Shown: one piece after another, positions 1 to 64,000 of the stretch
Layout of the letters: the number at the start of each line of letters is the position of its first letter
Numbering within the stretch: the first letter of the stretch is position 1
IMG/VR virus record: IMGVR_UViG_3300028888_000123
Reading direction: 5' to 3' (one strand)
From: a virus
Length of the DNA stretch: 64,000 nt
Notes under the pieces: generated by a model
What the model was told of the DNA's origin: nothing
What the model saw: the letters and a program-made list of their open reading frames with translations, nothing else
Databases searched by the model: none
Program-made: the position numbers and the translations under genes

Positions 1-78
1 GCTTGAGGGATTTAAGGTGTAGGGCTATGGACTTCCCAGAGTCAATTTAAGTAGCTTGGGACTTGACCTTATAGAATA

Positions 79-105
79 GGCTGGGTTCGATTCCCAGGTA
101 TTTCA
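79..105 (+). tRNA. Degenerate or truncated tRNA 3' half (T-arm plus 3' acceptor strand); no matching 5' half found.
   Basis: CTGGG-TTCGATT-CCCAG T-arm at 81-97 followed by 7 nt and A. Upstream sequence does not fold into D or anticodon arms. Possible tRNA remnant at the window edge. Confidence 0.2.
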
Positions 106-109
106 TTGT

Positions 110-142
110 GAGGAGGGAAAACCCTTAAACAAACCCCTCCTC
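110..142 (+). other. Hairpin with a perfect 8-bp stem GAGGAGGG/CCCTCCTC and a 17-nt loop.
   Basis: Inverted repeat read directly; it lies between the tRNA remnant and the first small ORF. Confidence 0.4.
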
Positions 143-174
143 CTTAACGAGTTTTATATTGTACTTATATACTT

Positions 175-393
175 ATGGCACAATTAAATTTAAACGAAGA
201 GATTAAAAAACTTCGCAAGGATTTACAGCGTGCTAACCTTCTAAATGAAAAATTAGATTTAGAGATTAGGATTGCTAGAGCAGACAGAGGGATAGCAGAA
301 AAGGAGGCTGAGTTTAGGAGACTACAAGACCCAGACGAGCCAACTTGGCCAGACAGTCTTGAACGCTGTTGTAACCCTTGTGTGAATTATTAA
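175..393 (+). CDS. Hypothetical small coiled-coil protein (72 aa).
   Basis: ORF track entry; charged heptad-like sequence; followed by a UUCG-loop hairpin. Confidence 0.4.
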   Translation: MAQLNLNEEIKKLRKDLQRANLLNEKLDLEIRIARADRGIAEKEAEFRRLQDPDEPTWPDSLERCCNPCVNY

Positions 394-465
394 TCTTATG
401 GGAATGCTGGATGCCCAATTTATTTAAAGAACAGTCAATATGTGTGATTGTTTATTTTCATCCTT

Positions 466-482
466 GCTCCTTCGGGAGCTTT
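466..482 (+). terminator. Rho-independent terminator-like hairpin GCTCC-TTCG-GGAGC followed by TTT.
   Basis: 5-bp GC stem, UUCG tetraloop, T-run, immediately after ORF 175..393. Confidence 0.45.
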
Positions 483-487
483 GATGT

Positions 488-559
488 GGGAGAGTAGCTC
501 ACGGCTAGAGTGCTAGCTAGCGAAGGCTAGAGATGTAGGTTCGACTCCTACCTCTCCCA
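488..559 (+). tRNA. tRNA with a non-canonical 8-nt anticodon loop (TAGCGAAG); isotype undetermined.
   Basis: Acceptor GGGAGAG/CTCTCCC, D-stem GCTC/GAGT, T-arm GTAGG-TTCGACT-CCTAC. The anticodon stem CTAGC/GCTAG encloses 8 nt. Confidence 0.55.
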
Positions 560-638
560 ACAATGGTGACGGGACTAGCCAGAAGAAGTCCTATATAACA
601 AGGGGTACTTTGTAATAGCTGCTATCCCTTGTCTATAT

Positions 639-711
639 GCCGAGCGTGACAGAGTAGTAATGATTAACGGGTCGCACCCGTTGTTCGTAGGTGCAAATCC
701 TACCCTCGGCT
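639..711 (+). tRNA. tRNA-like element: acceptor, anticodon arm (loop GTCGCAC, anticodon CGC if canonical) and T-arm with atypical T-loop TGCAAAT; no recognisable D-arm. Possible pseudo-tRNA or structural variant.
   Basis: 6/7-bp acceptor GCCGAGC/CCTCGGC, AAACGG-loop-CCGTT arm, GTAGG-TGCAAAT-CCTAC. TGC replaces TTC in the T-loop. Confidence 0.35.
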
Positions 712-718
712 CCTTTAT

Positions 719-812
719 GGAGAGATGTCAGAGTGGATGAATGTGGCGGCTTGCTAAGCCGTTAACCGGATGAGAAGCCGGTTCGTAGGTTCGAATCCTA
801 CTCTCTCCGCCA
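719..812 (+). tRNA. tRNA-Ser (anticodon GCU), type II with long variable arm, CCA encoded.
   Basis: GGAGAGA...TCTCTCC acceptor, anticodon loop TTGCTAA, variable arm AACCGGATGAGAAGCCGGTT, T-arm GTAGG-TTCGAAT-CCTAC, then G and CCA. Confidence 0.8.
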
Positions 813-813
813 T

Positions 814-890
814 AGGAGATTAGCTCAGATGGTTAGAGCACTTGTCTGATATGCAAGGTGTCACTGGTTCGATTCCAGTATCTCCTACCA
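814..890 (+). tRNA. tRNA-Ile (anticodon GAU), CCA encoded.
   Basis: AGGAGAT/ATCTCCT acceptor, D-stem GCTC/GAGC, anticodon stem CTTGT/GCAAG with loop CTGATAT, T-arm ACTGG-TTCGATT-CCAGT, then A and CCA. Confidence 0.8.
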
Positions 891-893
891 AAT

Positions 894-967
894 GTCCCCA
901 TAGCTCAATTGGATAGAGCGATAGCCTTCTAAGCTATAGGTTCTAGGTTCGATTCCTAGTGGGGATA
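894..967 (+). tRNA. tRNA-Arg (anticodon UCU).
   Basis: GTCCCCA/TGGGGAT acceptor, D-stem GCTC/GAGC, anticodon stem ATAGC/GCTAT with loop CTTCTAA, T-arm CTAGG-TTCGATT-CCTAG. Confidence 0.8.
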
Positions 968-993
968 GGTTTTAGTTGAAAAATATAGAAAAG

Positions 994-3177
994 ATGAGAA
1001 CATTATTGTTATTTAGATGAGCACCTTGATGTGGAAAGTCTACCTTCATAAAGGAGAATTGACTAGAACCATACACTTTATGTGCAGATACTTTTAGAAT
1101 GCTGTATTCTTCTCCTACATTATATGTAAATGGAGAGGTACATATTCCACAGAATGTGAATGCAGTAGCTTGGGATAATCTATTCTCTACCCTAGAATAT
1201 AGAATGCAGAATGGAGAGTTCACAGTTATCGATGCTACAAACTCTAAAACTGTGGAGATGAATAAATATAAGAAACTAGCTGATGAATATAGATATAGAC
1301 TTTATATTGTTGATATGACAGACATCCCTATCGATGAAGTAAAGAGAAGAAATAAACTTAGACCAGAATGGAAATGGGTACCAGAAGAAGCTATAGATAA
1401 TATGTATGCTAGATTCACAACGCAAAAAGTTCCTAGCTGAATTAAGGTTATTAAACCAGAAGAGGTGGTTGACTTATTAAGATGGAGAGCTGTAGAAATT
1501 CCTGATACATATAAAGAGGTAGTACACATAGGAGATATTCATTGATGTTATGAAACATTAATGTCTGCTCTACCTAATGGTATTGAAGAAGATAAGTTCT
1601 ACATATTCCTATGAGATTACTACGAAAGAGGGCCAGAGAATGTAAAATGCCTAGACTTTATGGAAAGCATAATTGATTTACCTAATGTTGTATGTTTGGA
1701 GTGAAATCACGAAACTCATTTATGGACTTATGGTATAGGAAAAATCCCTAGAAGTAAACACTTTATGGGGTATACAGTGAATGAATTAATCGAATGAGGA
1801 TGGGATGCTAAAAGAATGAGAATCTTTATGAAGAAACTTTTGCAGTGCTACTACTATACCTTCAAAGGTAAAACTGTTCTATGTACTCACTGAGGAATAA
1901 GTAATTCTAATTTCGATGAACTATTCCCATTAGGATTAACTTGTATCGCTACAATGGATTTAATTCATTGAGTGGGTAGCTATAATGATACAGCTGAATG
2001 TGATACTAACTTTGCTAAAGGAAACATAATTCAGATACACTGACACAGGAATATAGAAGATAAACAAATAGAATGAATTGCTAACCTAGAATGATGAGTT
2101 GAATGGTGAAAGGAATTGAGAGTTGCTGTGTTGGGTGATGAATTAGAAGTAGTTAAGTATCCATACAAAGATAGAATACCTTCTAAGGAAGAATTCTTCT
2201 GAATAAAACAGGATGTAACCGTTAAACAATTCATTGAAAGCTTGAGAAAGAATAGATATATCAACGAAAAAAATGTGCAGTGAAACATAAGTAGCTTTAA
2301 CTTTACTAGATGAGCATTTAGTAGAAGTCACTGGGATAGAGAAACAGTTAAAGCAAGGGGGCTATTTATAAACACTAACACATATAAAATAGTTGCTAGA
2401 GCCTACAATAAGTTCTTTAATATAGACGAACAAAAGAGTACAATGTTATTTAGTATAGGACAAAATGCTCACTTCCCTATCGTTGGGTACAAGAAATATA
2501 ACGGATATCTATGAATAATAGGATACGATGAAGAAAGCGATGAGTTAGTATTCACAAGTAAATCTGAAGTGGGTTGACCTCACGCTCAACGACTTAAAGA
2601 AATAGTTATAGAGAAAGGTATCAACTTAGAAAAAGTAAAAGACTATTTAAAGGAGAACCTTTGCTCGTTAGTCTTTGAGGTTATAGACCCTGTAAATGAT
2701 GCACATATTATTAAGTATACTGAAAGAGATGTTATATTGTTAGACTGTGTAAAGAATACTATCAACTTTGAGAAACTAGACTACGATAGTTTATTAAAGC
2801 TATGAGAACTACTTTGATTCACAGTAAAAGAAAAGTTAGTAGAGTTAAAAGATATGGTGGAGTTGAGAGAATGTATTGACGAATTACTAAATCCTAATTC
2901 AGAGTACAATACTTGAACTCCTATTGAATGAATGGTGTTTGTTGACAAAGATGACTTTATGTTTAAACAGAAGTGAGAGTATTATCAGCAATGGAAGAAA
3001 CTTAGAGCTTTGATTTGAGTAGTAGCAAGATGACAAAACTTTGTTCATACTTGAATGTTAACAAACCCAGAGATGAATGAGTTCTATTGATGGTTAAAGG
3101 AACAGACTTTAACTTGAGAAGAAAACATTATAGAGCTTAGAGATAAGTTCTATGCTAACAAAGCTATGATTAGCTAA
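994..3177 (+). CDS. pnkp: Trifunctional RNA repair enzyme with kinase, phosphatase and ligase domains. The N-terminal domain is a P-loop polynucleotide kinase, the central domain a lambda-phosphatase-type metallophosphoesterase, and the C-terminal domain an Rnl-type RNA ligase. About 727 aa with TGA read as Gly.
   Basis: P-loop FRGAPGCGKST spans two TGA codons (1018-1050). GDIHGCY (lambda PPase GDLHGCY) and LEGNHE span further TGA codons. Ligase motifs KxNG (VGYKKYNGY), FEVID, EGMVFVD and FKQKG are present. Only TGA interrupts the frame, up to TAA at 3175. Confidence 0.75.
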
Positions 3178-3306
3178 CATAGGGAGTCGTCCACCTCGGC
3201 ACGGACGGATAATGTGGGGTATCACACTGTAAATATTAGCTTTAGTATTAGTAATGCGAAGTACAAACATTATGAGTAGTAAGGTTAATATGATATATCT
3301 CCCTTC

Positions 3307-3377
3307 GGCAGGGTAGCTCAGGGGCAGAGCAATGCCGTTTAGGGCATATGTCGTGGGTTCGAGTCCCACCCTTGTCG
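3307..3377 (+). tRNA. tRNA with a 6-nt anticodon loop (GTTTAG) between a perfect 5-bp stem ATGCC/GGCAT. The central TTT/TTA suggests a Lys(UUU) derivative or UUA; isotype undetermined.
   Basis: Acceptor GGCAGGG/CCTTGTC (two GU pairs), TA, D-arm GCTC-AGGGGCA-GAGC, T-arm GTGGG-TTCGAGT-CCCAC. Confidence 0.5.
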
Positions 3378-3384
3378 AGGGGAG

Positions 3385-3472
3385 TTTGAAAAATGTGTAA
3401 AATGGGTATCAAAATACCTTGAAAAATGTGTAAAATGTATACAAATTTATATTGAAAAATGTGAAACTAATG
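3385..3472 (+). repeat. Three tandem copies (period about 33 bp) of TTGAAAAATGTGTAAAATG; promoter-like (TTGAAA ... TAAAAT).
   Basis: Copies at 3385-3404, 3418-3437 and 3451-3472 (degenerate), directly upstream of the first early small gene. Confidence 0.6.
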
Positions 3473-3865
3473 GACAAGCTTATTAGATTTATAAATGAAT
3501 ATGGGCACACAAGTAGTTGTTGACCATTCGAAACTTATAGAATAGAGCCAGCGACAGACTGGATTTCTTCATATTTAGTATTGAGCCGAGATGATAATTG
3601 AGAGTGAGATTGGAAAGATTGGCATTTGCCAGTTCCAAGATTAATTAGTAAAGAATATGGTTTCATAAAACGACTTGTTGATAATGATAAGATAGACAAG
3701 AAAAAAATAGATACAAGGCTGGTTAAAAGCGTGGAAAGTCATTACGATGTAGACTGATGGTGGGTTGAAAATTCATACGAGGATTATTCAGATATAGATA
3801 CTTTGCTAATGCTACTATCAATATCAGATACACCTATTGATTTATTATGTAACCTGTTAAAATAA
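3470..3865 (+). CDS. Hypothetical small protein, family A; paralog of 6755..7102.
   Basis: Read through 4 TGA codons. Shares GFIKRLVDNDKIDK and LLMLLSISDTPIDLL motifs with the 6755 gene. Confidence 0.45.
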
Positions 3866-3866
3866 A

Positions 3867-4076
3867 ATGAGAGTGGCAACGTTAATTAAAAAGTTAGAAA
3901 ATTTTCCAAAAGAGTGGGAAGTATTCTATAAAGATGGAGAAGACTTAATAGAGATACTCTGATGTAATCAGGGTATTGAATATTATGAAGAGTGAGACGA
4001 AAGAAGAAAGCCAGTAATAGACGAAGAATGAAATAAGAGTTATCCATATTGAAGAAGGGTGGTTACTTTAAGTTAG
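3867..4076 (+). CDS. Hypothetical small protein (about 69 aa).
   Basis: ATG 1 nt after the previous stop; frame open with TGA as Gly. Confidence 0.35.
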
Positions 4077-4101
4077 TTTTATATCTTAAGTAAAAATCTG
4101 A

Positions 4102-4344
4102 ATGACTGATAAAGAAAAGAAAGAACTGCTTGATATAATTGAAACACAAAAAATATATCTAAAAGCAGATAAGGAATTTATTGAGGGACAAAGAAATTAT
4201 ATAAAATCATTAGAGCAGAAATTAGAGAAAGACAAATTTGGTTTGCGATATGCTACCTTTGTATATGGTGGGTTAATATGATGATGTATTTATATATTAG
4301 AGAAATCAATACAATGATGGATAGAAATTATTAGTTGGTTTTAA
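4102..4344 (+). CDS. Hypothetical small protein (80 aa), lysine-rich coiled-coil N-terminus.
   Basis: Frame verified codon by codon to TAA 4342-4344, which is the TAA of the first TAATCAG unit. Confidence 0.45.
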
Positions 4345-4373
4345 TCAGATTTATTTACTTAATTTAATAACCT

Positions 4374-4601
4374 ATGGAAACTATAAAGGAAGAAAGAGAA
4401 AGCTGAATGGAACGAAAAGCACATAATTATTCCTTAGAGTATAAGAATTGGAGATTTACGCTAACCGAAAGCGAGAGATGAGATTGTTTCTTTGTAAATA
4501 TATACTACAAAGATAATAGCTGTTCAATGTTTGTACATACAGGTACAAAAACAGCAGAAGAAGCTAAAGAGCGAGTTGAAGATTTTATCAAAACAGAATT
4601 A
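4374..4601 (+). CDS. Hypothetical small protein (75 aa).
   Basis: ATG lies in the conserved CCTATGG context after the intergenic unit; codons counted to TAA 4599-4601. Confidence 0.45.
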
Positions 4602-4634
4602 AAATAATCAGATTTATATTATTACTTTATACCT

Positions 4635-5021
4635 ATGGGAAACAAATTAGAACAGCTATTGAATAGCTTGATAGAGAAAGGGTATATACCATTTAATATA
4701 CCTTGTATTACAAATGTTAGTTTTTTAAGAAGATTATGGATAACATCACATCAGAATGACAGAGATTATAAATTTGATTTCTCTTTAAGGGACTTAGTAA
4801 GTAAAGAAAGCTGACTATGGCAATTCGTGTGTGAGAATGGATTATTGAATGTAAACAAAAAATATGAATGGGAATATTGGACACAAAGTTATAAACAAGA
4901 TTGAGAAGAATATACACACGAATTTAGTAGATGGTGTGAGAAATACCGACTAATAGAAAGTGCCTTATGTGATGAAGATAAGTTAGAGGAGTTTTTACTC
5001 AATTCAATTAAGTTAGACTAA
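4635..5021 (+). CDS. Hypothetical small protein (128 aa).
   Basis: CCTATGG start; three TGA codons read as Gly; stop TAA 5019-5021 lies inside the next TAATCAG unit. Confidence 0.45.
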
Positions 5022-5051
5022 TCAGACTTTTATATTATTTACCTAAAGGAA

Positions 5052-5252
5052 ATGGGAAAAGAAAAATCTGAATGAAAATATAGGATAATAGAAGTAATAG
5101 ATACTGCTATAAATCAGAGAGTATATATTCCACAAAAGAAGAATTGGCTTTGAATTTGGAGAGATATAAGCTATTGAAAATTTCTTTTAGAAAGTGCAGA
5201 AGATGATATTAGAAAAGATAAATGAGAGTTTAAGATAGTTAAATATATGTAA
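5052..5252 (+). CDS. Hypothetical small protein (66 aa).
   Basis: Start after the intergenic unit; stop TAA is part of TAATCAG. Confidence 0.4.
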
Positions 5253-5280
5253 TCAGACTTTTATATTTTATTTATAACCT

Positions 5281-5481
5281 ATGTATCGTATTCTTAAAAC
5301 ACCTAATTGAAAATATAAAGTACAGAAAAAAGATTGGCTTATAGTAAGTTATCGAAGAACTATTGAATATTATGACCCAGAAGCAGAAGCACGTTTAACT
5401 AGATTATTTGACACAAAGAAAGAAGCAGGGGAACGAATAGATAGAGATAGGGGATGAAAAATAATTAAAGAATATTACTAA
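5281..5481 (+). CDS. Hypothetical small protein (66 aa).
   Basis: CCTATG start; stop in TAATCAG. Confidence 0.4.
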
Positions 5482-5513
5482 TCAGACTTTTATATTTATA
5501 ATTTATTATAACT

Positions 5514-5768
5514 ATGGAGAAAAAACTATCAACTTCATCTGCGGAAATATATTGTTGAAAGCCTATGAAAGAATGGCTTGATGAGTGGGAATGACACTAT
5601 ATAACAGTGTGAGAACTTATAGATGAGCTATGAAAATTTGACAAAGACTTAAAAGTTTTAGTTAGGCGTACTTCTGAATTCACCGATGAAGCAGATGCTA
5701 ACCCATATATTGATTTGATGCGTTGAAGATTAAGAGGGACTAATGAAGATATCTTGCTTATCAATTAA
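5514..5768 (+). CDS. Hypothetical small protein (84 aa).
   Basis: Start after the intergenic unit; frame open with TGA as Gly. Confidence 0.4.
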
Positions 5769-5786
5769 TATTTTATATTATTAGCT

Positions 5787-5984
5787 ATGGAGATGTGAAA
5801 AATAGAAATCTATGAGGACTGTAAACAGATAAGTCAGTTTGAATATCTACGACCTATTATATTTGTCCTCATTATTATAATAACTTTAGTGATGTGATAT
5901 TTATGTAGTATAGCATATGAGCAACACGTTTGAGAGCCAACCAAAGATAGTTGTATAGAATACTTTACTAAATATTCAAAGTAA
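5787..5984 (+). CDS. Small membrane protein (65 aa, one TM segment).
   Basis: Hydrophobic stretch IIFVLIIIITLVM; stop in TAATCAG. Confidence 0.4.
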
Positions 5985-6007
5985 TCAGACTTTTATATTA
6001 TTTACCT

Positions 6008-6253
6008 ATGGAGAGAATGACATTTTATATACCACCTGTATTCTTATTTGGGAATAATGCTAATAGAGTTCCTCACGATGAAGAAAAGAAATCTGAATAT
6101 AAGACAGCAGCTGAAACTGAAATTAAAGTAGAGAATTGGATGGCAAAAAGAATAGCTGAATTAGAAGAAGAAAATAAAAAGCTGAAAGAAGAAAATGAGA
6201 AACTTAGAATTGATAGAGAGTTTGAAAAATGAAATACAATATTTGGTATGTAA
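6008..6253 (+). CDS. Hypothetical coiled-coil small protein (81 aa).
   Basis: ORF track 6008..6232 extended through one TGA to the TAA inside TAATCAG. Confidence 0.45.
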
Positions 6254-6283
6254 TCAGACTTTTATATTTTAATTTTATAACCT

Positions 6284-6475
6284 ATGATAGATACAAGTAG
6301 TTTAGATAAAGTATGAGAATATATAGAACAATTAGAAGAATGATGAAAGCAAGCTAGAGGAAGGGTAATAGAGCTTGTAGATAAACTTAATAAGATTAAA
6401 GACTTATTCAATAAACGAGATATGACTTGAAGGGATGAATTTTTAGATGAGTTAAGAGATTTGCTTAGAGATTAA
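6284..6475 (+). CDS. Hypothetical small protein (63 aa).
   Basis: CCTATG start; stop in TAATCAG. Confidence 0.4.
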
Positions 6476-6502
6476 TCAGACTTTTATATTTATTATTCAC
6501 AA

Positions 6503-6616
6503 ATGGAAACAATAATAAAAATCTGACTTATAATATGGTGTATTATAATATTGCCACCGATGATAATAGGCATAATTAAAGCGGTTATAGAATTCTATAA
6601 AGATTTATTGAAGTAA
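6503..6616 (+). CDS. Tiny membrane peptide (37 aa).
   Basis: Hydrophobic IIWCIIILPPMIIGII; bounded by two intergenic units. Confidence 0.3.
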
Positions 6617-6644
6617 TCAGATTTATCTATTAAACTTTTAAGTT

Positions 6645-6755
6645 ATGGACGACGATACAATTTGATGTATATGATGTATAGGTTGCTTATGGCTTCTCTG
6701 AATTATATCAGGAAATACAGCAATGATATTAGTTTTACTTGCTATTATATTATAA
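6645..6755 (+). CDS. Tiny Cys/Gly-rich membrane peptide (36 aa).
   Basis: Triple CIG repeat read through TGA; the stop overlaps the next start (TAATG). Confidence 0.3.
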
Positions 6756-7102
6756 TGGAAAAACTTATAGAGTTATTGAATGAGTATGAAAAGAAAGCAG
6801 TAGTACACTGGTATGAGTGGTATTGACAAGATGTTTTAATGTGCAGATATATAAAAGATGGTTTTGAATTTTATACTGATGAAGCAACTACGATAGCTAT
6901 TTCTAAATATTACTGATTTATTAAATGGTTAGTAGAGAATGATAAGATAGACAAAGATAAATTATACAAATCTGAATATAAGCCATACTTTTGGAATAGA
7001 ACAACAAATGCTTTTAGCTGATTTTGGGCAGAGAATATCTTACTAATGCTACTTGCTATATCAGATACACCTATTGAAGATTTAATTAGTTATTTAAGAT
7101 AA
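6755..7102 (+). CDS. Hypothetical protein, family A; paralog of 3470..3865.
   Basis: Shared motifs GFIKWLVENDKIDKDK and LLMLLAISDTPIEDL. Confidence 0.45.
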
Positions 7103-7132
7103 TCAGGCTTTTATATCGTTACTTAAATGAAA

Positions 7133-7363
7133 TGAAGAAAGTGTGGTATTGAACAATGGAGGAATATGAGAATATAAAAACTACATTTAGAGAAACACAA
7201 AAAAGCAAACCAAGATTTTATTACCGTTGAGATTTAAATACTGAATGAGAGCGGAAAGAATGGTCTACCCCTAGAAAAATTACTAACTCACGAGGAAAAC
7301 TACAAGAAGAATATGATACTTGGAATAAGAGTAGATATAGACACGACACAATATATTTTATAG
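7133..7363 (+). CDS. Hypothetical small basic protein (about 76 aa).
   Basis: First ATG after the intergenic unit; stop TAG 7361-7363. Confidence 0.35.
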
Positions 7364-7399
7364 TTTAATCAAACTTTTATATTATTTATCTTTAAAAAA

Positions 7400-7558
7400 A
7401 TGATACTTGTAATTATCTTTTTAATCCCATTAAGTTTACTCTTATGTGGTATGTTATTGTGAGTAGTAGATATGACATTATTTGATGGGGCTTTGTCTGA
7501 GTTCTTGAAGGCTTGGACACATCATTGGCTAGATAAATATAAGCCAAAGGAAAATTAG
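7400..7558 (+). CDS. Small membrane protein (52 aa).
   Basis: TM segment ILVIIFLIPLSLLLCGMLL; followed by the AATTAGTTTT motif. Confidence 0.35.
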
Positions 7559-7581
7559 TTTTATTTCTTGTTTATATTACT

Positions 7582-7743
7582 ATGAACGAAGTCTGGTGAA
7601 CTGGACCTATAATAGGACTTATAATTTGTTGACTGCTCTTCTTATTTGTTGTGATTGACCTTGCTACAGATGGTGAGCTAGGTGATTGGATAAGCGATTG
7701 GCTTAAAAGTTGGATAAGGAAATTACCTCATCCTAAATATTAG
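7582..7743 (+). CDS. Small membrane protein (53 aa); likely paralog of 7400..7558.
   Basis: TM segment IIGLIICGLLFLFVVI; same downstream motif. Confidence 0.35.
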
Positions 7744-7768
7744 TTTTTATTTTTTGCCTATTATAACT

Positions 7769-8215
7769 ATGAAACATAAATTTTATCAATTACAAGATTA
7801 CATTAAGAGGAAATGACTTAAAAATAAAAAGGTTACTCGGGACGAGGCATTTGATATGATGTGCTTTCTTGAAGGATATAATGACCATTTCGCTCCTGAT
7901 GAAGAATTCACTACCTTTTATATGAAAGATAAATTTGGGAATGATTTAGACAGTGATACTCGATTATCACATTCTGTAGACTGTATAGTCTATAAACAGT
8001 TAGATACAAAGGAACGGTTAGTTAAAGATGATTGTCTCAGATGGGGAATCTTAACATATAAGCAAAGTGATTGTATAGGTATATACCCAGACATAGAAAC
8101 AATCACCGAAGATGAAGCTATGGAAATAATGAGTAAAGTAGAAAAAAAGAAACCTTCTCGCGATAAAGAATGATTAAAAAAAGATATAAGTAATTTAATT
8201 GATAAATACTTATAG
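7769..8215 (+). CDS. Hypothetical protein (148 aa).
   Basis: ORF track 7856..8173 extended in both directions with TGA as Gly. Confidence 0.5.
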
Positions 8216-8250
8216 GAAAAATTAGTTTTTATTTTTTACCAATATATATT

Positions 8251-9045
8251 ATGAAAAACTTTATGGTTTGATGTTGGAGTATCATCGTTTTACTCCTAGT
8301 TATCTGCGGTTTTAACTCTTGGTTTGTGGTTGAACCTGGATACAACTGATTTACTGTTACACTAGGAAAGGTTAACAGTACGGTTTACACGGATGGGTTA
8401 CATTTTAAAACTCCATTCATTACTAAGTCTGTAAAATATAATATACAGACACAAAAAGCTGAATGAGTTACTGAAGCTAGCTCAAAAGATTTACAGACTG
8501 TTGATGCTACGATTGTAGTGAATTACAAATTCAAAGAAAGTGAGGTAGTTAACCTATACAAAAATGTAGGTAGGGAAGAAAAGGTACAAGAAAAAGTTCT
8601 AGAACCAGCTATCCAAGAAGTATTTAAATCTGTTGTAGCTAAATTTTCTGCCGAACAATTAATCACAGAAAGAAGTGCTGTATCTAAAGAAATTGAAGAT
8701 GCCTTAAACAAGAAGTTAGATGCTTATGGAATTCAAATCCAATCATTTAATATTGTAAACTTCAACTTCTCTAAATCATTCAACGATGCAATTGAAGCTA
8801 AGGTAACAGCTGAACAGAATGCACTAGCTGAAAAGAATAAACTAGAACAGGTGAAGTATGAAGCTGAGCAGAAAGTTGTTGCAGCTGAAGCACAAGCTAA
8901 GGCTATTGAAATTCAAGCTAAAGCTATTCAAAACCAATGAGGTGCTGAATATGTAAAGTTAAAATGGATTGAAAGATGGGATGGTAAATTACCTGTAACT
9001 ATGGCTTGAGAAGATAGCTCATTTATAATGATGATGGATAAATAA
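8251..9045 (+). CDS. SPFH/band-7 (prohibitin/HflC-like) membrane protein (264 aa).
   Basis: N-terminal TM segment followed by an SPFH-like domain and an Ala/Gln/Glu-rich coiled coil (AEQNALAEKNKLEQVKYEAEQKVVAAEAQAKAIEIQAKAIQNQ). Confidence 0.55.
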
Positions 9046-9071
9046 TTTTATAATTTAGCTGATTTAAAACA

Positions 9072-9467
9072 ATGGAAAAAGTTATTAACTTATTTAATAA
9101 ATTTATGGAGGAAGAAAAAAATCTTCCTGGTGAACGACAACTAATAACAGACATCTTTGAAGAAGATTTATGATGAGATGATTGAACTGTTTTGTGGGCC
9201 TTTATGCAAGAGCCAGATGTATGATATGCTCAATATAGTTATCCAGAGTGGGGAGGTAAGAAGTTCTGATTTATAGAATGGCTAGTTAAAAGGAGAGAAG
9301 AATTCTTGAAAGATTATGAAGCTATCACGAATGTAGATGAGTGAAAGAAAATATTAATTTGAGATGTGATGATTACAAATATTAATTGAAGTTTAACGGA
9401 TAGTATCGTCGGAGCATTAGCTACAGTAGATAATCCAATAGACTTTTTAGATAACATATTGTTATAA
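9072..9467 (+). CDS. Hypothetical acidic protein (131 aa).
   Basis: Frame open with 9 TGA codons to TAA 9465-9467. Confidence 0.4.
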
Positions 9468-9468
9468 T

Positions 9469-9861
9469 ATGAAACGATTTAAGCCATTCACACCTAGTAT
9501 AGATAAGAAATCTAAATGGTACGATTATCGAGAAAATAGAATGAGAACCTATGCAAAAATAAATTGAAAGTCTGTCTACTTAAAAGAGAAGTATGGTAGA
9601 GTAGATGCTTCTGTAGAAAATTGAGGAACTCATTTATTTATGGAGACTATGCTAGATTATGAAACTATGTCAGAGGGGCATTGTATGTATTGTAATGCTA
9701 ATGCAAAGCAATATTGGACACACGAAGACAGTTGGGTTATTCACCTCTGTCTTCCCTGTCTGATAGGGGATAAAATTACTATTTTACTTGAAAAGATTAT
9801 CACTCGATGGAGAAAGAGAAACGACAGAAGTGGTTGATATACCTCATTTACATCTGCATAG
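9469..9861 (+). CDS. Hypothetical protein with an HNH/zinc-ribbon-like motif (130 aa).
   Basis: CMYCNANAKQYWTHEDSWVIHLCLPC motif; ORF track 9640..9837 is in the same frame. Confidence 0.4.
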
Positions 9862-9991
9862 GAGAAATTATCCTATTCTTTGCGTGGGTATATCTAGAAA
9901 TAGAATATTGAAAAGGGGTGGCACAGTTACCCGACAATGTATATATTAGGTCTGAACTAATAAATACTTGAAACAGTATCAATAAATAAAA

Positions 9992-10013
9992 ATTGACCCT
10001 GAATTGACCCTGT
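9992..10013 (+). repeat. Direct repeat ATTGACCCTG x2 inside a 180-nt non-coding gap.
   Basis: AAATTGACCCTGAATTGACCCTGTT read directly; possible operator or middle promoter. Confidence 0.4.
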
Positions 10014-10038
10014 TTATATTTTTAACCAGTTAAGAACT

Positions 10039-10293
10039 ATGGCAAAATTACCAGAATGAGACCATATATGGATAATAGAAGACCCTATATGGTATGATGG
10101 CTTCTTCTGTTATGAAGACCAAAACACTTGACAGAGATATTCTAAAGTGGCACATTTACCTTTGGAGAAAGATGAGATGTGTAAGTATGGGAAAATTTAT
10201 AAAGTGGAGAAAATAAAGACTTGACCAAGAGAATATGATTATTACTACAAGATTCTATCTGAAAGACCTGATGAGGATGAATTAGCTTCCTAA
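10039..10293 (+). CDS. Hypothetical protein (84 aa).
   Basis: Open frame with TGA as Gly. Confidence 0.4.
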
Positions 10294-10333
10294 ACGAAGC
10301 GAATATAGTTTTATAAATTAATTATATATAGTT

Positions 10334-10642
10334 ATGAAAGTAGTAAAAAATGAAACTCCTAAAGAGGAGGTAAAGTTTATAGCCGAGGAAGTTGACAACT
10401 TAAAAGAAGATGTCACTTGATTAGCAGAAGACATTCTTGGTTTAACTGATGTCCTAGATTGTATTCATTCGGTAGAAAAAATAATGCTTGATATTATTAT
10501 TAAGCAAGATGAACAGATTAAAGTTCTAGATGATAAGATAGAGAATGTAGATAATGCCTGATTATATTTATTCTGGTTCTTGGTTATTTGGAATGTAGTC
10601 CTATCTGTTTTATTCACTTTATCGATTTACGATGTTCTCTAA
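10334..10642 (+). CDS. Hypothetical protein with a C-terminal TM segment (102 aa).
   Basis: Open frame; stop TAA 10640-10642 counted. Confidence 0.4.
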
Positions 10643-10655
10643 TAATCATATCAGT

Positions 10656-10853
10656 ATGGGCTTTGGTTGCTGCCATTGCCCATATTGTCGTCACGTCCAT
10701 AAGACTAAGTATGGATATTATAAGAAATATAAATCTTATTGGTGAGGGCTACGTCCTTATCAATATAGAAAGATTATAAAGAAACTCCGTCAGCACAAGC
10801 ACGACGAAGAGTTACCTAATAGACTTTTTAACTTAATGAGATATACAGACTAA
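10656..10853 (+). CDS. Small basic Cys-rich zinc-ribbon-like protein (65 aa).
   Basis: GFGCCHCPYCRH motif. Confidence 0.35.
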
Positions 10854-11026
10854 TGAACAAGTACGAATTAGAAAAAACTGCTCAAGAATTAAATGATATA
10901 GCAGGAATCCCTTGAAATGAAGAAAGAGCTATGGAATTAGCTAGAGCTTTGATTGCTCATTATAAATGAGAAGATAAGCCTAAAGAAGATAAAACCCAGT
11001 TAGAAATACCTTTTAAGGAAGAGTAG
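10853..11026 (+). CDS. Hypothetical small protein (57 aa).
   Basis: Start overlaps the preceding stop (TAATG). Confidence 0.3.
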
Positions 11027-11057
11027 GTTATTAAAAATCATTTCAAAAATATAATCT

Positions 11058-11072
11058 ATATATAGGGATTTT
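11058..11072 (+). promoter_or_regulatory. TCTATATATAGG motif shared with the late promoter-like element; it lies about 25 nt upstream of the ATG at 11093.
   Basis: Same 11-mer as at 47445, 62196 and (variant) 26372. Confidence 0.35.
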
Positions 11073-11092
11073 ATTTCTTTACAATATAGAAT

Positions 11093-11278
11093 ATGTCGAA
11101 ATGAGAAGAAATTATTAAAGAGCATTTCTACAACAAAGAAGGCGTAGAGACTCCTAAAAAGAATGTATGTAAAATGGGTATAGAAATTTCGAGCTGTAGG
11201 CAATGTATATTCGAGGCTCTATGCAGATATCAGGATATGTGTGAGAGAAATAAAGTCCGAAGAGGCGGAACTCTCTAG
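11093..11278 (+). CDS. Small Cys-rich protein (61 aa).
   Basis: Open frame after the TCTATATATAGG motif. Confidence 0.3.
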
Positions 11279-11363
11279 CCGTAAAAAAAGAGGAGGAAGA
11301 GGTATGGTCTGCATCCTCTCTATAGAAATATAGGAGGAGAAGATTTAACTTTTAAACCAAAGT

Positions 11364-11948
11364 ATGGCAACTAAACGATTAAAAATCCTTATTGCTGTTA
11401 TGTCTATTATCCTAATATTTATGTTAGGATTTAACGCTTGACACGGTGAGGATATTATAACTGAGATGCAAGTGAAACCTGTCGTTGAGACAGGTAGTGT
11501 AGCTTCTTGAGATGTGAAGGAGGTTGAAACTGTAATTTACACTTGGGAAGATACAAAAGTTAATCTTGCTAATAAAGTAAATGCTTTAATAGGGGACTAC
11601 AGTATCAGTTATGCTATAGTCAATGAATGCACTACACAAGTATATGATGACTATAGACACTGTATTGAAAGTATCGTAGGCATTGCTAACGCCGAAAGTA
11701 CTTTATTTACTAAATGAATGAAACCTAGTAATAATTGACTAGGGCTTATGTATAAGTGAACAAAGAGAAAGTTCTCAAGCGTTGAAGAATCAATTCAAGT
11801 TTGGGTTTCGCTTTACAAAAAAAATTGATGGGGAAAGAGAATTACTTGAGCAGACTGGCTCAAAGGTAAATCAGCTTATTGTCAATCGGCTTGCACGAAT
11901 TGGGCAAAAGCATATAATTCAGTAATAAAAAAACTAGAGCTAGACTAG
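11364..11948 (+). CDS. Membrane-anchored protein with a lytic-transglycosylase (SLT)-like motif (194 aa).
   Basis: N-terminal TM segment. GIANAES...GLGLM resembles the SLT catalytic E-S and GLMQ motifs. ORF track 11514..11717 extended through TGA. Confidence 0.4.
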
Positions 11949-11951
11949 CTC
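11937..11951 (+). other. 15-bp palindrome GAGCTAGACTAGCTC overlapping the stop codon.
   Basis: Perfect inverted repeat around a central A; it shares an AGCTAG core with the palindrome at 47301. Confidence 0.4.
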
Positions 11952-12056
11952 ACGTAATCGACTATACCTCTTTATAAAAAAAAGACTTGAAATTTATTTT
12001 GATAACATTATGAAATAATTGTTGTAATTATTTAGCCAACAAAAACAAAAACAAAA

Positions 12057-12320
12057 ATGAGAGTTTACCCCAGTATTCTCCTACAGGTAGGAGACTTGGT
12101 AGAGAGCCCTAACGAGCAAATGTTATGGTACGTAGCAGATATCATAGAGTGAATACCTATGTTATGTGATGGTACCAATATATTTTGTCCTCGTTGGGGC
12201 TTTTATTTTCAAACAGATTATTGAAGTTTTATCCCTATAGTGGATGATTCTTCAGCTTCAAAAATCAATGAAGCTTATTTGAATTTTGACTACGAAAGTA
12301 CCTGGGGTTTCTCTGAATAA
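12057..12320 (+). CDS. Hypothetical protein (87 aa).
   Basis: AAACAAAAATG leader; open frame. Confidence 0.4.
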
Positions 12321-12338
12321 AATTTATTAAAAACAAAA

Positions 12339-12527
12339 ATGTGAGCATTAGCCCACACGTTGTTCTTTGTATTTACCCCAAGATACAAAGAGAGACTATC
12401 TGTCAACCGAGAATGTGTTAGTTGTAATAGAAATTTAGATAAGTCAACTAGCTTTTTATTGACAGCGGAGTCTATATTAATCATTTATAACTCTATGTCA
12501 AGAGAATTTATAAAAAAAGTTATGTAG
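12339..12527 (+). CDS. Hypothetical small protein (62 aa).
   Basis: AAACAAAAATG leader. Confidence 0.3.
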
Positions 12528-12812
12528 ATGAAAAATACGTTATCTAACAAGCGAAAAGCTATGCCTTTCTATGAAGCTAGAAGGGTTATAAAAAGAGAAG
12601 CTGAAGAAGCTTGACTAAAATGGACGGAAGAAATAGATGACCAATTTACCAGTGAAATTGAATTTCTTTTAGGTCTGAAGGGCCGATGGCTCCTTTGCCA
12701 TATGGGGAAAAATATACCCTACACATTAAGATTCAGACTAATATGAGAAAAGGATTACACTAGGTGTCAGCCGTGGAACTTTGTCAAGCTAGCAAAACAA
12801 AAACTTTTACAT
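12528..12812 (+). CDS. Hypothetical basic protein (94 aa).
   Basis: Open frame with TGA as Gly. Confidence 0.35.
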
Positions 12813-12828
12813 TAAAACAAAATTAACT

Positions 12829-13113
12829 ATGGGAATAAATCCATATAAATCAGTGAATGGTTACACCGTAGTTTATAACCACTGAACCATTAAGATTATA
12901 ACCAAAGACAAATTAGATGTAATGGAATGAGTAGTCTACCTACCAAAATCTCTCATTCAATTTATCCTAGAATTTGATTTAACCTCACCATTAAAAGCGA
13001 CTGTGTTATCACTTAATGAAGAGGTGGGATGTTTAATTGACGCTATTTGTTATTCGCCCGATGAGAAAACTGGGTTCTTAACTCTTAAAAATATGTATTA
13101 CATAACAAGATAA
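12829..13113 (+). CDS. Hypothetical protein (94 aa).
   Basis: Open frame. Confidence 0.4.
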
Positions 13114-13121
13114 AAAATCTC

Positions 13122-13149
13122 TTGACACGGGAAATGAAATCCTTATAAA
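13122..13149 (+). promoter_or_regulatory. Sigma-70-type promoter TTGACA-N16-TATAAA.
   Basis: Consensus -35 and -10 hexamers read directly, 50 nt upstream of the ATG at 13199. Confidence 0.45.
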
Positions 13150-13198
13150 AGGGTTACCTTATTAAGAAGGTCCTTTATATTTATTACTAATTTATAAG

Positions 13199-13870
13199 AT
13201 GCCAATCTATTGACAACAAACAACTAGCGTGGATACGCCACGCCATCCATCTTTATCTTGGGCTAACTTTAAAAACTGAAAGTTTATTGCCTGGAATAGA
13301 GAAAAACAAGTAGAGGAAGAAATTAAACTACCAGAGAGTTTTATTCTTGTCGCAGAGTGATGGAGTATCAAATGACGACTAGAAAATAAAGGCTCTGTGT
13401 GGTCGAACGAAATCTACTCTTTCAGTAAAGACCCACTTACAGTAAGAAGTTGAAACGGTGAAATATTATATGAATGAATGTATTCAGAATTAAAAGATAA
13501 ATTACGTGCAGTAGGTTTGAAGCCAGTCAAAAACTGCCATTATGTAGACCCAGAGAAACCTGATGAGTTAAGAACTTTCTGTATCAAAGGAGCTGCATTA
13601 AAAGAATGGATGAACCTTTTCTCAGATGATAATAGATTCGCGGCAGGTAACCATTTAATCTGCTTCAATAAAATTGAAAAAGGAAAGACTTGAGCTGTGA
13701 CTTATACATTTCCTACGTTTACTATCTGTGATGAGCTAACTCAGGAACAAAAGAATATACAAGCAGACTGGTGAGCTAAATTAGCCGCATATCAGGAAAG
13801 GGTTAATGCCACAGCGGACGAAATTCAGAACGAAAAAGCAGTTCAAGAAGAAGATACTTTACCTTTCTAA
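13199..13870 (+). CDS. Hypothetical protein (223 aa).
   Basis: ORF track 13478..13693 extended through 9 TGA codons. Confidence 0.45.
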
Positions 13871-13881
13871 ATTAATTAATT

Positions 13882-14454
13882 ATGCCACGGTGCCCTTGAT
13901 GTCAAAAGAATAAAGACATAGACTCTTTTTATAAAGATAATAGTAAGAATAGAGGATTCAGATTTCCCTGTAAAGATTGTTTTAAATTAAAACGAGAGGA
14001 CCAAAAAAAGAATAAAACCTGACGTTTTAGTGCAGAAGCAAAAGCAAAAAAGAGCGCTTACAATAAAATGCGATACCAAGAGAATATTGAATCTGAAAAA
14101 GAGCGTTGTCGTATTAGGGCAAATAGGGTTTATAACGAAACTAAATATACTATAAAAACAAGATTAAAAGTAGTATATAATGATGCGAAACGTAGGTGTA
14201 CAAACCCAAAGGATAAAGCATATGTTCGCTATTGATGACGTGGCATAAAATTTTTACGAGATTCTTTCGATGAATTTTATGCAGATATGAGCGAAGGATA
14301 TATCCAACATATTAATGAATATGGAATGGGGACTAAATATACCCAGCTAGATAGGATAGATAATGATTGAAATTATTGTAAAGAAAACTGTAGGCGAATT
14401 ACTGCGAAAGAAAACAATCACCGGAATCGTAAAAAACAATTTTATCACAAATAA
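13882..14454 (+). CDS. HNH homing-type endonuclease (HNH_3 family) with an N-terminal zinc ribbon (190 aa).
   Basis: QLDRIDNDGNYCKENCRRITAKENNHRN matches the HNH_3 signature (DRIDNdgnY..NCRw.T...N..N). N-terminal CPGC...CKDC. Confidence 0.6.
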
Positions 14455-14465
14455 TTACCAAATAG

Positions 14466-15215
14466 ATGCTCTACAAACAATTTGCGCCTCTTAAGGAAGA
14501 TTATAAAACTATCATAGTTTCTGTAACGGAGATAGAAAAAGCTCTCGTCCCTACTCCAAGTTTCGTTTGAGAACTTGAGCCTAAGAAGAAAGCTAATACG
14601 TATTGGGTATGAAACTTAGTAGAAAATATCGTCTTTGCTAGAATTAATCAATGAGTTGAAGCAGCCCAACATCAAATTGAGATTGCTAGATGAATGATGA
14701 ATCCAGAAAGAATGAGATATTATTCTGCTAGTTGAGTAGAAGACAAGCAATTTTCACGATTGTACGATTGATTAGACCAGCTCATTCCTCTATCTGAACA
14801 GTATGAAGCTATAGGTATGTATGATATAAGAAACCTTAGGAGTGCAGTTGAAGTAGACTTCAGTTGATATAAGGTAATTTTGACCGGGGAAATTGATTGG
14901 GGTATGGACTGAACTATGCTCTTCGATTGTAAGACAGCTAAGAAAAAATGGAATGAAAATGAGAAATGGGAATTAGGGTGCTATCAATGAAGATTTTACC
15001 CTTGGTTTCAATTCTTACAACATCCAGACATAGACGCTATATCATTTAGTTATCTCGTGTTTACAAAGCAAAAAACTATTCAGCATCAAAATATCACTCA
15101 CATCGTCAAAAGGCAAGAGGCTGAAGACTTTGTAAAAGATAAGTTATATCAATACTTATTAGGGGTACATAAATGAGAAATAGAAACTACCGAATGAAGT
15201 CTTGATAGAATGTAA
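14466..15215 (+). CDS. PD-(D/E)xK-type nuclease-like protein (252 aa).
   Basis: GEIDWGMDGTMLFDCKTAKKKW resembles the D...(D/E)xK core of RecB/YqaJ-type exonucleases. Confidence 0.35.
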
Positions 15216-15261
15216 AATATTTATACCGCTAAGCGGCATTTACTTTAAACAAAAATAAAAA

Positions 15262-15723
15262 ATGAATAAAGATAGTCAACGTTGAGTTGCTACTGAACTT
15301 ATTGAACTCATAGCTAATCTAATCGCTAGTTATTCACATCATAATGAGCTATACAATTCTATACAGTCTGACTTGCTTCACCCAGAATTATTTACTGAGG
15401 AACAAGTAAAGCAGATGCAAGAGGATAGTATATGGCATTATAATAAAATGACTAGCCTCTTAGAAGAGAGAAGATTAGCTATGAGAAAATTAAAAGAGAA
15501 AGCTATAGAATGTGACGAGCATATGCGATGCCTTGTCAAACATTCTATAGCTTCTTTTCAATTTAGCCAAGAAGTTCTAAATACAAATATGGATGATTTA
15601 GATTATATCCACTTGGCTGAAACTGCTTACCAATATATGTATGAATGTGTAAGTAAATTCCTATGAGTTACATTGGTTACCTGTGCTAGGTGCTTGGAGG
15701 ATGAACTCAATTTACAAAAATAA
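15262..15723 (+). CDS. Hypothetical protein (153 aa).
   Basis: ORF track 15373..15666 extended; AAACAAAAATAAAAAATG leader. Confidence 0.45.
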
Positions 15724-15732
15724 AAAAAGAAA

Positions 15733-16293
15733 ATGCAAGAGAACCCTTATGAAAAGGCATTAAACTTATATAAGGAGAACCTCGACGAGTGACGTATATT
15801 CCTTTACGAGAATATGAAAATACTTATGAGGAAAAATCCTCTCCTTCGCCATAAGAATTATACCTTTACAAAAGACGACATCCTTTCAGAGGCGTTCCTT
15901 ATCTGAGATGAAATCCTTTTGAGAAAGGATATACCAGACGAAAAGAAAATCTCTAAACTATGGTATCTATTCAATAGATGAGGCTGAGCCCTATATAATA
16001 AATTAAATCAATATGGAGCTGAAAGCTATACTATAGATGATATTAGAGATAGTGATAGCCGAAGTTATGATATGGATGTCGATATGTTACAGTATGTATT
16101 AGTAGTAAATAATATAATTTCTCCATTGGAGGCAAAGGTACTTCAATATGTATGAGAATGAAGAGGGAAATATGAAATCGCAAGACTTATGAAAACTACA
16201 TACTATAATGTGAGAGATATTGTGGATACAATCTGATTAAAGATAAAAAGGTTTTTAGAAGAAAACGATTTAGAAGATGCAACTAACAGCTAA
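15733..16293 (+). CDS. Sigma-factor-like transcription regulator (186 aa).
   Basis: C-terminal helix-turn-helix KYEIARLMKTTYYNVRDIVDTIGLKIKRFLEE resembles sigma-70 region 4; the size suits a phage or ECF sigma factor. Confidence 0.4.
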
Positions 16294-16411
16294 TGCAGAG
16301 CAAAAAGTTATTTCTCAGTATATAACGGTGTATCAATCTATAATTTCTTTCTCTGTAGAAAAGTTATGATTAGAAGTTATATTAAAATATAACAAATCAG
16401 ACACCGATAAT

Positions 16412-16852
16412 ATGCTAGACGACTGTAATGCTCATTTAATAGAGGTGTGCGAAGACTACCTAAAAGAGCATAAACTTAATTTAGATAAGTTTCAGCTCGC
16501 AACGATAGTGGCTCAGTTATGGAGCCAGACAATCTCTGAACTAGACGAACCATTCCGTGTAACAATTAAGGAGTCAAAGCATCTAATTCAAGATTACCTA
16601 GAAAAGAATAAATCCAAGAGGGAGACCCTAGAAAGAATTAAGAAAGAGAATGAAAGTCTTGATAAAGAGGTGGCCCTTAGGAAAAAGGAGCAACAGGAGA
16701 AAAAAGTCATTCTTAGACCAGAACCCGAAATGCCGAGCGAAAATTTGGAAACCGGGGGCCTGGGGACCGAACCCCTCCCCTCTAAGCCTAAGAAACCTAG
16801 AGCTAGATGAACCGACGCTCTTGCAGTTGACAACTTTAGATTACCAATTTAA
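16412..16852 (+). CDS. Hypothetical protein with a GC-rich Gly/Pro/Lys tail (146 aa).
   Basis: ORF track 16412..16810 extended through TGA to TAA 16850. Confidence 0.4.
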
Positions 16853-17304
16853 TGGGGATGCAGAAACTTGATTTTATTAGACGTGCTCCTTGAATTACTG
16901 ATTTCAATATGCTCGTAGAAAAAATAAATGAAATCATAATCAAGCTGGATACTAAAATAGAAATAGAAGATGTGTCTATCGATAGACAAATAAAGGACTT
17001 TACCTTCTTCAAATGAGAAGAAACTAAACTACCATACCACCAAGAATTCACCATTACCTCTAATGAAGAAGCTACGAAAGTCTTTGAAATGTATAACCTT
17101 ACCTACAAAGAAATAAAGCAAATAAATGATATTATCATTAAATGAAACATTGTTGCTTTAACTATAGATGTAGTTGAGGAAGTGACAGAGAAAGATAAGA
17201 AACAAGAAACTTTCTTTGGCTATGTAAAAACTGTAGACTTAGATGCTCCAGTAAAAGAGAAACCAAAAAAGAAAAGAGCAAAGAAGAAAAACTCTTGGAA
17301 ATAA
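16852..17304 (+). CDS. Hypothetical protein with a lysine-rich C-terminus (150 aa).
   Basis: Start overlaps the preceding stop; open frame. Confidence 0.4.
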
Positions 17305-17329
17305 AAACTTTTATAAACAAAAATAAAAT

Positions 17330-17788
17330 ATGTCATTTGTATCTGACCTTGCAATATGAGAAGCTTGCCAAATAGAATTTGCTAAACTATTACTTAGTAC
17401 AGAGAAAGTAGTTAAGCTTGAAATCGCTCAATGAAAATTTAAGCTACGAGATATAAAAATTACTACCCCAGAATGAGAGAAGACTTATGAAATAAAGAAG
17501 GACCTTAAAGCACAAGACACCTGAAACTATGTAATTGAAACTCGTTGTAATTGAAAAGTCTCAGGTATCTACACTTCTACTGCAGATTATATAGTCTATA
17601 ATGTGAAGTGAGAACGACGAATTCAAGAGAGGGGCGAACTAATCCTTAGACTTATGGACGTAGAGAAACGTATAACTAAATGAGGAGATTGACGAAGAGC
17701 TGAAATGTTTGTATTAAAATGTGATACCTTACCTGTTTTATTTAATAAGATAGAAACAAATGGACAAACTTGAGAAGAAAATAGCTAA
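17330..17788 (+). CDS. Hypothetical protein, possible PD-(D/E)xK-like fold (152 aa).
   Basis: YEIKKDLKAQDTGNYVIETR motif. Boundaries are uncertain and the 3' end overlaps the next gene. Confidence 0.3.
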
Positions 17789-18044
17789 GCAAGAAGAAGC
17801 TATAGCTGAAACTTTGAGAGAGTTTCTAAAGCATTTTAATAAAGCTTGGTATTCTATTGAGGAACCTGTAAGAGAGTTGGAAAAATTCTTTGACTTAACT
17901 ACAGATTGAGATTGAATAGTCTATATATTTGTAAAAACTAAAGAATGAGATTTCTCTATGGGCTATACTACAGATATAGATTTAGCAGACTTACAGAATG
18001 TTATAAACTATCTTAAATTCAAGGCAGATATTTACCTTAGATAA
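17760..18044 (+). CDS. Hypothetical protein (94 aa).
   Basis: Open frame; overlaps the previous gene by about 29 nt. Confidence 0.35.
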
Positions 18045-18051
18045 AAATAAA

Positions 18052-18558
18052 ATGGCAAAAACAAAAAAGAAATTTGAATGATGGAAGCGAGAAAGTATAA
18101 ATGCTGAAGTCATTGAAAACTCTGATAAGGCTATAGAAATTATTCTTTACGGATTTATCCCTAGTAAAAAGAATAACCGTAGAAACTTTTGACATATCTC
18201 TCTGCCTAGTGAAACTTATACAGAATGGCATAAGAGAATAGTAAGTGTGTTATCTTGAATAGAATGGAAATTTAAAAGTTTCCCCTGTAAGATAACTATA
18301 GCGTCTGTAGCTTGAGACAGGGTTAAATCTGATATAGATAATCAGGCCCAATCTATATTTGATACATTTACAGATTTATGAATTATTCCTGACGATAATA
18401 GATTTGTAGTACAGGAATTACATATTACAAATATGGGCTATGTAAAAAATGCCTATATGACCAAAGTATTAATTGAGTGAGATTATACTCTTCGCTACAA
18501 TGACGACTGAGACCATAAAGGCTTTGACTTAAAGCAATATACTTATCATTTAAGTTAG
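18052..18558 (+). CDS. rusA: RusA-family Holliday-junction resolvase (168 aa).
   Basis: IPSKKNNRR and VAGDRVKSDIDNQAQSIFDTFTDLGIIPDDNRFV match the RusA signature (KKNS..., DxDN, I.DD). Confidence 0.6.
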
Positions 18559-18583
18559 TTTTATTATTTACAAAAAATAAAAA

Positions 18584-19096
18584 ATGAAATGAGTTAATGT
18601 AAAAGAATGCCGTTTAATAGACCAATGGCTTCATTCATCAATTGCTTCAGTAACTTGGAGAGACTTAATCAACTTCTTCGGACAAGATATGTCTACAATC
18701 GCTAAGGCAGTAGCAGAATTAGACAAATCTGAATTATACAAAACTGTAGGAGGAGACATAGAAAAGAAAGCTGAAGAAATAGTCGAAGCAAAATGTAAAC
18801 CTGAATGGAATAGAATCTCTGAAGAGATGAAACCTTTAGGAGAAGAAAGAAATAAATTAGCAAAAGAAAAAGCTGGAATACCAGAGGATTGAGTTTGGGA
18901 AACCGAGAAAGAAGAAAGATTAAATGAAATAGACAAGAAAATGTCTGACCTATCAGCCGAATATCAAAAGGTAACAGATGACGCAAATAAAGAATTAAAT
19001 GAATTTAAAGAAAAAAGAATCAACGAAGAGCAAGGGGCAGCCTTCTTGTTAGATGACGCTGAATATGACTTGGTTGGTTGATACTGTTGATTTTAA
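18584..19096 (+). CDS. Hypothetical acidic protein (170 aa).
   Basis: ORF track 18689..18892 extended; stop counted at 19094. Confidence 0.4.
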
Positions 19097-19119
19097 TTTA
19101 CTACTAAACAAAAATAAAA

Positions 19120-19818
19120 ATGACCATCATCGCTGCAAAACAATTTTGAAAAACAAAAGAAGATAAAAAATGGACTTTATTTACAGACGATTGCATAACT
19201 GTAGGGCAGGCTCAAGTAAGTGCTGCTAGAAAATATCGTCCTAAATTAAGAGAAATTAACTGAAAAAACTGTGATTTAGTTATAGCTTCTTGCGGGGGAA
19301 CTAGAGAAATTGATTTAACTTTAAATTTACTTGAAGCTAAGCTTGAAATTACAAAGGTAAAAAATACAATGGATTTAGGCGTAGTAATACAGACAGCATT
19401 AGTAGATGCTCGAAGAACAGTATCAGAACTGTCAAAAGACCCAGCTGTCTGATTGTTAATCTTAGAAACCAACACTAATACTCTATGGCACGTGGATGAT
19501 TATAGTATGTTCCAAGTACCAGATGAATGAGAAATCGTCGCTGGTAGTTGAGAACAAGCTTTCTTCTCTGCTAATAAATATGAGAATTTCCTATGAAGTC
19601 TTCGTTTAGCAGTAAAGACAGACGAATATTGTGAGTTCCCTATTTATGCTTATAGAGATTGAGAAATGTATAACTTCTATGCTCATCAAGACCCATATGA
19701 AATGGAACAAACTTTACTTGGTAATCCACCTAGTTATGAATGCACTCCAGTCCTCTGTAACGAAGAATACAGAGAACCAAAATGAATGAGCGAAAACATC
19801 GCTGCAAAACTTTGATAG
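19120..19818 (+). CDS. HslV/proteasome-beta-like N-terminal-nucleophile peptidase (231 aa).
   Basis: Begins M-T-I-I-A-A (Thr-1 nucleophile position); TDDCITVGQAQVS and VAGSGEQAFFSA resemble HslV GDGQVT and IGSGG motifs. Confidence 0.4.
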
Positions 19819-19864
19819 AATAATAGAAACTCTAATTAAAAAAAATTCCTCTTTAGAAAAGAGG

Positions 19865-19951
19865 ATGAAAGAAATGGAGATGAACTTTACTATATTATGT
19901 ATAACATTGATAGTAAGTTTATCTGTAGTCTTCGTTATGTTCTATTTATAA
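19865..19951 (+). CDS. Tiny TM peptide (28 aa).
   Basis: MKEMEMNFTILCITLIVSLSVVFVMFYL; last gene before the strand switch. Confidence 0.3.
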   Translation: MKEMEMNFTILCITLIVSLSVVFVMFYL

Positions 19952-19977
19952 AAAAGCCCCTCTTTTGAGGGGTTTTT
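19951..19977. terminator. Bidirectional rho-independent terminator at the point where the two arms converge.
   Basis: AAAAAGCCCCTC-TTTT-GAGGGGTTTTT with A- and T-runs on both sides. Confidence 0.7.
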
Positions 19978-19978
19978 A

Positions 19979-21348
19979 TTATTTAATTGTTTCAACTATT
20001 TCACTAGTAACATCAGCTTGGAACAATGTAGGAGTTATAAGCTGAACTCACAAACAAGTTCCTCAGAAAAGAGATTTAAATTCTGTAGAACTATCATTTG
20101 CTCAAACTATTCTAAAATTTGTTGTATGTCAATTTGCTGCTTCTGGGATGTTTGATTGACAACGATATCATAATGTTATTTCATCTCATTCACGTAAGTC
20201 AACAAAAACTCAGATATTATATGTCATCCAAGGTCAATCATATCAAAGAGTTGGTTGAATTCAGCTTCATTGATTAAAGTTTACATTCCAAGTTCATCAT
20301 CATTCAGAAGTAGATACGGTAGCTCAAGTAACAGATATAGTTCAGTCTTGTGCTATACTAATTCAATTACCTCATTTAAATACTGTCTGCGTTCAATATG
20401 CTCAATGCTTTGCTGTACATAAAGAGGCAAATAATCATCATATCCATTCTCTTTCTCATTTTATTCTTAATAATCATCTACCTAAGTTAGTATATCTAGG
20501 AGCATCTTTCCAGTTGTTTGCTACAGTCAGCTGTCAATATAACCAATAATATCAACTTTGTTTTATTTTAATTCAGTTTTTAGTTGCTAACTTTCTATTT
20601 CAAGTTAATAAATCCCATCATCATCATTGGTCAGCTGTTTCTATCCAAGTAACTCTTTCAGCATTCCCATCAGAGTTGAATCAAACTGTGTAGTCTTTGT
20701 TAGTCAGAAATCAAATCATTACAGTATTATCAAATATGCTTTGACTTGATTTGTCAGTTATAGTTACAACGTGTCTATGGTCTCAACTTTGAGTGACGTT
20801 GATAAATTGGCTTTGATTATTAATAACTAAATCAGGGATATCAGGGCATTCAGGAATAACTCAGTCTTTTATTCATATTCTTAAATATGCATCACCTCAT
20901 CAACAATTTATTTCATCTATTACTATTCAATTACCTGCATCAAGCTTCTCATTTAAGTATCCTGGAGTAGTGTCTCCTCCACAAGCTTTTACTGTTTCAT
21001 CTGTAGAGGAAATCTCCCATCAACCTTTTACGCTGCAATCTCATCAGTCTATATAACAATCACTGGGAGGAGTTACATCCCTTACTGTTATGTTATTTCA
21101 AGCTTTTACATATGTTGGTTTAGGACATTCTGCTGTAAGTTTAATTACTCAGCACTCGCTTGTATCAACTACGAGACAATCGTTAGTGGATTGAATATTT
21201 ATTCAACAGTTATCGCTACAAGTTTTTCAGCAACAATTTGTATTACAATCCTCTGGGTCTAATACTGTGCTCTCAATTATTTCTCCATCATCTGGGCAAT
21301 TATTACTACAAGGTCCACAAGGTTGTTTACATTTACAATCGCTCATAG
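19979..21348 (-). CDS. Hypothetical Cys-rich, probably structural, protein (about 455 aa).
   Basis: ATG (CAT on +) at 21346-21348 is preceded by the stem-loop element. Frame open with many TGA (TCA on +) to TAA 19979-19981. Confidence 0.35.
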
Positions 21349-21375
21349 GTTATTCATTTTTATATATAAATAAAT

Positions 21376-21402
21376 GCTGGATGGACAATTATGCCACCCA
21401 GC
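21376..21402 (-). promoter_or_regulatory. Conserved stem-loop element (copy c): GCTGGATGG-ACAATTAT-GCCACCCAGC.
   Basis: Shares GGATGG..AATT..CCACCCA with the elements at 28300 and 49971. Confidence 0.5.
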
Positions 21403-21416
21403 ATATCAACATTGTC

Positions 21417-21899
21417 TTATTTTAATTTTGAAGACGGTAGTAACTGGTATTACTCATCATTTTCATTCCCTATATACATAGGGCATTCTTCTTTTCCACA
21501 ATATTTTCTAATACAGTTACAATAAACACAACGGTCCCAGGCTGAAGAGCCAGGGAACTTATGATGAGTATCTGGGTTCTTCGTAGGTTTAAAGTTAGCC
21601 ACTTCGCTTTCTTTCTTTTTAGGAACGTATGGCTTAAGGTAACTTTTATAATTAGCTACCGCTTCATTAAATTTCTCTTCATCAATTTCCCCCGAAATAA
21701 ATTCATATAATGTGTATGAATCTATTTTATCTAAATATCAATTAATTTTATTTAGATTTTCTTTGAGTATTTCTTTACTAAGTCAAAACTTCATTAGGTC
21801 ATTATGTAGGGAAATCTGTTTATTACTGGCTCAACATATTTTACAACCTCATCCTTTACAAGAACATTTGGTTGTACCTCAATCTAGTTCGTGTCTCAT
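21417..21899 (-). CDS. Small Cys-rich protein (about 160 aa).
   Basis: CSCKGGGCKICG and CVYCNCIRKYCGKEECPMY motifs. Confidence 0.3.
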
Positions 21900-21900
21900 A

Positions 21901-22158
21901 TTATTCTAATACTCAATTTAAAGCGTTTTGTTTTTTAGCTAGTTGATTTTGTCTAGCTCTATTTTTTCTAATCACAGCTCTCTTTTCAGAGAAGAGATTA
22001 GAATATGTTTTTCATTCCTCAGTTAATTGGTAAGTTCAAGGAATAAGATGTCAATTCCTAACTTGAGTTTTATAGGCCAAGCGTTTTGCATAGTCTAATG
22101 GCAGTCACCTTTCATTTGTAAGTTTTCGCACCATCCTACTAAAAATATTACGTGCCAT
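21901..22158 (-). CDS. Hypothetical small basic protein (about 85 aa).
   Basis: ATG at 22156-22158; stop 1 nt before the next ATG. Confidence 0.3.
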
Positions 22159-22173
22159 AATATATTTATTAAG

Positions 22174-23220
22174 TTATAAATAATTTTCTCATCAGTCATA
22201 AATTTTAGCATATCAGTTCGTCTTCATTTCTTCTTCGCTATAATTATCTCAGACCAAATGTTCTTTAGTTTTTATATTAAACCAATGTGTCACTATTTCT
22301 GACTGACTAACTTTTTTATTTTCTTTTATTAACACTAAGGCATCTTCCAAAGTCATCCAAGGCCAAACCATAATACAATTATATCAATTATCTATAGCGA
22401 ATTTTAGTTTGTTATAATGATATTCTTTGTCTTTTAATTTATAATCTGACTTGACTTGTATGTTGGAATTATGAAAAGCTCGTGGATTTATTTCTATCAA
22501 TGTGTTTCATATTTTAAAGTCATATCGATAGTCTCATAAATTAAACTCACTGAAAATTTCATATCAATATTTTTCAAATTCTTTCTTTCGTTTCGAATTA
22601 ACCTTAGAATTTTTTGTATAAAATTTTCTAGCATAAGCAGAAGCTCAAGGCCTTTCAAATGTCCGTGCATATCATTTTTCTTTTTTCCTTTTCCCGGCAT
22701 TTACCTTAAGTGTTCTATGTGCTTTTTCTTGTACACTGTCTCGCTGTTCTTTAGTAAGTCCATCTCTTCGCTTTTTAAATATCTCTCAATGTTTCTTTTT
22801 TCTTTTTTCTTTTTCCTCCTCCGACTGAGCATCAAACTGCTGCTGCTGTATAGCTCTAGCCATCAGGGCCTGCTGTCTTCTTTTCTCTTTTATTTCTTCG
22901 GGAGTATTTTCTCGTGTTAGCCTAGGAATTTTCTTTTTACAATCTCCACAATATCTCTGCTGCTCAGTTCACATAAAATCACATCAGCATAATTTGCATT
23001 TCTTTAGCCTAAGTTTCGCAGCATTCAACCTTTTAGCCTCAGTTGTACATTTTTTAGAACAATACTTATTAGTTGTAGAATATCATATAAACTCATTTCA
23101 ACATATAACACAGTTTAATTTATGCTCGCGGCGCTGACTACATTTTAGCGAACAAAAAACTTGTGCTTTGTGGCTTGGGTTAAATCTTTTTCAGCAAAAT
23201 TTACAAACTTTTTCTTCCAT
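22174..23220 (-). CDS. Zinc-ribbon-repeat lysine-rich protein (about 348 aa).
   Basis: Repeated CxxC (CKFCGKRF, CSLKC, CVICG, CKLCGC, CGDCKKK). ORF track 22497..22700 is an internal piece. Confidence 0.35.
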
Positions 23221-23262
23221 AATACAAACCAATAATATAAATATGTGTATATATATTAGTTA

Positions 23263-24516
23263 TTATTTATTATTTTTCAAGTCTTTCTTTTTGCTACTTC
23301 TAATGGGGAACCTCTCTACTGCCCATAGTTATCTAATTATTATTTAAATATACTACCAATACGTTCGCCCAACCAACTAGCTCAACGTCCTGTTAAATAT
23401 GCTGGATTTGTATATAACATAGCCTGAACTACATCTCATAATCATACACTTTGACTAGGAGTTTTTTTATTTCAACCTGTTTTTTGTCTAGCAGTTTCAT
23501 TAACTTCTATATTATTTCACTTATCTGTATCTGCAGAAGCAGCAAAATATCATTCTTTTACTAACTGAGCCTTTGCTTGTTCATCAGTTAATCAAGAGCC
23601 TTTTAATTGATTCCACCTGTTTAGTAATTCAGTCGTTGTAGAAGTTCAGCTTCCACTACCTCATCCTGAAGTAGGAGTAGCTAAAGCCTTGTTATAATTA
23701 TCAATGTCTGAAGCTGTATTTTGAGCTATAGTATTATATAAATCATTAGCTCTTCTATATAAATCTATGACATATTGATTTGTTGTATCTCAATATTCTT
23801 TTCTCAGATTAGACATAAAGTTAATTAGATTTGTAGCTATATTTAATTTAGCATTAATCTGTTGTTCTTTAGCTTGAATATATCTTCAGAAACTTTGATT
23901 ATAGGCCTCATTTTGCTGAGCTCTGATACTTCATAAACTAGCTCAGGAATGTACTCATTGAGCAGCAATAGCCGCTGCTTGTCTTCAAGCATCGCTAGCT
24001 AAATAATTTCATAAATCATCATAATATGAATTAACTTCTTTAGTAAGACTTCACTCTGGTCAGAATGTGTTATTTATATAATCTCTTTGGTTTTGTAAAT
24101 CTGATAAGATTGTATTATATGCTCATCTAGCTGCTCATTGTAATCAAGCTTCGTTCTGCTTTACATAGTTTAATAATGCATCAGCTGCATTCAATGAATT
24201 ATTTGCGAATGTTGAATACCTTCATAAGTTATTAGCAATTCATCCATAAGCATTTGCCATAGCATTATCTCATTGATTAGCATAGCCTTGTGCTTGTAGG
24301 TTATACACATCATAATTAGAGAATGTATTTGAAGGAGCTACAGATTGTATAGGGTCAACTGTAGAAGTAGTGCTATTTTCCCAACTAGGATGAAACTCAG
24401 TTTCGTTTCAATGTATGTAGTCATACATCTCTTGAGCTGGGTTTGCATATTCTTCTACAATATTTCCATTAGCATCCATAAATCCTCATACAACTCTTCA
24501 TCTGTTTGTTGCCATA
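23263..24516 (-). CDS. Hypothetical Asn/Gln-rich protein (about 417 aa), probably a virion protein.
   Basis: Frame open with TGA as Gly from ATG 24514-24516. Confidence 0.35.
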
Positions 24517-24718
24517 AGTTAAATGTTATTTATTTAAATTAATATGTTCTGTATGACTCTCAATTTCTATAAGCTCTTTGTCAGATGACATTATATCAAT
24601 AATTATTTTCTAAGTTTTTTAATCATTGTAAATAATCATTTCATCTTAAATTCCTAACATTCTGTATTTCATAAGGAACTGTAGGAGCTGGAGAGATTGT
24701 AGCCTGTTGAGTATTAAC

Positions 24719-25150
24719 TCAATTTATTCTCAACATATTTTGATTTGGAATATAATTAGAATTAGTTACTCTTTGAATAGGAGCGACATATGTAGTATTA
24801 TTTTGTGTCGTAGTTGGAACTACTGTTTGAGTAGGAGTTATTGTCCTTCTTTGTACACGCTGGACCTGAGTTTGAGCTGGTTGATTAATTATAGAATTGT
24901 AATTATTCACTCTATTTTGAGCCTGCTGAATTCTATCCTCAGCAGTATACATATTTAACCTTATTTGATTATATTCATCTATTGCCTGTCTCATAACTCC
25001 AGCAGCTCTTGCTTGTTGTTCAGGTGTAGCATTTGCATATGTCTCAAACAATCTTTTATATTTATTATATCTATCTGCAAGCTGTGCATAGTTATCATTA
25101 GCTATATCTAATTCAACCTGAGCAGCATTTAATTCTTCTTGTGTTGGCAT
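24719..25150 (-). CDS. Coiled-coil Gln/Thr-rich protein (143 aa).
   Basis: ORF track entry; contains no TGA. Confidence 0.5.
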   Translation of the reverse strand: MPTQEELNAAQVELDIANDNYAQLADRYNKYKRLFETYANATPEQQARAAGVMRQAIDEYNQIRLNMYTAEDRIQQAQNRVNNYNSIINQPAQTQVQRVQRRTITPTQTVVPTTTQNNTTYVAPIQRVTNSNYIPNQNMLRIN

Positions 25151-25172
25151 TAATATAAAGTTAATTATTTAA

Positions 25173-25634
25173 ATTATTTTGCGTTAGCTGACATATTATA
25201 TTTACGCCAGAAAATTCCGTCCTTAAAAGAATAATCTATACTTCAATCTTCATTCTTTTTTGCCCCACGTATATTATTATATATTTCATAATTATTTCAC
25301 TCTGCTTCAAATGGGTCATATTCTAGTCGCGTATAATTGCCATCAGGGCTTTGAACTCGTTCTCTAGCAAAGAATGATGGGGTTCATTTATCATCTTTTC
25401 AATATCTAATTGAAATTATTTTTCAATTTTTATCTGTAAAGTTTTCCCATTTTTCACTAGGTAAGTTAGATGTATCAGGTATAGCTTGTCTTGGCTTTCA
25501 ACGTTTAATTGTTCATCTATTCTTTGCATTATTTTTTAATTCATATATTCTCATCAATCTAGTATCTAGATTTGGGAACTGATATGTTGAATTGTTCACT
25601 CCTCATAATACTAACGCCTGCTTTCTTCCAGCCA
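25173..25634 (-). CDS. Hypothetical protein (about 153 aa).
   Basis: ATG at 25632-25634; open frame. Confidence 0.35.
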
Positions 25635-25781
25635 TAGTTATTTATTTAATTCATTTAAATCTAATACTTCTACCTTTTCTTTAGACTCTTCTTTTTTCTT
25701 AGATTTTTTCTTTACTCATATCTTTTTCTTTAGAAAGTCTATGTAACTTTCTTTACCTGGTTTATAATTAAATTTCATTTT

Positions 25782-26269
25782 AGTCTGCATTTATAGTATC
25801 TAAATAATCTGCTATAACTGTAGCATTAATTAAGTTTCCGCTATCTAATCATAAATATTTACAATCGATAGCTCCCATAGCAGAAACATATAATATGAAT
25901 GCGGCATCTGTATTAGCTAATTCATCATCACAAGTTCCTGTCTCATCTACAGTTAATCCTTTATCAGTAACATATTTTTCAAAAGTATTACCTGCTTTAA
26001 CAGCATTATAGAAAGGGCGTAATTCTTCTCAAGCTCAATCTATAATTGTTTCTGCGTTAGCTTGAACTGTGTCTGGGTCTGTTACATTTTGCATAAGTTC
26101 AGAAGTAGCAAACCAATTCTCTGCATAACTTCTCATATCTCAAATTGTTGCGTCTCCACAATTACAGAATTCATCATTCTCACGCCAGCACTTAAGCGTT
26201 AAACATTCGCAAGGACCACATCATAACATTTGTGCTTTACGTGCTCTAAGCATAGTTTTTAATTGTCTC
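25782..26269 (-). CDS. Hypothetical protein with a Cys-rich N-terminus (about 162 aa).
   Basis: CGPCECLTLKCW...CNCGD motif. Confidence 0.35.
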
Positions 26270-26316
26270 ATTACAATTAAATTAATTATTAAAAATTTCC
26301 CCCTATAAAAAGGAAA

Positions 26317-26372
26317 CCTCTATAGGAATGCGGGGGACATTTCTATAGAGGCTATAAGAAGACTAAGTCTTC
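26317..26372 (-). terminator. Two adjacent hairpins (CCTCTATAG...CTATAGAGG 9-bp stem; GAAGACT-A-AGTCTTC).
   Basis: Inverted repeats read directly; they lie between the late promoter-like element and the next ATG, so they could be a leader structure rather than a terminator. Confidence 0.4.
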
Positions 26373-26420
26373 CTATATTTAGATTATATTTTTTTAAGGT
26401 TTTGTTATAACTTTTACGAG
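26372..26420 (-). promoter_or_regulatory. Late promoter-like element, copy 3.
   Basis: CCTATATTTAGATTATATTTTTTTAAGGTTTTGTTATAACTTTTACGAG aligns over about 45 of 50 nt with 47445-47493 and 62196-62244. Read on the minus strand it gives a -10-like TATAAT followed by CTAAATATAGG. Confidence 0.55.
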
Positions 26421-26469
26421 TAAAATGTATTTATAATTTTGTTTCTCCGTTTACTATAAATCTTTTTTA

Positions 26470-26845
26470 TAAAAATGGCTTCTTTCGTCAGAGAATAGCT
26501 CTTTGTCTTCATATTTTTTCTTTACTATTCCTGGCTGGTAGAAAGCTCATCTAGGCAAGGAGAGAATAGCATATAATTCTTCTCTCACTACATCGCTTAA
26601 CACAGGCTCCCATAATTTTACCATATCTCTTAATTGCTCGTGTGGGCTTTGTGATTGCCCATAAAATCTATTGAGAGCTTGGTGCTTTCTGTCTGCGATT
26701 AACACTTTATTAATAGCCTCGTTAGTGTTGTATTGTAATCTATTACAACGTCAAACTATATGGTGCTCTGATTTAGCATCAGCTGGAATACATTTGTTAA
26801 GATGGTATTCTTCTCAATTAATGGTTATCCTGTGTGGTTTGCTCA
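26470..26845 (-). CDS. Hypothetical protein (about 125 aa).
   Basis: ATG at 26843-26845. Confidence 0.35.
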
Positions 26846-27324
26846 TCTTCTTTAATATTTTCTAAATTTTCGTCTTTTTTAGGTAACTTCTGTTTAAATA
26901 AGTTAGCTATAAATTCTATAAGCAAAGAGAAGGCGTCAATTTCTGATAGGTGAGAACCTGTATTTATTGAATATATGTGTCAGATAATAGAGTATCACTC
27001 TGTTATGATTAATATACTCATTACACTTGTCACTAACATAGATATATCTTCTGCGCCAACCCCCTTTAGAACGAAGATAAAAACTAAAGGAAGAATTAAC
27101 TTAGAGAATTTCTTAAAGATTCATCTCCAAGCATTTGTTGAAGTTACACTTTGTTTATCTTCGAAATAAGCATCAGCTATTCAGAAGACAAAATCTAAGA
27201 AGAGAAGTCCTGCAAAGATAGCATAGACTTCTCCACTTAATTGTAGATATTCTAGTACAGAAGCAAGTGTTATCCCCCCTGCCACACTAGCAACGGCACC
27301 AGCTGCACTGAATTCTCAAGTCAT
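26810..27324 (-). CDS. Holin-like multi-TM membrane protein (about 158 aa).
   Basis: Three predicted TM segments (AAGAVASVAGGITLASVL; IFAGLLFLDFVFGIA; LILPLVFIFVL). It sits immediately upstream of the peptidase gene. The 3' end overlaps the next gene and is approximate. Confidence 0.4.
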
Positions 27325-27346
27325 TATTTATTATTTAAAATTAAAT

Positions 27347-28273
27347 TTATAACGGTAGCTCTTGATTAATCTCTGGATATAACTTTCTAGCTACTTGAGA
27401 GAAATTAACTATAGCTTGTTGCATTTCTTTAGGCTCATTATTATATTGCTTCTTTAATACTTCAATAACTACCTTCATAACATTCTTTCTCTTTAAATAT
27501 TCTGGGCTTTTAGCAGCATCTTCTTTAATGTATAATACCCAATATCTATAGTTAAATCTACTTCCAAAATCTTTCATAGTTTTGAAAGAAATGTAGAATC
27601 TAGATTTAAGTTTTTTACCATCGTTAGCACTCCAGCTATTAACAAACCAGAATCAGTTAGCGTCCCAACCGACAAGTGCTATACAATGTCATCCCGTAGG
27701 AGTTGTAGGAACAGTCTTAACTTCTCATTTAGTCATCTCATTCCAAGTAGTTTTATCTCATCTTACACACCATACGATAGGGCAACCTTGATAAAGATAT
27801 CTCTTCATTAAATCAATAGCTTTATCTGTCTCATCCCACGCTCAAGTTGCATAAGCATCGAATCTAGCTAGCTGTCAATTTTCTTCTATAAGAATTCACT
27901 CCTTTAATGCAGTTGCTACAGCTTTCTCTACAAAATCTCAACCATCATATTTAGTTGTTGAATGTCCCATCTTACTCCATAGGTCTTTCCATTGTGGAGT
28001 AATTATATTCCTATCTGTCGGCTCTACTCAATTCTTTTTTACCTGTAAGATTTGTACTCAATGTGTAGTTCACATAGCAGTGCAGCTTCAAAGAGCTCAT
28101 TGATTAGAGGTTTTATAAATCCATTTTCATAGAGAGAAAAACTCTGGGAGCTTGACATTATAATCAACTTTAATCGCTTCTGTCGCTTCGAAGTCTGTAG
28201 CTTCGGCCATATCTTCTGGAAGGGTTAGAGCTCATTCAAAAATCTTTATCTCTTCTTCTGTTAAATTTTCCAT
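27347..28273 (-). CDS. Papain-like (C1 family) cysteine peptidase, putative endolysin (about 308 aa).
   Basis: GALGSCTAMG (catalytic Cys context) and GGHCIALVGWDANGFWFVNSWS (GGHAV...VGY...W.VKNSWG signature). ORF track 27347..27577 is the C-terminal piece. Confidence 0.5.
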
Positions 28274-28299
28274 AATATATAAATTAAGGAATAAATTTT

Positions 28300-28366
28300 C
28301 TTGGATGGGTAATTGTCCCACCCAAGAAATTAATGTGTCTTATTTTCATTTTGGTAACGGTACTAC
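28300..28366 (-). promoter_or_regulatory. Conserved stem-loop element (copy a).
   Basis: CTTGGATGGGTAATTGTCCCACCCAAG hairpin plus AAATTAATGTGTCTTATTTTCATTTTGGTAACGGTACTA. About 60 of 67 nt identical to 49971-50037. Confidence 0.55.
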
Positions 28367-28384
28367 CTAGGTTTTCTATTTATT

Positions 28385-28600
28385 TTATTGGGTAATTTTT
28401 TGTAAAGTTTCTTCATATGAAATATGTTTCCCATTCCAAATAATTATTGGTAGCATAGTTTCTCCTTCAATATCTTCTGGGTTAGCTTCATTAATGTTTA
28501 CTTCCTCAAATGTAAGTCCATTATTTTCAGCATAACTCTTTAATAAAGGAGCTATCATATGGCAACGGGAACAGAAGTCCCCCGAAATAAGTCTAATCAT
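28385..28600 (-). CDS. Glutaredoxin/NrdH-like thioredoxin-fold protein (71 aa).
   Basis: ORF track entry; CSRC (CxxC) motif near the N-terminus; size typical of the family. Confidence 0.5.
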   Translation of the reverse strand: MIRLISGDFCSRCHMIAPLLKSYAENNGLTFEEVNINEANPEDIEGETMLPIIIWNGKHISYEETLQKITQ

Positions 28601-29088
28601 TTTTAGTTCAAAATTTTCTGATAAAATCTGAATTGTCTATTTTTGACTGTTCAAAGACAGTTCTCCCGTAAAATTCGCTCTTCTTACCTTCGTTATATCA
28701 ACTCACTGGTCTAATGTATCACCAATATGTTACCGATAAAGCATTTAACTTTATCTTCTATATGTTACCATATAGTTCGGACTATATCTTCAAATAACTT
28801 TCGTTAAGTGTTGGGCACTCGTGTTGCTTTCATTACTGGTCTAGTAGTATAGCATTAGTCTCTGCACGTTCTCCCTATCCCTAAGGAGCTTCGCTCAGTA
28901 TTGTCCTTATAGGAGTTCCACTGAATTCACCCAATGTTTAAAGAGAGACATAATACTTAGTCTATCACTCTCGTATACACTTCACAAGGCACTCTTTTAT
29001 AAATCTTTCAATCACTTCACATAACTTCAACTGTCTCAATGGTTTTTGGCATAATGGTAATTATAGTAAAATATAAAAAACATATAAT
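28601..29088. ncRNA. 480-nt non-coding island: candidate structured RNA or replication origin with iteron-like repeats.
   Basis: Stops in all six frames even with TGA as Gly. Internal repeats TATGTTACC(G/A)ATA x2 and CTGGTCTA(A/G)T x2. Everything around it is densely coding. Confidence 0.35.
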
Positions 29089-29111
29089 CCCCTAAGGCAA
29101 AGCCCTAGGGG
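29089..29111. terminator. Hairpin CCCCTAAGG-CAAAG-CCCTAGGGG.
   Basis: 9-bp imperfect GC-rich stem; similar to the CCCTAG hairpin at 38551. Confidence 0.45.
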
Positions 29112-29112
29112 A

Positions 29113-29253
29113 AATGAATTAAAGATAATTTAATATTGCCACTAAAGCTATAATGCTTATAGCAACAATCACTCTAAATAGAAATAAATCTATCTTAATG
29201 ATTCCTATCACAAATAGGATTAAGAATATAAGAAGGAGAAATAATTTTAGCAT
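29113..29253 (-). CDS. Small hydrophobic membrane protein (about 46 aa).
   Basis: MLKLFLLLIFLILFVIGIIKIDLFLFRVIVAISIIALVAILNYL. Confidence 0.3.
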
Positions 29254-29286
29254 ATTGGATTAAAGGAAAGGATAAAAGGCTGATAT

Positions 29287-30432
29287 TATATATAAGCTAA
29301 GCGCGCCCCGAAAGTCCAATACGTACTCGTAGCAGAATAATACACAAACAAAAAGAAAGCACCAGCACTCGAAGCACTTCTCTCATCACCACCAGCAAGC
29401 GCCACAGCAGAAGCATCCACATAACCGAGGTCACAGTAGTAAGTTGTATAATTATCTCAAGAGTAAGCTGATGGGAAGAACATACCTTTATCGTTTCAAA
29501 CTATTGATGTGATATTTCAATCTATTGAAGTAGCACTTCATAAACTCTCCCATCAATAACTTGTATTTCATAGTTCTTTTAATTTTGAAGGGTTGTTTGT
29601 CATATTCACATAATTTCAATATATTCAATCTACCCATTCGGAGATGTTTCACCACCAGTCTTCAAGTCAGAACAATCTAACTCTTCAAGTAGATGAAGTA
29701 TTAGTAGCTCAAGTTGCTAAGTTTCAGCTTATTCAAGTTACTGTAGTTCATAATACTTGCACAGCACTTCAATTAGTGTAACCTTGTCCAATCACAGACT
29801 GACTATTAGGATTACCATATTTCATCATATATAACGCATTTACATAGTTTCTTATAGGTAATGTAATTAGTGAATAATGTGATGAACTTCAGTATCAAGT
29901 TATAACATCTGTATTTCTAAAGTCTGTAATAGAACGGTCTACTGTCGGATTGGCATTAGTTGCCCAACTTCTTAATTTACTAGAATTAGATGTTCATTTA
30001 AAGGCTCATACATACATTTGATTTTGGATACTTCCATCTCTATTAAATGCATAATATGTATATCCAGGTTTATTAGGGTCTGCTGTGATGCTTAATGTAA
30101 CTTGGCTTCCACTCTTAGACATTTTAATTCATCTTCTAGGGAATTTTATCATCACATTATTAGCCCCAGTAAGAGTTCATAGTTGAGATAGGTTTAATAC
30201 TCAAGGAGTAGTCTGTTTTACCTCTGCTGTTTCGTTTCAATTTGCATCTAATAACACTGCTGAATATCAAAAAAATTCATCAAAAGCTGTATCTCAAGCA
30301 GTTAGTCAAGCTGCATCATCTGAATAAGTCCATCCACTAGACATATTGCTTTTCTCTGTTCGTGAGATAGTGAATGTTCTATAAGTAGGTCGCACTTTAT
30401 TCTCTCATAGATAAACTGCTTTGATTTCTTTT
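29287..30432 (-). CDS. Tail-fibre/receptor-binding-like protein (about 381 aa) with a GC-rich 3' end.
   Basis: Ser/Thr/Gly/Asn-rich; the C-terminus YYCDLGYVDASAVALAGG...YYSATSTYWTFGARLAYI is encoded by an unusually GC-rich stretch (29290-29450). Confidence 0.4.
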
Positions 30433-30474
30433 TGTACTAACATTTATTTAATAAATTATATAAATCTAAATTAA

Positions 30475-31226
30475 TTTAATTTTGTCCATCACTCTCGTGG
30501 TTGTACGGATTCGTTCTTGAATGGTCTTAGAGAACATCAATGTCATCTATCCATATAACTTCATGGAATTATAGAAGTATCAAATGCTAATGCACGACTC
30601 TGTGTAGAATTATATGGAACAGATGTAAAATAATATCATGCCACTCAAGAATTGTATGCCGTAGCATTTGATATATCACGGTATCAAGCCAATGGAATTT
30701 TTATACACTTTATAAAGTTTGTAACTCAACTTAATCACAGTGCTGTATAAGTGTTATATAATGTATTATATTCTGTGTATGTAGGCACATGGAATCATGA
30801 TTCACAAGGTCATTGTCTAGCAGCTAATGTATCAGTAGTATTTCATCGGAGATTGTCATTCTGGCTTGTAGACCAGTCTCATCAATAACTTACCTTAATA
30901 AAAGAACTTCAAGAGTAATAGTTTCAAGGTCAGTAATTGGAAGCATTTACTTTTGTAGTAGTTGATGATATAGTTCAACTCCAAGAAAATCAGTAGTTAT
31001 TTCATCGCTGATAGAATTTACCACAATTAGACTCACTTAATGTATCCCCACTATTATACACAGTAGTGGCTCATAAGTTCTTATCAGCAATAGTTATCCA
31101 ATTAATACCATCAGATGATAAAGAAATAAGTCATAAGTCTGAATTATGATATATTCAAGCAACAGTAATAGGTTGCACTTCTACCCACATATATATTTTC
31201 TTAGGCTCTGTTTGTACTAAGGTCAT
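30475..31226 (-). CDS. FISUMP-like (Fibrobacter succinogenes major paralogous domain) stand-alone protein (about 250 aa).
   Basis: NCGKFYQRGNNYGFSW ... AGYRDISNATAYNSGVAGYYFTSVPYNS...GHGCSLRPFKNE parallels the domain signature (CxxxYQWGN...GyR...G..gYYWSS...gfSVRCv.D). Confidence 0.45.
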
Positions 31227-31256
31227 AATTGTTAAAAGAAAAAATAAATCAGAATT

Positions 31257-31968
31257 AAACTACTGTATTACTTGTGTAGTAGGTTGTGTTTATTGCTACT
31301 CAAGTAACTGTTCCCCCTGTTGATATAAACATAGATTTAACACTCTGTGTACCCTCTGTACCAGTTCATTCAGTTGGTATCCTATATGGAGTTTGATAAT
31401 CTCACGTTTGTGTTGATGATAGTTTTATATTAGAACATCATTGAAACATTCACTGATAACAACTATTTGGGAGTGTAGCCGCTGGAAGCTCAGGCAATGT
31501 ACTAAGTTGAGTACATAATCTAAACATATCCAGATAACATGAAACTGAAAGTGTAGTGGCAGGCAACTTAGGACTGCTTGTTAAATAAGCATTACCATAA
31601 AACAAGCGATAGAAACATCGAGTGGATGGTGTCTCTAATGATAGAGTGCTATTCTTACATAATAAGTAGTTTACATCTCCACTAGCACCTACCAGTCCAG
31701 TAATTACAAATCTATAAAAAGCACTACTACTTGTGCTAAATCTAGTAACAGTTTCAGATTTATTCCTCCAATATACTTTATCTCCTATGTTAGTAAGAGT
31801 TATAAGTGTACCAAAAGTATAATCAGACCAAGTTTGTCAATCTGTGCTTGTTTCTAGGCTTACTAATGCTGGACTTCAGCTTTTATTTAATGTTATAGTA
31901 GAATTAGTTTGTTCTGCTGTAAAACATAATTCTGATGGGTTATATTCTCTCATCATATAAATAGCCAT
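31257..31968 (-). CDS. Repeat protein with tandem LP-x-TTL/CY-x-x-MF-x-x-C units (about 237 aa); probably a virion or adhesin-like protein.
   Basis: LPATTLSVSCYLDMFRLCTQLSTLPELPAATLPNSCYQGMFQGCSNI. Confidence 0.35.
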
Positions 31969-31974
31969 CTCTTA

Positions 31975-32394
31975 TTAGAATACGTGATAAATAGTTGTTG
32001 CATCTTTACTAGAAAGAGCATTAAATTCTGCCTCACTTCAAGCCCATATCTTCGTTACTGTACTTGTTGTTCCTGTTGTATCGTTTTCTATTCATCATCA
32101 TCCAAATTTATACTCAGTTCAGTCAAGATAGAAACCTGTGACTGTTTCTGCTTGTGGAGTTACATCATAAAATATCCACTCTCCTCAGACACGAGCTCAA
32201 CTATTAGCGATTATTGTATTATTTGGTAATGGTGTTCATCATATTGATATAGCTAATGCAGTTACTGCTCATCAAGAGTTCCAAGATAATCACAATATAT
32301 CTCATATTGTATTACTTGTGTTAACTCAACTTACATATAAAGTGGTACTATCATTATAGTTACGTATAGTTATAATATCTCAACCTCCTGCCAT
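31975..32394 (-). CDS. Hypothetical Gly-rich protein (about 139 aa).
   Basis: Its start follows the stop of the giant fibre by 2 nt. Confidence 0.35.
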
Positions 32395-32396
32395 TT

Positions 32397-35300
32397 TTAA
32401 CTTTGTTTAATAAAATAAATTTTTCCAGCAACAGGATTACTTACTTGTGAGTATTCCGATGCTGTCATTACCGTAGCAGTAGTCACATCTCCAGTCTGTC
32501 CATTCACACTAAGTACTCCTGTGTTTGTTATTGTATTTCAATCTCATCATATCCAAGTTCATTGAGTTTCTCATCACCGGAGATTATCATTATGAACACT
32601 ACTCCAATCGTATGGGGTACTATTCCCAATTATGAATGTATCGCTTTCATAATATCAATTAGCTGTGTTTGGTCAATAATTTGAAGCATCTACTTGTGTA
32701 CTAGAAGTTGTAATACTTCAAGTCCAAGCGAATCAATAATTATTACCCCATTGATAATATTTACCACAATTAGCTTCGCTTAATGTATCTCAATTATTAT
32801 ATACTGTAGTTGCTCATAAGTTTTTATCCATAATAGTATATCCTGTCGTTCAGTCTGTAATAGAAATTAATCATTCAGTTTGATTCCAGAATATTCAAGC
32901 ACTTCATAATGTTCCATTTATTACAGCCCAAGAAGATGTAGGTAGCTCAAATGAATCCTTGAAACAACGAACGGAGAACCCGAAAACACGGAAGTGGTTA
33001 TTATCCACGAATACGCTGGACGAATCCAGGTAGATGTGACGGGCGTTAATCGTGCTGCCAGACACATAAGGAGAAGACGACCAATAGCGACCGATGGAAC
33101 CCTGGTCGTTGGGGCTAGCAGAGTTGTAACGACGGCCACCAGCGAACGGCATATGCAAATTTATTCTCCAGTCATCTCAAGAAGTAGTTAAACCTAATCA
33201 ATCCATTATAGTTTTAAGTCATTGCCATTCTGTTGTTAAAGGTACGTGAAATCCATCTGGTGCAGGTCACTGCATATCTGAATGTGTAGCTCATATAGTT
33301 ATTCATTCTCAAGCGTTATATTCTTTTCAAGCAACTACTACATCTCCATACTGTCAGTTTACACTTGTGACAGGTATGTTTGCTTCTACTCCATTCTTTA
33401 TGGTTTTAGTAATGTAATTTGTCATTATACTGTTTTGTAAATAATATAAAGGTTTCAATCTGAACTAGCTCACGATATGTTGTTATATTCAGTTTGAGTT
33501 ACTAATTTTCACGTTTCTAAATTCACTGTACTAGCACTACTCTGATTAGCTGTAAATGTTCATTTGCTAGTTCATCATTGATTTATTGTCAGAGTTCAGT
33601 TATTTACTGTTGGAATAGTTAATGTGACAGCTCAAGTCTGCCCATTTACACTACTAACAGGAGCGTGCGTTTTTATTGCTCACTTTAATACTGATGCAGA
33701 TATACTCCTTGCTGATGTAGATGTTCAAGTTGTAGCTTCACTTGCACTCATTGCTGAGTATGTTGTATTACTATCTGTAAATAGATGTAATGCTCATCAG
33801 CTTTCATATTTAGTAGTATATTGGAATTGCCTTGTATTAGCCTTAGTAAAATATGAGTGTCCTGCTAATGCAGTGGTAGTTCACATTACAGGGATATAAG
33901 CTCAATTTCAGATTTTTACTCTTACATTTCTATTTGCACTTGCCACTACCATTTCTGTATCTACTACAAATGTATAGATAGCTCATTCTCTCCATTCTAT
34001 TCCTGCGCTAGCACTAATGTCTATGTTAGTATATCCATAAGAAGTATTATAAGGTGCTACTCATTTAGTATCATCTGTACTTACTGTTACATCTGCCTCA
34101 GTAATGATAAATACATTATTAGCACTTATTACATTACTAGAGATTTTGATATTTTCTCCAGCTATTAGAGTATCTTGTTTAGTACTATCGTGATAAGCAT
34201 TTGTAATATATCAAGCATCATTATTTAAAGTAGAAACATTATCTCAAGGTTGTACTGCTGTAGCACCTGCACTTGCTCCACTTCTTATCGTAGCTAAGTC
34301 TGATATAGTATCCTGCTTTCAAGCTATAGTCGTATCCATAGCAGCAATTTTATCATAGACTGCATTTTTGGAAGGGGCTATTGTTGTTACTCAGTTCCAA
34401 GAAGAAGCATATGCTATATCTGAGATTTGACTTGGATAAGTAACATCTACCTCTGTAATTCAAGTTACCTGTCATAATGAGTTCGTTGTTATCTGTGGAA
34501 CCTTTGTTGCACTTCACTTACTTGTATAAGCTGTTTGTGTTGCTAAGGCATTTTGTTTTCAATTCCAAGTAGATTTCTCAGAAGAGGTTACAAATAAGTT
34601 TGTACTTCATTGAGTAATATTATCTGAAGTATTTGTTGTTTTATTAAAGTAATTTGTTAAGTCTACTGAAGTGTCTCATATTTTTACCCAAGTCGAATTA
34701 GCGTAAACATATTCTTCATATTTATCTGCCCCGCTTCAAGTAGGTCAAAGCAAATAAATTACATTTGTTTTTATATCAGTTGTAGGTAATGTTGCTACAA
34801 TTTCAAATCATTGAAAATTTTGTACTAAAGCATTTACTTCTGCTTGTGTATATGTCTCAGTCTTTTTATAGTAATTAGTTAGATTATTTACTGCGTTCGT
34901 GATAAATCAGCTATCATTCGTTAAGTCTGAAACCTTTGTAGGAATTGCTGAACTATCAGCTTTGCTTGCTATAGTTGTATCCATAGCAGATATCTTATCA
35001 TACATAGCATTCTTTGAAGGAGCAATACCTGTCACACCATTCCAACTTGCAGCATAAGCTTCATCACTTACAGCTCAACTTGTAGCAGCAGAGATATTAT
35101 CATCTACATATTTCTTTGTAGCAGGATGATAACTTCAAGTAGGAGTAAACTCTATTGTATTTGTTTTAGTTAATACTTCTGTTTTATCAGCTTTTCAACT
35201 TATATCTGGCTGTTGAATAGTTACCTCTGTAATTCAAGTTACCTGTCATAAACTGTTAGTTGTAATTTGTGGGACTTTAGTTGCACTTCATTTAGATGTA

Positions 35301-38300
35301 TAAGCTGTTTGTGTAGCTAAAGTATCTTGTTTTGTGCTATCGTGATATGAACTTGTAACGTATCCACTATCATTTGTTAATTCTGAAATCTTTGTAGGTA
35401 TCGCTGAGCTATCTGCTTTACCTGCAATAGTTGTATCCATAGCAGATATTTTATCATATACCGCATTCTTAGAAGGAGCATTATCTGTAACTCAGTTCCA
35501 ACTACTACCATATGCACTATCTGAAACTTGATTAGTATCTATATTTCAGCTTCAAAGTATTGAAGTAGAATTAATTGTTTTAATAGTTGTACCACTTACT
35601 AAAGCATCCTGTTTTCAGCTCCAAGTATTACGTAAACTTGTGCTATCAGACAAATCTTTAATATCAAAGTCACTTGCTACATAAGTTGTATCTGTTGCAC
35701 TAATAGTTCAATCGTTAGCTATTTGGATATTACTTCAAGCAGTTAATGCTTTTTGTTTATTATTAAATGTATTCCAATCTGTTGAAGTAAGATATCCACT
35801 AGCAGAAGATGATGCAGCTCAAAGCTTGCTCTGGATTGTAGCTTTAGTTTCATCCCCAGAGTTAGTTCCACTTGTATTACTTAACTTAGTACGTTCTGCA
35901 CTTGTTAAGAATAAATGTGTACTTCACTCCGTGATAACATCACTTGTGTCGGAGTTCTTATTAAAGTAAGGAGACAAATCTATAGATGTATCTCATATCT
36001 TAATCCAAGTATTATTTGAATAGATATATTCTTCATATTTATCTGCTCAAGTTCCAACAGGTCAAAGCAAGTAGATTACAGTAGTCTTAATATCTGTAGT
36101 AGGCAACGTAGCTACAACATCAAATCAAGAGAAATTAGCAACATAATCAGCTACTTCAGCTTTTGTATAAACTTCACTCTTAGTATAGTAATTTGTTAAA
36201 TCACTTACTGCTTTAGTAATGAAGCCAGCATCATTTGTAAGAGTTGATACATTATCTCAAGGCTGAACGGCTGTTGCTCATTTACTAGCTCAACTACGTA
36301 TAGTGGACAAGTCACTAATCGTGGCTTGTTTACCAGCTATAGTTGTATCCATAGCATTAAGCTTATCATACACAGCATTCTTTGAAGGAGCTATTCCTGT
36401 AACTCAATCCCAAGAGCTTCAATATGCAGTATCACTTACAGCTCAAGCTGTCGCCTCTTGTACTTGTGTATCTACATAGGATTTAATTACTTTATTCTGT
36501 ACCCCTTTAGTAGATGTGCTAGACATAGCTGTATCTAATGTAGGAATATCTGCACTTGTGATATAACCAGCATCATTTGTTAATTCACTAACATTATCAT
36601 TAGGTTGAATAGCTGTAGAGGCGTTACTTCTAATTGTAGCTAAATCTGAAATAGCATTCTGTTTAGCATCCCAAGAAGCTCTCTTTCCTGTAGAGTCTGC
36701 TAAGTCTTTAATATCAAAGTCTGAAGCTGTATATTTAGTATCTGTTGCACTAATCGTGTCACCTGATATTTGGATATTAGCCCCAGCTGTAAGAGTATTT
36801 TGTTTATCACCTAAAGCTGACTGTAAGTCTGTTTGGTCTGTAATATCTCATTGGATATTTCACCATTCAGCTGATGTCTGTGTATTACTTATAACTCAGT
36901 TAGTAATATCTATTCAAGTACCTGCTGTATAAGTTGTATCTGTAGCAGAGATTGTTCCATCTTGAGCAATCTGTATATTTGCTCAAGCCGTGAGAGCGTC
37001 TTGTTTATTATCTAAAGCCGACTGTAAATCTGTTTGATTACTTAAAGTTCATTCAATACTTCACCAAGTTGCTTTATTATCGTTAGCAGAGATAACATTA
37101 TTAGCAGATATACTAATACCAGGTCAAGCAGAATAGGTTGTGTCTGTTGCAGAGATAGTCTTTCAATCTGCAGCGATTTGGATATTATTTCAAGCAATTA
37201 ATTTCTCTTGCTTGTCATCACCTATATCAGATATCTCTCATTGGATAGTTGATATGTCTCATTGGATAGATGTCACATCTCATTGGAGATTCGTTATATT
37301 AGTTTCTGCTGTAGAGACACGTGTACCTAGAGAAGATATATTACCTGCATTAGTAGAAATGTCTGTTTGAGCCTGAGCTACATCTCCTTGTAAAGATGTA
37401 ATATCTGCTTTAGCTGTAGCCATATCAGACTGTAAATCTGTTACATCTTCTACTACAGAAGCAGGAGCATATTCACTTGCATTATGTGTAACTATGTCTC
37501 CATAGGTAGCAATCTCATCAGAAGCATCCTTTCAAGCTTGAGCATTACTTCTAATTGTTTCCAAATCAGAAATAGCTGGTTGCTTATCATTAAACTTATT
37601 CCAATCACTAGCTGTGAGATACCCATTCGTAGTTGAAGAAGCTGCTCAGAGTTTAGACATAATAGAAGCATTTGTCTCATCTCAAGTATTCGTTCACGAA
37701 GTCATAGATAACTTCGTTCTCTCACTCGCATTTAAAAATAAATGCGATTCTCATTCGGTAATATCATCGCTCGTTCCAGTTAGGTCATCTAAACTATCTG
37801 GGATATCTGGAATGTTGTCTAAGTCATTAAAGTCATTTGTTTTACCAACAACGGATATATCTGCATCGTTAGCTTTTAGATTTAATGCTGCTGTAACAAC
37901 TCTATTCTCTACTGGATTTGTGCTAGTAGTAGATAAACTTTCATCAATAGGAATTTGTCTATCTGTATTGAGTAACAATTCCCAAGTGGCTCAGTTGAAG
38001 AAATAGAAATCTCATACCTTTACTTCCTCAGTCTCTAAATCTGTAGAAGGAATTCATCTATATGAAGCTCATTCTGGACGATAATTTGTAGCTCATACTT
38101 TACCTACAATATAATAATCTCAGCTATGATACTCATAAGGAAGAGTTGTAGGATTGGATGTAGGCATTCAAGTAGTGGAGTCCCAATTAGAAAGGAACTT
38201 ACCTAATCCCTCAAGGTTCTTAATTCTATTATAAAGTACCCTACCTTGCTTAGCAGATAGAGCATTAGTGGATGAAATACTATCGAGATTATCTTCCACC

Positions 38301-38506
38301 TCAGGGATAGCTAGACTAACAACTCTATATTGGTCAGGCTCAACCACTTGTCAGTTTACTTTAATTCCCTGAATGGCATTTTTCTCAGCACTTGGTTCTA
38401 TGCTATCAAGCTTTTCTATCACTTCTTGTGTAAGAGAAAACTCAGTAGCCTTCTTGTCTACATAATCTCAATCAGCTAGGTATCTTATACGTGCTGCTTT
38501 TGACAT
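32397..38506 (-). CDS. Giant tail fibre (about 2035 aa) with an N-terminal anchor domain, at least five internal repeats of about 150 aa, and a C-terminal FISUMP-like domain followed by a second partial copy.
   Basis: ATG (CAT) at 38504-38506. Repeat core APSKNAVYDKISAMDTTIAGKADS recurs at about 34300, 34990, 35440 and 36350 on the + strand. GGRRYNSASPNDQGSIGRYWSSSPYVSGST...FGFSVRCFKDS (ORF track 32904..33158) sits in a GC-rich island. Stop TAA 32397-32399. Confidence 0.5.
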
Positions 38507-38550
38507 AATTATATTGTTTTTAAATTAAAAGTTTAAATGACAAAATAAAC

Positions 38551-38583
38551 CCCTAGATATATTTTTAAGAAATACATCTAGGG
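38551..38583. terminator. Hairpin CCCTAGAT-(17 nt)-ATCTAGGG.
   Basis: 8-bp stem read directly; lies between two fibre genes. Confidence 0.45.
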
Positions 38584-39752
38584 ATACTATATCATTACTA
38601 AACTACTTCCTTAGTAATTACATATGTAGTATTAGGGTCTTTAGTTTGTAGTTGATTATATGCTGTTTCAGATATTACAGTTGTAGCTTCTAACTCTACA
38701 GTAGTAGCTCAACTTTGATTTAATGTGAAGGCTCACTTATTAAATCATCATTGCTTAATTGCTACCTGTCAATCTCAAATTGCAGCGCTTGTAATAAAAC
38801 CTGCATCATTATTTAAGTCAGAAGCATTTCAGCTTGTAGCTACTGTGCTTAAACTTGAAGCATCAACCTTTCAAGCAAGAGCTGTATTTATATCAGTGAT
38901 GTCATCTTTTATATCGGCAACATCATCTTTTAAGTCAGCTACATCTTGAGAAGTGCTTCACCCACTTTGCTGTAAATCAGCTATGGCTTGTCACTGTGTA
39001 GCAACTGTACCTTCTACGGTAGTAACACGTCCAGCTAATGTATTTAAGTCAGATGTATTAGCCTTTCAAGCAATAGCACTAGCCACATCTCAAGCTGTTT
39101 GAAACCCTATATTATTAGTAAGTTCACTAATATTATCTCAAGGTTGAATAGCTGTAGCTCAAGCAGCAGCACCAGCTCTAATTGTAGCTAAATCACTTAT
39201 TGTATTTTGTTTTGTATTTAATGCTGTAGTAACTACTCTATTCTCTACTGCATTAGTAGAAGTTGTAGAGAGTTCACTATCAATAACTACAGTAACCTGA
39301 CTTTGGCTTTGTAATATCCAATGAGTTCCATCGTAAAGATACCAATCATTTATCTTTACAGTTTCTGTTTCAACAGCTGTTGAAGCCTGTCAATGGATAT
39401 ATGTAGCTCACATAGGCCTATAGTTTGTACCTTGCGATACAGCACTAACAATATAATAATCCCCAATTCTATAATCATATGGGTTGTCTAATGGGTCTGT
39501 AGTTGGAAGTCCATTTACACAGTCCCAAGTAGAAAGAAACCTTCACATACTCTTTAACTCATTTATTTGGTCTTGTAATACCTTACCCATTCTAGCAGAT
39601 AAAGCATCTGTAGAAGAAATGGATGTGGCATCATCAACCACTCCAGGGATATTATCTATTTTGACTTCTACCTCTGGAGTAAGTTTATGAATACGTTTCT
39701 GTTTCTCTGTATAGACATTATCCCCATCAAATATTAATCTTCCTTTTGGCAT
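38570..39752 (-). CDS. Tail-fibre paralog (about 394 aa) sharing the N-terminal anchor domain with the giant fibre.
   Basis: ORF track 39543..39752 gives the N-terminus. Shared motifs ISSTDALSARMGKVL, FLSTWD, GDYYIV, NYRP.G, ETE.VK with the 32397..38506 product. Confidence 0.5.
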
Positions 39753-39811
39753 TAATTAAATTTGGTTAAGGGATAAAAATTAACTTAATGGGTTAATAAC
39801 TATATATTTAT

Positions 39812-41399
39812 AACTTCAAGTTTCTTGCTGATTACTTACTACTGTAAGCTGTCATACATTAATTACTTCATTCAAGTCACCAATTATATCTTGATAGTTT
39901 GTAATAAGTACAGCACTCTCGCTAGTAATATCAGCATCAACTACAACTGAAGTATCTGAATTATTAAATACTCCATTACCTACTTTCACTACAGCAGTCG
40001 TGAAAACTTGAGGTAAATATGAGCTGTCAATCTGTCATTGTGCATTTAAAGTAGGAATTCCATTAGGTTGGTTCTTCTCAGATTGAAGAACAAATTGATT
40101 AGCCTGTGCATCAGGTCCTAATACTAAGTTACCATTAACTGTAGCATTCTCTGCAACAATACTTCCTGTAACCATTGTATCACTCTCAACTTGTCCTGTA
40201 ACATCAATTCCATTTCAAGCAGTAATGGCACCATCAACTCTAAGAGTTCACCCTATAGTAGAACTTCCTGTAGTCTCCAAGTTTTTCAAACTTGTCGACC
40301 CATTTACATTAAGGTCATCTGTAATAGTTGCATCACCACTTACATTTAGATTTCTTCCAACTGTAACATCGTTAGAGAAGATTCCATCTCAAGTAACTGT
40401 AGAGTTTCAAGTAACTGTTTCATTTCAAGCTACACTTAAGTTTCAAGCTACTGAAGTGTTTCATCCTAATGTAGAAGCTCCTGCAACTGTTAAGCTAGAA
40501 TTTAATGTAGTAGCTCAGTTTGTTGTAAGAGTTCCAGTGATAGTTTCATTACCTGCAACATTTAAGTTATTCAATGAAGCATCTCCTGAAGCAACTATAT
40601 CTCCTGCAGAGAGTTGCCCTGTAAGAGTAGTTGAACCTGTAACAGATAAGTTTCAAGAAGCATTTACATCTGTTGCACTTACTTCACTAAGTGTACTTGC
40701 ACCTACTACTGAAAGAGTTCCATTAGAAGCTATTCTTGTCTCAGCTGTTATTGTATCAGCTGTTATATCTGTTGAAGTTAAGTTAGTTATGTTTCAGTTT
40801 GTAGCTGTTATTGAAGCTGTTGTAGTTGCTCAAGTAACAGATAAATCTGAACCTGCAGTCACGTTTCAAGCTACAGATAACGTGCTATCTAGTGTTGTAG
40901 CTCCAACTACTTCTAAGTTTCATCCTACTGTAGCATCTCAAGAAGTTTGTAATGTTACTGTAGTTACAGCATTAGTATCAACTGTAGTAGCTGTTACATC
41001 ACCTGCTGTCAAAGTGGTAATGTTACCAGTAGTAGCATTAACAGTATCAGCAGTAATAGTTTGTCAAGTGAATGTTCCATCTGCGGAAATATTACCTGTA
41101 AAAGTTACATCCCCGTTAATTGTCTCTAATGTTACATTAGATAAATCTAAATTCATTCCTTCTATAACATTCTCTAATGCTGTAGGGTCAAGAGAAATTC
41201 TATAAACATTTTCTCATTCAATAGTTACAACAATAGGAGAAGTTCAAGTGACTTCGAAGTTTCTTACATCACAATCTCTTCTATTTCAAGTAGGAATTCT
41301 ATACACAGCTTGTGTAGTAGTGGAACCAGTGGTTGTATTGGCAACCCTTCAAGTTCCAAGTCTTTGTCCACCATTTTGTGGTTTTCTTTGTCTAGGCAT
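39812..41399 (-). CDS. Tail fibre with Thr/Gly/Asn beta-helix-like repeats and a QIDSSYLP motif (about 529 aa).
   Basis: Repeats of the NLSV(T/A)G type. NAQGQIDSSYLPQVF resembles the conserved tail-fibre DSSGKIP..QLP motif. The + strand ORF 40225..41205 is its antisense artefact. Confidence 0.45.
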
Positions 41400-41734
41400 T
41401 GTTGTCTTGATTTAATAAATTAAATTGTTCTGCCATCCAGATAATTAAGTTAGCAAATTCTTCTTTAGGAAGTCATTGTAACATAGGCTGAATGTCAATT
41501 TTTAGCTCTTCGATATCGTAAGCTGGCATTTCTTGTGGAAGCTCTCCCTCTGTAGGAACTTCTTCTATAGTTTCTTCTATAGCAAGTTCTCATCCTGGAG
41601 CAAACATAGCTTCGTCTTCTGGACTAAGCATAGCTTGTTCATCATACATAGGGGCCTGTGCTTGTGCCTCTGGAGACACATCAATACCTAGAGCGGCCAT
41701 CTGTTGTTGTATGGCGTCTAATTCGTTAGGCATA
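41391..41734 (-). CDS. Small acidic protein (about 113 aa), possible fibre-assembly chaperone.
   Basis: Strongly acidic; overlaps the start of the downstream fibre gene. Confidence 0.3.
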
Positions 41735-41778
41735 TGTTTTTAAACATAGGATAAAATCCAGACGTGGGCCAATAAATA

Positions 41779-42391
41779 TTAATCACAATCTGTATTAGGT
41801 TGTAATTGATATTCTCAGTCTGGTCATTTCATAAATAATGAAGCAATGAATAGTTCTGCTAGCCATCAGCCAAAGCAGATAATATCTCATTGTCATCATA
41901 TTAATTCTATTTTTATTTGTGTTGAATATTGCTGATTTTCTCCAAACTCTGTCGTAAGTGGCATAGTAGGAGCTAATTCATATATCTTGTCATTTATACA
42001 AACTCAATGACTTTCTGTAATTAATTCCTCATAACTATCACACCAAGGTTTTGATTGTCTCATATATTGTCTCAATACTTTACCATCTGGGCAATTAGGT
42101 TGGTATTGTTTTTGGCTATCTTGTAATACAGAAAGCATACATTCTATTTTCTCTTCATCTTCTTCAGATAAATCTTCATTAAGATAATAACTTGTCATAA
42201 GTCATATCCAATCATTTCAGTCTCAACTAATTGGGAATTCGTAAGTGTATCCTATTCATTTAGAATAAGAAGTTATTCTTATCTTACTCGTATCACTATA
42301 TACTCAAGGTCAAAGTGTTGTGATTAATTTATTCAGCTTTACTAACTGAAATAATAATGGATGATTGTCTAGTCAATTATTTTCATTCTCT
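41779..42391 (-). CDS. Hypothetical protein (about 204 aa).
   Basis: ORF track 42004..42198 extended through TGA in both directions. Confidence 0.35.
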
Positions 42392-42399
42392 ATCATAAA

Positions 42400-44085
42400 T
42401 GCATTAATCTTTGTTTCTACAGGTACTCTTCTTCAGGTTGTACTAAATACTGTAGCAGAGACATCTTCATACTCATCATCTCATATATACCATCATCTAC
42501 GATATATTCAGTATTGTCAGAAATATATTCAGAACTTAACGCCTCGTAATAAGAAATGCGGGATATGGTCTTCTGTCCAAACTCTAAATAATGTATCGAA
42601 TTTATATATATGAGTTAATGTATTATTCACATCATTAATTACTACATCGCCTCAAGAAGTTTTATATGGGTTGTTTTTTGTATTTACAAACACTCTTAAA
42701 TCATTTTTATCATTTCAGATATATACTTCGTCTCATTCCACTAATGTAGATAATTTTGAATTAATTCTATCTATTCAAGGCCTATCACTTACAAACTCAA
42801 GTCAATATCTTCAAATTCCAGCTACTTTTAAAGTTAGTAACCTTTTATCATTTGAGACAAAAATTAAATCTCAATCATACTCTGCAAAAGAATATCTACT
42901 CCACAATCATATCGTTGTAGATTGATTATACATTGTCCAAAATCTATTTTGTTCATCTGGAATTCATACAGCGATATGTTTTCTTCAGAAAGCTAATACT
43001 ATATCTTTATATGCCGTCACTGCTATCTTGTCGATTCAGGCGAACATATCATCATTAATAAAGAATTTATTATATCAACCAGTGTCATTATTATAATGAA
43101 TATATCAGTTATCTGTTAATATAAATATCTTATCATTAGCACTTGCTGTTCATATTATATTAGTATTAGTAGAGTATCAATTGTTCTCCCATTCGTATGG
43201 AGTGGTTACTACATCGTTCTCATAATCTGTAATAAGTTGTATTTTTTTACCATCAGTAAATCAAACAACTTCTCACCATTCAGAGAAAAATTTATAACTT
43301 ACATCTCATCATTTTGCAGGGTTATCTTCAGTAGGGACTTTAAATCCTAACCAAGGACTATCTAATTCAATAGTTCTACCGTCGTCAGAAATGGCAGTTA
43401 CCATCCTTACCTGTCAAGCAAATCAACTATTTTCTTTATTTTCTGATTTATAAACTAATAGATATGTTCAAGGTGTGACTTTATTTTTATTCCATACAGC
43501 GTATCAAGCTACTGTATTTTCATCTTGGAACTGTCCTACTGTAGTTCATCAAGTAACTTTATTTATTTGGATTCAAGTTCATCCTCCAGGGATTTCTTCT
43601 TCACTAGTAAATGTTAGTGCATCTTCCATTCAAAAATCTTTACCTCTAACATAATCCGTAACTAAGAATTTCCAATCTCAACATCACGTAACTGTAGTTT
43701 CGAATGAATGATAATTAGGATTGCTAAATTGTCAAACACATCCATCTTCTATAGGAGCTGTAAACAATTTTCTTTTCCATTTTCATCAATCTTGTTTTCT
43801 ACCTAATAAGTAAAGCTTTCAATTTTGCTCCGAACATTTTTCATCCCAAACTATATGTACATCAGTAATATCCCAATCTGTTTTTACTAATCATAACATC
43901 ATAGCTTCCCAATTTTTTTCAGGTTGATACCCTAATCTGGTTTTTAAGAAGAAACTTGAATTTCTATGGGACGTACTATATGGCACACGAGTGACATCTA
44001 CATTTATCAAATCATAGTAAATATTATTTACAGCACCACTGAGCGCCCCATTCCAATACCAATCTGTCTTATCTTGTTGTGCCAT
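42400..44085 (-). CDS. Large hypothetical Trp/Gly-rich structural protein (about 560 aa).
   Basis: ORF track 43891..44085 gives the N-terminus. Reading continues with TGA as Gly; the 3' end was not resolved. Confidence 0.3.
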
Positions 44086-44089
44086 ATTT

Positions 44090-44717
44090 ATTATTGGTTA
44101 GCAGCATTTAAAGCTCAAGGTACGATATATTTAATATTATTATCAAACATTTCTTTATACCTCTTTAATTTAGTTTGGAATAAACTTCTATAGTTGGCTG
44201 ACATATTTATATCATTACTATCTTCTAAAGCATATTCCGCTTTCATATATAATCTCAATAATGAGAGTGTATATCTATCTATATCAATATCATCATTTAA
44301 AGAAGTTACTGTAGGGAAAGCTTTTGAATAAACTACGAATGCATCGTTAGTTCAGGCTGGAAGGATTAAACTTATTTCATTAGTTTCATAGTTAATTGAA
44401 TAACTATTCTGGTCTAAATTGTTTCAGTACAACTCTTCTATTAAAAGCCTTTTATATCAAGCACAGCAATCTTTTGGGTCAAGGCTACATTGTACTTGAC
44501 ATCCTTTTCAAAAGAAACCCCATACTTTAGCTATAGGATATGTAGGAGTAAATTTCATCTTACAGTCAGCTACAGCAAATCTCTCTATGACCTTCCTAGG
44601 ATAAAAGTCATAAATTTCTACCGCAAAGCTGGACAAAATATCGTTAAACCTGGATATCTTCGAATCACACCCAGAATCTGTTATATTGGTTCAGCTATAT
44701 ATATCTTTAACTTTCAT
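44090..44717 (-). CDS. Hypothetical protein (about 205 aa), downstream of the capsid gene.
   Basis: ATG (CAT) at 44715-44717. Confidence 0.3.
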
Positions 44718-44744
44718 TCAGCTTTACTATTTTAAATAAAGAAA

Positions 44745-44772
44745 ATGGGAAGGCTACTTAAAGCCCTCCCAT
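44745..44772. terminator. Terminator-like hairpin ATGGGAAGG-CTACTTAAAG-CCCTCCCAT after the capsid gene.
   Basis: GC-rich stem followed by CTTT. Confidence 0.45.
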
Positions 44773-44949
44773 CTTTGAAGACTATAATTAGTCTAGGATA
44801 TCAACATCATCTAATTGACATACTTCACAAGCATTCAATACACAAGAACCAAAGTTCTTAATAAATCTGTAAGCTCCTTTGTCTACTCACATCCATACGA
44901 TTGCGAATTTAACATCTCCAACAATCTTATTACAATCTCCAAGCTGAGC

Positions 44950-46281
44950 TCAGATGTTGTAAGGATTATCTGGGATATATCTTAACATAGGAGTTCCTTT
45001 AGAAATATATCCATTAATTTTAGCATTAGCTACAACTCTTCCGTTAGTATCAACTACTGTATATTTAGGCTGGAATACTCCAACTTTATCTTCAGGGATT
45101 GTCAACATTACAGAGAAGTCAAAGTCGTTAAGAATTGGAAGATATTTGAAAGTAATAGTTACTCCAGCATATCTAATTCTTGGTAATCCAACATCGATAT
45201 CGTATTGGCTTCCATCTAAGAATCCAACATTTCCATAATCTTGGAAATATCCTTGCATCATATGTAATCCTTCCATAGCTTTCTTGTTCATAGCTACAGT
45301 TACATTGTTTTTATACATTCCAGAAATCATAGCTTTATTAATAACTATGTCTAAGAATGATTGAATCTGATGTCTAGCATTTGTACATTCAGAAGCTGCA
45401 TCATCGCAACATCCAGACAAATCGAAAGCAATCTTCAATCCGTTCTCCTGAGCTTTTGCAAGAGCAGGGAATAATCACATTGTCTCCCATTTATGTTCAG
45501 AAACCTGGATATTTCTATCATAGAAAGCAGCGTGCAAGAATTCTTTAATAGCTTCAATGTCTCCTTTTCTGAACATAGCATCTACGATAGCTTGGATTCC
45601 TCCAGAGATAAGGTAGTCTTTGTTCAATTGGCACCATTCAAATTCGTGAGAAATAGAGATAGTTCTGAAGAAAGCAGAATAGTAATCCATTCCTCCAAGT
45701 TCTACTGGATTGTCGATTGTAGTATCACAACTTCTGTCTCTTAAATAAGCTCCTCTTCTAACTTTGTCTCCAGCTTTAAGGTTTGTAGTTAAGTTGTCAG
45801 CAAGAGTAATTTGGTTATTAGCAGAATCAATAGAAGCAATGTACAATCCATTAACTGGATTACCACCTTGTTTCATAACTAGAACTGTAGAACCAGCTTT
45901 AACTCCTCCTAATGGAGCAAGACTTTCAACAGTAAGAACATTAGTTCCTGCGTTAGCATCTGCAGTTAAAACAGTTTCATCTCCACAAATTCTTGGTTCA
46001 TACCAACCAACTTTACATTGGTCATCTACTAGAGTTAATTCACTAGAAGCAGCTAAACCGTCTTTAAATTTATAAGTTACATATACTTCTCCTGTTGTAG
46101 GGTCTTTCTGAGGTACTACATCGAAGAAAATTGTCTCATATCTTAGGAAGTCTTCATACTGTCCCCAAGTTTCGAGAACTCTACCCTCTGCATAAAGTGG
46201 GTTTAAAATGTCTTGAAAACGAACTGATTTTTCAGCTAAACCAGTAGCGTCACAAGGATTACAACTTGTTGTTCCTGGCAT
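44950..46281 (-). CDS. Putative major capsid protein (about 443 aa).
   Basis: ORF track 45475..46281 and 44950..45438 join through a single TGA at about 45474. It lies immediately downstream of the scaffold-like gene and the late promoter-like element, and a terminator follows. Confidence 0.5.
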
Positions 46282-46454
46282 TTAAATTCACCATTAAAAA
46301 TAAAAAGAAAAAGCTCACATCATTCCAGATGTGGCTCAATAGGTTAAAGAATAAAACCTAACTAGAACATTCCTCTTTTAGATAAAGGAATTCATCTAGG
46401 AGTTTGAGTAGGTTGCTTTACTTCAGCTACAGGAGCAGACGTAGGCGCACCTTC

Positions 46455-47267
46455 TCACATAGTGTTTGATTTTAGTGGAGCATTTGTAAAAATGTCCATA
46501 ATCTTGTTGGCGTTTACTGAAGGATTCATTACCGCCAACTTTGCTACATAGTAGCGAGTTAAATTCTTCTTGCTTGAATCTGACTTGTCTTTTTTATAAG
46601 CCTGTTCAAGTCTTCGAAGAGTGTAAAACTCATCATCGAGTTTCGTTACTCTAGGGTCATTATCCGTAGTGGTAACTTGCTCATTAAGTTTCTTAACCAT
46701 TCCTTTAAGAACATCGATAGTATTTTTGTTCTGTTCATTATCGAACTGATGCATACTACGTTCCTTCTGGAAAGCTAAGTAAACCTTTTTAGCCATATCC
46801 TCTGCAGACTTCTTATCCTTTATGTCTTCCAGTCATTGCTTGAGCTCTTCGTCAAGCTTATCTGTTTCCTCGGTAGAAGAAGTAGCTTCAGCTTTTACAT
46901 CTGCATTGCTATCAGATGGAAGGTCTTTAGTTGTTTCTTTTATGATATCATTAAGAGCGTCTTCATTCTCTTTCTGATTTCTGTCTACTTCAGATTCCTG
47001 TGCTACTGTCTCTAATGTCTTATTCTCGTTGAGTATTGCATCAACTTGATTAAGAATTTCATCAGTAGAAGTTTCTGGAGTAGTTTGAGTTGTTTGTTCA
47101 ACATCTCAACTTGAAGTTCAAGTTCAGTCGTTATTAGCAACTGTAGTTTGCTCAGGTTGTGCAGGCTGAGCTGGCTGTTCTGCAACTGGTGCAGTTTCTG
47201 TTGGATTGGAGATATTTTGCTGACTCTCAGCAACTGCTCCTAAAGTTGTGGTTTCTTCCCCGTTCAT
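46455..47267 (-). CDS. Putative scaffolding protein (about 270 aa, acidic, Glu/Thr/Gln-rich).
   Basis: ORF track 46455..46796 is the C-terminus. The N-terminal extension MNGEETTTLGAVAESQQN... sits just before the capsid gene. Confidence 0.4.
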
Positions 47268-47300
47268 AATTTTTAGTTTATGAAATTAAAATACGAATAT

Positions 47301-47314
47301 CATAGCTAGCTATG
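47301..47314. other. Perfect 14-bp palindrome CATAGCTAGCTATG in the 178-nt leader of the scaffold-capsid operon.
   Basis: Read directly; operator-like. Confidence 0.5.
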
Positions 47315-47444
47315 TTTAGATTAAATCGCTTCCTTCGCCTACCAACTCGAAGTACTATCCCATAACTAGCTAATCCATTCAACCACCATCACCATTTTAT
47401 GCGATTTACGCATCACTTATGAAAAGGCTCCAATTATTACCTTT

Positions 47445-47493
47445 TCTATATATAGATTATAAAATTTAGGATTTTTACTATAACTTTTTAAAG
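47445..47493 (-). promoter_or_regulatory. Late promoter-like element, copy 1.
   Basis: TCTATATATAGATTATAAAATTTAGGATTTTTACTATAACTTTTTAAAG. On the minus strand it reads TTATAG-N16-TATAAT-CTATATATAGA. Confidence 0.6.
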
Positions 47494-47537
47494 TAAAAAG
47501 AAAAATCTGAGTTTAGAACCCAGATTTTCTTTCCATA

Positions 47538-49574
47538 TTATTGTGGCAATATAAAGTCAAGTTGGCTTTCATCTACCTGTTGTGTAGGATAGCTTGAATT
47601 GGTGTATGGTAGTTGGTCTGGATTAGTTCATTGTGCTTGTTGCATCATCATAGCTAGCTCTTCATCAGATGGCTGTCAATTGGTAGGTTGTGCCATTTGT
47701 TCTTGTTGAGGCTGAGCTTGTTGTGCTTGTTGCTGTGCTTCCATTTCTTTTTGCTGAATATAATCTTTGATTTGGTAGGACTCATCGATATATTGTTTCT
47801 GCTCATCTACGGTCATAGCCTTAAATCATTTCAAACCTGCATAATCTGTAATACTCTCTAAGAAAGCTCTGTTATCTATATCAGGTAATCAAGTGATTGG
47901 GTTAGTAGCAAATCAAGCAGTATTCTGCATTAATGTTAGAAGTCATTGTGTTTTAGAAGCTTTAGTTTCTTCTACTCAAATATCAGCAGAACAAACTATC
48001 TTCATTCTATGGTCTAATTCTGAAAGATTAATTACATATTCTTCATCCTCATTTTGAACATATGCTACACTAGCTCAGCTCTGTTTTGAAAGTCAAAGCC
48101 AATGGTAGAACAATTTAGAATAGAACCTACCTATAGATTTAATCATAGGACTTAGTCTTGCTTTAGAAGCGGCAACTCTTTGTTCTGCTCAGTAACGGCT
48201 TCTTTCTACTTTTCATTCTCATCACAATACATATGAGTTAACCCCACAAATCGTGTAGGCATCAGCTTTGATATTCTCAAACTGATTCATAGCAAGAGAT
48301 AGAATATTGTAATCAGTAAAGTCAATCTTCGTAATAGCATTATTCATTCAAGCATAACTTGGATTGATAGAATATACTTTTCATTCATCGTAACCAATTG
48401 TTGTAGGCGAATTACCTGTAGTAGGGTCAGTAATTGCACCTTGAACCGCAGCCAAGACAGGATTTAAATGTCTATAAACCGCATCGGCAATAGAATTAAA
48501 TAATGCGTTACATTGCTTCTGATGTCACATTACCTTCTTTCAAATTCAACTTGGAATACATCCTACTCCTTTTTCATAAGTCAGCTCAATAAAAGGTCAT
48601 TCTCTACCAGATATAGCAAAATCTTCTCAATATTTAAATGGGCTATCTCAGTTATAAACAAAGTAACCATTAACCATTACCATAAGTTTATCTCCTATGT
48701 AAAGGTCAACTACTTCACAATAGCTTGAACTGTCAAGAATATTAAATGTGTCATCGTATATCATTCACGTAGGAACTCAATCTCATAGGTATCATAGGTA
48801 TGTAGCAGAATAAGCATCGATATCATATATCTTTGTAAAGTCAGCTTTACTTAAAGGCATAGGAGCTTCTAATATCGCTGATTTTTTCTTTTCCAATTGT
48901 TCTGCCATTCAATCTTTTCACTCCCATATAGGATAGAATGCGTCTTTTAATCAGTCAAAGGGGATAAATCTTCTTCTGAATTTTTCTGGGGCTTTATAGA
49001 AATCTGTAGCTCATACACTATAAAACATTTCGAAAGCTGATACAGGGAATAATGCTGGGATAAATGTCGTCACATTTTCTCCGTCTTCATTCTTCATTAT
49101 GCTTGTAGTATAACCTGGCATTCAGTAAGAAGCTCAGATTAATGAAGCTTCATTTCTAATGATTTCATTAGTCTGCTCTGTCTCTGAAATTTCTGTACCC
49201 CATTGAAAGAATAATTGAGTATCATCAACTATCTGTGGGTCAACTTCTTCCATAGGAAATACTTTAGGGCGAAGGTCATTATCATATAATGAGGCCATAA
49301 ATGTATCGTGTATAGAAGTTATCAAAGGATAAATCTTCGCAGACTTATATTTCATATTATGTTTCTTAAGTCAAGCTTCATATTCTTTAGAATAAAGCTT
49401 ATCCATTTTAATAACCTCAAACCATTCTGGGAATATATTATCCCTAAAATGGATTAATATTTTTTTAAGTTTATCGTAAACTGTACGTTCGGCATCAGTG
49501 GAATTATCTTGGTAGATTTGAGCTTTCTTTTCTTTCTCTTGTTGCTCTATTTGTTTAGTAATTGTCTCTGCCAT
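47538..49574 (-). CDS. Large virion protein (678 aa) with a Gln-rich C-terminus; portal or prohead-processing candidate by position.
   Basis: ORF track pieces 49371..49574 and 49134..49355 join through TGA. It lies between the two giant ORFs and the scaffold gene. Confidence 0.3.
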
Positions 49575-49894
49575 TAGTTTAGTTTAGTGTTATTAAAAAT
49601 ATCTGCTGAAGACTTTAAAGCAGTCTGAACAACAACGTCTCTCTTATCTTTTGAGAATCCGCAAATGTTGTCAATCTCTTTATAGTATTTTAAAAGTTTT
49701 TCTTCATAACCCTTTTCTTGAGTATCCTGTAAACGTTTAATTTCTTGTACAAGCCCTCTAAGATAAAGCTCTTGAGCAGACATTCATAGCTCTTCTTGGA
49801 CAATTCTGTCTAGCATTTCTTTAGCTTTCTCATTTTCTGGAGCAACGTGTTGTTTTACAATATCACTGTCCATTTGATTTACATCTATCGACAT
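49571..49894 (-). CDS. Hypothetical small protein (about 108 aa).
   Basis: ORF track 49574..49783 extended upstream through one TGA to ATG 49892-49894. Confidence 0.35.
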
Positions 49895-49970
49895 AATTTA
49901 TTAGCATAAAAATATAAAAGAAATATTAGGTACTTTCGTTATGAAAATAATTTTAAGACACATACAATCT

Positions 49971-50037
49971 CTTGAGTGGATAATTGTTCCACCCAAGAAA
50001 TTAATATGTCTTATTTTATTTTTGATAACGGTACTAA
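49971..50037 (-). promoter_or_regulatory. Conserved stem-loop element (copy b).
   Basis: CTTGAGTGGATAATTGTTCCACCCAAG plus AAATTAATATGTCTTATTTTATTTTTGATAACGGTACTA. Confidence 0.55.
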
Positions 50038-53000
50038 CTAGCTTTCTGCTTCAATAGCTTTAGTTGCCTTTTCTTCAAGCTTACTTAATTGTTTTTTGTT
50101 ACTAACCTCTTGAGATTTTGTAGTCTTAACTTTTCTGTTAATATCTTTCTTTAAACTCAGGTCTAACGTAGGTTTGAATGAATCAAAGCTAAGTTTAACT
50201 ACATTAGGAGAGTATCATTTAACTCACAACTCTTTTACTAAGCTTGCTCATTTTATTTGCATAGGAGCAAATTGTTTGTAGCTAGAACTTGTTCATCAAT
50301 TTCATCTACTATAATTACTTCATCAAACCTTTAAAGCTGTCTCTTTAAATGCAGAAGACAATGCTTTTCAAGTTTTACCAGAACCAGAATTAGCAGACTT
50401 TCAAGACGAAACTAAACTCTCTAACGTAGAAATAGTCTCACCGTCCCATTGGTATATTATTCAATTCATATAATCAGCTATTACATCATAATCATCTCAC
50501 ATAGTTTCTCTAAGCTTTTCTGAATTTCTTTCTATGAAATCTTTATTATGGTGGAATAAAGCAGCCATAGCTTCGAGTTTTAATTCAGGAGAAAGAGAAT
50601 CTGTATTATATACCCTTTGATAAATTGAATCTATTAATGAAGTTGTCACTAATCCTGATGGGTCATCTTGCATAAACTGATTTGCAATAGATGAAGACTC
50701 CGCAATAAACCTATCTATATTTCAATCTTCCAAAGCTCTAGCCATAGAACCAAATTGAGTTAATATAGACTTATATGAATTTTTCATTGTAGTAATCTTT
50801 GTTCAATCTTCTTGTTCTTTAGTTTCAAAGAATTTATCTAATACATCTCTATCTTCTGCATTAGTTGTCTCCTCTTTAATTATAGTTAACGCTGCCTGAA
50901 TTGAGGCATCCTGGTCTAATACTTGAAGCTTATCAAATAATGTTACATCTTCTCAAGGTAATAGACTATTTCAAAGGTTTAGCAACATTTTGTAATATCA
51001 TTCACTAGCCTGCTCAAACTCCGTTTCTGTCCACTTCTTATCTCAAGTTCATTTCTTTCAAATGTTAAGAGTCTTAATAGCTTCATCTTCTGCGTTTTCT
51101 ATTAAGTTTGTAGCGTATCATTGTCATAGAAGTTTAACATATAGCTGATAATGTGGGTCGCTAGTATGCTGGTTTAACCATTCCTTAGCATAATTATATA
51201 TTGTATCAGTTACATAAGTCTGATTATAATAATGTGCATTTAAATCCTGAAGCAACAATGTCCATCAATTGTCTATTTTATCTGGAGAAATAATATCTCA
51301 TCTAGCGTTCGTTGGATGTTTCATATGGTCTAACCAGAATTCCATTTCAGCATCAGCTTCATTTCATTTTTCTTTTCAATTCATATGTCCATACTTCTCA
51401 AAGTTCATTAATGACTTATTGAAACTAGAACTTCAAGGACGATATTTTCAATTCTCTAATATTGTATTAAAGAATATCTCAGCTTGCTTTTCTGTGGCTG
51501 GAGTTACATATCATTTATCATAAAATTCTTTTCAAGCTCAAGTATTCTGTATTACTTCAGATAAATCTTTCGCTGTATAATAACTAGGTGCGCTTCTAGT
51601 TAACGCTCTTGTGACATTCTTAGGGACGGAGAATAGTTGAGACGAGTTCACCACGGTTTTCCAAAGATTACCTGCGTATGTCCATTTATCATCTCGTGCT
51701 ACATCTCAATCAAATAGCGCCTTCATAGTCTCCCAAGTTTCATTATCGTTCAAATTATAATTAAACTCTTTGTCACTTCCACGCTGGGCTTCTCACATTA
51801 ATATACCTGGAATTCATCAAACTTCTCAAGTTATCTCATTAGTGTAGCCATAAGAGTTCATATCTTCATCCATCATATATCTGAGACTTCAGAATGAGAG
51901 TTTCCAGAATTCATTTTGAATATATGCCCAAGCTCAACCCCATCAATCTGTAGTCCAAGCTCAAACAGCTTTAGCAGCCCAGTTCCAAGGTTTCCACTGT
52001 CTTCAAGCGTTAGTTCATAACGCATTAAAGAATGCTCATATTCCTCGTGTGTCTTTATAAACTGTAGGGTTTTGCATAGCTCTAGATGCACTTTCTATTT
52101 GCTGTATAAATGGCCTAGCAGGTCAGAACGACTCTATTCATTGTCTCCATTGAGAAGTCATCTTTAGATTTTCTGTTATGTAGTCGATATAATCTAGCAC
52201 TGTATGTTCATCATCTTCTGGCCATCTACCATTATCTTGGAATCTTGCTAATCTAAACGCTCGCAATGTATCATTCATTAAAGCTGTTATAAAGTTTAAG
52301 AATTCTGGTTGTGTCGCCATATATCTAGCTAAAGCGTCTTTTCATTCTGCAGATAAATCACCACTCTTTACTATCTTCATTCAAGTCATTAAGAACTCTC
52401 AGGTTTGCTTGAATATATTTTGTCACCAAGCTCACCTAAAGTTAAATAACTGCATTAGTCATACCATAATGTTTCAGAATGTACTTCAAGCAATAGGTCT
52501 ATCTATTCATCAGAATCAAAGTCATAATATATTCCTAAAGTTTCTAGCTGAATAAACATTTATTCTATCCATAAGTCTGTCTTTTATCTCACGACTTACT
52601 GCTGGATTACTCATAAAATCATCAAAGGCTTGAGCTGAAGCAAACTGCATAAAGTCATTCTCTTTTATGGCTTTTACAAATGATAAGTTTTTAAAGTTTC
52701 TCGCAAATAAACCATCGATAATATTGTTCGCGTTATCTTTATATGGGTCAAATTGTCTTACTATTTGATTAGTTGCTCATATACTGCTAGCTCAGAATTT
52801 ATCTATTTTACTATACATACTAAGATAATCGTCTGTACTATCTATAGCAGTATTAGCATAAACAGTATTCACATCAGGTATTCAATATCTGTTATAGAAA
52901 CTATTTGGATTTAAATCATCTGGGTTGACAGAATATCTATTATTTAATGGCAATTCGTTATATGCTCAGTCTAAGACAGAATATTTCATTCTGATATTAT

Positions 53001-56000
53001 CTGCAGCAGAAAGACTTTCGGCTCAAAGTTTTCTTTCTAGTCAAGTCTGCTTTAAGAAATAAGCTACTCACTGTTGTGGAATCGTGAAGAGCTGTCAAGG
53101 ATATGACATTGCGATTCTGAATAAGGTATTTGAGCCATTAGCAAATGATAATATTGTATTAGCCCGTCTTCACCATCAATCATTTGTCAATGTAAATCAA
53201 GTTAACCCTTGTAGTATTTTCTTGAAATCTTCATCATTATATGCGCTTCCAAATATAATATTAAACTGTTCTCTGCTAATTCAACTCAATTTAGTGACAT
53301 AATCTCTATATCAAGTCAACCATCAAGAAGTTCTATCTTCTGAAGTACGTACAAATTCTCTTACATAATATTTACTTCTTGGGTTACCGAATTTAAAGAA
53401 CTTAAATATTTGATTTTGTTCTATACCAGATAATATTCAATAAATTCATTTAATATCCTGTATGTCATTTACTACCTCTCATAAATTAAAAAAAGCTCTA
53501 TTTATATCTTCTCTAGTCGTACATCACAAAGCTCAATCTGCGCTACCTAAATGATGCTCAAGAGTTTTAAAATATCTTGCCATATTTTTAGCTAAGTCTT
53601 CAGCTCTAGTAGTAGGCTTAACAGCTATAATCTGTGGTAAAGACATAGGGTAATATCTACTATAAGCTTCTTTAACTTTAGCCCATCTATCCATTATTTC
53701 TTGTGGTCTCCACATTCACGCTGTCACTCTACCTTTTAATCATATCAAGTAATCTTTAATTCATCTTCCAATCTCTTCATTCAGTCAATAAGTAGCATCA
53801 GCTGCATCGCTTAACATATTTGTTAATGAGTATCTTCTAAGCTTTTGTCTTACATCCATTAAAATTGAGGACATAAGAGCTCTTTCTCATTCTGTGATTA
53901 ATTGAACTCAATCCATCATAGCTTGTAGAGTTCAGTTATAACTATTGATTATATTCTCTCTATATTGTTTGTTTTGTAATTCTAGATTTCTTTCTTCTTT
54001 TTCTGTCAGCTTTTTAGTTGGGTCTGGTAAAGAAAGTCAAACTTTATCAGCTTCCTCTACAAAAATATTCTCTTCATTAAATATAGTTTCTTTCCAAGAG
54101 TCAATAGACTCATCTCATAGCTGTCTTAAGCTCTTCTCGTCTCAGTTCTCTAATTGGATTATAATTCTATCCTGTAAAACATCCATATCTGGAATATCTA
54201 GGTTTCTTATGTCTATTTGAGTTTGTTGATATTTTTGTTTTAATAATGTTTCAACTTTTTTCTTTACATTAGGCATTTCTATGCCTCACTCTACTAATAC
54301 TCATCAAGTTGGCAAGTCTCTTAAATATGTATATGGGGTGAAGGCGTTTATATATGTAGCCCTCATAAAATTAGTAATAGCTTTCTTGTCTTTAGATTTA
54401 GTCACTCATACTTTCTCGAATCTTTCAATAGCTTTTGTGTCTTTAATCCATTTATCTACTAATCACTCTAGCTCTCACTTAGTGATATATCCTTGTCAAC
54501 CTTCTCTGAAAAAAGATTTAATACTTCAGAAAATTCATTCTTTGATTTCTTTATCTATATTAGATGTGTTATCGAAGTTTTTTAATATCTTAACATCCTT
54601 TAAAGCATTCCCATACAAAGCTCTAGGTAATCAATTCTCGGCTATTCTAAAATTCTCAAAGAAATTATATTTAGCCAATATAGGAGATTGCTTATACATT
54701 AAGTTCGTTACTATGTTTGCATTAGTATTTAGTGCTTTAGCTGATTCTATGTAAGACAATAAGGCATAAACTTGTTTATTAGATAGACTATTTATACCTT
54801 CTGTTCATAAAGCTTTTACCGATTCTAATCATTTAATATTACTTGGAAGAGTTTGTAGATTACTTATTAATTCTTGCCTTGCATCCACTACTACATAATC
54901 TTCTCAAACCTTTTTAATAGTAGCTCAGTTATCAACTAATTTTTGTTTCCTAGCATTTATTTTTGCTTCTTTTATTTCATCTTCTCATTTAAGTCATTTC
55001 CCTATATCTTTATCAATATCGTTCTCTTTAGCTATTCTTTTTAATGATTTTTTATAATTATCCAATATTCTATTCTTTATTCATTTCATTTCTTCCATTG
55101 CCTTACTTGCACTCATAGAATCAACATATATAGGTAATGCATATTTGCTACCTAATAATGATTGTCTATCTGCTGGAGTAAGTAATCTTCAGTATTTAGA
55201 TAATACTATTTCCTGCTCAAACATATCAAGGGCATAAGAAGCTTGAAGTTTTATTTGTTGTGCTTTTTGAAATGTTAACGTTCAGTCTTGAAATCATTTT
55301 CTGAATTCCTCAATATATCTATCTAATATATCTGATAATATTTTATTTTCTTGTCCTGAAGGTATCATTCATTTCTTTGCTCAATCAATAGCGACTAAAG
55401 CTGAATATGTATCAGGTAAGAATACATTCTCCGTTTCTCTATATACCGCACGTTCTGCATTGTTTATGCTGTACTGCCTTCATTTATAAAGAGCGTCCTC
55501 ATAATTAAATTTAATATCCTGAGGTAATAAATTATCTATTATAGAATGTATATTATCTGTAGTGAATGGAATATTATTTTTGTAAAATAACGATTGAATA
55601 AATGGAGTGTTTAATAACTCTATGGTATTATTTCAATCAGCTCATCAAGTCAGATAAATATAGATAAAGTCTCTTACATTAGCTAATGGCAGAGAGTATC
55701 AAGCATTCACTAAGTTATTAGCAAACGCAACTGAGATTGTATTAAATAAGTCGTCATTGATAAGCTTACAAAATTCATTCAATTCTTTATCAGTTATTGT
55801 TTGATTAGGAAAGAACATATCCTTATATACCGTAGCAAATGTTCTATTTTGAAACATAGATTGAATGTCGGTCATTCTCATAGTTTCAGCACTTCATCAA
55901 CTAGACAATGAAATTAATTTTCATTTTGCCTGTAAATAATCTATCTCATTTTCTGCTGTTCTGAAATCTATATAAGCATCTCTAATCTCTGAAAGGTTAT

Positions 56001-58855
56001 TAGAATTCTTTATTGCATCTTCACTTACAACTCCTCAAATGCTTTTATTTACTTCTGAGGCTAATACATCATCTGATAAATCTGCTATTCTATCAATCTC
56101 ATTTTGAACATTAATCATTTGTTTCTCGAATTTTCCAGAAACAACCATAGACAATGAAATTCTTTCATCTACCATTTGCCATAAATTTCATCTGTCTGAC
56201 ATATTCTGAATTACTTTCACAGGTATTCAAGTTTTTTCTGATATAACATTATTAATTCTATCTAATGTATTCTTATCAATAGTTGTAACAACTTTTCAAT
56301 CTACTACTTTCTTTTCGATTATTCACAATAACTCTCAATAATATTTACGAGCTGCATCGTCTATGTCGTTGTTGTAGTCTATTAACGCCTGGGCTTCATC
56401 TCACGCTTCCTTTTCTCATTTTGACAATGGAGATAATTGACTTTCCTTTAGGGCAATATATACTGTATCACCTTTAGCTCACACATTATTAATTACAACT
56501 CAATCATACTTATCTCATCATTTTAGCTGTTTATTTAATTCTTTGACATAGTTCGAAAAGTCATCTGCAGACATTTTCTTTCACTCATAGAAAATACTAT
56601 TTATCGTACTCTTTTTAGCACTAACTTCAAATGGGTGCTTAATTATTAGATATGTTCATTCTTCTCAATCTACCTTTTCAGAAGAATAGGTTAAGCTTTC
56701 TGTAGTTCAATTTTTATTAGATTTATATACAACAAGAGGAGTTCAACCAGATGTAGAAACGACAGTATCTATCTCAGTTCATTCACCAGTAGTTATTTCA
56801 TACATTTCTTTTCTCATCCTCTCTGTTGGAATACTTTCTCAAAGAGATTTAATTGAAGCTGTTCAAGCTATTTCGTCAAACATATCATCATTCTCTGTCT
56901 TGAATATTAAACTTCTTCACTCCATATCAAATCTTCAAGACATTGCTCAGCGAGGATATATTACTGTAATTTTGTCTTCGTCTTTCCGTCATTCAGTTTC
57001 ATTCACTTTCTTTAATATATTGTCGAGCTCTTTATTATCTCTCCATCTCGAATCAGAAACTATTAAATATCAACCTTTGTATTTTTCTCTAAGAGTTCAT
57101 ATCAAATCTTCTGAGTCAGTTAAGTCTTCTATCTCTGTACTAACAGTCATCTTATTTCTATTAGCACGCAAATCCATTAAATCAGCTTTAGCTCTAGTAT
57201 TCTCATCTTGAATATATAGTCATTTCCTAAAGTTAAAGAATGCTTTAGGTCTATCTGCTAATGTTTGCCCGGTAATTGTATCTAAAGCGATTTCCTCTGG
57301 TTTAGATATATTTGCATTTAATTTTGCCTTTTTATAAAGAGCTATAATCTTATTCGCTGCAGCTTTATTATTTCATAGTAGATATTGGGTAGCGATGTTC
57401 AATACAGTACCGCTGTCATATTCTCATCTCTCTAAAAGTTTTATAATATTTCTATCTCAAGTAGCAGTATAAATTAATTGGATAACGTCAGTTGGTAGCA
57501 TCTTTACTCAAGCAATTTCAATTACGTCAGGTAATTCTCAATCTCAAATTGCCTGTGCAAAGTCTTTTAATCAATTATATAATTCTTTTCAATTGGTTCA
57601 AGATACATTCAATCATAACCTTCTAGCCCTATTATATAACGACGAAGCTATAACAACATTAGAGAATGTAGCTCACTGTTCTACAAACTGCATAGTTCTA
57701 ATTAATGACCCAAGTTTCTCTATATCATTATAATTTAATTTCTTTCTGCTGGCTAAGTAGTTTAGTTTTTTTGCGTAAGCATCTCTTAATAATTCAGCAT
57801 CGCTTCAAAACATAAGCTGCTTTGTGTTAGTGAATGCCTTAGAAAGTAAGATACTTAAATCATCTATCTTCTCTATCTGGTCTAAAGTTAATGGTCAAGT
57901 ATAATCTTTTAAATTTTTAGCTGTTCCTGAATCACGAAAAAATTTTATTATTTTATCCTCAGTAGTTCTGTTAGTTCAATCTGCTCAAGCGGCGATTATT
58001 TCTCTAGCCATAACATACTGAACCCAAGTATCCATAGCATCTTGCCCATCATTCTCTGCTATTTTTACAATAGTTTGCCATTCATTATCAATAGCAGAAT
58101 ATCAAGATGGAGCTTTTAATTCATTCTTTACCATTTCAGCATTGCTCCATTCTCACGTTACTTTATCTGTTTGTTGCCATCAATGTTTTTTATCCTTGGC
58201 TCAAAGTTTTCTTTTCTTTTTAGCCTCTTTTGCAGCATCTCTGTCTTTTGCTTTTTGTACATTATCTAAGGCTTTATTATAAAGCTTTTTATATTCTTTC
58301 ATAAACTCATCTTGAGTTATTTCTTTATTAATATATTGCTTTTTTAAAGCCTGCACAGCAGACGTTTGTCACAAATCTGTATATTGTTTAAGGCTATAAT
58401 TAGTGGCCATAAATGTATCTAATTTTTGTTTTATTTCTTTTACCACATCTGCAGGAGAGCCTGATGTACTTCACCAAGCTCTTGCGATATCTTCATAGTC
58501 TACTGGATTAGCGTTTTTTACTTTATTCAATAAAGTCATTCACTCTGCTAAGCCCCCACCCATTTTAGTTATTTGTCTAGCTAATTCGTCGTATGCTTCG
58601 GCTCCAAATCTTCCTCATAATATCTGAGCTTGCACTATTCATCTAATCATAATATCTGCAGACTCAGCCTTTAATTCTAACTTGTGTGCATCCATTCAAG
58701 TTAAAGCGTCTACTCATTCGCCGGTTCTCCTTGAGCGCTCAAGCATACTATTTCTTAACCTAGATAATTCTGCTAATTCTTTTGCTAAGTCATCATCTCA
58801 TCAGATTATTCACGTAGCGATAATATTAGCTAATTTATTACAGTCTATCTTTGCC
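50038..58855 (-). CDS. Giant ORF (about 2939 aa if continuous) of unknown function; possibly an internal virion or ejection-type protein.
   Basis: With TGA as Gly I found no TAA or TAG from ATG 58853-58855 to TAG 50038-50040. ORF track pieces 53533..53715, 52138..52320, 55699..55881, 49... fit this frame. Continuity over 8.8 kb is not fully verified. Confidence 0.35.
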
Positions 58856-58879
58856 ATAATGTATAATTGCTAAAATAAA

Positions 58880-61861
58880 TTAACATACGATTTCTTTTAC
58901 TTTATTAACTACATTCCCGTATGCTCAAGAGTCCACTACTGCGTCAACAGTAGCATCTTTAATTTTTTTATTTGGAGTGGTGATTTCTTTTAATTTACTT
59001 AAAGCATTTCTTGCGTCTTCAGCCTCAGATATTTGAATTCACAAAGAAAATAAATCTATATTCTCTGCTTTCATTCATAGCTTTTCAAGTCATTTCTCAG
59101 TTAGATGCTTCTTTCAATTTTCATCTGCTACTGTAAAATATTCTCATTTTGCATCGTCAGCCACATCAGAAAATCATTCAATCTTCTTTAAATTAGCTAT
59201 ATCGTCTGGGCTAAATCATTGTTCAACTTTAGCAGCAATACCTCAGTCTATTGTATTTAATTGTTTTTTAATGTTGTCGCTTCAAGTCTCCCAAACAACA
59301 GTAGCATCCGTTCAATTCTTTAATTTAATCTTAGATACATAAGGTCAGAACGAAACTTGTCAAGGTATCCTTCATAAATATTTTATAATATCAGCTGGAT
59401 TAGTTAATTCGTTTTGAATTAATACATTCATCCTCCTGGCAATATCTGAATCTTGTCTGTAGAATTCATTAATATATTGTTGCAATAATTTCTTTGTCCA
59501 TTCAGATGCGTCTTGTTTTTTATCTTGAGGGAGTTCATTATAGGCACGTTTAGCCACTTCTTGAATTTTACTAAAGTTATTACTTAGCTCTTTTAAGTCT
59601 CTAACACTAATATTTGAATCAGCCTTCTGTAATAGTCTAACTACATTGTCCCTAGCTTCCTTAGAAGAACCCATATAGTCTAATACATCCCACACTCATC
59701 AATTTCACATCGCACCTTTATTAGCTAATTTTCTAATTCACTGCACAATCTGAGCATCTGTAAATAAAGGTAATATAGCATTAAATCATAATGTTCATAA
59801 CGCAGACAATACAAACGATTGTGTTGAATATGCTTCAGTATCGAATGCACTCCATTGTGCATCCATTGCCTGGTCTATCACAGATTGAGTTACAGTCCAA
59901 TCAACTAATTCTCAAATTGCTTTTCGTGTTGGATTAATTTTACTTGTAGCTTTAGATGCAGCTAATAATCAATCTATTCATTTAACCACACCTCAAGTTC
60001 AATACTTAACTGCTTGATTAAGTCTTTGAAACATAGACATTCACTCAGCAGCCTTTAAAGCCTGATATGCTCTTTTAGTTTTTGTTAATGCTCATACAGC
60101 TCAAACTCATCAAGTAGCAACTCATAATAAATAATCTCGTCCAAGATTTCAAGCAATCTCTGGGACATATTCTACTCACTTAAGCCAGTATTTTTGTATT
60201 GTCCTAGACGAACTAGATTTGTCTGTTTCTATTAGCCTTCATATAGTGAAGTCTTGGTCTAAATACGCAGACGTAGACCAAGCAGATTTATTTCAAGATA
60301 TTTCATCTTGAAACTCTCATCGATTTCGTGGAGTCATAGCGTGATATGTTAGTGTACCTAAATCTCAAACTAACATAGCAGCTTGTTGTCAGATTTCTCA
60401 TAGCCTATATCAGAATCATTCTCACCGATGCTGTGCCCATTCCCAAGCGTTTCATATTGCTGAACCCCTTTCTTTTTCGTACGCATATAACGTGTTATTG
60501 GCCATTTGTTGAAATACATCTATAGTAGAATCTCATTTCCACCATCATCATTCTCAACTAAGTTTTTTTACTTCTGAAGATAAAACATCTCATAAAGTTT
60601 GTCATCATTCAAAAGAGTCAAGAGTTTCAGAAATTTCTCAATTTTCGTCTACGTTTTTAGCAGATTGTTTTAAATAATTATTAATTCATTTAGCAGCAGC
60701 AACTTCCATTTGTCTAAACCTCTCAGCGGTATCGATAACTAACGCTTCTCAAGAAGTCCATTCGGTTTTCGGTTTTGAACGAACAACTTTTTCAAGAGCA
60801 TATATAGGAGCGGCAATTGTATATATTCTTGTAGCTTGGTCACGAGCAGAATCCCATCAGCTAGACATAAAATCTGCCTGTACTCTTCAATCTTTTATAT
60901 ATTCCTCAGAAATATTATTTACATCCTTTAATGCTTCATTCATAAAACGAGAAACATATTCGCTCTGCATTGAAGAAGATAAATCAATAGTAGGTTCTTC
61001 TTGGTCAAGTCAATATGATTGATAAATTTGCTGTGCATTATTTTGATTTTCTCATTGTGCATTTACATATGTAAGCCACTCGTCTAATGTAGGTTCATAA
61101 TTTCATTTCTTTGTATTATTCTGAGCAAGCCTATCTAACTGTTCTTGTGTATATTGGTCTTTTCTTCTATGGACATTTCATAAAAATCAATCAGTATAAT
61201 AGTCGTCACTATTTAATCTAAACATTCACCTCGTATTCATATAGAAGTTTAGCAATGCTTGATTTATATCTTGCTGAGTCGAATTAGGGTCACTCGCTAC
61301 ATTATTATATTTTTGCCATTCATTTTGGAACATTAAACCTTCTCATCATCTATCTCCTAATTCAAGGAATAGCATATTATGATTATCTGGGTTATATCAT
61401 AATGCTACGTGTTTTTCTGCCTCCTGTGCTTCAGCATCTGCTTTATATGAATCTACTATCTTATTCGCAAATTTACTAATATTATCGCTCCATCTATTTA
61501 ATGTATCAAAGAAATTCTCATTCTCTTTTTCTTTTTCTTTTTCTATAGCTTTTTCTGTGCCTCAAGAAAGTTCAGTTTCATTAGGGTTTAAAAATCATCA
61601 TTGTGGGATGTCTGGGGCATAATCTTGTGCATTTTCTCTATTAATTTGACTTGCCACGTCTGATAAACTTTTATTAGCAAAACTACTCGTAAGTGTATTA
61701 TTACGAGTAGCAGTGTTAATGTTAGTATTATTTATAGTTCAAGTCTGTATTTGCTCATTTAATGTTTGAGGTTTTGCTTCTGTATCATCATCACTAAACC
61801 AACCACTTACGGTGTTTTTCACTCCGTGCCAAATATTTTTTAAACTATCTAGTAATGCCAT
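58880..61861 (-). CDS. Large protein (about 993 aa); portal candidate by position (second gene after TerL).
   Basis: ATG (CAT) at 61859-61861. ORF track 59372..59695 is internal. Confidence 0.3.
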
Positions 61862-61893
61862 AAAAATTTAGTTCCTGAAATAAATACTATGTT

Positions 61894-62192
61894 TATTCAA
61901 CGTCGTAATTATCTTCTCTTTGTGCTTCAATTTTCTCCTTCTCATATTCTAATTCTTCTTGGTTTTGTCTGAGAATTCTCCCATCGATTACTGGCACAAA
62001 TGCAATTCAGGCTGCCTTGTCTAACAAAGCCTCTGCGTCTGATTTGGTAAGATTACAATGTTCCAAATAATAAACATAATATCATTCATTATCTCTCCCG
62101 AGTATTGTCAACAATTCTCAATCGTCATCTCTAATTAAAGCATATTTTTTTGTTAATGCTTTTAAGATTTCTTGTTTTTTTTCTATCAACAT
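61894..62192 (-). CDS. Hypothetical small protein (99 aa), first gene of the late transcription unit.
   Basis: The ATG lies 3 nt downstream of the late promoter-like element. Confidence 0.4.
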
Positions 62193-62195
62193 TTT

Positions 62196-62244
62196 CCTAT
62201 ATATAGATTATAAAATTTAAGGATTTTTTTATAACTTTTTAAAA
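62196..62244 (-). promoter_or_regulatory. Late promoter-like element, copy 2.
   Basis: CCTATATATAGATTATAAAATTTAAGGATTTTTTTATAACTTTTTAAAA, nearly identical to 47445-47493. Confidence 0.6.
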
Positions 62245-63999
62245 CAATCAACTTTTTAAATTATTTAAGAAGTCTTCAGTTGTGTCTTCTTGCTTCTGAT
62301 ATCTCTCTGCCCAAAATTCTTCAGCTAATTGTTGATTTGATTTTTGTGGCCCCATTTTTATTACGTCCTTTGTAGCAAGCTGGTCGTGAAACCAAGCAAA
62401 GTAAAGCACAAGCATCATTCCGGAAACCTGGTCATCGTGAAGTTTTTTCTCTCACCTAGCTGATGCTTTCCATTTCTTGAAGTGAGAAAGTTCCTCTACA
62501 AGTCATCATTCTCCATAACAATTTGGGTCGATATAGATTAAGTTAGAATCAAAGAAGCTACTCTTAATCATTTCGATACACCATTGCTTACCTACATTAT
62601 GTCTAGCTCAAGGCTGATATGTAATATTACCTGTCCATTTAATAAGCATATCACAAGGCATTCAAAGCATTCATAACTCTCTAGCAGCCGCCCATCATCT
62701 CGAAGCATCAAGGACTAAATAAACAGGTTTTGTTGTGTTCTTCAAGTCCTGAATTACTTGTTTCATTTTAGCGAACCTTTCATTACTTTCTTTTGCTAGG
62801 TTATATGTCTCTTTGATATAGTATTTTCAGTCTTTAGCTCATAATATACAAAGTCAAGGGTTATCGTACGTATCAGCTTCATCATATCCAACTACCCAAT
62901 AATCGCAGTCGCTAGGACATTGAAGCTGTACTCAGTCAATATTAAATACTGTCTGGTCTGTAGAATATTCTCCATAATATTCAGCAAGCATATAATCATA
63001 ACCTCTAGCATTTAATACTCTAGTTACCTGAGCTTGCTTCTGCTCCTCCGTAAGAAACTCTACATCATCCATTGTGAAGTGTAAAGCTACTTCTGGCCTA
63101 CGTTGAATAAACTCAGCTCTCATTTTTTCGAAGTCTCAATTCTTTATTTTTCTTTCATAATCTTTTCTACTCTTACAAATATCTAGTCAATATTTAATCC
63201 ATATATCGTGAATCAATACATCAATAGGCTCATAGTCTCTTTGTGTCTTATATGCATTAAGCCGTCATTGATAGAAATGTCAAGCTTGTGTATTAGGTCA
63301 AATTGTTGAAATAAGAGTGACTAATGAGTCTGCTGTTGACATAGCTGTACCTACATAGTCCCAGTCAAGATAGTCGGCCTCATCTCAAACGAACTTTCTT
63401 GTACGTCTTGACCTAGTAGGGTCATTCTGATTAGTTGTAACATATTCAAGTTTTCTCTGTTTATCTCCGTCGAGGATGTATAAACCTGTATTATCAGGCA
63501 ACTTGTTACAAAAACTCGGCAAATCAATAAGATTATTAAGCATCTGTTGAGAGTAAACCATATATGGTGCGTTCTGTTTTTGCGATAGTCCCATATAGAG
63601 AACTGAAAATTCTTGAATACGTTCATTACTGTCTGTTATCTCTTTAAGTAAATATCCCGCACTATCTCAGTTGATATATAATGATTTACCTCATCATCTT
63701 GGACCAATTACGTAGGTCACTCATCAACTAAGTAGCCATACCATCATCTGCCAATGCTGTAGACAGAAGCCATTAAATGTCCTTCAGGTATCAGCAAGCA
63801 TAGCTTCAAAGAGTTTAGGTTTATACACTCAAAATAAGTTTGTTCTATATTTCTGTCATTGAACTTCATAGTCAATTGAGAAATCCTCTCATATATCCCA
63901 GTCGATATATTCCATCCTTTGTAAGTCTTTTTTATTTCTTCATTTAGGAATTTTAATTGGGGTAACTCTAAACTGTCATAAGATTATATCTTTCATCAT
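62239..63999 (-). CDS. terL: Terminase large subunit (about 586 aa).
   Basis: Walker A VIGPRGGGKS, Walker B LYILDGD ... VGDEADY, and a C-terminal nuclease region LIYIDP...KLHDD. ORF tracks 62932..63123 and 63385..63594 are internal. The ATG lies at 63997-63999, so the gene may begin just beyond the window. Confidence 0.6.
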
Positions 64000-64000
64000 A

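Follow-up and report, generated by a model that had tools for sequence, protein, structure and literature searches.

TGA read as glycine, and CGA and CGG apparently read as tryptophan, in an uncultured tailed phage

In Absconditabacteria the reading of UGA as glycine is established, and Codetta predicts that CGA and CGG encode tryptophan (Shulgina and Eddy, eLife 2021, PMC8629427), a reassignment that a later paper takes as accepted (PMC13092985). Liu, Jaffe, Chen, Bor and Banfield (mBio 2023, PMC10746230) predicted 50 Absconditabacteria phages longer than 20 kb, 44 of which are clearly alternatively coded; code 25 is used by most predicted Absconditabacteria phages but by few Gracilibacteria phages. 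Genes in that study were called with table 25 only, and CGA, CGG and arginine are not mentioned. No report of a change in the sense codons CGA and CGG in a phage was found in the literature searched. Sense-codon change is described from two phage assemblies that read AGG as methionine, as do their Bacilli hosts (PMC8629427), and gut phages of standard-code hosts, crAss-like and others, read TAG as glutamine or TGA as tryptophan, their recoding being concentrated in late genes and differing from the host code (bioRxiv 10.1101/2021.08.26.457843).

Here we analyse a 64,000-nucleotide stretch of DNA (the window), which is most, about three quarters, of an uncultured tailed phage's genome of approximately 82 kb; the full length is based on relatives found on contigs of 81.0–82.4 kb in several independent assemblies. 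The window resembles the code-25 phages of Liu et al. in its dense in-frame TGA, gain in coding density, TAA and TAG stops and low GC, and in apparently sharing the code of its host with no code switch (PMC10746230). Its three apparent reassignments are those of the Absconditabacteria code; GC is likewise low (33%), AGA dominates among the arginine codons, CGA is commoner than CGG and a sibling phage has a tRNA(UCA) with G1:C72, C2:G71, G3:C70 and U73 (PMC8629427). That code was described from bacterial genomes, whereas here the subject is a virus and the codon-exchange evidence is independent of Pfam columns; a further difference is that no tRNA(UCG) or tRNA(CCG), and also no tRNA(UCA), was found in the window. 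As in the phages with AGG as methionine, a sense-codon change of the host would be mirrored and host tRNAs relied on, but the codon, the amino acid and the host phylum are different and a stop-codon change is added. The recoded gut phages likewise have in-frame canonical stops, and some of them encode a tRNA that reads the recoded codon; unlike in those phages, every gene here is recoded, the amino acid is glycine and recoding is lowest in the capsid gene.

TGA as the main glycine codon of a tailed phage

When ORFs of 80 aa or more are counted, coverage of the window is 15.2% under table 11 and 88.3% with TGA treated as sense, the longest ORF then reaching 2939 aa. The original prediction, which had suggested this comparison of coding density, stated that all standard-code ORFs are shorter than 330 aa and that reading through TGA restores long genes. 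Both statements are borne out. The longest start-to-stop ORF under table 11 has 326 aa (40225–41205, plus strand, antisense to a tail-fibre gene); the stop-to-stop maximum is 368 aa. Making TAG or TAA sense did not restore long genes, and of the 61 called ORFs 48 stop at TAA and 13 at TAG, confirming that these two codons still terminate genes. The same ORFs contain 897 in-frame TGA codons; no ORF of 80 aa or longer lacks them, in early and late genes alike, and they are kept in relatives (833 conserved pairs). TGA makes up 4.76% of in-frame codons versus 2.72% for GGN and is thus the main glycine codon (64% of the total); the sum of 7.47% is a normal glycine content, and TGG alone, at 1.30%, gives a normal tryptophan content. 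Read-through of TAG or TAA, selenocysteine, pseudogenes and sequencing error are ruled out by codon frequency, the conservation of TGA and the glycine alignments.

The identity of the amino acid was scored in the RNA-repair enzyme (727 aa, 30 TGA, one CGA), with TGA masked as X, against 103 homologues of 42–47% identity, some of them named from standard-code bacteria (Lachnoclostridium, Bacteroidales). Of the 30 TGA columns, 18 have a glycine majority and none a tryptophan majority, and 54% of the residues aligned at these columns are glycine compared with a background of 5.3%. The log-likelihood ratio over 28 columns is +36.7 nats for glycine, −36.1 for alanine and −83.1 for tryptophan. Lambda phosphatase (1g5b), again with TGA masked as X, places glycine at all three phosphatase TGAs. 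The alignment of this enzyme had been proposed with the original prediction, and the motifs quoted there, with TGA at invariant glycines, can be read directly from the sequence: the kinase Walker A F-R-TGA-A-P-TGA-C-G-K-S-T (TGA at 1018–1020 and 1027–1029) and, in the phosphatase, GDIH-TGA-CY (1543–1545) and E-TGA-NHE (1702–1704). The phosphatase also reads L-TGA-DYYERG (1612–1614). In the large terminase, TGA falls within Walker A, GPR-TGA-TGA-GKS (63694–63696 and 63691–63693), and Walker B, KFV-TGA-DEAD (63385–63387).

Alignment of 42 genes with DNA of 13 related phages gave 20,553 codon pairs, in which TGA and GGN are exchanged 226 times and TGA and TGG twice. The comparison with standard-code proteins covers one protein family together with lambda phosphatase, and the remaining genes are supported by synonymous exchange between relatives that are themselves recoded. 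Paralogues within the window exchange the same codons, with Y-GGN-F matching Y-TGA-F in the two small ORFs listed in Table 1. The claim that TGA is read as glycine across the window therefore stands.

The gene content identifies the element as a tailed phage, with the large terminase, portal and HK97-fold major capsid protein that characterise tailed dsDNA phages (Caudoviricetes; Table 1). Terminase and capsid protein were identified solely by structure prediction and fold search. The model of a capsid orthologue (P0296, 58% identical, pLDDT 68.6) matches the phage capsid proteins VP1 (E = 3.6e-15) and phicrAss001 (E = 1.2e-10), and that of a terminase family member (P0208, pLDDT 69.8) matches the large terminases of D6E, T4 (gp17) and HK97 (E = 4.5e-12 to 4e-11). 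PDB sequence searches with both proteins returned nothing, and Pfam and PHROG scans of the large proteins, X-masked or corrected, gave mostly no match. The two giant proteins, which have no Pfam or PHROG match, are conserved in two relatives (L005 and L007). Next to the holin gene, the C39-like peptidase is possibly the endolysin.

The predicted group I intron (Rfam gathering threshold 50 bits) interrupts a small ORF whose start is at 29052. Splicing after U28999 would be in frame and would give a 72-aa product with a motif resembling the NrdD C-terminus (Pfam NRDD C-terminus E = 0.11, sub-threshold); PDB gave no support for this reading, nor did an intron-less homologue for the splice junction. 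In a distant relative (L010) a group I intron also adjoins the lysis genes. The possibility that the intron splits a tRNA(UCA) gene was rejected, as its flanks are protein-coding and are not tRNA halves. Two tRNA-like genes have anticodon loops of unusual length. The first resembles a 91-nt tRNA-like gene of one relative (L016) only in the acceptor and T arms, and the second is kept in that relative (AUUUAG) and is homologous to a normal tRNA-Leu(UAG) in another (L001).

Table 1. Features of the window, with strand and supporting evidence.
Feature	Position	Strand	Evidence
Phage genome portion; TGA as Gly, CGA/CGG apparently as Trp, stops TAA/TAG only	1–64000	.	Coverage, codon usage, exchange matrix
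tRNA-like gene, 8-nt anticodon loop (UAGCGAAG)	487–561	+	ARAGORN; Rfam tRNA 53.7 bits
tRNA array: Ser(GCU) 719–812, Ile(GAU) 814–890, Arg(UCU) 893–968	719–968	+	ARAGORN, Rfam
RNA-repair enzyme: P-loop kinase, metallophosphatase, T4-type RNA ligase	994–3177	+	Pfam AAA_33, Metallophos, RNA_lig_T4_1
tRNA-like gene, 6-nt anticodon loop (GUUUAG)	3306–3378	+	ARAGORN, Rfam, relatives
Paralogous small ORFs (3470–3865, 6665–7102)	3470–7102	+	Sequence comparison
SPFH/Band 7 family protein	8251–9045	+	Pfam PF01145, E = 3e-31
HNH endonuclease	13882–14454	+	PHROG paired scores
RusA-like Holliday junction resolvase	18052–18558	+	phrog_34, E = 1.8e-8
Lysis genes	26818–28273	-	Pfam
Holin	26818–27324	-	Pfam Phage_holin_4_1, E = 1.6e-5
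C39-like peptidase	27347–28273	-	Peptidase_C39_2, E = 8e-4 (weak)
Predicted group I intron	28758–29010	-	Rfam RF00028, 81.4 bits
Tail and tail-fibre genes	29286–41399	-	phrog_5302 tail protein, E = 6e-32; Phage_fiber_rpt, Phage_tail_C
Major capsid protein, HK97 fold, 497 aa	44788–46281	-	AlphaFold model of orthologue, fold search
Portal protein	47538–49574	-	phrog_156 portal, E = 4.5e-6; phrog_332, E = 2.2e-8
Two giant proteins, 2939 aa (172 TGA) and 993 aa (68 TGA)	50038–61861	-	ORF call
Large terminase, cut by window end (586 of 716 aa)	62239–63999	-	AlphaFold model of family member

CGA and CGG as apparent tryptophan codons

CGA and CGG are synonymous with TGG in this clade and apparently encode tryptophan, which would be a second recoding beyond TGA. 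When the 13 relatives are pooled, the partners of CGA and CGG are TGG in 29 cases, other arginine codons in one and lysine codons in two, whereas genuine arginine codons have TGG as their partner in a single one of about 850 aligned arginine-codon pairs and exchange with lysine 101 times (Fisher p = 7e-25). In a matrix of seven loci CGA is paired 16 times with TGG and one time with AGA, and CGA is the commonest partner of TGG, though the two are two base changes apart. CGG exchanges with TGG seven times and with arginine codons never; the window holds 10 CGG, making this evidence weaker than that for the 53 CGA. Together the two codons would account for about 20% of the tryptophan codons of the phage.

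Paralogues and homologues show the same alternation. In the small ORFs, downstream of the pair Y-GGN-F and Y-TGA-F, FIK-CGA-LVDNDKID (CGA 3671–3673) matches FIK-TGG-LVENDKID (TGG 6926–6928), and in two tail paralogues (30471–31226 and 32397–33425) CGA-TGA (31005–31007 and the next codon) faces TGG-GGT (32748–32750 and 32745–32747), while CGG 32577 and CGA 30846 share one paralogous position. Among 86 homologues of a tail protein, W and G alternate at TGA columns, and W and R at columns of TGG and CGA. The HNH endonuclease ORF, which contains ...NCR-CGA-ITAKENN, has no TGG, four CGA and two CGG (13888, 13993, 14071, 14257, 14395, 14422), and its W version scores better than its R version in all of the top six PHROG families, by +1.2 to +13.8 bits. 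An ORF at 22174 also favours W over R, by +8.2 and +4.7 bits. Paired scoring of R against W with Pfam was uninformative, R being favoured in one weak case. The single CGA of the RNA-repair gene (2590–2592) lies at a column with 52 Tyr and 40 Trp in standard-code homologues. Three orthologues of this gene were examined for CGA and hold five such codons, four of which face TGG, TTC or CGA in other orthologues; in the standard-code set two of these four, in one shared column, fall on Tyr/Trp, one on Phe and one on a column rich in Arg and Gln (aa 128). The remaining codon (L003, aa 118) is on a conserved arginine column, where the window has AGA.

Both tryptophan codons of the Absconditabacteria code predicted by Codetta thus have their counterparts here. 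The assignment to translation table 25 is accordingly upheld for its sense TGA, for glycine at TGA and for the TAA and TAG stops, but not for the code as a whole, in which all other codons are standard: table 25 is incomplete here because CGA and CGG behave as tryptophan codons, and a table-25 translation would therefore put arginine at 63 probable tryptophan positions.

Two other readings of the code were considered. A tryptophan meaning for TGA (table 4), of the kind found in Mycoplasma-type hosts or TGA-recoded gut phages, is scarcely credible, and the original prediction had already argued against it from the kinase motif. The W seen at TGA positions in database proteins is an annotation artefact and not evidence, and the reading conflicts with the absence of any tryptophan-majority column, with the log-likelihoods (−83 against +37 for glycine), with two exchanges with TGG against 226 with GGN, and with the position of TGA on invariant glycines of the Walker A, GDxHG and GNHE motifs; it would also give a proteome of 6.1% tryptophan and 2.7% glycine. 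The other reading is that table 25 applies exactly, with CGA and CGG read as arginine or ambiguously and the exchanges with TGG being true replacements between tryptophan and arginine. The CGA of L003 on a conserved arginine column, the uninformative Pfam scoring and the sparseness of CGG speak for it, but we consider it unlikely: CGA and CGG pair almost exclusively with TGG although other arginine codons are six-fold commoner, true arginine codons hardly ever do so, TGG finds its commonest partner in a codon two base changes away, the HNH endonuclease fits its family better with W, and only W and R alternate at the tryptophan columns of the 86 tail homologues.

Host, decoding and alternative explanations

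The preferred explanation, to which we assign a probability of roughly 0.88, is that the window belongs to a lytic-type phage of a bacterium in which UGA encodes glycine, CGA and CGG encode tryptophan, and UAA and UAG are the only stops. The host is probably of the Absconditabacteria (SR1) type. It would lack release factor 2, and its tRNA-Gly(UCA) and tRNA-Trp(UCG/CCG) would decode the reassigned codons in the phage, whose genome would have adapted to the host code to the point where TGA became its main glycine codon. A sibling phage (L015) carries a tRNA-Gly(UCA) with the glycine identity set and may supplement host decoding with it; some clade members carry their own tRNA-Gly(UCA) or tRNA-Gly(UCC). 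The search for tRNA-Gly(UCA) suggested with the original prediction thus succeeded, in a sibling phage rather than in a host contig. A contig that bears the terminase gene and is 81% identical has been assigned to a 'Candidatus Absconditabacterales' MAG (a single contig of 5.9 kb). Another two related contigs were placed in a Methanobrevibacter MAG, which is probably low-GC mis-binning. Neither protein nor DNA searches detected a relative among GenBank phages, and capsid peptides and a capsid alignment detected none in IMG/VR. The proposal of a virus from the Absconditabacteria/Gracilibacteria group is supported by these data, with the host itself deduced from the code and the binned relative. 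The accompanying remark that very few phages of this group are described is out of date, given the 50 predicted in 2023 (PMC10746230); a code-25 phage as such has been published knowledge since then, and the central statement of the original prediction, though right, was therefore known before.

A different host or a different relation to it would change this picture. If a standard-code host were infected and the phage imposed its own code late through a suppressor tRNA, the tRNA-Gly(UCA) of the sibling phage, the higher share of TGA in late than in early genes (0.68 versus 0.56) and the approximately 18 kb of genome that lie outside the window, between the terminase gene and the tRNA array, would fit. 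Against such a code switch, TGA is not missing from early genes: it occurs in all ORFs of 80 aa or longer, and therefore no gene would be expressible before the switch. The window has no tRNA(UCA), and no release factor was found among its scanned ORFs. The capsid, the most abundant late protein, avoids TGA, the opposite of the code-switch pattern, and a phage tRNA could presumably not impose tryptophan at CGA and CGG unambiguously against the host Arg-tRNA. A sense-codon change, which a phage alone could presumably not impose, would tie the phage to a natively recoded host. A late switch is very improbable. A prophage, which the original prediction had allowed for, or a chromosomal region of a recoded bacterium is equally hard to sustain. 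A tRNA array does lie at one end of the window, but in relatives it belongs to the phage; among the ORFs of 130 aa or more, about 38 of 61, Pfam and PHROG scans revealed no integrase or bacterial housekeeping gene, independent assemblies give the 81.0–82.4 kb contigs, and the gene content consists of continuous phage modules. A host from the Gracilibacteria (BD1-5) lineage is somewhat less remote, if still unlikely, as UGA encodes glycine in both groups and CGG is predicted to be tryptophan in some Gracilibacteria (PMC8629427). CGA, which outnumbers CGG by 53 to 10 here, is predicted to be tryptophan in Absconditabacteria alone (PMC8629427), and the binned relative sits in an Absconditabacterales MAG.

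Annotation and reassigned codons in the capsid gene

Public pipelines used table 4 on every relative, and the resulting database proteins contain 5–11% W; tryptophan therefore stands at hundreds of glycine positions in them, and profile searches largely fail on these translations. Correct annotation of the clade requires TGA to be read as glycine and CGA and CGG as tryptophan.

The capsid gene has three TGA against 40 GGN, and neither CGA nor CGG. The same avoidance of all three reassigned codons is seen in three divergent relatives, down to 31% identity, and suggests that the reassigned codons are translated less efficiently or less accurately, which bears on how reassignments become fixed. 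[quoted passage not shown] We put forward, at about even odds, that this clade provides the first virus-side evidence for the change of CGA and CGG to tryptophan, that a virus shares a genetic code in which three codons are changed, and that the reassigned codons are costly and have been purged from the capsid gene. If this is true, phage genomes would be independent reporters of the completeness and efficiency of codon reassignment in uncultured hosts.

Reading frames and the meaning of TGA

The window (64,000 bp, GC 32.9%) is not readable with the standard bacterial code (table 11), under which the longest stop-to-stop ORF has 368 aa, the longest start-to-stop ORF has 326 aa and lies antisense to a tail-fibre gene, and only 15.2% of the sequence falls within ORFs of 80 aa or more. 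These values agree with the original prediction that standard-code ORFs are all shorter than 330 aa and that reading through TGA restores long genes: once TGA counts as sense, 88% of the window is covered by 61 ORFs of 80 aa or more, the three largest of which have 2939, 1693 and 993 aa, and TGA is found in every one of the 61. Both TAA and TAG still act as stops, as proposed, since they end 48 and 13 of the 61 ORFs, respectively, and making either of them sense brought no improvement in the ORFs of the window.

Codon usage in the 61 ORFs points to a glycine meaning of TGA, as TGA (4.76%) and GGN (2.72%) together account for 7.47% of codons, which is a normal glycine content; TGG alone (1.30%) gives a normal tryptophan content. 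In the RNA-repair enzyme, TGA falls as described earlier within the Walker A motif (1018 and 1027), GDIH-TGA-CY (1543) and TGA-NHE (1702), and also in a TGA-DYYERG motif (1612). To avoid circularity, TGA was masked as X in every search. Lambda phosphatase has glycine aligned at all three of the phosphatase TGA codons. Searching 5.8 billion proteins with the enzyme gave 17 close relatives, which are recoded, and a further 103 homologues with 42-47% identity, some of the latter carrying names from Lachnoclostridium and Bacteroidales. Among these 103, glycine is in the majority at 18 of the 30 TGA columns and tryptophan at none, and glycine makes up 54% of the residues aligned to TGA columns against a background of 5.3%. 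A Codetta-style log-likelihood over 28 columns was +36.7 nats for glycine, −36.1 for alanine and −83.1 for tryptophan. The tabulation therefore upholds TGA as glycine rather than tryptophan (table 4); the 'W' that close relatives show there is artefactual, as public pipelines apply table 4.

A codon-exchange matrix was also built by aligning 42 window genes to the DNA of 13 non-redundant relatives, with TGA, CGA and CGG masked on both sides. Of its 20,553 codon pairs, 833 were TGA-TGA, 226 TGA-GGN and two TGA-TGG. TGA makes up a share of 0.56 of the glycine codons in the early, plus-strand region, compared with 0.68 in the late, minus-strand region.

Phages of this kind have already been published: Liu et al. 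2023 (PMC10746230) predicted 50 Absconditabacteria phages larger than 20 kb, and in 44 of these in-frame TGA is dense and the alternative coding clear. The window adds another member, and the statement that such hosts have very few described phages overstated its novelty.

CGA and CGG as probable tryptophan codons

In the same matrix CGA and CGG, which the original prediction did not mention, are the commonest exchange partners of TGG. Their pairings number 29 with TGG, two with lysine codons and one with the remaining four arginine codons, whereas for those four the counts are one with TGG and 101 with lysine (Fisher p = 7e-25 for the contrast). Paralogues within the window show the same exchange (FIK-CGA-LVDNDKID and FIK-TGG-LVENDKID; FYQ-CGA-TGA-NNY and YYQ-TGG-GGT-NNY). 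Among 86 homologues of the tail protein at 30471-31226, all recoded and stored as table-4 translations, TGA columns alternate between W and G, and TGG and CGA columns between W and R. The HNH endonuclease gene has no TGG and six CGA/CGG codons, and against each of its six top PHROG families the tryptophan translation scores higher than the arginine one (+1.2 to +13.8 bits); for ORF 22174-23220 the same paired scoring favours tryptophan by +8.2 and +4.7 bits. The sole CGA of the RNA-repair gene falls on a column with 52 Tyr and 40 Trp among standard-code homologues.

Paired scoring with Pfam did not discriminate between arginine and tryptophan, CGG is rare in the window (10 codons), and one counter-case was seen, a CGA at codon 118 of the RNA-repair gene of a related phage (L003) on a conserved arginine column, where the window and a second relative (L001) have AGA. 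The CGA/CGG share of tryptophan codons is 0.29 in early and 0.16 in late genes, a trend opposite to that of TGA. In several genes of a distant relative (L018) CGA and CGG are together about as frequent as TGG (12 versus 10, for example), and the reassignment looks further advanced there.

Exactly this pair of codons is predicted to have been reassigned to tryptophan in Absconditabacteria, and CGG only in some Gracilibacteria (Shulgina and Eddy, PMC8629427); a 2026 paper takes the CGA/CGG change as accepted (PMC13092985). Together with the exchange, paralogue and PHROG data, this match leads us to conclude that the code of the window is table 25 with two sense-codon changes added. The original prediction, whose observation is confirmed and interpretation supported, was thus right on TGA and the stops and incomplete on the code. 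Liu et al. 2023 (PMC10746230) do not mention CGA, CGG or arginine, and no report of CGA/CGG as tryptophan in a phage was found in the literature searched; the one precedent for a phage mirroring a sense-codon change of its host is AGG as methionine, in two phage assemblies (PMC8629427).

A tailed phage and its capsid gene

Features of the window
Feature	Coordinates	Strand	Size	Basis
tRNA-like gene, 8-nt anticodon loop	487-561	+		Rfam, 53.7 bits
tRNA array	719-968
RNA-repair enzyme (kinase, phosphatase, T4-type RNA ligase)	994-3177	+	727 aa	sequence profiles
tRNA-like gene, 6-nt anticodon loop	3306-3378	+
HNH endonuclease	13882-14454	+		sequence profile
ORF with paired PHROG scores	22174-23220
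CxxC thioredoxin/glutaredoxin-like protein	28385-28600		71 aa
Intron region	28385-29052	-
Group I intron	28758-29010	-
Tail protein	30471-31226			sequence profile
Major capsid protein	44788-46281	-		model of orthologue P0296
Giant protein	50038-58857	-	2939 aa
Giant protein	58880-61861	-	993 aa
TerL			586 aa	model of family member P0208
RusA				sequence profile
Band 7 protein				sequence profile
Holin				sequence profile
C39-like peptidase				sequence profile
Portal and tail-fibre proteins				sequence profiles

The terminase and capsid candidates matched no profile and no PDB sequence; their identities were settled by AlphaFold models built from family alignments. The matches of the terminase model are large terminases (D6E, T4 and HK97; E = 4.5e-12 to 4e-11), and those of the capsid model are HK97-fold capsid proteins (Vibrio phage VP1, E = 3.6e-15; phicrAss001, E = 1.2e-10). 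The full length of TerL in relatives is 716 aa; here the window end truncates it to 586 aa. Clade contigs measure 81.0-82.4 kb in several independent assemblies, and no integrase or bacterial gene was found among the ORFs scanned. Relatives of the clade were absent from 50,697 GenBank phage records, and none were detected in IMG/VR. The database proteins of relatives (P0001-P0017 and P0121-P0295) are all table-4 translations, with 5-11% Trp and 1-5% Gly, a mistranslation that is probably the reason why most of them escape the Pfam and PHROG profiles.

Two giant proteins without Pfam or PHROG match are encoded between TerL and portal. The larger is of conserved size among relatives (2852-2939 aa), whose other large orthologues were seen only as cut fragments. 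By analogy, the position and size of the two proteins recall the giant proteins that N4-like and crAss-like podophages package in their virions.

A group I intron interrupts a small ORF. Splicing after U28999, the inferred junction, would give a 72-aa product with the motif GY-x-RPV-xx-YN-x-GK-xx-EF, which resembles the glycyl-radical C-terminus of NrdD below threshold (Pfam NRDD positions 541-562, E = 0.11); TGA would encode its putative radical glycine. The thioredoxin/glutaredoxin-like protein is the product of the next gene. In a distant relative (L010) a group I intron also lies beside lysis genes.

The capsid gene has three TGA against 40 GGN codons, a share of 0.07 where the remainder of the window has 0.65 (Fisher p = 3e-15); its GC and GC3 are ordinary. 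In the capsid orthologues of two relatives the share is 0.05 (L017 1064-2593, 56-58% identity) and 0.00 (L018 10001-11545, 31%), and neither CGA nor CGG occurs in any of the three genes. The neighbouring genes in these relatives mostly have shares of 0.4-0.86; one 170-aa L018 ORF also has none. The pattern suggests that selection on translation disfavours the reassigned codons in the capsid gene, the most highly expressed one.

tRNAs, decoding and host

The window encodes tRNA-Ser(GCU), tRNA-Ile(GAU), tRNA-Arg(UCU) and two aberrant tRNAs, none of them for TGA, CGA or CGG. The tRNA-Gly(UCA) sought in linked contigs is missing from the window, but a sibling phage (L015, RNA-repair protein 91% identical) carries at 9584-9657 a tRNA with anticodon UCA and G1:C72, C2:G71, G3:C70 and U73, the identity elements that Shulgina and Eddy (PMC8629427) used for glycine. 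It lies between tRNA-Gln and tRNA-Ile in the equivalent of the window's tRNA array; another sibling (L016) has tRNA-Gly(UCC) and tRNA-Trp(CCA) instead.

One aberrant gene has a 6-nt anticodon loop both here and in L016 (12313-12385), GUUUAG and AUUUAG, and is not an assembly error because it is kept in two assemblies. Its homologue in L001 is a normal tRNA-Leu(UAG); the loop, if read as U33-UUA-G37, would be complementary to UAA, the stop codon used most. The other has an 8-nt loop, UAGCGAAG, without U33, and matches a 91-nt tRNA-like gene of L016 (9584-9674) in the acceptor and T arms only; this gene may be either a tRNA in decay or a decoder of an unusual kind.

One GTDB scan gave a TerL relative with 81% identity whose contig had been assigned to a 'Candidatus Absconditabacterales' MAG. 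Two short TerL contigs (NZ_JAUNXX010000081.1 and NZ_JAUNXX010000112.1, 79-83% identity) sit in a RefSeq 'Methanobrevibacter sp.' MAG, most likely through composition-based mis-binning of low-GC phage DNA. Since TGA is present in all early genes, and a phage should not be able to impose a sense-codon change on a standard-code cell, we infer that the host is natively recoded, in support of the CPR-type host proposed originally, and most likely of an Absconditabacteria lineage. The reassigned codons would then be decoded by host tRNAs, supplemented in some phages by tRNAs of their own.

Follow-up and report, generated by a model that had tools for sequence, protein, structure and literature searches.

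Probable non-decoding tRNA look-alikes beside an RNA repair enzyme gene in a phage that reads TGA as glycine

A 64,000-nucleotide viral sequence (IMG/VR record IMGVR_UViG_3300028888_000123, hereafter the window) encodes three oddly built tRNA-shaped genes together with three ordinary tRNAs and an RNA repair enzyme (ORF 994-3177), all on one strand. Comparison with related sequences suggests that these genes, termed here look-alikes A, B and C, are probably tRNA mimics for RNA processing, or scaffolds or decoys, and not working tRNAs made proof against a nuclease. We assign a probability of roughly one half to the reading that they specify non-decoding tRNA-shaped RNAs, which would most likely function as tRNA-type processing or stability modules or, in the case of A, as a scaffold. 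The loop of B ranges from 5 to 8 nt while its stems are compensated, and relatives of A carry a pseudoknot, which argues that the look-alikes are under selection for shape and not for decoding. Since its length and shape change too freely, the anticodon region does not appear to be used as an anticodon. The features of the array are the following.

466-479, plus strand: leader hairpin GCTCC-TTCG-GGAGC, then TTGATGT, immediately preceding the tRNA-shaped gene that opens the array
488-559, plus strand: tRNA look-alike A (ARAGORN '???'; Rfam tRNA model, 53.7 bits)
639-711, plus strand: tRNA look-alike C (custom scan for an acceptor stem plus T arm)
719-812, plus strand: canonical class II tRNA-Ser(GCU), CCA encoded (ARAGORN; Rfam, 52.3 bits)
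814-890, plus strand: canonical tRNA-Ile(GAU), CCA encoded (ARAGORN; Rfam, 66.9 bits)
893-968, plus strand: canonical tRNA-Arg(UCU) (ARAGORN; Rfam, 72.3 bits)
994-3177, plus strand: 727-aa polynucleotide kinase, metallophosphatase and Rnl1-type RNA ligase (Pfam)
3163-3298, plus strand: element U, a structured non-coding RNA conserved in 16 loci
3299-3306, plus strand: leader strand CTCCCTTC; pairing with the trailer, it lengthens the acceptor helix of B by 8 bp
3307-3377, plus strand: tRNA look-alike B (ARAGORN '???'; Rfam tRNA model, 50.9 bits)
3377-3384, plus strand: trailer strand GAGGGGAG, partner of 3299-3306, overlapping the discriminator base of B

The phage uses genetic code 25, in which TGA encodes glycine. 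Under this code the open reading frames of the window are long and tile it, the longest reaching 2939 aa, and the ORF listing gives no sign of split genes. Phages of this kind presumably infect bacteria of little-studied candidate phyla, such as Gracilibacteria or Absconditabacteria, in which a stop codon has been reassigned. ORF 994-3177 contains 30 in-frame TGA codons and is readable only with TGA as Gly; 17 of these positions hold Gly in at least 95 of 103 aligned homologues, and Gly is the commonest residue at 20 of the 30, Trp never being among the commonest. The domains detected with Pfam, AAA_33 (E = 1.7e-14), Metallophos (3.9e-18) and RNA_lig_T4_1 (3.9e-36), identify the product as a predicted heal-and-seal RNA repair enzyme of the Pnkp plus Rnl1 or Trl1 type, in agreement with the RNA repair gene proposed in the original prediction. 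Sequence matches in the PDB include a fungal tRNA ligase and a lambda-type phosphatase, and the kinase region matches short (171-residue) chains deposited as 'Metallophosphoesterase', which we take to be the kinase domain of C. thermocellum Pnkp.

ARAGORN calls five tRNA genes in the window, two of them with undetermined identity (487-561 and 3306-3378). The other three are the Ser(GCU), Ile(GAU) and Arg(UCU) tRNAs that had been considered canonical on inspection, and both ARAGORN and Rfam recover them as such; AGY codons make up 42% of serine codons, and AGA 64% of arginine codons. The leader hairpin at 466-479 is flagged as terminator-like, and the same hairpin with TGATGT stands directly ahead of the array in L009, L010 and L029, whichever tRNA leads (relatives were loci of independent metagenome assemblies, designated by such labels).

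Look-alike A presents an acceptor stem (GGGAGAG/CTCTCCC) and D and T arms that are normal, with no encoded CCA, and an anticodon stem (CTAGC/GCTAG) around the 8-nt loop UAGCGAAG, read as U-A-G-C-G-A-A-G, in which position 33 is A and not U. In B the acceptor, D, anticodon and T stems are all perfect, the discriminator is G, CCA is again not encoded, and the anticodon stem (ATGCC/GGCAT) encloses the 6-nt loop GUUUAG. ARAGORN assigns to A a four-base 'anticodon', gcga, and to B a two-base one, tt, equivalent to loops of 8 and 6 nt, respectively. In the alignment to the Rfam tRNA model (RF00005, gathering score 29) an anticodon-loop insertion is the sole irregularity of A, and a deletion in that loop the sole irregularity of B. 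The abnormal loop lengths first obtained by hand-folding are thus reproduced by both programs. Refolding could in principle restore a normal 7-nt loop, the outcome named in the original prediction as refuting it, and all hairpins with stems of 4 bp or more were enumerated for both genes in the segment that separates the D arm from the T arm: A can form loops of 8, 6 or 4 nt, but never 7, and B loops of 6 or 8 nt, a 7-nt loop being impossible. The 8-nt loop of A could close further through a U.G pair and an A.A mismatch capped by a GCGA tetraloop. Within the 6 nt of B no register accommodates U33, three anticodon bases and a purine. Both genes therefore form a tRNA cloverleaf and break the rules of a 7-nt loop with U33 and purine 37 that canonical elongator tRNAs follow. 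The 6-nt loop of B recurs in independent JGI, ENA and Logan assemblies and is for this reason no assembly error.

The orthologues of B provide evidence for selection on shape. Where the ligase protein is 91-94% identical, the loop reads GUUUAG, AUUUAG, GUUUGG or GCUUAG (6 nt) or GUUAG (5 nt); more distant orthologues present the 7-nt loop GGCUAUA, which lacks U33 (L010, with G33), the 8-nt loop UUAUGGUA or, in L014, the regular-looking GUUAGGU with U33 and G37. In an alignment of 11 distinct orthologues, 95% of the cells in the cloverleaf and its 8-bp extension are paired, a fraction that falls to 50-58% when the partners are slid, and 13 pairs have changed on both sides, a result matched by 0 of 500 shuffles. 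The stems are fully paired even across ligase proteins only 68% identical, where the anticodon stems are wholly different, and at least three lineages of B have given rise to aberrant loops on intact stems. Of the 7 stem substitutions seen among five close phages, 6 preserve pairing (P ~0.02, based on the empirical transition fraction). In these five phages, the B body varies at 10 of 65 columns, versus 36 of 167 four-fold degenerate sites of the ligase gene; with a body barely more conserved than four-fold sites, the constraint on the B sequence is weak and a recent loss of function is hard to exclude. This level of conservation is not typical of an elongator tRNA. The tRNA-Trp adjacent to B is identical in six assemblies among which B varies, indicating that B does not evolve as a working tRNA does.

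The relatives of A have changed in a different manner. In three orthologues (L009 5584-5674, L029 2498-2588 and L011 5729-5817), a pseudoknot of approximately 41 nt replaces the anticodon arm, alongside retained acceptor, D and T arms. The L009 and L029 copies differ from that of L011 in their acceptor stems and have one common architecture with it. The pseudoknot covaries, with 4 of 4 pairs in stem 1 and 2 pairs in stem 2 changed on both sides, across what are only two independent long forms. The 8-nt loop of the window is absent from all three orthologues.

Look-alike C is less regular. The original prediction described it as an element with no foldable D arm and a T-loop reading TGCAAAT, and the essentials of that description hold. 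Of the cloverleaf, C retains an acceptor stem with 6 of 7 pairs (C7xC66) and a T arm (GTAGG-TGCAAAT-CCTAC); its D arm is unconvincing, with merely 3 of 4 stem pairs and no GG in the loop, and its 3' tail is TCCT, the neighbouring tRNAs having TCCA. ARAGORN makes no call for C, and Rfam gives no match at E<=1. Its central hairpin around UCGCA may be read as 5 bp closing the 7-nt loop GUCGCAC, which would fit the U33/purine 37 rule (G-U-CGC-A-C) and needs two further possible pairs to be left open, or as a stem of as many as 8 uninterrupted pairs (10 positions if one mismatch is allowed) closing a loop of 3-5 nt. The TGC T-loop is not peculiar to C, given that TGCGATT or TGCAATT occurs in confidently assigned His and Cys tRNAs of related phages. 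No clear orthologue of C was identified among the relatives, and the flanks that enclose it, CCTTGTCTATAT and TCCnTTATGGAGAGATG, hold a tRNA-Gly(UCC) in L009 and L029.

Swaps of this kind, cassette-like and at exact tRNA borders, make the related arrays mosaic. These arrays include further irregular members, such as an Asn-derived copy with a new 5-bp anticodon stem and a 5-nt loop (L029 2797-2866) and a tRNA(UCA) paralogue with A33 (L025 3253-3326). Among 60 loci with ligases 42-47% identical to the one studied here, none of approximately 90 tRNAs called by ARAGORN has an abnormal loop length, and the trait is hence specific to this clade.

The mosaic arrays lend some plausibility to the idea, also raised as an alternative in the original prediction, that the odd genes are decaying pseudogenes, former tRNAs killed by loop mutations and left behind in a fast-turnover array. 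The state of C, with its acceptor mismatch, weak D arm, CCT in place of CCA and failure to be detected by ARAGORN and Rfam, is in keeping with it, and so is a B body nearly as variable as four-fold sites. Neutral decay of A and B is nonetheless at odds with the pairing and double changes of B, with anticodon stems that differ and remain fully paired at 68% ligase identity, with the preservation of pairing by nearly all recent B stem changes, with the covarying pseudoknot of the A family, and with the repeated emergence of aberrant loops on intact stems. We regard decay as an improbable account of the odd genes, at about one chance in five.

If the odd genes are instead non-decoding modules, their surroundings offer a possible role. 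Element U starts with a hairpin that spans the ligase stop codon (CTATG-ATTAGCTAA-CATAG). It has in addition a second hairpin, which covaries, the conserved motifs GGATRATGT and GACTGTAA, and a further pair of covarying helices, P3 and P4, whose covariation was judged by eye on folds; it matches no Rfam family. A tRNA or tRNA look-alike lies directly 3' of U in every context but one. U is followed by B in the window, L009, L010, L014, L025, L027-L033 and L036, and by a normal tRNA-Pro in place of B in L024; every close relative has B in this position. The order is maintained even where U lies behind a different gene (L014, L032, L024). B thus combines an unusable anticodon with a position adjoining a conserved structured RNA, the structure expected of a tRNA-like processing module. 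The 8-bp helix formed by its leader and trailer also covaries (alignment A2, columns 1-8 with 82-89) and is predicted by RNAalifold. The purine-rich trailer is retained where the next feature is tRNA-Trp instead of an ORF and so is not simply a ribosome-binding site.

From the observed folds, loop lengths, persistence in independent assemblies, pair-preserving evolution, linkage to U and leader/trailer helix, we infer that the look-alikes would be co-transcribed with their neighbours, cleaved by RNase P and neither aminoacylated nor used in decoding. Selection would maintain the parts seen by the tRNA-processing machinery, namely the acceptor stem and T arm, in most cases with the D arm as well, and would leave the anticodon region free of constraint, allowing B to vary in length and A to swap its module. 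Cleavage at the look-alike borders by RNase P and by the enzymes that trim tRNA 3' ends would define the ends of the neighbouring RNAs; for B, the neighbour would be the ligase mRNA, with the conserved and structured element U on its 3' side. In A, the tRNA body may provide a stable, correctly processed scaffold bearing a different functional module, and modules displayed in this way would have binding partners of their own. RNase P substrates normally lack a paired leader and trailer, and the corresponding helix of B may consequently point to another mechanism. A role at borders is also disfavoured by odd members that do not lie at array borders, such as the L011 copy of A and the L029 Asn derivative, both internal to their arrays.

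Several known RNAs invite comparison. The MALAT1 mascRNA and the tRNA-like parts of the murine gammaherpesvirus 68 TMERs are tRNA-shaped and non-aminoacylated, have an irregular anticodon region and adjoin structured RNA, the ends of which are set by tRNA-processing enzymes. B resembles them in shape, in its irregular anticodon region and in lying directly beside a structured RNA. They differ in being eukaryotic or herpesviral elements, and the 8-bp leader/trailer helix of B has no counterpart in them. Within phages, the T4 'species 1 and 2' RNAs (rnaC, rnaD) are stable RNAs of unknown function encoded inside the T4 tRNA cluster and co-processed with its tRNAs. They are likewise small RNAs co-encoded with phage tRNAs; to our knowledge they have not been described as cloverleaves with altered loop length, and a search for sequence relationship returned only generic tRNA matches over the canonical genes. 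YrlA (RF02553), too, is non-coding, contains a tRNA-like domain and occurs in the neighbourhood of RNA repair genes. Its model yields 24 and 22 bits in the window, only over the canonical Ser/Ile/Arg genes and with a best score well short of the gathering score of 69, and does not match A, B or C. By this score the look-alikes would not be classed as YrlA or Y RNA-like. The ends of YrlA leave the molecule through the arm substituting for the anticodon stem, those of the look-alikes through the acceptor stem. Pfam or PHROGs comparison of 29 window ORFs, including a minority of its small ones, revealed no Ro/TROVE protein.

The presence of the repair enzyme also brings defence into consideration. 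The tie between phage tRNA clusters and tRNA-targeting defence, on which the original prediction drew, is an established idea (PMC10264068), with examples in the T4 tRNAs that act with Pnkp/Rnl1 against PrrC (PMC10264068) and the T5 tRNAs that counter retron effectors (PMC11555353). The look-alikes might be decoys or inhibitors that bind an anticodon nuclease through the tRNA body and soak it up with an uncuttable loop, normal phage tRNAs and the repair ligase sustaining translation and loop variation reflecting an arms race. The genes flank a heal-and-seal enzyme, as in the T4 Pnkp/Rnl1 response to PrrC (PMC10264068), and a second, distant clade also has a tRNA array directly after the ligase gene. 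The loop moreover varies more than any other part of B (2 of 6 positions versus 10 of 65 elsewhere in the five close phages, with a further length change in L027), but this variability is not clearly above the neutral rate and so does not demonstrate diversifying selection on the loop. A decoy should furthermore resemble the target loop, and the B loops lack U33 and differ in length. Scans of genome contigs for a host and its tRNAs found nothing, and no precedent for decoys of this design was found in the literature searched. The odds of a decoy function can be set at about the same low level as those of decay. A related and slightly more speculative possibility is that this clade uses the tRNA body as a scaffold for fast-changing modules, from 5-8-nt loops to a pseudoknot in place of the anticodon arm, which would block host tRNA-targeting immune nucleases or tRNA-binding factors. 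Such modules would act together with the adjacent repair ligase as an RNA-based anti-defence in an arms race.

The original prediction favoured working tRNAs with altered anticodon loops that evade an anticodon nuclease and still decode. Evasion of this type is an established concept where bases are substituted in a loop of the normal 7-nt length (PMC10264068), as in mycobacteriophage tRNAs (van den Berg et al. 2023, PMC10264068). The array studied here resembles such anti-defence clusters in lying beside an RNA end-healing and sealing enzyme and in concentrating changes in the anticodon loop, and the L014 orthologue of B, with its U33 and G37, would suit a decoding tRNA. The tRNAs of those clusters, however, retain loops of 7 nt with a normal anticodon and presumably decode, whereas here the loop spans 5-8 nt, U33 is often missing and one family carries a pseudoknot. 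A33 in A, the inability of B to form a 7-nt loop, the lack of an encoded CCA, present in the Ser and Ile genes, and the far faster evolution of B than of the adjacent tRNA-Trp all argue against decoding, and this part of the original prediction, which we now consider very unlikely, is poorly supported. Nor is there support for the proposed link of the TTT-centred loop of B to tRNA-Lys(UUU) and PrrC. The TTT is not conserved among orthologues, no Lys-like similarity of the body was found, and the discriminator is G, whereas bacterial tRNA-Lys has A73.

Classical frameshift suppressors are typified by an anticodon loop of eight nucleotides; those of the sufD and sufJ type, like the yeast mitochondrial tRNA-Thr1, combine such a loop in a normal cloverleaf, like that of A, with U33 and a defined extended anticodon. 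That the look-alikes recode, as the original prediction also allowed, A by reading four-base codons (+1 frameshift suppression) and B, in its 6-nt or 8-nt reading, by acting at UAA-like sites, is the least credible option, in spite of the UUA 'stop' tRNAs that ARAGORN reads in the L027 version of B and in a separate L016 gene, given the long, tiling code-25 frames of the ORF listing, an A loop that lacks U33 and gives way to a pseudoknot in L009, L029 and L011, and a B loop without conserved length.

The usual interpretation of phage tRNA genes is that they act as codon supplements or make up for tRNAs that host defences have destroyed. In this phage clade, a sizeable share of tRNA-shaped genes probably cannot decode, yet their shape is maintained, and element U by itself represents an unclassified structured RNA. 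If the look-alikes are processing or stability modules, bacteriophages would join mitochondria, MALAT1 and herpesviruses as settings for the logic of 'tRNA punctuation' and tRNA scaffolds; a decoy role would make them a new class of RNA anti-defence factor. Either way, the labels 'tRNA-Undet' or 'pseudo' assigned by annotation pipelines would conceal a functional class of RNA.

ARAGORN identified five tRNA genes in the window, all on the plus strand. Those for Ser, Ile and Arg are regular, as originally predicted, and the remaining two, the tRNA look-alikes A (488-559) and B (3307-3377), were assigned no identity.

tRNA-shaped genes called by ARAGORN in the window
487-561, plus strand: look-alike A; no identity assigned, 8-nt anticodon loop
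719-812, plus strand: tRNA Ser-GCT; regular
814-890, plus strand: tRNA Ile-GAT; regular
893-968, plus strand: tRNA Arg-TCT; regular
3306-3378, plus strand: look-alike B; no identity assigned, 6-nt anticodon loop

With the Rfam tRNA model (gathering score 29), A and B score 53.7 and 50.9 bits, respectively, and the sole irregularity in both alignments is an insertion or deletion within the anticodon loop. ARAGORN and Rfam thus concur that the predicted abnormal loops, of 8 nt in A and 6 nt in B, are real. When all hairpins with stems of 4 bp or more were enumerated in the stretch separating the D arm from the T arm, A yielded loops of 8, 6 or 4 nt and B loops of 6 or 8 nt; a 7-nt loop is impossible for either, and refolding into a normal anticodon arm, the proposed way of explaining the observation away, fails. 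The third look-alike, C (639-711), was called by neither ARAGORN nor Rfam under permissive settings, and emerged from a simple search for acceptor stems combined with T arms. It presents six of seven acceptor pairs, the T arm GTAGG-TGCAAAT-CCTAC and a D stem of three out of four pairs with a loop lacking GG. The TGCAAAT loop noted in the original prediction therefore stands, as does, in its essentials, the lack of a foldable D arm, but the TGC-type T loop is no anomaly of C, since confidently called tRNAs for His and Cys in relatives have it too, and it hence constitutes a habit of the clade. For the central hairpin of C, one reading has a 7-nt loop (GUCGCAC) and another a longer stem of 8 continuous pairs (10 positions, one mismatch), and the flanks of C are exactly those around tRNA-Gly(UCC) in two relatives; the tail reads TCCT in C and TCCA in the tRNA-Gly of relatives. 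A 3' CCA is encoded by the Ser (809-812) and Ile (887-890) genes, and is absent from Arg (967-970), A (559-562), C (711-714) and B (3377-3380). Global alignment against canonical tRNAs of the same phages did not reveal the parent tRNA of A, B or C, with the exception, seen by eye, of the copy of A in the related contig L011, which has a tRNA-Asn acceptor stem. GenBank phages provided generic tRNA matches only, over 780-960, and scores ruled out YrlA as well as all other Rfam families. The window also opens with a conserved non-coding stretch (1-149, truncated by the window start), 81% identical to positions 5340-5487 of L009, in which a T-arm-like hairpin (CTGGG-TTCGATT-CCCAG) is followed by a long GGAGGG...CCCTCC hairpin. 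Recognized by neither ARAGORN nor Rfam, this stretch could represent a further tRNA-like RNA or a larger one.

The window (33% G+C) is sensible only with TGA as a sense codon, since with table 4 or 25 its ORFs of at least 100 aa sum to 25,081 aa, versus 4,235 aa with table 11. The gene at 994-3177 contains 30 TGA codons. The most frequent residue is Gly at 20 of these positions and Trp at none, and at 17 of the 30 Gly is found in at least 95 of the 103 aligned homologues, which points to code 25, as used by Gracilibacteria and Absconditabacteria (PMC10746230). Across the whole window, TGA accounts for 64% of glycine codons (900 of 1414), and the only stops are TAA (53) and TAG (11). A tRNA(UCA) is absent from the window and present in L010 and L025; in some related arrays it carries a Gly-like acceptor stem, as expected under code 25. 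A portal-like protein and a RusA-like resolvase identify the window as phage. The adjacent RNA repair gene was correctly recognized in the original prediction: ORF 994-3177 encodes a fusion of kinase, metallophosphatase and Rnl1 ligase, whose closest solved relatives include a fungal tRNA ligase and a lambda-type phosphatase, and whose kinase region matches short solved chains that presumably represent the kinase domain of Clostridium thermocellum Pnkp. From a leader hairpin at 466 to B at 3377, a single strand is used throughout. Elsewhere, a group I catalytic intron (28758-29010, minus strand; Rfam 81.4 bits, gathering score 50) separates ORF 28385-28600 from ORF 29286-30443, and three small paralogous ORFs (3470-3865, 6665-7102 and 9072-9467), which match no Pfam family, share the C-terminal motif YGFIK.LV.NDKIDK ... 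ISDTPI..L...L.

A protein search returned ligases 68-94% identical to ORF 994-3177. The contigs of these matches, together with contigs retrieved using a 21-nt ligase-stop-codon motif, provided approximately 20 related loci (Logan, ENA, JGI), in all of which tRNA arrays flank the ligase gene on both sides; no tRNAs occur near the ligase in five first-pass IMG/VR relatives. None of the approximately 90 ARAGORN tRNAs at 60 IMG/VR loci encoding 42-47% identical ligases has an abnormal loop length, and the trait is hence no general companion of the ligase enzyme. One distant ligase clade has a tRNA array directly 3' of the ligase gene, and its ligase-tRNA spacer shows no similarity obvious by eye to U, the structured RNA element at 3163-3298. 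In a search for the host, neither the junction motif nor the body of the phage tRNA(UCA) matched anything in GTDB (one genome per species). Upstream of the tRNA array, L025 (approximately 3590-3800, minus strand) and L037 (1-90) have a conserved region of structured appearance that contains a T-arm-like hairpin (ATAGG-TGGAAAT-CCTAT or TGTAGG-TAAAATC-CTACA).

Orthologues of B occupy the same place in at least 11 distinct sequences, with a perfect 5-bp anticodon stem throughout and a loop that varies among relatives. In the more distant L024, a normal tRNA-Pro fills the slot.

Anticodon loops of B and its orthologues
GUUUAG, 6 nt: window
AUUUAG, 6 nt: L009 and L033
GUUUGG, 6 nt: L025, L028, L029, L031 and L036
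GCUUAG, 6 nt: L030
GUUAG, 5 nt: L027
GUUAGGU, 7 nt: L014
GGCUAUA, 7 nt, no U33: L010
UUAUGGUA, 8 nt: L032

In an 11-sequence alignment, the B cloverleaf and its 8-bp leader/trailer extension are 95% paired, versus 50-58% with partners slid, and both sides have changed in 13 pairs, which is reached by none of 500 shuffles. Among five close phages, the body of B, with 10 of 65 columns variable, is hardly more conserved than the four-fold degenerate positions in the ligase gene (36 of 167), pairing is kept by six of the seven stem substitutions (P ~0.02), and the neighbouring tRNA-Trp is identical in six assemblies. With pairing kept, sequence and loop free and tRNA-Trp identical, B therefore evolves as a structural RNA and not as a decoder. 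Diversifying selection on the loop, where two of six positions vary, could not be shown against the same four-fold sites (36 of 167). The CTCC strand of the leader/trailer helix has an alternative partner in GGGAG, where U begins. B was rejected as a phage attachment site, since it is a complete tRNA-shaped gene rather than a 3' fragment and no integrase is found among the ORFs scanned. Between B and the next ORF lie three direct repeats of TTGAAAAATGTG with 33-nt spacing (3386-3397, 3419-3430 and 3452-3463), which look promoter-like and recur in L010, L029 and L033; a 24-codon code-25 frame (3394-3468) crosses them, and overlaps ORF 3470-3865 at its terminal TAATG.

Almost always, the 5' neighbour of B is U, a conserved non-coding element of approximately 135 nt that matches no Rfam family and starts with a hairpin containing the ligase stop codon. 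At least three of its helices covary. The second hairpin alternates among GTCGTCC/GGACGG, CCTACC/GGTAGG and CGTTG/CAACG; a further helix changes sequence with pairing kept (TATCA/TGATA, ATGAG/CTCAT, GTGGG/CCCAC), and another (TAATG/CATTA versus CTAGA/TCTAG) encloses a conserved AAGUACAA loop. The motifs GGATRATGT, GACTGTAA and AAGTACAA are invariant. A tRNA or tRNA look-alike follows U in all contexts seen but one, and in L014, L016 and L032 the module is detached from the ligase gene, indicating that U and the tRNA-shaped gene travel as a unit. U is a candidate new RNA motif. In L035, an IS605-type TnpB gene (OrfB_IS605, Cas12f-like; 2932-3972) directly downstream of the ligase gene takes the place of the U-B module.

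At the array position of A, the contigs L009, L029 and L011 harbor a gene whose acceptor, D and T arms are of the type found in A, and in which the stretch between D and T arms spans approximately 41 nt, versus 22 in the window. An H-type pseudoknot is common to both independent long versions, with pairs changed on both sides in stem 1 (four of four) and stem 2 (two), as well as at three acceptor pairs and one T-stem pair. In the window, a short hairpin with A at position 33 replaces this domain, and its 8-nt loop, kept by no orthologue, could close further to leave a GCGA tetraloop on top of an A.A mismatch and a U.G pair. Searching IMG/VR with exact or degenerate DNA patterns of this family returned nothing, or ordinary tRNAs only. 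The possibility that the long insert is an intron, cut by a nuclease and joined by the Trl1-like ligase, was dropped, since its removal leaves no normal anticodon arm and the 6-nt loop of B cannot be repaired by excision. Other remodelled copies include a tRNA-Asn derivative (L029 2797-2866), whose D stem is compensated and whose new anticodon stem of 5 bp closes a 5-nt loop, and a tRNA(UCA) paralogue (L025 3253-3326) with the loop CAUCUGU (A33); relatives also hold several longer acceptor-plus-T-arm elements. Further tRNA-shaped genes with irregular anticodon regions occur at L032 2060-2150, L014 5034-5108, and L016 9968-10045 and 10236-10306, and irregular types in related phages include a 91-nt "Ala-AGC" call, 10-12-nt loops and a UUA "stop" anticodon call.

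The original observation is hence confirmed, and its interpretation supported in part. Documented nuclease-evading phage tRNAs all carry substitutions within 7-nt loops (PMC10264068). Here, the length and architecture of the anticodon region change while the remaining fold is kept, which argues against tRNAs that resist a nuclease and still decode, and suggests that this region is not used as an anticodon. Judging from sequence, we favor, with a probability of roughly 50%, non-decoding tRNA look-alikes that are kept for what a tRNA body provides. That they instead act as decoys against host anticodon nucleases would fit both their neighbourhood and the variable loop, but nothing supports it directly and the literature searched offered no precedent, making it rather improbable. 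A fold maintained while the anticodon region changes also argues against simple pseudogenes, although the weak sequence constraint leaves some probability for a recent loss of function, above all in C. Frameshift or recoding tRNAs lack support, the reading frames of the window showing no sign of a need for them and the loop not being conserved.

If the look-alikes are indeed kept for their tRNA body, this would make them highly stable and recognizable to RNase P and to the enzymes that process 3' ends. The 3' end of the ligase/U transcript would be set and protected by B, a role comparable to that of mascRNA or the herpesviral tRNA-like units, and the tRNA body of A would act as a scaffold for the display of another module; we infer co-transcription, cleavage and an absence of charging. 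tRNA-like RNAs in a viral tRNA cluster are a kind already known, and what is new here is a variant thereof.

Follow-up and report, generated by a model that had tools for sequence, protein, structure and literature searches.

A putative single-chain RNA repair enzyme among the tRNA genes of a phage in which TGA encodes glycine

RNA repair enzymes that heal broken ends and then seal them are built in several ways. In phage T4 the two steps belong to two separate proteins, Pnkp and Rnl1, and the phosphatase of T4 Pnkp is of the DxDxT/HAD type (PMC3592404). In the bacterial Pnkp-Hen1 system, the ligase of Clostridium thermocellum Pnkp (CthPnkp) is of the Rnl4 type and depends on the partner Hen1 (PMC6379707). 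T4 Rnl1 can seal tRNA ends that wild-type CthPnkp has healed (PMC1920235). Fungal Trl1 has the order ligase-kinase-CPD, with a cyclic phosphodiesterase of the 2H class. The gene described here differs from each of these, since a single chain is predicted to carry, in order, a kinase, a metallophosphatase in place of the HAD-type domain, and a ligase of the Trl1/Rnl1 superfamily rather than of the Rnl4 type, which is set apart by its description in the literature. The protein falls about 140 aa short of the length of C. thermocellum Pnkp, and no Hen1 lies nearby.

The gene lies in a 64,000-nucleotide stretch of DNA (IMG/VR record IMGVR_UViG_3300028888_000123), which is referred to as the window. 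A weak portal match, a holin and giant structural proteins identify the window as phage DNA. We consider, with a probability of roughly 0.8, that the phage, which uses genetic code 25, encodes a "heal-and-seal" RNA repair enzyme in one polypeptide. We infer its enzymatic activities, a tRNA substrate and a role in counter-defence, and the protein is best explained by the repair of cleaved tRNA.

Reading frame and genetic code

The gene is real, but only when TGA is read as glycine (code 25). An earlier sequence-only reading had given its coordinates, its length of 727 aa and its domain order (Table 1), and all three are borne out: the 727-codon frame runs from ATG at 994 to the stop codon TAA at 3175-3177, the start agrees with the N-termini of homologues (MRxLLLFRGAPGCGKST), and the Pfam matches follow in the same order. 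In contrast, the standard code (table 11) places 30 in-frame stops in this interval and leaves no piece longer than 113 aa. The open frame of that reading thus stands if TGA is glycine, but the code was left unstated and the 30 in-frame TGA codons were not mentioned. TGA-encoded glycines sit in EGMVFVD and FKQKG, motifs that it quoted, and among the Walker A glycines; therefore, it must have used code 25 implicitly.

Homologues and codon statistics bear on the same assignment. At the 30 TGA positions, 17 homologues (45-50% identity) have glycine in 303 of 510 aligned cells and tryptophan in none, so that TGA as tryptophan (code 4) was rejected; TGG positions of the gene are mostly tryptophan in the aligned homologues. 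Across the whole window, open reading frames of at least 100 aa in all six frames sum to 12.8 kb, and to 75.5 kb once TGA is treated as a sense codon; genes called under code 25 take up 91% of the window. The chance of 727 codons without TAA or TAG is about 2e-18 given the base composition, and the longest TAA/TAG-free run among 200 shuffles was 237 codons. Further reassignment of TAA or TAG to sense, an idea that arose from the odd tRNA loops, is unsupported by the open reading frame statistics. The nearest relatives in public protein sets are mistranslated, with tryptophan at the TGA positions because of code-4 gene calling. The gene is a clean motif-level demonstration of TGA being read as glycine by a phage.

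Table 1. Positions of the gene, its predicted domains and residues, and the flanking tRNA genes within the window
Feature	Position	Strand	Remarks
Kinase-phosphatase-ligase gene	994..3177	+	Code 25; 727 aa; phrog_8238, Pfam
Polynucleotide 5'-kinase domain (predicted), aa 1-150	994..1443	+	Catalytic residues aligned to CthPnk and T4
Walker A, GAPGCGKST	1018-1044	+	K15 at 1036-1038, S16
Kinase D32	1087-1089	+	
Kinase R35	1096-1098	+	
Kinase lid R119, R123			
Binuclear metallophosphoesterase domain (2',3'-phosphatase, predicted), aa ~160-395	1471..2178	+	Motifs, Metallophos
RNA ligase adenylyltransferase (NTase) module (predicted), aa ~405-664	2206..2985	+	RNA_lig_T4_1; profile against PDB
Ligase motif I, K501-Y-N-G	2494-2496 (K501, AAA)	+	
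Ligase motif III E562; motif IV E645-G646; motif V K658, K660			
Ligase H571	2704-2706	+	9 residues after motif III Glu E562
Helical C-terminal ligase domain (predicted), Trl1/Rnl6-like, aa 665-727	2986..3174	+	
C-domain K668	2995-2997	+	Counterpart of CthLIG R334
C-domain R671	3004-3006	+	Counterpart of CthLIG R337
Upstream tRNA array, four genes	487..968	+	ARAGORN; Rfam tRNA 52-72 bits
Odd tRNA	487-561	+	8-nt anticodon loop; ARAGORN, Rfam
tRNA Ser-GCT	719-812	+	
tRNA Ile-GAT	814-890	+	
tRNA Arg-TCT	893-968	+	
Downstream tRNA-like gene	3306..3378	+	Clean cloverleaf, 6-nt anticodon loop (GUUUAG)

Healing and sealing domains

The proposal that a P-loop kinase, a lambda/calcineurin-type metallophosphatase and an RNA ligase are joined in one chain agrees with the Pfam matches to AAA_33 (aa 4-142, E = 1.7e-14), Metallophos (aa 176-355, E = 3.9e-18) and RNA_lig_T4_1 (PF09511; aa 453-664, E = 3.9e-36, above its cutoff), and the catalytic residues are intact in all three domains. 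The kinase pattern is complete, comprising a Walker A GxxGxGKS/T, a general-base aspartate with an arginine at +3, and lid arginines. Residues G9-T17, D32, R35, R119 and R123 align to K21, S22, D38 and R41 of CthPnk and to K15, S16, D35, R38, R122 and R126 of T4; the kinase catalytic residues are invariant in an alignment of 23 sequences, with S16 and R119 nearly invariant in one of 97. Similarly, GDxHG, GDxxDRG, GNHE and the distal histidine ligands of a metallophosphatase are all present, as GDIHG (D181, H183), GDYYERG (D208, R212), GNHE (N238, H239), H299 and GH (H351). The nearest counterparts of the kinase and the metallophosphatase are those of bacterial Pnkp from C. thermocellum. The protein falls below the cutoff for the bacterial Pnkp equivalog (NCBIfam TIGR04075 bacter_Pnkp, 75 bits against 750), and the match covers the healing half only (residues 4-304 on profile positions 10-325 of 851).

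The ligase profile matches Trl1-LIG in the PDB at E = 1.9e-26 and T4 Rnl1 at E = 2.6e-9. The aligned counterparts of K501 are K99 of T4 Rnl1 and the Trl1 lysine that PDB 6n0t has as methionine, so the lack of an adenylatable lysine, which had been named as a finding that would speak against a ligase, does not apply. K501-Y-N-G, E562, E645-G646, K658 and K660 are invariant among the 23 sequences, and the first lysine of motif V is kept in at least 90% of the 97. Membership of the T4 Rnl1 equivalog (NCBIfam TIGR02308), which has a cutoff of 242 bits, was rejected at a score of 42 bits. T4 Rnl1 can be aligned only as far as motif V, at its residue 247 of 374, and the C-terminal tRNA-recognition domain of T4 Rnl1 is unrelated to the C-domain of the window ligase. 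Instead, a helical C-terminal domain of the Rnl6 type follows the NTase module. A family member 49% identical to the 727-aa protein (P0018) served as proxy for structure prediction, and its AF2 model (mean pLDDT 92.5) has a shorter C-domain than Trl1, with three predicted helices compared with five. The sealing half is, as far as these comparisons reach, Trl1/Rnl6-like rather than T4 Rnl1-like. The earlier reading had likened the chemistry to that of T4 Pnk plus Rnl1; the P-loop kinase and the RNA ligase are indeed present, but the healing half resembles bacterial Pnkp and the sealing half Trl1/Rnl6.

Given the residues present, the N-terminal kinase would place a phosphate on a 5'-OH end (K15, S16, D32, R35). 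The central phosphoesterase, of the binuclear Mn/Ni type, would open a cyclic phosphate and remove the phosphate (D181, H183, D208, N238, H239, H299, H351). In the C-terminal ATP-dependent ligase, K501 would be adenylylated, AMP would pass to the 5'-PO4, and the break would be sealed. Because a healing half of the bacterial Pnkp type is combined with a sealing half of the Trl1-LIG (Rnl6) type, a Hen1 activator should be unneeded.

Ends accepted by the ligase

The likeness to Trl1 raises the question of which 3' end is joined. In a pathway of the yeast type, the ligase would prefer or require a 3'-OH,2'-PO4 end, the metallophosphatase would supply the 2'-PO4, and Tpt1/KptA would later clear the junction 2'-PO4 with NAD+. 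This pathway is rather unlikely for the protein, although several observations point towards it. The ligase is Trl1-like through its C-domain, and H571, K668 and R671 are invariant in 97 homologues and absent from T4 Rnl1, which has isoleucine at the H571 position and lacks KxxR. The two C-domain residues align to R334 and R337 of CthLIG, which are experimentally defined 2'-PO4 ligands (PMC11404444, PMC12440814). Additionally, healing by CthPnkp goes via a 2'-phosphomonoester intermediate (PMC1920235), and NAMPT and PRPP synthetase, genes of NAD salvage, lie near the Herelleviridae homologues.

However, the phosphatase retains the GDxHG histidine (H183), the loss of which in CthPnkp (H189D) yields a diesterase that produces 2'-PO4 (PMC1920235). 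The His-Arg-Arg triad of CthLIG (H227, R334, R337) is kept at H571 and R671, but the first arginine, as found in Trl1-LIG (Rnl6), is a lysine in the window ligase. The tRNA ligase of plants lacks these arginines yet depends on a 2'-PO4 (PMC12440814), and the triad is thus no perfect predictor. No Tpt1/KptA was found within 10 kb of the gene in the contigs of six relatives, nor were Hen1, Tpt1/KptA, RlaP or other partners found among the 47 other proteins of the window or beside the gene in relatives; that no Hen1-like partner lies nearby had already been noted. By genus and record name, the 98 phage KptA records (Erwinia, Dickeya, Klebsiella, Clostridioides and others) and the 140 of the fused enzyme (Staphylococcus, Lactobacillus and others) appear to have only Bacillus in common, and the records named for that genus are not the same ones.

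It is more speculative, and unlikely, that the family ligase is a Trl1 (Rnl6) of the bacterial world whose H571, K668 and R671 form a 2'-phosphate pocket and which seals 3'-OH,2'-PO4 ends made by the fused phosphoesterase. If so, phage RNA repair would make 2'-PO4 junctions in bacteria, the missing source of substrate for bacterial Tpt1/KptA would be supplied, and phages would be a plausible evolutionary source of fungal tRNA ligase. Ligation of the yeast type in bacteria or phages would in either case be relevant to the as yet unexplained occurrence of bacterial Tpt1/KptA.

Genomic context and distribution of the family

The protein belongs, by profile match, to a widespread and already catalogued phage family, PHROG 8238, and is no new invention: residues 1-723 align to positions 1-733 of the 737 in phrog_8238 (E = 1e-208, 696 bits). 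The fused architecture is likewise not unusual, as the protein is a full-length member. Sequenced phages with a homologue that covers 80% or more of the query number 113, among them Twort/K-like phages of Staphylococcus, Brochothrix phage A9, SPbeta-like phages and phages of Fusobacterium, and thousands of metagenomic proteins match over the full length. The 113 phage records are 36-40% identical over 99% of the length, and members share the three domains and invariant catalytic residues. The match is collinear and full-length to proteins annotated "RNA ligase" in Herelleviridae and others (Brochothrix phage A9 gp147, Twort/K-like phages, SPbeta-like Goe11). In comparison to the Herelleviridae members, only the window copy uses code 25, with its 30 TGA glycine codons; it lies inside a tRNA array whereas theirs lie in a replication or NAD-salvage block, and its presumed hosts are candidate-phyla bacteria, where theirs are Firmicutes. 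No biochemical work on the family was found in the literature searched, and the 2016 RNA-repair survey of Burroughs and Aravind may list the architecture. The family includes therapeutic Staphylococcus phages, and it appears to join a bacterial Pnkp healing module to a Trl1-type ligase with putative 2'-phosphate-binding residues.

The tRNA genes that had been reported on both sides of the gene were recovered by ARAGORN and Rfam, and the last of the upstream array ends 25 nt before the ATG on the same strand. Relatives L003, L004 and L007 also have Ile-GAT and Arg-TCT directly 5' of the gene. Adjacency to a tRNA array holds at six of six loci of the code-25 clade, and among close relatives such arrays flank the gene at five loci (three proteins, 68-91% identity). 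Outside the clade, the gene lies in replication or nucleotide-metabolism blocks: no tRNA was found within 4-6 kb at any of ten loci in Herelleviridae, Bacillus and other genomes, and one of three metagenomic loci has tRNAs within 10 kb. The adjacency supports a link to tRNA within the code-25 clade only. There, the gene is probably co-transcribed with the array, and its position is consistent with a part in preserving the tRNA pool while the phage infects.

The same adjacency could reflect housekeeping, in which the enzyme would mature or recycle phage tRNAs and tRNA-like RNAs, by joining halves or repairing odd tRNAs, or would repair damage from phage nucleases, with no part in counter-defence. 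In addition to the tight placement of the gene, two of the five flanking tRNA genes have abnormal anticodon loops, and the closest relative by structure, Trl1, acts in tRNA splicing. In L007, the region homologous to the downstream tRNA-like gene differs by compensatory changes in its stems and has another loop, which is non-canonical. However, none of the flanking tRNA genes has an intron or split structure, tRNA genes are not near most family members, and repair of restriction damage, by T4 Pnkp and Rnl1 against PrrC, is the established phage precedent; housekeeping is quite improbable. A very improbable reading is that the kinase-phosphatase heals DNA 5'-OH/3'-PO4 ends in replication or repair, the ligase being secondary. 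In several relatives the gene does lie among those for DNA polymerase, SSB, UvsX, DnaB, NAD-dependent DNA ligase and RNR, and both CthPnk and T4 Pnk can add a phosphate to DNA ends in vitro (PMC3902929, PMC2831316), but the invariant fusion to an RNA ligase of the Rnl1/Trl1 superfamily and the strict conservation of its RNA-ligase motifs and C-domain argue for RNA.

For the preferred reading, repair of cleaved tRNA, the locking of the gene into a tRNA array hints at tRNA-directed immunity in hosts with almost unexplored defences. The presumed hosts of code-25 phages are Absconditabacteria or Gracilibacteria, and it appears that phages of candidate-phyla bacteria, too, have RNA-repair counter-measures. 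We know of no anticodon nuclease in the host lineage, and the host is placed by genetic code alone. A search of 185,579 species genomes for close relatives gave only matches of about 40%, located in prophage-like regions of Bacillus; code-25 bacteria yielded none.

Scans for sigma-70 promoters and intrinsic terminators around the gene gave nothing above chance. The 47 other proteins of the window include no methyltransferase, and none adjoins the gene in relatives, where the nearest are the DNA methylases of L025, at a distance of over 4 kb. The TTGAAAAATGTG motif is not enriched in the window (19 found against 16 expected), and its only notable occurrence is a local triple copy.

Genetic code and nature of the window

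The repair gene at 994–3177(+) is missing from the table-11 ORF list, where its longest piece is 113 aa, and its straight translation contains 30 internal stops, every one of them TGA, before a single terminal TAA. Reading TGA as sense opens the frame over 727 codons; at the window's base composition, the chance of such a length free of TAA and TAG is approximately 2e-18, and the longest TAA/TAG-free run in 200 shuffles was 237 codons. The same change raises the six-frame sum of ORFs of at least 100 aa in the window from 12.8 kb to 75.5 kb, and the genes of a simple code-25 call occupy 91% of it. The sequence-only reading, which had proposed a fused kinase, phosphatase and ligase here, was correct in its coordinates and in its domain order, but left unmentioned the recoding of in-frame TGA on which the ORF depends.

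At the TGA positions of the repair gene, 17 homologues of 45–50% identity from standard-code organisms have Gly in 303 of 510 alignment cells and Trp in 0, and TGG positions mostly correspond to Trp and GGN positions to Gly. TGA-Gly codons are located in the Walker A loop, GDIHG, GDxxxRG, GNHE and the ligase EG motif. The genetic code of the window is therefore code 25, with TGA read as glycine. Gracilibacteria and Absconditabacteria use code 25, as do many of their phages (PMC10746230).

The nearest database relatives (P0001–P0016; 68–94% identity) have W at TGA sites where a conserved Gly is expected. This is an artefact of code-4 gene calling, by which public protein collections systematically misannotate code-25 phages, with Trp for TGA. 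The N-terminus of P0006 is additionally over-extended into a tRNA gene (start at 6001 of contig L007, against tRNA-Arg at 5978–6053). The tRNA array of this close relative also includes, at L007 5584–5660, a tRNA with anticodon UCA (labelled 'SeC' by ARAGORN), which in code 25 would be expected to translate UGA as glycine. Some phages of the clade thus bring their own recoding tRNA; no UCA recoding tRNA is among the window's tRNA genes.

The window is a highly divergent tailed phage, with no close relative among 185,579 species-representative genomes. One block holds small genes on the plus strand, another very large genes on the minus strand (products of 2939, 1693 and 993 aa). There is a weak portal/adaptor match, and further matches are to a holin, a C39-like peptidase and an SPFH protein. 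A PHROG search with the 586-, 497- and 768-aa neighbours of the giant proteins gave zero matches. Repeats of the 1693-aa protein are of the type 'SDxAYGSSWxGVTxIAPSKNAVYDKIxAMDTTIAGK'.

Positions of features in the window, in the window protein and in related loci
Feature	Position	Strand	Remark
Odd tRNA	487–561	+	Rfam 53.7 bits
tRNA-like gene downstream of repair gene	3306–3378	+	same strand as repair gene
Giant protein, 1693 aa	33425–38506	-	highly repetitive, tail-fibre-like
Giant protein, 2939 aa	50038–58857	-	
Terminase-like protein, 586 aa	62239–63999		cut by window end
AAA_33	aa 4–142 of window protein		Pfam
Metallophos	aa 176–355 of window protein		Pfam
RNA_lig_T4_1	aa 453–664 of window protein		Pfam
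Herelleviridae locus L001 (Brochothrix A9)	3418–5834		
Herelleviridae locus L002 (Staphylococcus phage S24)	1571–3966		

Domains and relatives of the repair protein

The window protein matches PHROG 8238 ('RNA ligase') end-to-end (residues 1–723 on profile 1–733 of 737, E = 1e-208). In alignments, kinase K15, S16, D32 and R35 correspond to K21, S22, D38 and R41 of the Clostridium thermocellum Pnkp (CthPnkp) kinase and to K15, S16, D35 and R38 of T4 Pnk, and the lid arginines R119 and R123 to T4 Pnk R122 and R126. The phosphatase has GDIHG, GDYYERG, GNHE, H299 and H351, which correspond to the metal and phosphate ligands of lambda phosphatase and CthPnkp. The sequence-only reading would have been abandoned had the ligase domain lacked an adenylatable lysine; K501 (KYNG) aligns with the Trl1 motif I lysine and T4 Rnl1 K99, so that objection falls away. 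The crystal mutant 6n0t (Trl1 K148M) has MENG at this position. Ligase motifs III, IV and V are E562, E645-G646, and K658 with K660. Catalytic residues of all three domains are invariant across a 23-homologue alignment; across 97 sequences, S16, R119 and the first motif V lysine fall just short of full conservation (at least 90%). The domains, residues and fold are established.

Neither of two known families includes the protein: the NCBIfam model for bacterial Pnkp covers only its healing half (kinase and phosphatase; 75 bits against a cutoff of 750), and that for T4 RnlA scores 42 bits against a cutoff of 242. Structures were compared using a model of P0018, a 49%-identical family member standing in for the window protein; the model was built from the 97-sequence alignment and has a mean pLDDT of 92.5. 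Foldseek points in the same direction as the comparison values below, with TM of 0.66–0.71 for the Trl1 ligase domain (Trl1-LIG) against approximately 0.55 for T4 Rnl1. The ligase-domain profile matches Trl1-LIG from end to end, C-terminal helical domain included (E = 1.9e-26), and T4 Rnl1 only in the NTase core (E = 2.6e-9).

Comparison values for the P0018 model
Reference	Values
Trl1-LIG 6n0t	30.6; 316 (2.6 Å)
T4 Rnl1	25.7; 247
CthPnkp phosphatase 4j6o	23.7; 221
CthPnk kinase 4gp6	14.8; 151 (1.8 Å)
T4 Pnk	12.0; 133

Taken together, the family scores, model comparison and ligase profile make the window protein a mosaic, its healing module of bacterial-Pnkp type and its sealing module of Trl1 (Rnl6) type. 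That same C-terminal helical domain is the defining feature of the Rnl6 clade, which has been regarded as fungal/kinetoplastid (PMC6379707).

The putative 2'-phosphate pocket and the repair route

In Trl1, a His 9 residues past the motif III Glu and a pair of Arg close behind motif V (H227, R334 and R337 in CthLIG numbering) bind the 2'-PO4, the end preferred by the Trl1 ligase (PMC11404444; PMC12440814). The window protein has H571 exactly 9 residues past E562, and its K668 and R671 align with R334 and R337; all three are invariant in 97 homologues. T4 Rnl1 has no KxxR and carries Ile in place of the His. At the level of the family, what is added is a Trl1-like ligase that bears a conserved putative 2'-phosphate pocket.

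These residues open the door to a yeast-type pathway that would leave a 2'-PO4 at the junction, a minority rival that we consider unlikely. Four observations count against it. The first triad Arg is replaced by Lys, and the window phosphatase retains the GDxHG histidine, at which H189D turns CthPnkp into a 2'-PO4-producing diesterase (PMC1920235). Moreover, Tpt1/KptA, the partner that removes the 2'-PO4 using NAD+, is absent among the 47 other window proteins and within 10 kb in relatives. On a comparison of genera and named records, the phages with a KptA homologue (98 records, from Erwinia, Dickeya, Klebsiella, Serratia and Clostridioides) and those with the repair enzyme (140 records, from Staphylococcus, Lactobacillus, Brochothrix, SPbeta-like, Fusobacterium and others) seem to be disjoint.

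We infer the enzymatic activities, substrate and counter-defence role from two analogues, CthPnkp and the T4 pair Pnkp/Rnl1 that acts against PrrC; rival roles would be housekeeping, by processing of phage tRNAs, and the healing of DNA ends. We know of no anticodon nuclease documented for Gracilibacteria or Absconditabacteria. Type III-A CRISPR is reported for the former and type V-A for the latter (PMC10746230).

Comparative genomics has established phage ATP-dependent RNA ligases that work with a polynucleotide kinase and, in occasional cases, with a calcineurin-like phosphatase (PMC7824862, PMC9503650). The fused family, already catalogued as PHROG 8238, is very common (>4,900 database matches) and is labelled RNA ligase, polynucleotide kinase or Ser/Thr phosphatase in GenBank; no biochemical study of it was found in the literature searched.

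Genomic neighbourhood and tRNA genes

The repair gene starts 25 nt past tRNA-Arg(TCT), the last of a four-gene tRNA array. In its closest code-25 relatives, tRNA arrays adjoin the repair gene in five loci, derived from three proteins of 68–91% identity: Ile-GAT and Arg-TCT are directly upstream in L003, L004 and L007, and tRNAs flank the gene on both sides in L005 and L006. Outside the clade, none of 10 loci (Brochothrix A9, a Staphylococcus phage, Bacillus and other genomes) has a tRNA within 4–6 kb, and one of three metagenomic loci has tRNAs, at 6–9 kb distance. The link is present in the code-25 clade but lost outside, so tRNA embedding is specific to this clade, where it supports, but does not prove, a tRNA-related role. 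This conserved embedding and the code-25 setting are what the present case adds.

Elsewhere the surroundings are different genes. In Herelleviridae, PRPP synthetase and nicotinamide phosphoribosyltransferase (NAMPT), an NAD+ salvage pair, lie a few genes upstream of the repair gene, and the pair may share a counter-defence neighbourhood with it. NAD+-dependent RNA repair is another possible reading, but by genus and named record phage KptA does not seem to co-occur with the family. In locus L024, the repair gene is inside a replication block. Promoter and terminator consensus scans around the window's repair gene gave nothing above chance.

Several tRNA-like elements lie near the gene. The odd tRNA carries UAGCGAAG as an anticodon loop of 8 nt, flanked by the stem halves CUAGC and GCUAG; ARAGORN gives it a 4-base anticodon, 'gcga', and no homologue was found in L003–L007. 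It might read a quadruplet codon, suppress frameshifts or be defective as a gene. The downstream tRNA-like gene is a clean cloverleaf with a 6-nt anticodon loop, GUUUAG, and its closest canonical relative is tRNA-Leu(UAG) in L005. A homologous RNA at L007 8390–8462, where the repair protein is 91% identical to the window protein, keeps the stems via compensatory changes and has a non-canonical loop, GGCUAUA, without U33; it scores only 31.6 bits and is not called by ARAGORN. The downstream gene could be a suppressor, an anticodon-nuclease decoy or a decaying tRNA. Fragments at approximately 640–715(+) (T-arm GTAGG-TGCAAAT-CCTAC, imperfect acceptor) and 1–110(+) (T-arm CTGGG-TTCGATT-CCCAG at 81–97, flagged by the terminator scan) are called by neither ARAGORN nor Rfam, and may have been left over from a tRNA array that was larger or older.

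Between the downstream tRNA-like gene and the ORF starting at 3470, TTGAAAAATGTG(T/A)AAA occurs three times exactly with 33 bp spacing (3386–3463(+)). A 2-mismatch copy is at 976–987, just ahead of the repair gene ATG, and there is no enrichment elsewhere in the window. The triple repeat could serve the early-gene block as a tandem promoter or operator.

What the first reader, a model, noticed from the sequence alone, without database searches (positions are those of the whole stretch)
4342..7400. Eleven copies of a 30-nt early intergenic unit TAATCAGACTTTTATATTATTTACCTATGG
Between nearly every pair of small genes in 4.3-7.4 kb the same unit recurs. Copies start at 4342, 4604, 5019, 5250, 5479, 5982, 6251, 6473, 6614, 7100 and 7366. 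Its TAA is usually the stop of the upstream gene, and its ATG is the start of the next, always in the context CCTATGG with no Shine-Dalgarno sequence. Spacing equals gene length (110-400 nt), so this is not a CRISPR array. It looks like a reiterated early promoter and translation-initiation cassette driving about 15 tiny, mostly orphan proteins, several of them membrane-embedded or paralogous. This is the sort of module that carries host-takeover or anti-defence functions.
Basis: seen in the sequence. Interest (0 to 1): 0.6.

Follow-up and report, generated by a model that had tools for sequence, protein, structure and literature searches.

The report
Reiterated promoter-like unit between phage gene cassettes
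A 17-base sequence repeated between about a dozen tiny genes of a phage that reads TGA as glycine is most likely a strong host-type promoter that also serves as the joint at which unrelated phages of the same uncultivated bacteria swap small genes.

Summary
Eleven co-oriented copies of TAATCAGAYTT(T/A)TAT lie between tiny genes at 4.3-7.4 kb, and TAA is the upstream gene's stop in 11 of 11. The genes are visible only when TGA is read as glycine (code 25), so this is a phage of Absconditabacteria (SR1).

The exact 17-mer occurs in 57 other TGA-recoded viral contigs. It has a sharp left edge at the stop codon, no conserved -35 region, no RNA structure, no Rfam match and no special complementarity to host 16S rRNA. 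It stays identical while flanking proteins are only 35-59% identical, and gene order across the junctions is scrambled. One whole cassette (7093-7388) is shared at 89% with an otherwise unrelated contig.

SR1 genomes carry related A(A/T)TCAGAYTT..TAT blocks, in sense orientation, upstream of ribosomal-protein operons, a tRNA and 5S rRNA. These blocks are conserved between species.

Best reading (about 0.6, no transcript data): a strong host-RNAP promoter-type signal that also acts as a recombination joint, resembling T4 PeSL cassettes but without the stem-loop. "Always CCTATGG" is wrong. "Early-only" is doubtful, because a variant precedes capsid and tail-fibre genes in other phages.

The parts
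4342..4358 (+). copy 1, TAATCAGATTTATTTAC (T-variant). TAA is the stop of ORF 4102-4344. Next ATG at 4374.
   Evidence: weight-matrix score 18.0
4605..4621 (+). copy 2, TAATCAGATTTATATTA (T-variant). TAA is the stop of ORF 4374-4607. Next ATG at 4635.
   Evidence: 17.1
5019..5035 (+). copy 3, TAATCAGACTTTTATAT. TAA is the stop of ORF 4635-5021. Next ATG at 5052, in the context CCTAAAGGAAATGG.
   Evidence: 26.4
5250..5266 (+). copy 4, exact 17-mer. TAA is the stop of ORF 5052-5252. Next ATG at 5281.
5479..5495 (+). copy 5, exact 17-mer. TAA is the stop of ORF 5281-5481. Next ATG at 5514.
5766..5786 (+). degenerate copy, TAATATTTTATATTATTAGCT, which lacks CAGAC. TAA is the stop of ORF 5514-5768. 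Next ATG at 5787.
   Evidence: read from the sequence; ORFs
5982..5998 (+). copy 6, exact 17-mer and the only exact match to the quoted 30-mer. TAA is the stop of ORF 5787-5984. ATGs at 6008 and 6017 (CCTATGGAGAGAATG), with 6017 probably the true start.
6251..6267 (+). copy 7, exact 17-mer. TAA is the stop of ORF 6008-6253. Next ATG at 6284.
6473..6489 (+). copy 8, exact 17-mer. TAA is the stop of ORF 6284-6475. Next ATG at 6503.
6614..6630 (+). copy 9, TAATCAGATTTATCTAT (T-variant). TAA is the stop of ORF 6503-6616. Next ATG at 6645.
   Evidence: 20.8
7100..7116 (+). copy 10, TAATCAGGCTTTTATAT. TAA is the stop of ORF 6755-7102. Next ATG at 7132. It is the left end of the cassette shared with L070.
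7366..7382 (+). copy 11, TAATCAAACTTTTATAT. TAA is the stop of ORF 7132-7368. Next ATG at 7400. It is the right end of the cassette shared with L070.
4073..4085 (+). class-B relative, TTAGTTTTATATC, with the embedded TAG stop of ORF 3867-4076. Next ATG at 4102.
7555..7567 (+). class-B relative, TTAGTTTTATTTC, with the embedded TAG stop of ORF 7400-7558. Next ATG at 7582.
7740..7755 (+). class-B relative, TTAGTTTTTATTTTTT, with the embedded TAG stop of ORF 7582-7743. Next ATG at 7769.
   Evidence: (D4, D12)
8222..8237 (+). class-B relative, TTAGTTTTTATTTTTT, upstream of the SPFH/Band-7 gene 8251-9045.
   Evidence: (D12)
4102..8215 (+). block of 17 tightly packed small ORFs (36-148 aa, code 25) that the units separate. 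Five have a TM-like segment. Paralogous pairs are 3470-3865/6755-7102 and 7400-7558/7582-7743. None has a Pfam or PHROG hit.

Best explanation
The unit is a strong promoter-type signal of the kind used by the Absconditabacteria (SR1) host, reiterated in front of nearly every small gene of a plastic accessory-gene region. Its invariant 17-38 nt also provide the homology at which phages of this host exchange gene cassettes.

Shown:
- The unit is a contiguous, unstructured DNA block, co-oriented with the genes.
- Its left edge is the upstream stop codon. A start codon follows 27-35 nt after the T of TAA.
- It is identical in 57 recoded phage contigs that carry unrelated terminases, while the flanking proteins diverge and their order is scrambled.
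- Related A(A/T)TCAGAYTT..TAT blocks sit in sense orientation upstream of likely operon-first host genes and of two untranslated host RNA genes. They are conserved between SR1 species.

Inferred:
- Host RNA polymerase holoenzyme binds the block. TTTTATAT/TATTTA acts as the -10-like melting element, and AATCAGAC is an upstream contact that replaces a classical -35.
- Transcription starts a few bases downstream, giving very short leaders. That suits a host whose 16S rRNA, in the one gene read here, lacks the anti-Shine-Dalgarno sequence.
- Tandem promoters give high expression of each cassette.
- Homologous recombination within the shared block moves [unit + ORF] modules between co-infecting phages.
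For: 1. Statistics, orientation and position. There are 11 of 11 copies on the + strand, TAA is the stop in 11 of 11, and 0 of 100 shuffles reach the observed count.

2. Family-wide anatomy from 105 copies. Information content is below 0.3 bit from -40 to -4, then there is a sharp onset at TAA, and conservation runs to about +33. TAA is the in-frame stop in 94 of 105 copies. Of 147 sites, 123 are followed by an ORF of at least 30 codons within 12-45 nt, against 18% of random positions.

3. Not an RNA structure. Folding z-scores are about +0.7, there is no Rfam match, and there are no terminator-like sites inside the array.

4. Not a ribosome-pairing site. The duplex energy with host 16S rRNA is no better than for shuffles, and the host 16S 3' end reads ...GGAUAGACUACCAUUCUA, without CCUCC.

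5. Host usage.
- In a 20-kb SR1 locus, matrix scores of at least 10 occur upstream and in sense of orf87-rplU (21.0), rpsD (15.1), tRNA-UCA (13.2), 5S rRNA (13.0) and rplM (10.5). None occurs in antisense. Upstream regions score higher than antisense (p=0.017) and than shuffled sequence (p=4e-4).
- Two of the five are untranslated RNA genes. This argues for a transcript-level signal and against a translational one.
- The blocks are footprints conserved between SR1 species while their flanks diverge, with the same left edge as the phage unit.

6. Shared across phage lineages. At least two terminase clusters that do not match each other occur in these contigs, alongside DnaB and reverse transcriptase genes. 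No T7-like polymerase was found. The exact 17-mer is multi-copy only in viral contigs. It is a single-copy, chance-level hit in 596 Gb of genomes, apart from SR1/Gracilibacteria records.

7. Recombination joint.
- There are 197 unit-led ORFs in 91 families. Family 0 has 11 different upstream and 17 different downstream neighbour families across the junction.
- The window shares only short DNA patches with other contigs, and these centre on the units. One complete unit-ORF-unit module (7093-7388) is 89% identical to L070.
- Flanking proteins are 35-59% identical while the unit is 100% identical.
Against: - No transcription start sites are available, so promoter activity is inferred.
- The block does not fit sigma-70 geometry. 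It has no -35 hexamer at 16-18 nt. If TCAGA were the -35, the -10 would overlap the start codon. The consensus scan does not pick up the copies systematically.
- Perfect conservation of a contiguous 17-mer is more typical of promoters read by phage-encoded polymerases.
- The host sample is small. It is one roughly 20-kb syntenic region seen in nine records (L098, L109, L160-L162, L164-L166 plus partial overlaps), representing about four species, and the host statistics are modest (p=0.017).
- The single perfect host copy lies next to a tRNA gene and precedes an unknown 87-aa ORF, so it could be a domesticated phage cassette. However, that ORF has no homologue in the phage loci.
- Nearly every host gene also has TTTAT(T/A)T 25-33 nt before its ATG. 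Part of the unit could therefore act on the mRNA.
- Mosaicism shows that junctions coincide with the unit. It does not show that the unit causes the exchange.
Confidence: 0.6

Rival explanations
1. The unit acts on the mRNA rather than on the DNA. It could be a 5'-leader or translation-initiation enhancer for a host without Shine-Dalgarno pairing, a termination-reinitiation signal, or an endonuclease processing site that cuts a long polycistronic early transcript into monocistronic mRNAs.
For: The stop codon is embedded in the unit and the next start lies only 27-35 nt away. The distance from TTTAT to the ATG is narrow, 20-26 nt in the phage and 25-33 nt in host genes, including genes normally internal to operons. 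The host 16S rRNA lacks the anti-SD sequence, so some other initiation signal must exist. The region is unstructured and AU-rich, as S1-type enhancers are.
Against: Related blocks precede untranslated host genes, tRNA-UCA and 5S rRNA. There is no complementarity to 16S rRNA beyond that of shuffles. The most conserved part is the distal TAATCAGAC, while the bases next to the ATG vary. Upstream of host rpsD the block lies 70 nt from the ATG. A processing-site reading is not excluded by any test run here.
Confidence: 0.17
2. The unit is a promoter read by a phage-encoded or virion-delivered polymerase or sigma factor, not by the unmodified host enzyme. This would resemble T7-type 17-23-nt promoters or the early promoters of N4, phiKZ and crAss-like phages.
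For: The block is a contiguous invariant 17-mer with no -35 region. Its format resembles the T7 promoter: TAATnnGACT, then 2-3 nt, then TATA. This resemblance rests on my own knowledge of TAATACGACTCACTATAG. The window encodes giant proteins of 2939 and 993 aa with no recognisable family. It also encodes a 186-aa ORF with a marginal sigma-70 region-4 hit (E=0.0096).
Against: No T7-like polymerase was found among 654 ORFs of at least 150 aa from the window and the held parts of all loci. The unit is shared by contigs of roughly 6-77 kb that carry non-matching terminase clusters. A single phage polymerase is therefore unlikely to be common to all of them. Related blocks are conserved upstream of host ribosomal-protein, tRNA and 5S genes. 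The giant protein has no match among solved structures.
Confidence: 0.1
3. The unit is mainly a selfish or structural cassette boundary, such as a recombination or mobility site or a scar of repeated insertion. It would have no essential role in expression, and its conservation would be kept up by gene conversion.
For: Gene order is extremely mosaic, with the unit at every junction. One module is shared from unit to unit. Unit identity far exceeds that of the flanking genes.
Against: Orientation with the genes is strict and the distance to the start codon is fixed. The unit has no inverted repeats or attC-like structure. No recombinase is consistently nearby. Degenerate but conserved versions lie upstream of host housekeeping genes, which are not mobile.
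Confidence: 0.08

Closest known systems
PeSL (promoter-early stem-loop) mobile regulatory cassettes of T4-type phages (PMC2839356, PMC4122927)
   Same: Both are short conserved regulatory sequences reiterated between small, mostly orphan ORFs in hyperplastic regions. Both sit at the points of exchange between otherwise unrelated sequences, and both lie in the early-promoter orientation.
   Different: PeSLs are composite terminator plus promoter elements with a stem-loop. This unit has no stem-loop. It is a single contiguous block with the upstream stop codon built in. It has no recognisable -35 region. It is shared by phages whose terminase clusters do not match each other, not by one family. 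It has clear relatives upstream of host genes.
Clusters of strong early promoters in front of host-takeover genes (SPO1 host-takeover module, T4/T5/T7 early regions); from my own knowledge, not tested here
   Same: Many small early genes are each preceded by a near-consensus promoter read by the host polymerase.
   Different: Those promoters have the sigma-70/sigma-A -35/-10 architecture and strong Shine-Dalgarno sites. Here there is no -35, and the host 16S read here has no anti-SD. Variants of the unit also precede late structural genes in other phages.
T7-type single-subunit RNA polymerase promoters
   Same: Both are contiguous conserved blocks of about 17 nt that begin with TAAT..GACT and end in a TATA-like stretch directly upstream of the transcript.
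   Different: No such polymerase was found. Related sequences are used in the host genome. The carrier phages are unrelated to one another.
Integron gene cassettes with attC sites, and CRISPR arrays
   Same: Both are arrays of short repeats that separate variable units.
   Different: The unit has no imperfect inverted repeat or attC structure, and no integrase is nearby. The intervals are ORFs of 141-503 nt that end in the repeat, not 30-40-nt spacers. The repeats are strictly co-oriented with translation.

Membership tests
sigma-70-type bacterial promoter | -10 hexamer resembling TATAAT | tested here: met
   TATATT at bases 13-18 of the unit and TATTAT at bases 15-20; both are invariant in the family consensus.
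sigma-70-type bacterial promoter | -35 hexamer (TTGACA-like) 16-18 nt upstream of the -10 | tested here: not met
   Information content is below 0.3 bit at every position from -40 to -4 in 96 unique copies. The consensus scan does not pick up the copies systematically.
sigma-70-type bacterial promoter | transcription start 5-9 nt downstream of the -10 | not testable with these tools
   No transcript data are available.
host-type promoter of Absconditabacteria (not yet defined in the literature found) | related sequence upstream, in sense, of host genes including untranslated RNA genes, and conserved between species | tested here: met
   orf87-rplU, rpsD, rplM and rplT, plus tRNA-UCA and 5S rRNA. 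The sample is small (one syntenic region of about 20 kb in about four species).
T7-type phage polymerase promoter | cognate single-subunit RNA polymerase encoded by the phage | tested here: inconclusive
   phmmer with T7 gene 1 protein gave no hit at E<=10 among 654 ORFs. However, only parts of the contigs are held and only 64 kb of this genome.
T7-type phage polymerase promoter | promoter sequence specific to the phage and absent from host regulatory regions | tested here: not met
   Host relatives exist, including TAATCAGACTTTTATATC upstream of orf87-rplU.
PeSL cassettes of T4-type phages | conserved early-promoter motif reiterated between small ORFs of a plastic region | tested here: met
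   Promoter function itself is inferred.
PeSL cassettes of T4-type phages | adjacent stem-loop (terminator) as part of the motif | tested here: not met
   No stable fold (z about +0.7). No terminator-like site lies in 4.3-7.4 kb.
PeSL cassettes of T4-type phages | motif lies at the breakpoints of insertions, deletions and replacements between phages | tested here: met
   Neighbour families are scrambled across the junctions. Module 7093-7388 is shared unit-to-unit with L070.
CRISPR array | regular repeat-spacer period with non-coding spacers of 25-50 nt | tested here: not met
   Spacing is 141-503 nt and every interval is an ORF.
Shine-Dalgarno ribosome-binding site | complementarity to the 3' end of 16S rRNA | tested here: not met
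   The host 16S 3' end lacks CCUCC. The duplex with the 3' tail is weaker than for 95% of shuffles.
intrinsic terminator | G+C-rich hairpin followed by a U tract | tested here: not met
integron attC site | imperfect inverted repeats forming a folded single-stranded site, with an integrase nearby | tested here: not met
   No inverted repeat involves the copies, no fold was found, and no integrase hit occurs in the + strand block.

The most novel reading that the evidence does not exclude
The unit defines a promoter class not yet described for code-25 Candidate Phyla Radiation bacteria. It would be a single contiguous block of about 17 nt (AATCAGAC + TTTTATAT) with no -35 element, giving near-leaderless mRNAs for ribosomes that have lost the anti-Shine-Dalgarno sequence. 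Phages would have frozen its optimal form into a portable 'promoter plus stop codon' module that lets unrelated phage lineages trade host-takeover genes. A more remote reading also exists. The RNA form, CAGACUUUUAU, copies the 5' stem and loop of a tRNA-Lys(UUU) anticodon arm, so the unit could be a decoy for an anticodon nuclease. The Pnkp-like RNA repair gene at 994-3177 hints that such a nuclease exists. I put the probability of this second reading below 0.03.
Probability: 0.3. Interest if true: 0.7.

Novelty: new variant of a known kind. Interest (0 to 1): 0.5.

Why it matters
Absconditabacteria are uncultivated, read TGA as glycine and, in the one 16S gene read here, lack the anti-Shine-Dalgarno sequence. 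I found no description of their promoters or translation start signals in the papers searched. This unit gives a concrete and testable candidate for their strongest promoter form.

The unit also gives a simple sequence tag, TAATCAGACTTTTATAT, that pulls out their phages and the accessory gene cassettes of those phages. It already yields 197 ORFs in 91 families from 57 contigs. That catalogue is a ready list of candidate host-takeover or anti-defence genes.

Finally, it extends PeSL-style cassette shuffling at regulatory repeats from T4-like phages to a very different phage-host system.

Tried and rejected
1. Table-11 ORF calls. They are useless here, giving 4.2k aa of ORFs of at least 100 aa against 25k aa with TGA as a sense codon. 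I first translated TGA as Trp. I changed to Gly because the P-loop GAPGCGKS and the phosphoesterase motifs GDIHG, GDxxxRG and GNHE in ORF 994-3177 are restored only with glycine. The host also has a tRNA with anticodon UCA.

2. RNA element. There is no Rfam match and no stable fold.

3. Pairing with 16S rRNA, of the SD or TURBS type. It is no better than for shuffles.

4. T7-like promoter. No ssRNAP was found.

5. Giant 2939-aa protein as a virion RNA polymerase. It has no Pfam, PHROG or PDB sequence match, so this stays unresolved.

6. TCAGA as a -35 hexamer. With a 15-18-nt spacer the -10 would overlap or pass the start codon in both phage and host examples. I rejected this by reading the sequences.

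7. GGAG in CCTATGGAGAGAATG as a Shine-Dalgarno site. I rejected this because the host lacks an anti-SD. The second ATG is nevertheless the consistent open start.

8. The perfect host copy as a phage remnant. orf87 has no homologue in the phage loci or the window and no NCBIfam hit, so this is unresolved.

9. Function of the small proteins. They have no Pfam or PHROG hits.

10. Literature. Neither the motif string nor a promoter for these phages was found.

11. Iterons, an origin, Chi-like sites or uptake sequences. I rejected these on spacing, strict intergenic position and gene orientation.

Full report
**1. What is in the window**

The 64-kb window has 33% G+C. It is almost free of long ORFs in the standard code. 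With TGA read as a sense codon, ORFs of up to 2939 aa appear. ORFs of at least 100 aa total 4.2k aa in the standard code and 25k aa with TGA as sense.

TGA encodes glycine. In ORF 994-3177 the P-loop GAPGCGKS and the calcineurin-type motifs GDIHG, GDxxxRG and GNHE are restored only with Gly. The protein then scores as AAA_33 kinase + metallophosphoesterase + T4-type RNA ligase. The window is therefore part of a phage genome in genetic code 25, the code of Absconditabacteria (SR1) and Gracilibacteria. Code-25 phages of these bacteria are already known (PMC10746230).

Gene layout:
- + strand, 1-19.9 kb: tRNA genes, the RNA-repair enzyme, about 20 tiny genes, then larger genes including a RusA-like resolvase.
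- 19952-19977: a convergent terminator.
- - strand, to 64 kb: structural genes, with a weak portal hit and giant ORFs that have no family.

**2. Check of the observation**

Eleven copies exist at the stated places, except that 4604 should be 4605. All lie on the + strand.

The shared part is a 17-nt core, not 30 nt. TAATCAGACTTTTATAT is exact in six copies and has one change in two. Three copies have the form TAATCAGATTTAT... Only 5982 matches the quoted 30-mer. The count is far above chance: 12 hits against 1.4 expected, and 0 of 100 shuffles reach it.

TAA is the in-frame stop of the upstream ORF in 11 of 11 copies, and the next ATG follows 27-35 nt after the T of TAA. Spacing is 141-503 nt. 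'Always CCTATGG' is wrong: only 3 starts have it and 5 have CCTATG.

One deleted copy (5766) and four TTAGTTTT(T)AT relatives (4073, 7555, 7740, 8222) fill most of the remaining junctions. Three of those four carry an embedded TAG stop. In all, 16 units separate the 17 small genes from 4102 to 8215 and the SPFH/Band-7 gene that follows (8251-9045).

The small proteins have no Pfam or PHROG hit. Five have a TM-like segment, and there are two paralogous pairs.

**3. The unit is a family feature**

The exact 17-mer occurs in 70 stretches of IMG/VR. Sixty-four of these, from 57 contigs, are TGA-recoded with about 31% G+C. They often hold 2-4 copies spaced 150-800 nt apart.

The family consensus is TAATCAGACTTTTATATTATTTACCTATGGAGAGAATG. 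In 96 unique copies, conservation starts abruptly at TAA. Positions -40 to -4 carry less than 0.3 bit, apart from a weak gAc in the last codon. Conservation then runs to about +33. TAA is the upstream stop in 94 of 105 copies. The two halves of the unit are tightly linked: 105 of 120 GAYTTTTATAT sites are preceded by TAATCA. Of 147 sites, 123 are followed by an ORF within 12-45 nt, against 18% of random positions.

In the form CCTATGGAG(AG)AATG the second ATG is open in all but one case. In 3 of 3 cases where the two ATGs are out of frame, the first frame is closed. The true start there is probably the second ATG. That also brings the TTTAT-to-ATG distance (26 nt) into line with the other copies (20-26 nt).

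**4. What the unit is not**

- It is not structured RNA. Folding z-scores are about +0.7 and there is no Rfam match.
- It is not a terminator, and it has no inverted repeats.
- It is not an rRNA-pairing site. Its duplex with host 16S rRNA is no better than for shuffles. The host 16S ends ...GGAUAGACUACCAUUCUA, without CCUCC, so canonical Shine-Dalgarno pairing looks unavailable in this host.
- It is not a canonical sigma-70 promoter, because it has no -35.
- It is not demonstrably a T7-type promoter. No T7-like polymerase was found among 654 ORFs, although its format (TAATnnGACT..TATA) resembles one.

**5. Host connection**

A scan of one genome per species (596 Gb) gave 89 single hits, about the number expected by chance. 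Only three of them were in recoded records. Two of these are true SR1 chromosomal loci: infC-rpmI-rplT-tRNALeu-[TAATCAGACTTTTATATC]-orf87-rplU-infA-rpmJ-rpsM-rpsK..., with a tRNA(UCA) nearby. I fetched the same locus from a 1.13-Mb scaffold and from three further SR1 species.

In the 20-kb locus a matrix of the unit scores at least 10, upstream and in sense, for:
- orf87-rplU (21.0)
- rpsD (15.1)
- tRNA-UCA (13.2)
- 5S rRNA (13.0)
- rplM (10.5)

It never reaches 10 in antisense (maximum 8.6). Upstream regions score higher than antisense (p=0.017) and than shuffled sequence (p=4e-4).

Between species, A(A/T)TCAGAYTT..TAT blocks upstream of orf87, rplT, rpsD and rplM are conserved while their flanks diverge. 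Upstream of orf87, the footprint's left edge coincides with that of the phage unit. ATTCAGA also precedes rplT and rpmI, or rpsK, in two more distant species.

These sites are mostly plausible operon starts, and two of them are untranslated RNA genes. That is why I favour a transcription signal over a translational one. The sample is small and the architecture is unresolved. TCAGA cannot be a -35 with normal spacing, because the -10 would then overlap the start codon.

**6. Shared by unrelated phages, and not strictly early**

The contigs that carry the unit range from roughly 6 to 77 kb. They include at least two terminase clusters that do not match each other at BLASTP E<1e-10 (one hitting Terminase_6C and the T7-type RNaseH domain, one hitting Terminase_6N). 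They also carry DnaB and reverse transcriptase genes.

The variant TAATCAGATTTAT directly precedes a major head protein gene (PHROG E=9e-21), a tail-fibre gene, a DNA methyltransferase and a Ro/TROVE-like gene in other phages. In this window three late genes carry TYWGA(Y)TTT..AT 27-32 nt before their ATG, where about 0.2 would be expected.

This fits a general, strong, host-read signal. The exact TAATCAGACTTTTATAT form is specialised for the small-gene arrays.

**7. Recombination joint**

Across the window and the 57 contigs, 197 unit-led ORFs fall into 91 families, and 77 of these ORFs stop exactly in the next unit. The commonest family (window member 6008-6253) has 11 different upstream and 17 different downstream neighbour families across the junction.

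DNA similarity between the window and the other contigs is confined to short patches centred on units. One complete unit-ORF-unit module (7093-7388) is 89% identical to a contig that is otherwise unrelated. Proteins of shared families are 35-59% identical while the unit is identical.

This is the pattern described for PeSL elements of T4-type phages (PMC2839356, PMC4122927). The unit here differs in having no stem-loop.

**8. Verdict**

The details of start context and 'early' timing need correction. The code-25 context and the cassette-shuffling role were missed.
- Rivals: an mRNA-level signal or processing site (0.17), a promoter for a phage-encoded polymerase or sigma factor (0.10), and a pure recombination boundary (0.08).
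- Novelty: a new variant of a known kind.
- Interest is about 0.5. The unit offers a first testable handle on promoter architecture and on accessory-gene traffic in phages of an uncultivated, recoded bacterial phylum.

Noticed in passing
window 1-64000: The whole window is translated with TGA = glycine (code 25). Table-11 tools miss almost every gene. In a Patescibacteria genome record, an ARAGORN call of 'tRNA-SeC (tca)' is probably the tRNA-Gly(UCA) that reads TGA.
   Followed up: yes
window 994-3177 (+), with tRNA genes at 487-968 and 3306-3378: A 727-aa protein combines an AAA_33 kinase, a metallophosphoesterase and a T4-type RNA ligase. This is the Pnkp-like RNA-repair architecture. It sits beside a phage tRNA cluster, which suggests defence against a host anticodon nuclease.
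   Followed up: partly
window 487-561 and 3306-3378 (+): ARAGORN cannot assign two tRNA-like genes. It reports anticodons 'gcga' and 'tt', which means anticodon loops of unusual size. Both score 51-54 bits with the Rfam tRNA model.
   Followed up: no
window 15215-19120 (+): upstream of the genes starting at 15262, 15733, 17330, 18052, 18584 and 19120: A third upstream motif class, ATTTAC..(A)AACAAAAATAAAA(A)-ATG, precedes six larger + strand genes. ATTTAC is also part of the family consensus of the main unit (TATTTACC).
   Followed up: partly
window 15733-16293 (+): A 186-aa ORF has a helix-turn-helix-like C-terminus. Its only hit is marginal, to sigma-70 region 4 in NCBIfam (E=0.0096). It may be a phage sigma factor for later genes.
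   Followed up: partly
window 50038-58857, 58880-61861 and 33425-38506 (-): Giant ORFs of 2939, 993 and 1693 aa. The first two have no meaningful family hit: no Pfam or PHROG match for the 2939-aa protein and only a marginal PHROG hit (E=0.0078) for the 993-aa one; the 2939-aa protein also has no PDB sequence match. The 1693-aa ORF was not searched against any family library; it looks internally repetitive by eye and has partial similarity in several related contigs.
   Followed up: partly
L160 3020-3037 (host 16S rRNA 3' end): The SR1 16S rRNA ends ...GGAUAGACUACCAUUCUA. The anti-Shine-Dalgarno CCUCC is replaced by CCAUUC. This fits the absence of purine-rich ribosome-binding sites upstream of host and phage genes.
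   Followed up: partly
L160 1-3037: The host rRNA genes lie in the order 23S, 5S, 16S, with only 75 nt between 5S and 16S. This is not the usual 16S-23S-5S order.
   Followed up: no
L160 8300-15500 and its orthologues in L098, L109 and L164: Nearly every host gene in the ribosomal-protein locus has TTTAT(T/A)T 25-33 nt before its start codon. This includes genes that are operon-internal in other bacteria.
   Followed up: partly
window 7093-7388 versus L070 957-1253: A complete unit-ORF-unit module (78-aa ORF, 84% protein identity) is shared with a 34.7-kb viral contig. That contig otherwise shares only a lysin-like gene with the window.
   Followed up: yes
window 19952-19977: A bidirectional hairpin terminator (AAAAGCCCCTC TTTT GAGGGGTTTTT) lies at the point where the + and - strand gene blocks converge.
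   Followed up: no
L011 1466-2734 and one related locus: Two of the unit-bearing phage contigs encode a reverse transcriptase (RVT_1, E=2e-18). It could belong to a diversity-generating retroelement or a retron-type element.
   Followed up: no
the unit itself, e.g. window 5984-5995: TCAGACTTTTA is identical to the 5' stem plus loop of the human tRNA-Lys3 (UUU) anticodon arm, TCAGACTTTTAATCTGA. This surfaced only through a literature string search. The 3' stem is absent, so it is probably coincidence.
   Followed up: partly

What the first reader, a model, noticed from the sequence alone, without database searches (positions are those of the whole stretch)
26372..62244. Three near-identical 50-bp late promoter-like elements
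The copies are 26372-26420, 47445-47493 and 62196-62244 (45-48 of 50 nt identical). Each lies upstream of a minus-strand gene start: 3 nt, 178 nt and about 100 nt upstream of the ATG respectively. On the transcribed strand each reads TTATAA-N16-TATAAT-CTATATATAGG, which is sigma-70-like hexamers plus a conserved downstream box. The same CTATATATAGG box also sits in + orientation at 11058-11072, ahead of the ATG at 11093. The copies partition the late arm into three transcription units: terminase and giant ORFs, scaffold-capsid-tail, and lysis plus Cys-rich proteins.
Basis: seen in the sequence. Interest (0 to 1): 0.65.

Follow-up and report, generated by a model that had tools for sequence, protein, structure and literature searches.

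The report
Four conserved phage-specific promoters
A roughly 77-kb virus of uncultivated bacteria that read TGA as glycine carries four near-identical promoter-like elements, kept at the same four places in dozens of related viruses; they most likely switch on its structural genes, which is a new example of a familiar kind of phage control rather than a new mechanism.

Summary
The repeat is real. The window holds exactly four copies, three on the minus strand and a full fourth on the plus strand at 11023-11068. About 0.01 copies are expected by chance.

The consensus is AAAA-GTTATA-N17-TATAAT-CTAWATATAG-RRA. All four copies are intergenic and co-oriented with the downstream genes. The same four orthologous sites occur in 47 related metagenomic loci.

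The window is a phage that uses genetic code 25 (TGA = Gly). Its host is probably Absconditabacterales.

The -10 hexamer and the 17-bp spacing fit a sigma-70-family holoenzyme. The -35 position (GTTATA) does not match the canonical TTGACA promoters that this phage family also carries.

Covarying RNA hairpins begin 0-3 nt after the A that lies 7 nt past TATAAT. At one site the ATG follows 8 nt after that A. Both features point to that A as the transcription start.

The 15733 product folds like a small sigma factor and has no close relatives outside this phage family. I infer, without proof, that it directs host core polymerase to these promoters.

Identities were overstated, the ATG distances were listed in reverse order, and the putative terminase lies upstream of copy 3. 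The arm also has more punctuation than three units.

Verdict: a new member of a known kind, of moderate interest.

The parts
26370..26415 (-). Promoter-like element B1 (-39 to +7). It has GTTATA at 26411-26406 and TATAAT at 26388-26383. The predicted +1 is the A at 26376.
   Evidence: 54.6 bits. Orthologs were found in 16 JGI loci.
26305..26376 (-). Leader RNA of B1. A 5' hairpin at 26376-26354 is flush with the predicted +1. A second hairpin at 26353-26316 has a conserved CCCCCG loop and is followed by a U-rich tract (terminator-like). The ATG is at 26271.
   Evidence: In individual ViennaRNA folds, 14 of 16 distinct sequences show the two-hairpin leader, built from at least 7 unrelated stem sequences; 15 of 16 keep the C-rich (CCCCCG/CCCCCA) loop. 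No Rfam family matches.
47443..47488 (-). Promoter-like element B2. It has GTTATA at 47484-47479 and TATAAT at 47461-47456. The predicted +1 is the A at 47449.
   Evidence: 59.2 bits. Orthologs occur in L018 and L019 and in 11 JGI loci.
47495..47529 (-). Intrinsic-terminator-like hairpin plus T run that closes the portal unit, immediately upstream of B2.
   Evidence: The T-run is conserved before B2 orthologs.
47268..47449 (-). Structured 5' leader of about 180 nt between B2 and the scaffold-like gene (ATG 47267). It has a 5' hairpin, an invariant AATGGTGATGGTGGTTG, a multi-helix domain, and a final helix that pairs with the start codon.
   Evidence: RNAalifold predicts 43 pairs, 16 of them with compensatory changes, in 9 sequences. 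No Rfam match.
62194..62239 (-). Promoter-like element B3. It fills the whole 46-nt gap between the stop codon of the terminase-like ORF and ATG 62192. TATAAT is at 62212-62207. The predicted +1 is the A at 62200, giving an 8-nt 5' UTR.
   Evidence: 61.2 bits. In the 10 JGI orthologs the ATG is 3-5 nt after the TATAG (7-9 nt after the predicted +1), and 2 nt after it in L100.
11023..11068 (+). Promoter-like element B4 on the plus arm. It has GTTATT at 11027-11032 and TATAAT at 11050-11055. The predicted +1 is the A at 11062, and the ATG is at 11093. It lies upstream of the block that contains the sigma-like gene.
   Evidence: I3, I4; 44.9 bits. Orthologs occur in 10 JGI loci and in L026. No strong plus-strand terminator lies before 15733.
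15733..16293 (+). Gene for a 186-aa sigma-70-family-like protein with sigma2-like and sigma4/LuxR-type HTH domains. It is the candidate specificity factor for the B elements.
13122..13149 (+). Canonical TTGACA-N16-TATAAA promoter-like site, given as a comparison class rather than as part of family B. It shows that this phage also carries host-type promoters with a normal -35.
   Evidence: Conserved in L025 and L026. Perfect TTGACA-N16-TATAAT sites lie in the putative early region of relative L054.

Best explanation
The four elements are a class of strong, phage-specific promoters for the bacterial multi-subunit RNA polymerase.

Each has these features:
- a perfect -10 hexamer (TATAAT);
- a conserved non-canonical hexamer (GTTATA/T) exactly 17 bp upstream;
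- A-tracts at about -39 to -36 and -27 to -24;
- an invariant AT-rich discriminator plus initial transcribed sequence (CTAWAT / ATAGRRA).

Transcription most likely starts at the A that lies 7 nt after TATAAT, at window positions 26376, 47449 and 62200 on the minus strand and 11062 on the plus strand.

The transcripts differ by site. B1 and B2 transcripts open with a protective 5' hairpin. The B3 transcript is almost leaderless.

The units they head are:
- B2: the scaffold-like and capsid genes.
- B3: a small gene and two giant ORFs.
- B1: a cluster of unannotated proteins, behind a leader hairpin and U tract that probably attenuates transcription.
- B4: the plus-arm block containing the sigma-like gene.

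My preferred mechanism is inferred, not shown. Host sigma-A holoenzyme first uses the canonical TTGACA/TATAAT promoters. This produces the phage sigma-like protein gp15733. That protein then redirects host core polymerase to the GTTATA-N17-TATAAT promoters, and B4 gives positive feedback.

Shown: the family, its geometry, its conservation, the leader structures and the sigma-like fold.
Inferred: promoter activity, the start site, and which sigma is used.
For: Non-randomness and exact count:
- 4 sites against 0.01 expected.
- The weight-matrix scores are bimodal: 45-61 bits for the four sites, and nothing else reaches 14 bits.

Position and orientation:
- All four copies are intergenic and point at the next gene. 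The plus-strand copy is on the plus arm and the minus-strand copies are on the minus arm.
- B2 directly follows a terminator.

Conservation:
- A pattern scan of JGI metagenomes gave 47 true loci falling into the same four orthologous classes.
- Two contigs of 64-69 kb carry exactly four copies each.
- Relatives found independently of the -35 pattern keep the element: L018, L026 and L027, whose sigma is only 60-65% identical.
- The logo of 49 distinct instances shows conservation at positions the search did not force: AAAA upstream of GTTATA, AAAA and C in the spacer, and RRA after the box.

Start site:
- In 13 of the 16 class-1 sequences the 5' hairpin pairs from the very first nucleotide of AUAG. 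In class 2 it starts at nt 3-4.
- In class 3 the conserved ATG lies 7-9 nt after the predicted +1 in the JGI loci, and 6 nt in L100.

Distinct class:
- Canonical TTGACA-N16-TATAAA/TATAAT promoters without the box exist in the same phage family.

Sigma-like protein:
-.

Precedent:
- In phiEco32 and 7-11, a phage ECF-size sigma reads a few phage-specific promoters before the structural genes and before its own gene (PMC4331800).
Against: - There are no transcription data, so promoter activity and the start site rest on geometry and on the hairpin argument.
- TATAAT is the consensus of housekeeping sigmas. ECF-size sigmas normally read quite different -10 elements, so the host sigma could suffice.
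- The invariance of GTTAT in the 47 JGI loci was forced by the search pattern. Unbiased support comes from only 8 sites, of which 7 keep it.
- A second conserved intergenic family (element C) could equally be the target of the sigma-like protein.
- At the portal-scaffold site, relatives with 50-60% capsid identity lack the element or carry only a variant.
Confidence: 0.6

Rival explanations
1. The elements are ordinary host sigma-A promoters and need no phage factor. A perfect -10, an optimal 17-bp spacer and UP-like A-tracts would compensate for a weak -35. The conserved box would then only tune melting, promoter escape and mRNA 5' structure.
For: - TATAAT is perfect in every copy, and the spacing is exactly 17 bp.
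- GTTATA still shares 3 of 6 positions with TTGACA.
- A-tracts lie where UP elements lie.
- The phage family clearly uses TATAAT-type -10 elements in its canonical promoters.
Against: - The same phage family has perfect TTGACA -35 hexamers elsewhere. Yet none of the B copies drifts toward TTGACA at four paralogous sites or in diverged relatives.
- The 16-nt stretch from -12 to +4 is nearly invariant. That is unusual for housekeeping promoters and is absent from the canonical ones.
- Structural genes would have no temporal control.
Confidence: 0.25
2. The elements are promoters for a phage-encoded single-subunit (T7/N4 RNAPII-like) or other non-canonical RNA polymerase. That polymerase would be encoded outside the window or hidden in the giant ORFs.
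For: - A few near-identical copies are conserved through +1 to +7 and end in TATAG, followed by purines and 5' hairpins. This resembles T7, SP6 and K11 promoters (recalled from memory).
- Giant ORFs of 993 and 2939 aa have unknown function.
Against: - Conservation is bipartite and reaches -39 with a fixed 17-bp gap between two hexamers. That is the signature of a sigma-70-family holoenzyme, not the single block of about 23 bp seen in T7-type promoters.
- No polymerase homology was found in the giant ORFs by PDB sequence search or PHROGs.
- The sequenced flank beyond the terminase-like gene in a relative contains, by eye only, primase- and helicase-like genes and no ORF of polymerase size.
Confidence: 0.05
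3. The elements are not promoters. They would be binding sites for a regulator (operator), or RNA-level signals such as processing or translation signals that happen to contain TATAAT.
For: - CTATATATAG is a 10-bp palindrome.
- This phage uses no Shine-Dalgarno sequences and has a T-rich signal about 22 nt before most ATGs. At B3, the TTTTATAAT stretch falls exactly there.
Against: - The palindrome is broken in a large share of instances (CTAAATATAG, CAATATATAG, CAAAATATAG).
- Distances to the ATG are 3, 26, 100 and 177 nt, so the element is not a fixed translation signal.
- Conservation extends 35 nt upstream of the box with promoter geometry.
- Hairpins start within 0-3 nt of the predicted +1.
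Confidence: 0.07

Closest known systems
Middle/late promoters of phages phiEco32 and 7-11, read by a phage-encoded ECF-size sigma (gp36); consensus TAATGTATA (PMC4331800)
   Same: - A lytic phage encodes one small sigma-70-family protein.
- A handful of near-identical phage-specific promoters sit before the structural genes and before the sigma gene itself.
- Separate host-type promoters serve the early genes.
   Different: - Here the element is bipartite (GTTATA-N17-TATAAT) with a housekeeping-type -10 and a conserved +1 region. The phiEco32 type is a single element of about 9 bp.
- The sigma-like protein shows no sequence similarity to gp36 beyond the fold.
- The host is a code-25 CPR bacterium.
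- No anti-sigma was identified here.
T4 middle promoters (sigma-70 -10 element plus a MotA box replacing the -35; sigma appropriation by AsiA/MotA). Recalled from established knowledge.
   Same: A good housekeeping-type -10 is kept while the -35 is replaced by a conserved phage-specific sequence at about -30 to -35. This class coexists with canonical early promoters.
   Different: I did not search for MotA or AsiA homologs. The candidate factor here is itself sigma-like. The conserved discriminator and +1 box has no T4 counterpart.
T7-group class III promoters (single-subunit RNAP). Recalled from established knowledge.
   Same: A few nearly identical copies are conserved across the start site, end in ...TATAG followed by purines, and give transcripts that begin with stable 5' stem-loops before highly expressed capsid genes.
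   Different: The architecture here is bipartite with a 17-bp spacer and reaches -39. No single-subunit polymerase gene was found in the window.
Lambda PR'-qut-tR' (a short 6S transcript ended by a terminator just downstream of the late promoter, read through after Q loads). Recalled from established knowledge.
   Same: Copy B1 is followed within about 70 nt by a conserved terminator-like hairpin and U tract ahead of the downstream genes. A conserved sequence spans the promoter and the initial transcribed region.
   Different: Only one of the four copies has this terminator-like leader. No Q-like protein was identified. Simple attenuation explains it equally well.

Membership tests
Housekeeping (sigma-70/sigma-A type) bacterial promoter | -10 hexamer close to TATAAT | tested here: met
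   TATAAT is perfect in 4 of 4 window copies and in all 49 distinct instances from relatives. In most of the relatives the search pattern forced this.
Housekeeping (sigma-70/sigma-A type) bacterial promoter | -35 hexamer close to TTGACA, 16-18 bp upstream | tested here: not met
   The hexamer 17 bp upstream is GTTATA/GTTATT, matching TTGACA at 3 of 6 positions. The generic scan does not call these sites. True TTGACA promoters exist elsewhere in the phage family.
Housekeeping (sigma-70/sigma-A type) bacterial promoter | Transcription starts at a purine 6-8 nt after the -10 | not testable with these tools
   There is only indirect support. An A lies 7 nt downstream. 5' hairpins start at or within 3 nt of it. 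At B3 the ATG follows 8 nt after it.
Phage-sigma-dependent middle/late promoter class (phiEco32 / SPO1 type) | The phage encodes its own sigma-70-family protein | tested here: inconclusive
Phage-sigma-dependent middle/late promoter class (phiEco32 / SPO1 type) | A conserved motif distinct from the host-type promoters of the same genome, placed before middle or late genes | tested here: met
   The B consensus differs from the canonical TTGACA promoters. Copies precede the scaffold and capsid genes, the giant ORFs and the sigma block.
Phage-sigma-dependent middle/late promoter class (phiEco32 / SPO1 type) | The phage sigma binds host core polymerase and initiates at the motif | not testable with these tools
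   This needs in vitro transcription or infection time-course data.
T7-type single-subunit RNAP promoter | A single conserved block of about 23 bp (-17 to +6) | tested here: not met
   Conservation is bipartite and extends to about -39 with a fixed 17-bp spacer.
T7-type single-subunit RNAP promoter | A cognate single-subunit RNAP gene in the genome | tested here: inconclusive
   None was detected in the window. About 13 kb of the genome lies outside the window and was only partly seen in relatives.

The most novel reading that the evidence does not exclude
The elements may be composite control modules rather than plain promoters. An orphan, ECF-sized phage sigma would keep housekeeping-type -10 recognition but have a new -35 specificity (GTTATA). 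The invariant -6 to +7 box together with the conserved leader RNAs would load or regulate the polymerase, through lambda Q/qut-like or put-like antitermination or sigma-dependent pausing. The relevant leader RNAs are the CCCCCG-loop terminator hairpin after B1 and the 180-nt structured leader after B2. This would be the first transcription programme described for a phage of code-25 CPR bacteria.
Probability: 0.15. Interest if true: 0.6.

Novelty: new member of a known kind. Interest (0 to 1): 0.42.

Why it matters
Nothing appears to be known about transcription signals of phages that infect Absconditabacteria or Gracilibacteria. The one paper I checked on code-25 phages mentions neither promoters, sigma factors nor transcription (PMC10746230). 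A literature search combining Absconditabacteria with promoter terms returned nothing relevant.

This finding supplies the following:
- a sharply defined candidate promoter with predicted start sites;
- a candidate cognate sigma factor;
- canonical promoters for contrast;
- about 50 natural sequence variants.

Together these make the transcription programme testable. The tests could use in vitro transcription with heterologous core polymerase, or reads from rumen metatranscriptomes. The elements also offer candidate strong promoters for future genetic tools in these uncultivated bacteria.

As a mechanism it is one more example of a well-known phage strategy.

Tried and rejected
- Table-11 ORF calling gave almost no genes. 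This was resolved by showing that TGA is a sense codon and encodes Gly.
- An exact 17-mer scan of IMG/VR gave 17 hits, all without the upstream half, so they are chance matches.
- A capsid-based scan of IMG/VR and a tblastn against GenBank phages found no relatives.
- The generic sigma-70 consensus scans are uninformative. They find fewer hits than in shuffled sequence, and the B copies fall below their -35 threshold.
- The giant ORFs show no polymerase homology by PDB sequence search or PHROGs.
- The terminase and lysis labels could not be confirmed.
- A MAFFT alignment of the B1 leaders failed because stem lengths vary. I replaced it with individual folds.
- Rfam has no family for either leader.
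- I checked whether an extra 186-189-aa gene next to the sigma gene in L025 and L027 is a second sigma. It is not; it carries Cys/His motifs that look HNH-like by eye.
- A profile search for remote sigma homologs found only 18 clusters. The only Pfam sigma match among the nine remote hits scanned was a sub-threshold Sigma70_r4_2 hit (E 0.17).
- I considered GTTATA as a TcdR/BotR-type -10 element (PMC4031146). I rejected this because no conserved TTTACA lies upstream of it.
- I tried to link the L020 and L027 loci to one genome by their record names. They did not match.

Full report
**What the window is**

With the standard bacterial code the 64-kb window has almost no long ORFs. Treating TGA as a sense codon raises the total length of ORFs of at least 150 aa from 4.4 kb to 59.5 kb.

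TGA stands for glycine. The first large ORF then reads GAPGCGKST (a Walker A motif). It also gives clean Pfam hits to AAA_33, Metallophos and RNA_lig_T4_1. In homologs, TGA positions alternate with true GGN codons.

The gene map has two arms:
- The plus arm runs from 1 to 19818. It carries tRNAs, many small ORFs and the sigma-like gene.
- The minus arm runs from 19979 to 64000. It carries a portal (PHROG portal and adaptor hits), scaffold-like and capsid genes, tail-fibre-like genes and giant ORFs.

The capsid protein has 74 homolog clusters in metagenomes, at 31-96% identity and on contigs up to 82 kb. None occurs in GenBank phages or in IMG/VR.

In the GTDB scan, the only two true hits lie on short code-25 contigs binned into a Candidatus Absconditabacterales MAG. 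So this is an undescribed family of code-25 phages of about 77 kb. The host is probably Absconditabacterales, but the host link rests on binning and shared code only.

**Checking the observation**

The three minus-strand copies are at the stated coordinates.

The core TATAATCTATATATAGG occurs four times with at most 1 mismatch and not at all with 2 mismatches. Weaker matches, from 3 mismatches to the 16-nt core, look like chance. Markov simulations expect 0.01 sites. A weight matrix built from relatives scores the four sites at 45-61 bits, and nothing else in the window reaches 14 bits.

The fourth site is on the plus strand. It is a complete copy (11027-11066), not just the box.

The 49-mers share 34-42 of 49 positions. 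The true values are 100 nt for the 26372 copy, 177 nt for the 47445 copy and 3 nt for the 62196 copy.

**Anatomy**

On the transcribed strand each copy reads AAAA-GTTATA(A/G)-N-AAAA-N-C-N-AA-NNN-TATAAT-CTAWATATAG-RRA.

The distance from GTTATA to TATAAT is 17 bp in every copy. In sigma-70 coordinates:
- TATAAT is at -12 to -7.
- GTTATA is at -35 to -30.
- The A-tracts are at about -39 to -36 and -27 to -24.
- The box covers the discriminator (CTAWAT) and +1 to +7 (ATAGRRA).

The predicted +1 is the A that lies 7 nt after the hexamer.

**Conservation in relatives**

The portal-scaffold spacer of an 86%-identical relative keeps the element while the spacer sequence differs. Relatives whose sigma-like protein is only 60-65% identical carry perfect or near-perfect copies (L026, L027).

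I scanned JGI metagenomes with GTTATW-N17-TATAATCWAWATATRG. This returned 67 loci. Twenty are unrelated chance or coding matches. The other 47 fall into exactly four orthologous classes that correspond to the four window copies (16, 11, 10 and 10 loci). Two contigs of 64 and 69 kb have exactly four copies each.

The logo of 49 distinct instances shows conservation at positions the pattern did not force. It falls to background outside about -39 to +7.

There is a caveat. The GTTAT and box positions were forced in that scan. The unbiased sites are the four in the window plus L018, L026 and two in L027, and 7 of these 8 keep GTTAT(A/T).

At the same site, relatives with 50-60% capsid identity have only a variant (L020: TATACTATAGTTTATAG) or nothing recognisable.

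**Evidence for a promoter and for the start site**

- All copies are intergenic and point toward the next gene on their own arm.
- B2 follows directly after a hairpin and T-run terminator that closes the portal unit.
- Downstream sequences differ between classes but are conserved within a class.

The downstream sequences by class are:
- **Class 1.** The RNA that would start at AUAG folds into a hairpin paired from its very first nucleotide in 13 of 16 distinct sequences. A second hairpin follows. Its stem has at least seven unrelated sequences, but its loop is always C-rich (CCCCCG or CCCCCA) except in L027. A U-rich tract comes next.
- **Class 2.** A 5' hairpin starts at nt 3-4. The rest of the leader, about 180 nt, has 43 predicted pairs, 16 with compensatory changes, and its last helix pairs with the start codon.
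- **Class 3.** The conserved ATG (MLIEKKQ...) follows 7-9 nt after the predicted +1 in the JGI loci, and 6 nt after it in L100.

A 5' hairpin flush with the transcript end only makes sense if the RNA begins there. I therefore take this as independent, though indirect, support for a start at that A.

The palindromic look of CTATATATAG is not conserved, because variants such as CTAAATATAG and CAAAATATAG are common. This argues against a dimeric operator.

**Which polymerase**

The phage family also has canonical promoters:
- TTGACA-N16-TATAAA before the 223-aa gene, conserved in three genomes (13122-13149).
- Perfect TTGACA-N16-TATAAT sites in the AT-rich putative early region of a relative. These lack the box.

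So the polymerase that reads early genes, presumably the host sigma-A holoenzyme, likes a normal -35. The B class differs exactly there.

The 15733-16293 product is conserved throughout the family. Only 18 clusters are related to it among 1.84 billion representatives, and it has no Pfam domain.

Its fold nevertheless looks like a sigma factor:
- The AlphaFold model (pLDDT 74) has two helical domains joined by a disordered linker.
- The 50 best Foldseek PDB hits are all sigma factors, with E of 2e-3 or weaker.

The window and the relatives' loci that I examined contain a single such gene. The extra neighbouring gene in some relatives is not a sigma paralog.

No strong plus-strand terminator separates B4 from this gene. 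This gives the same layout as in phiEco32 and 7-11, where the phage sigma gene lies behind both host-type and phage-specific promoters (PMC4331800).

I therefore favour the view that gp15733 directs core polymerase to the B promoters. I rate 'these are promoters' at about 0.85 and 'gp15733 is the specificity factor' at about 0.45. The main rival is that host sigma-A alone suffices, given the perfect -10.

The giant ORFs show no polymerase similarity. The bipartite geometry also argues against a T7-type enzyme.

**Transcription units**

- The putative terminase (Walker A and B motifs by eye; 716 aa in relatives; unverified) ends at 62239, upstream of B3. In a relative, the first gene of the late arm is preceded by a different conserved element.
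- B3 sits inside that arm as an internal promoter before a 99-aa gene and the 993-aa and 2939-aa ORFs.
- B2 heads the scaffold-like and capsid genes. These are flanked by terminator-like hairpins (46333-46316 and 44775-44742).
- B1 heads a block of unannotated proteins, behind a terminator-like leader that probably attenuates transcription.
- The arm also contains a canonical promoter-like site at 23280-23253.
- It further contains a second conserved family at 50037-49895, 28384-28274 and 21449-21347.

**Comparison and novelty**

Functionally this is closest to the phage-sigma promoter classes of phiEco32/7-11 and SPO1. In logic it resembles T4 middle promoters, which keep the -10 and swap the -35.

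It fails the -35 criterion for a housekeeping promoter. It also fails the single-block criterion for a T7-type promoter.

It is a new consensus in a new phage family with an unusual host. That makes it a new member of a known kind, of moderate interest.

Noticed in passing
whole window: The phage uses genetic code 25 (TGA = Gly) throughout. TGA codons are scarce in the capsid gene (3 in 497 codons) and the scaffold-like gene (6 in 301). They reach 6-10% of codons in other late genes, for example 46 in 455 at 19979-21346.
   Followed up: partly
window 47268-47449 (-): A conserved, covarying structured leader RNA of about 180 nt lies before the scaffold-like gene. It has an invariant AATGGTGATGGTGGTTG and a helix that sequesters the start codon. 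It has no Rfam match. In L027 a B copy at the junction of the two arms (15715-15668, minus strand) is followed by a similar 5' hairpin and about 500 nt of non-coding sequence.
   Followed up: partly
window 26305-26376 (-): A possible small RNA of about 70 nt, or an attenuator. It consists of a 5' hairpin and a terminator-like hairpin. The loop is C-rich (CCCCCG, or CCCCCA in L084) in all relatives except L027, while the stem sequence is completely different between them.
   Followed up: partly
window 21347-21449, 28274-28384, 49895-50037 (-); weaker copy 12271-12321; L054 4040-4110: This is a second conserved intergenic family (element C). It reads ...ACCGTTAYCAAAAWKAAAATAAGACA, then 7-10 nt, then a hairpin with a conserved UGGGUGG 5' strand and G-U pairs that fit only the minus-strand RNA. 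In a relative it precedes the first gene of the late arm. Its function is unknown. It could be a promoter class, a nut-like RNA signal or a processing site.
   Followed up: partly
window 4597-7392 (+): The repeat TAATCAGACTTTTATATT occurs at least 7 times, once in each short gap between the small plus-arm genes (families D6, D7, D20).
   Followed up: no
upstream regions of 74 window genes: None of the 74 genes has a Shine-Dalgarno motif (GGAG or GAGG). Instead, about 70% of genes have T at -23 to -21, followed by A/T-rich, G-poor sequence. This points to SD-independent translation initiation with a U-rich upstream signal.
   Followed up: partly
window 28758-29010 (-): A group I intron (Rfam RF00028, 81 bits) lies inside the 685-nt gap between ORFs 28385-28600 and 29286-30443. 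It probably splits a gene.
   Followed up: no
window 487-968 and 3306-3378 (+): There are five tRNA genes. ARAGORN reports odd anticodon loops for two of them (487-561 and 3306-3378).
   Followed up: no
window 11949-12527: An apparently non-coding island lies in the plus arm. On the minus strand it has a TTGACA-N16-TAATAT promoter-like site (12501-12474), a terminator-like hairpin (12358-12339) and a weak element-C copy. The plus-strand ORF 12125-12421 may not be real.
   Followed up: no
window 994-3177 (+): A 727-aa fusion of a P-loop kinase, a metallophosphatase and a T4-type RNA ligase. This suggests an RNA repair enzyme next to the tRNA genes.
   Followed up: no
L025 6660-7220 and L027 9422-9991; window 13882-14454: A 186-189-aa gene with Cys/His motifs that look HNH-like by eye is inserted immediately upstream of the sigma-like gene in some relatives. 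It is absent at that position in the window. The window gene at 13882-14454 looks similar by eye, but I did not compare them.
   Followed up: partly
L054 1-700: An extremely AT-rich region in a relative, beyond its primase- and helicase-like genes (so called by eye only). It has repeated AAAAATGTCAA units, that is TTGACATTTTT on the other strand, and perfect TTGACA-N16-TATAAT sites. It is probably the early promoter cluster and/or the origin.
   Followed up: partly
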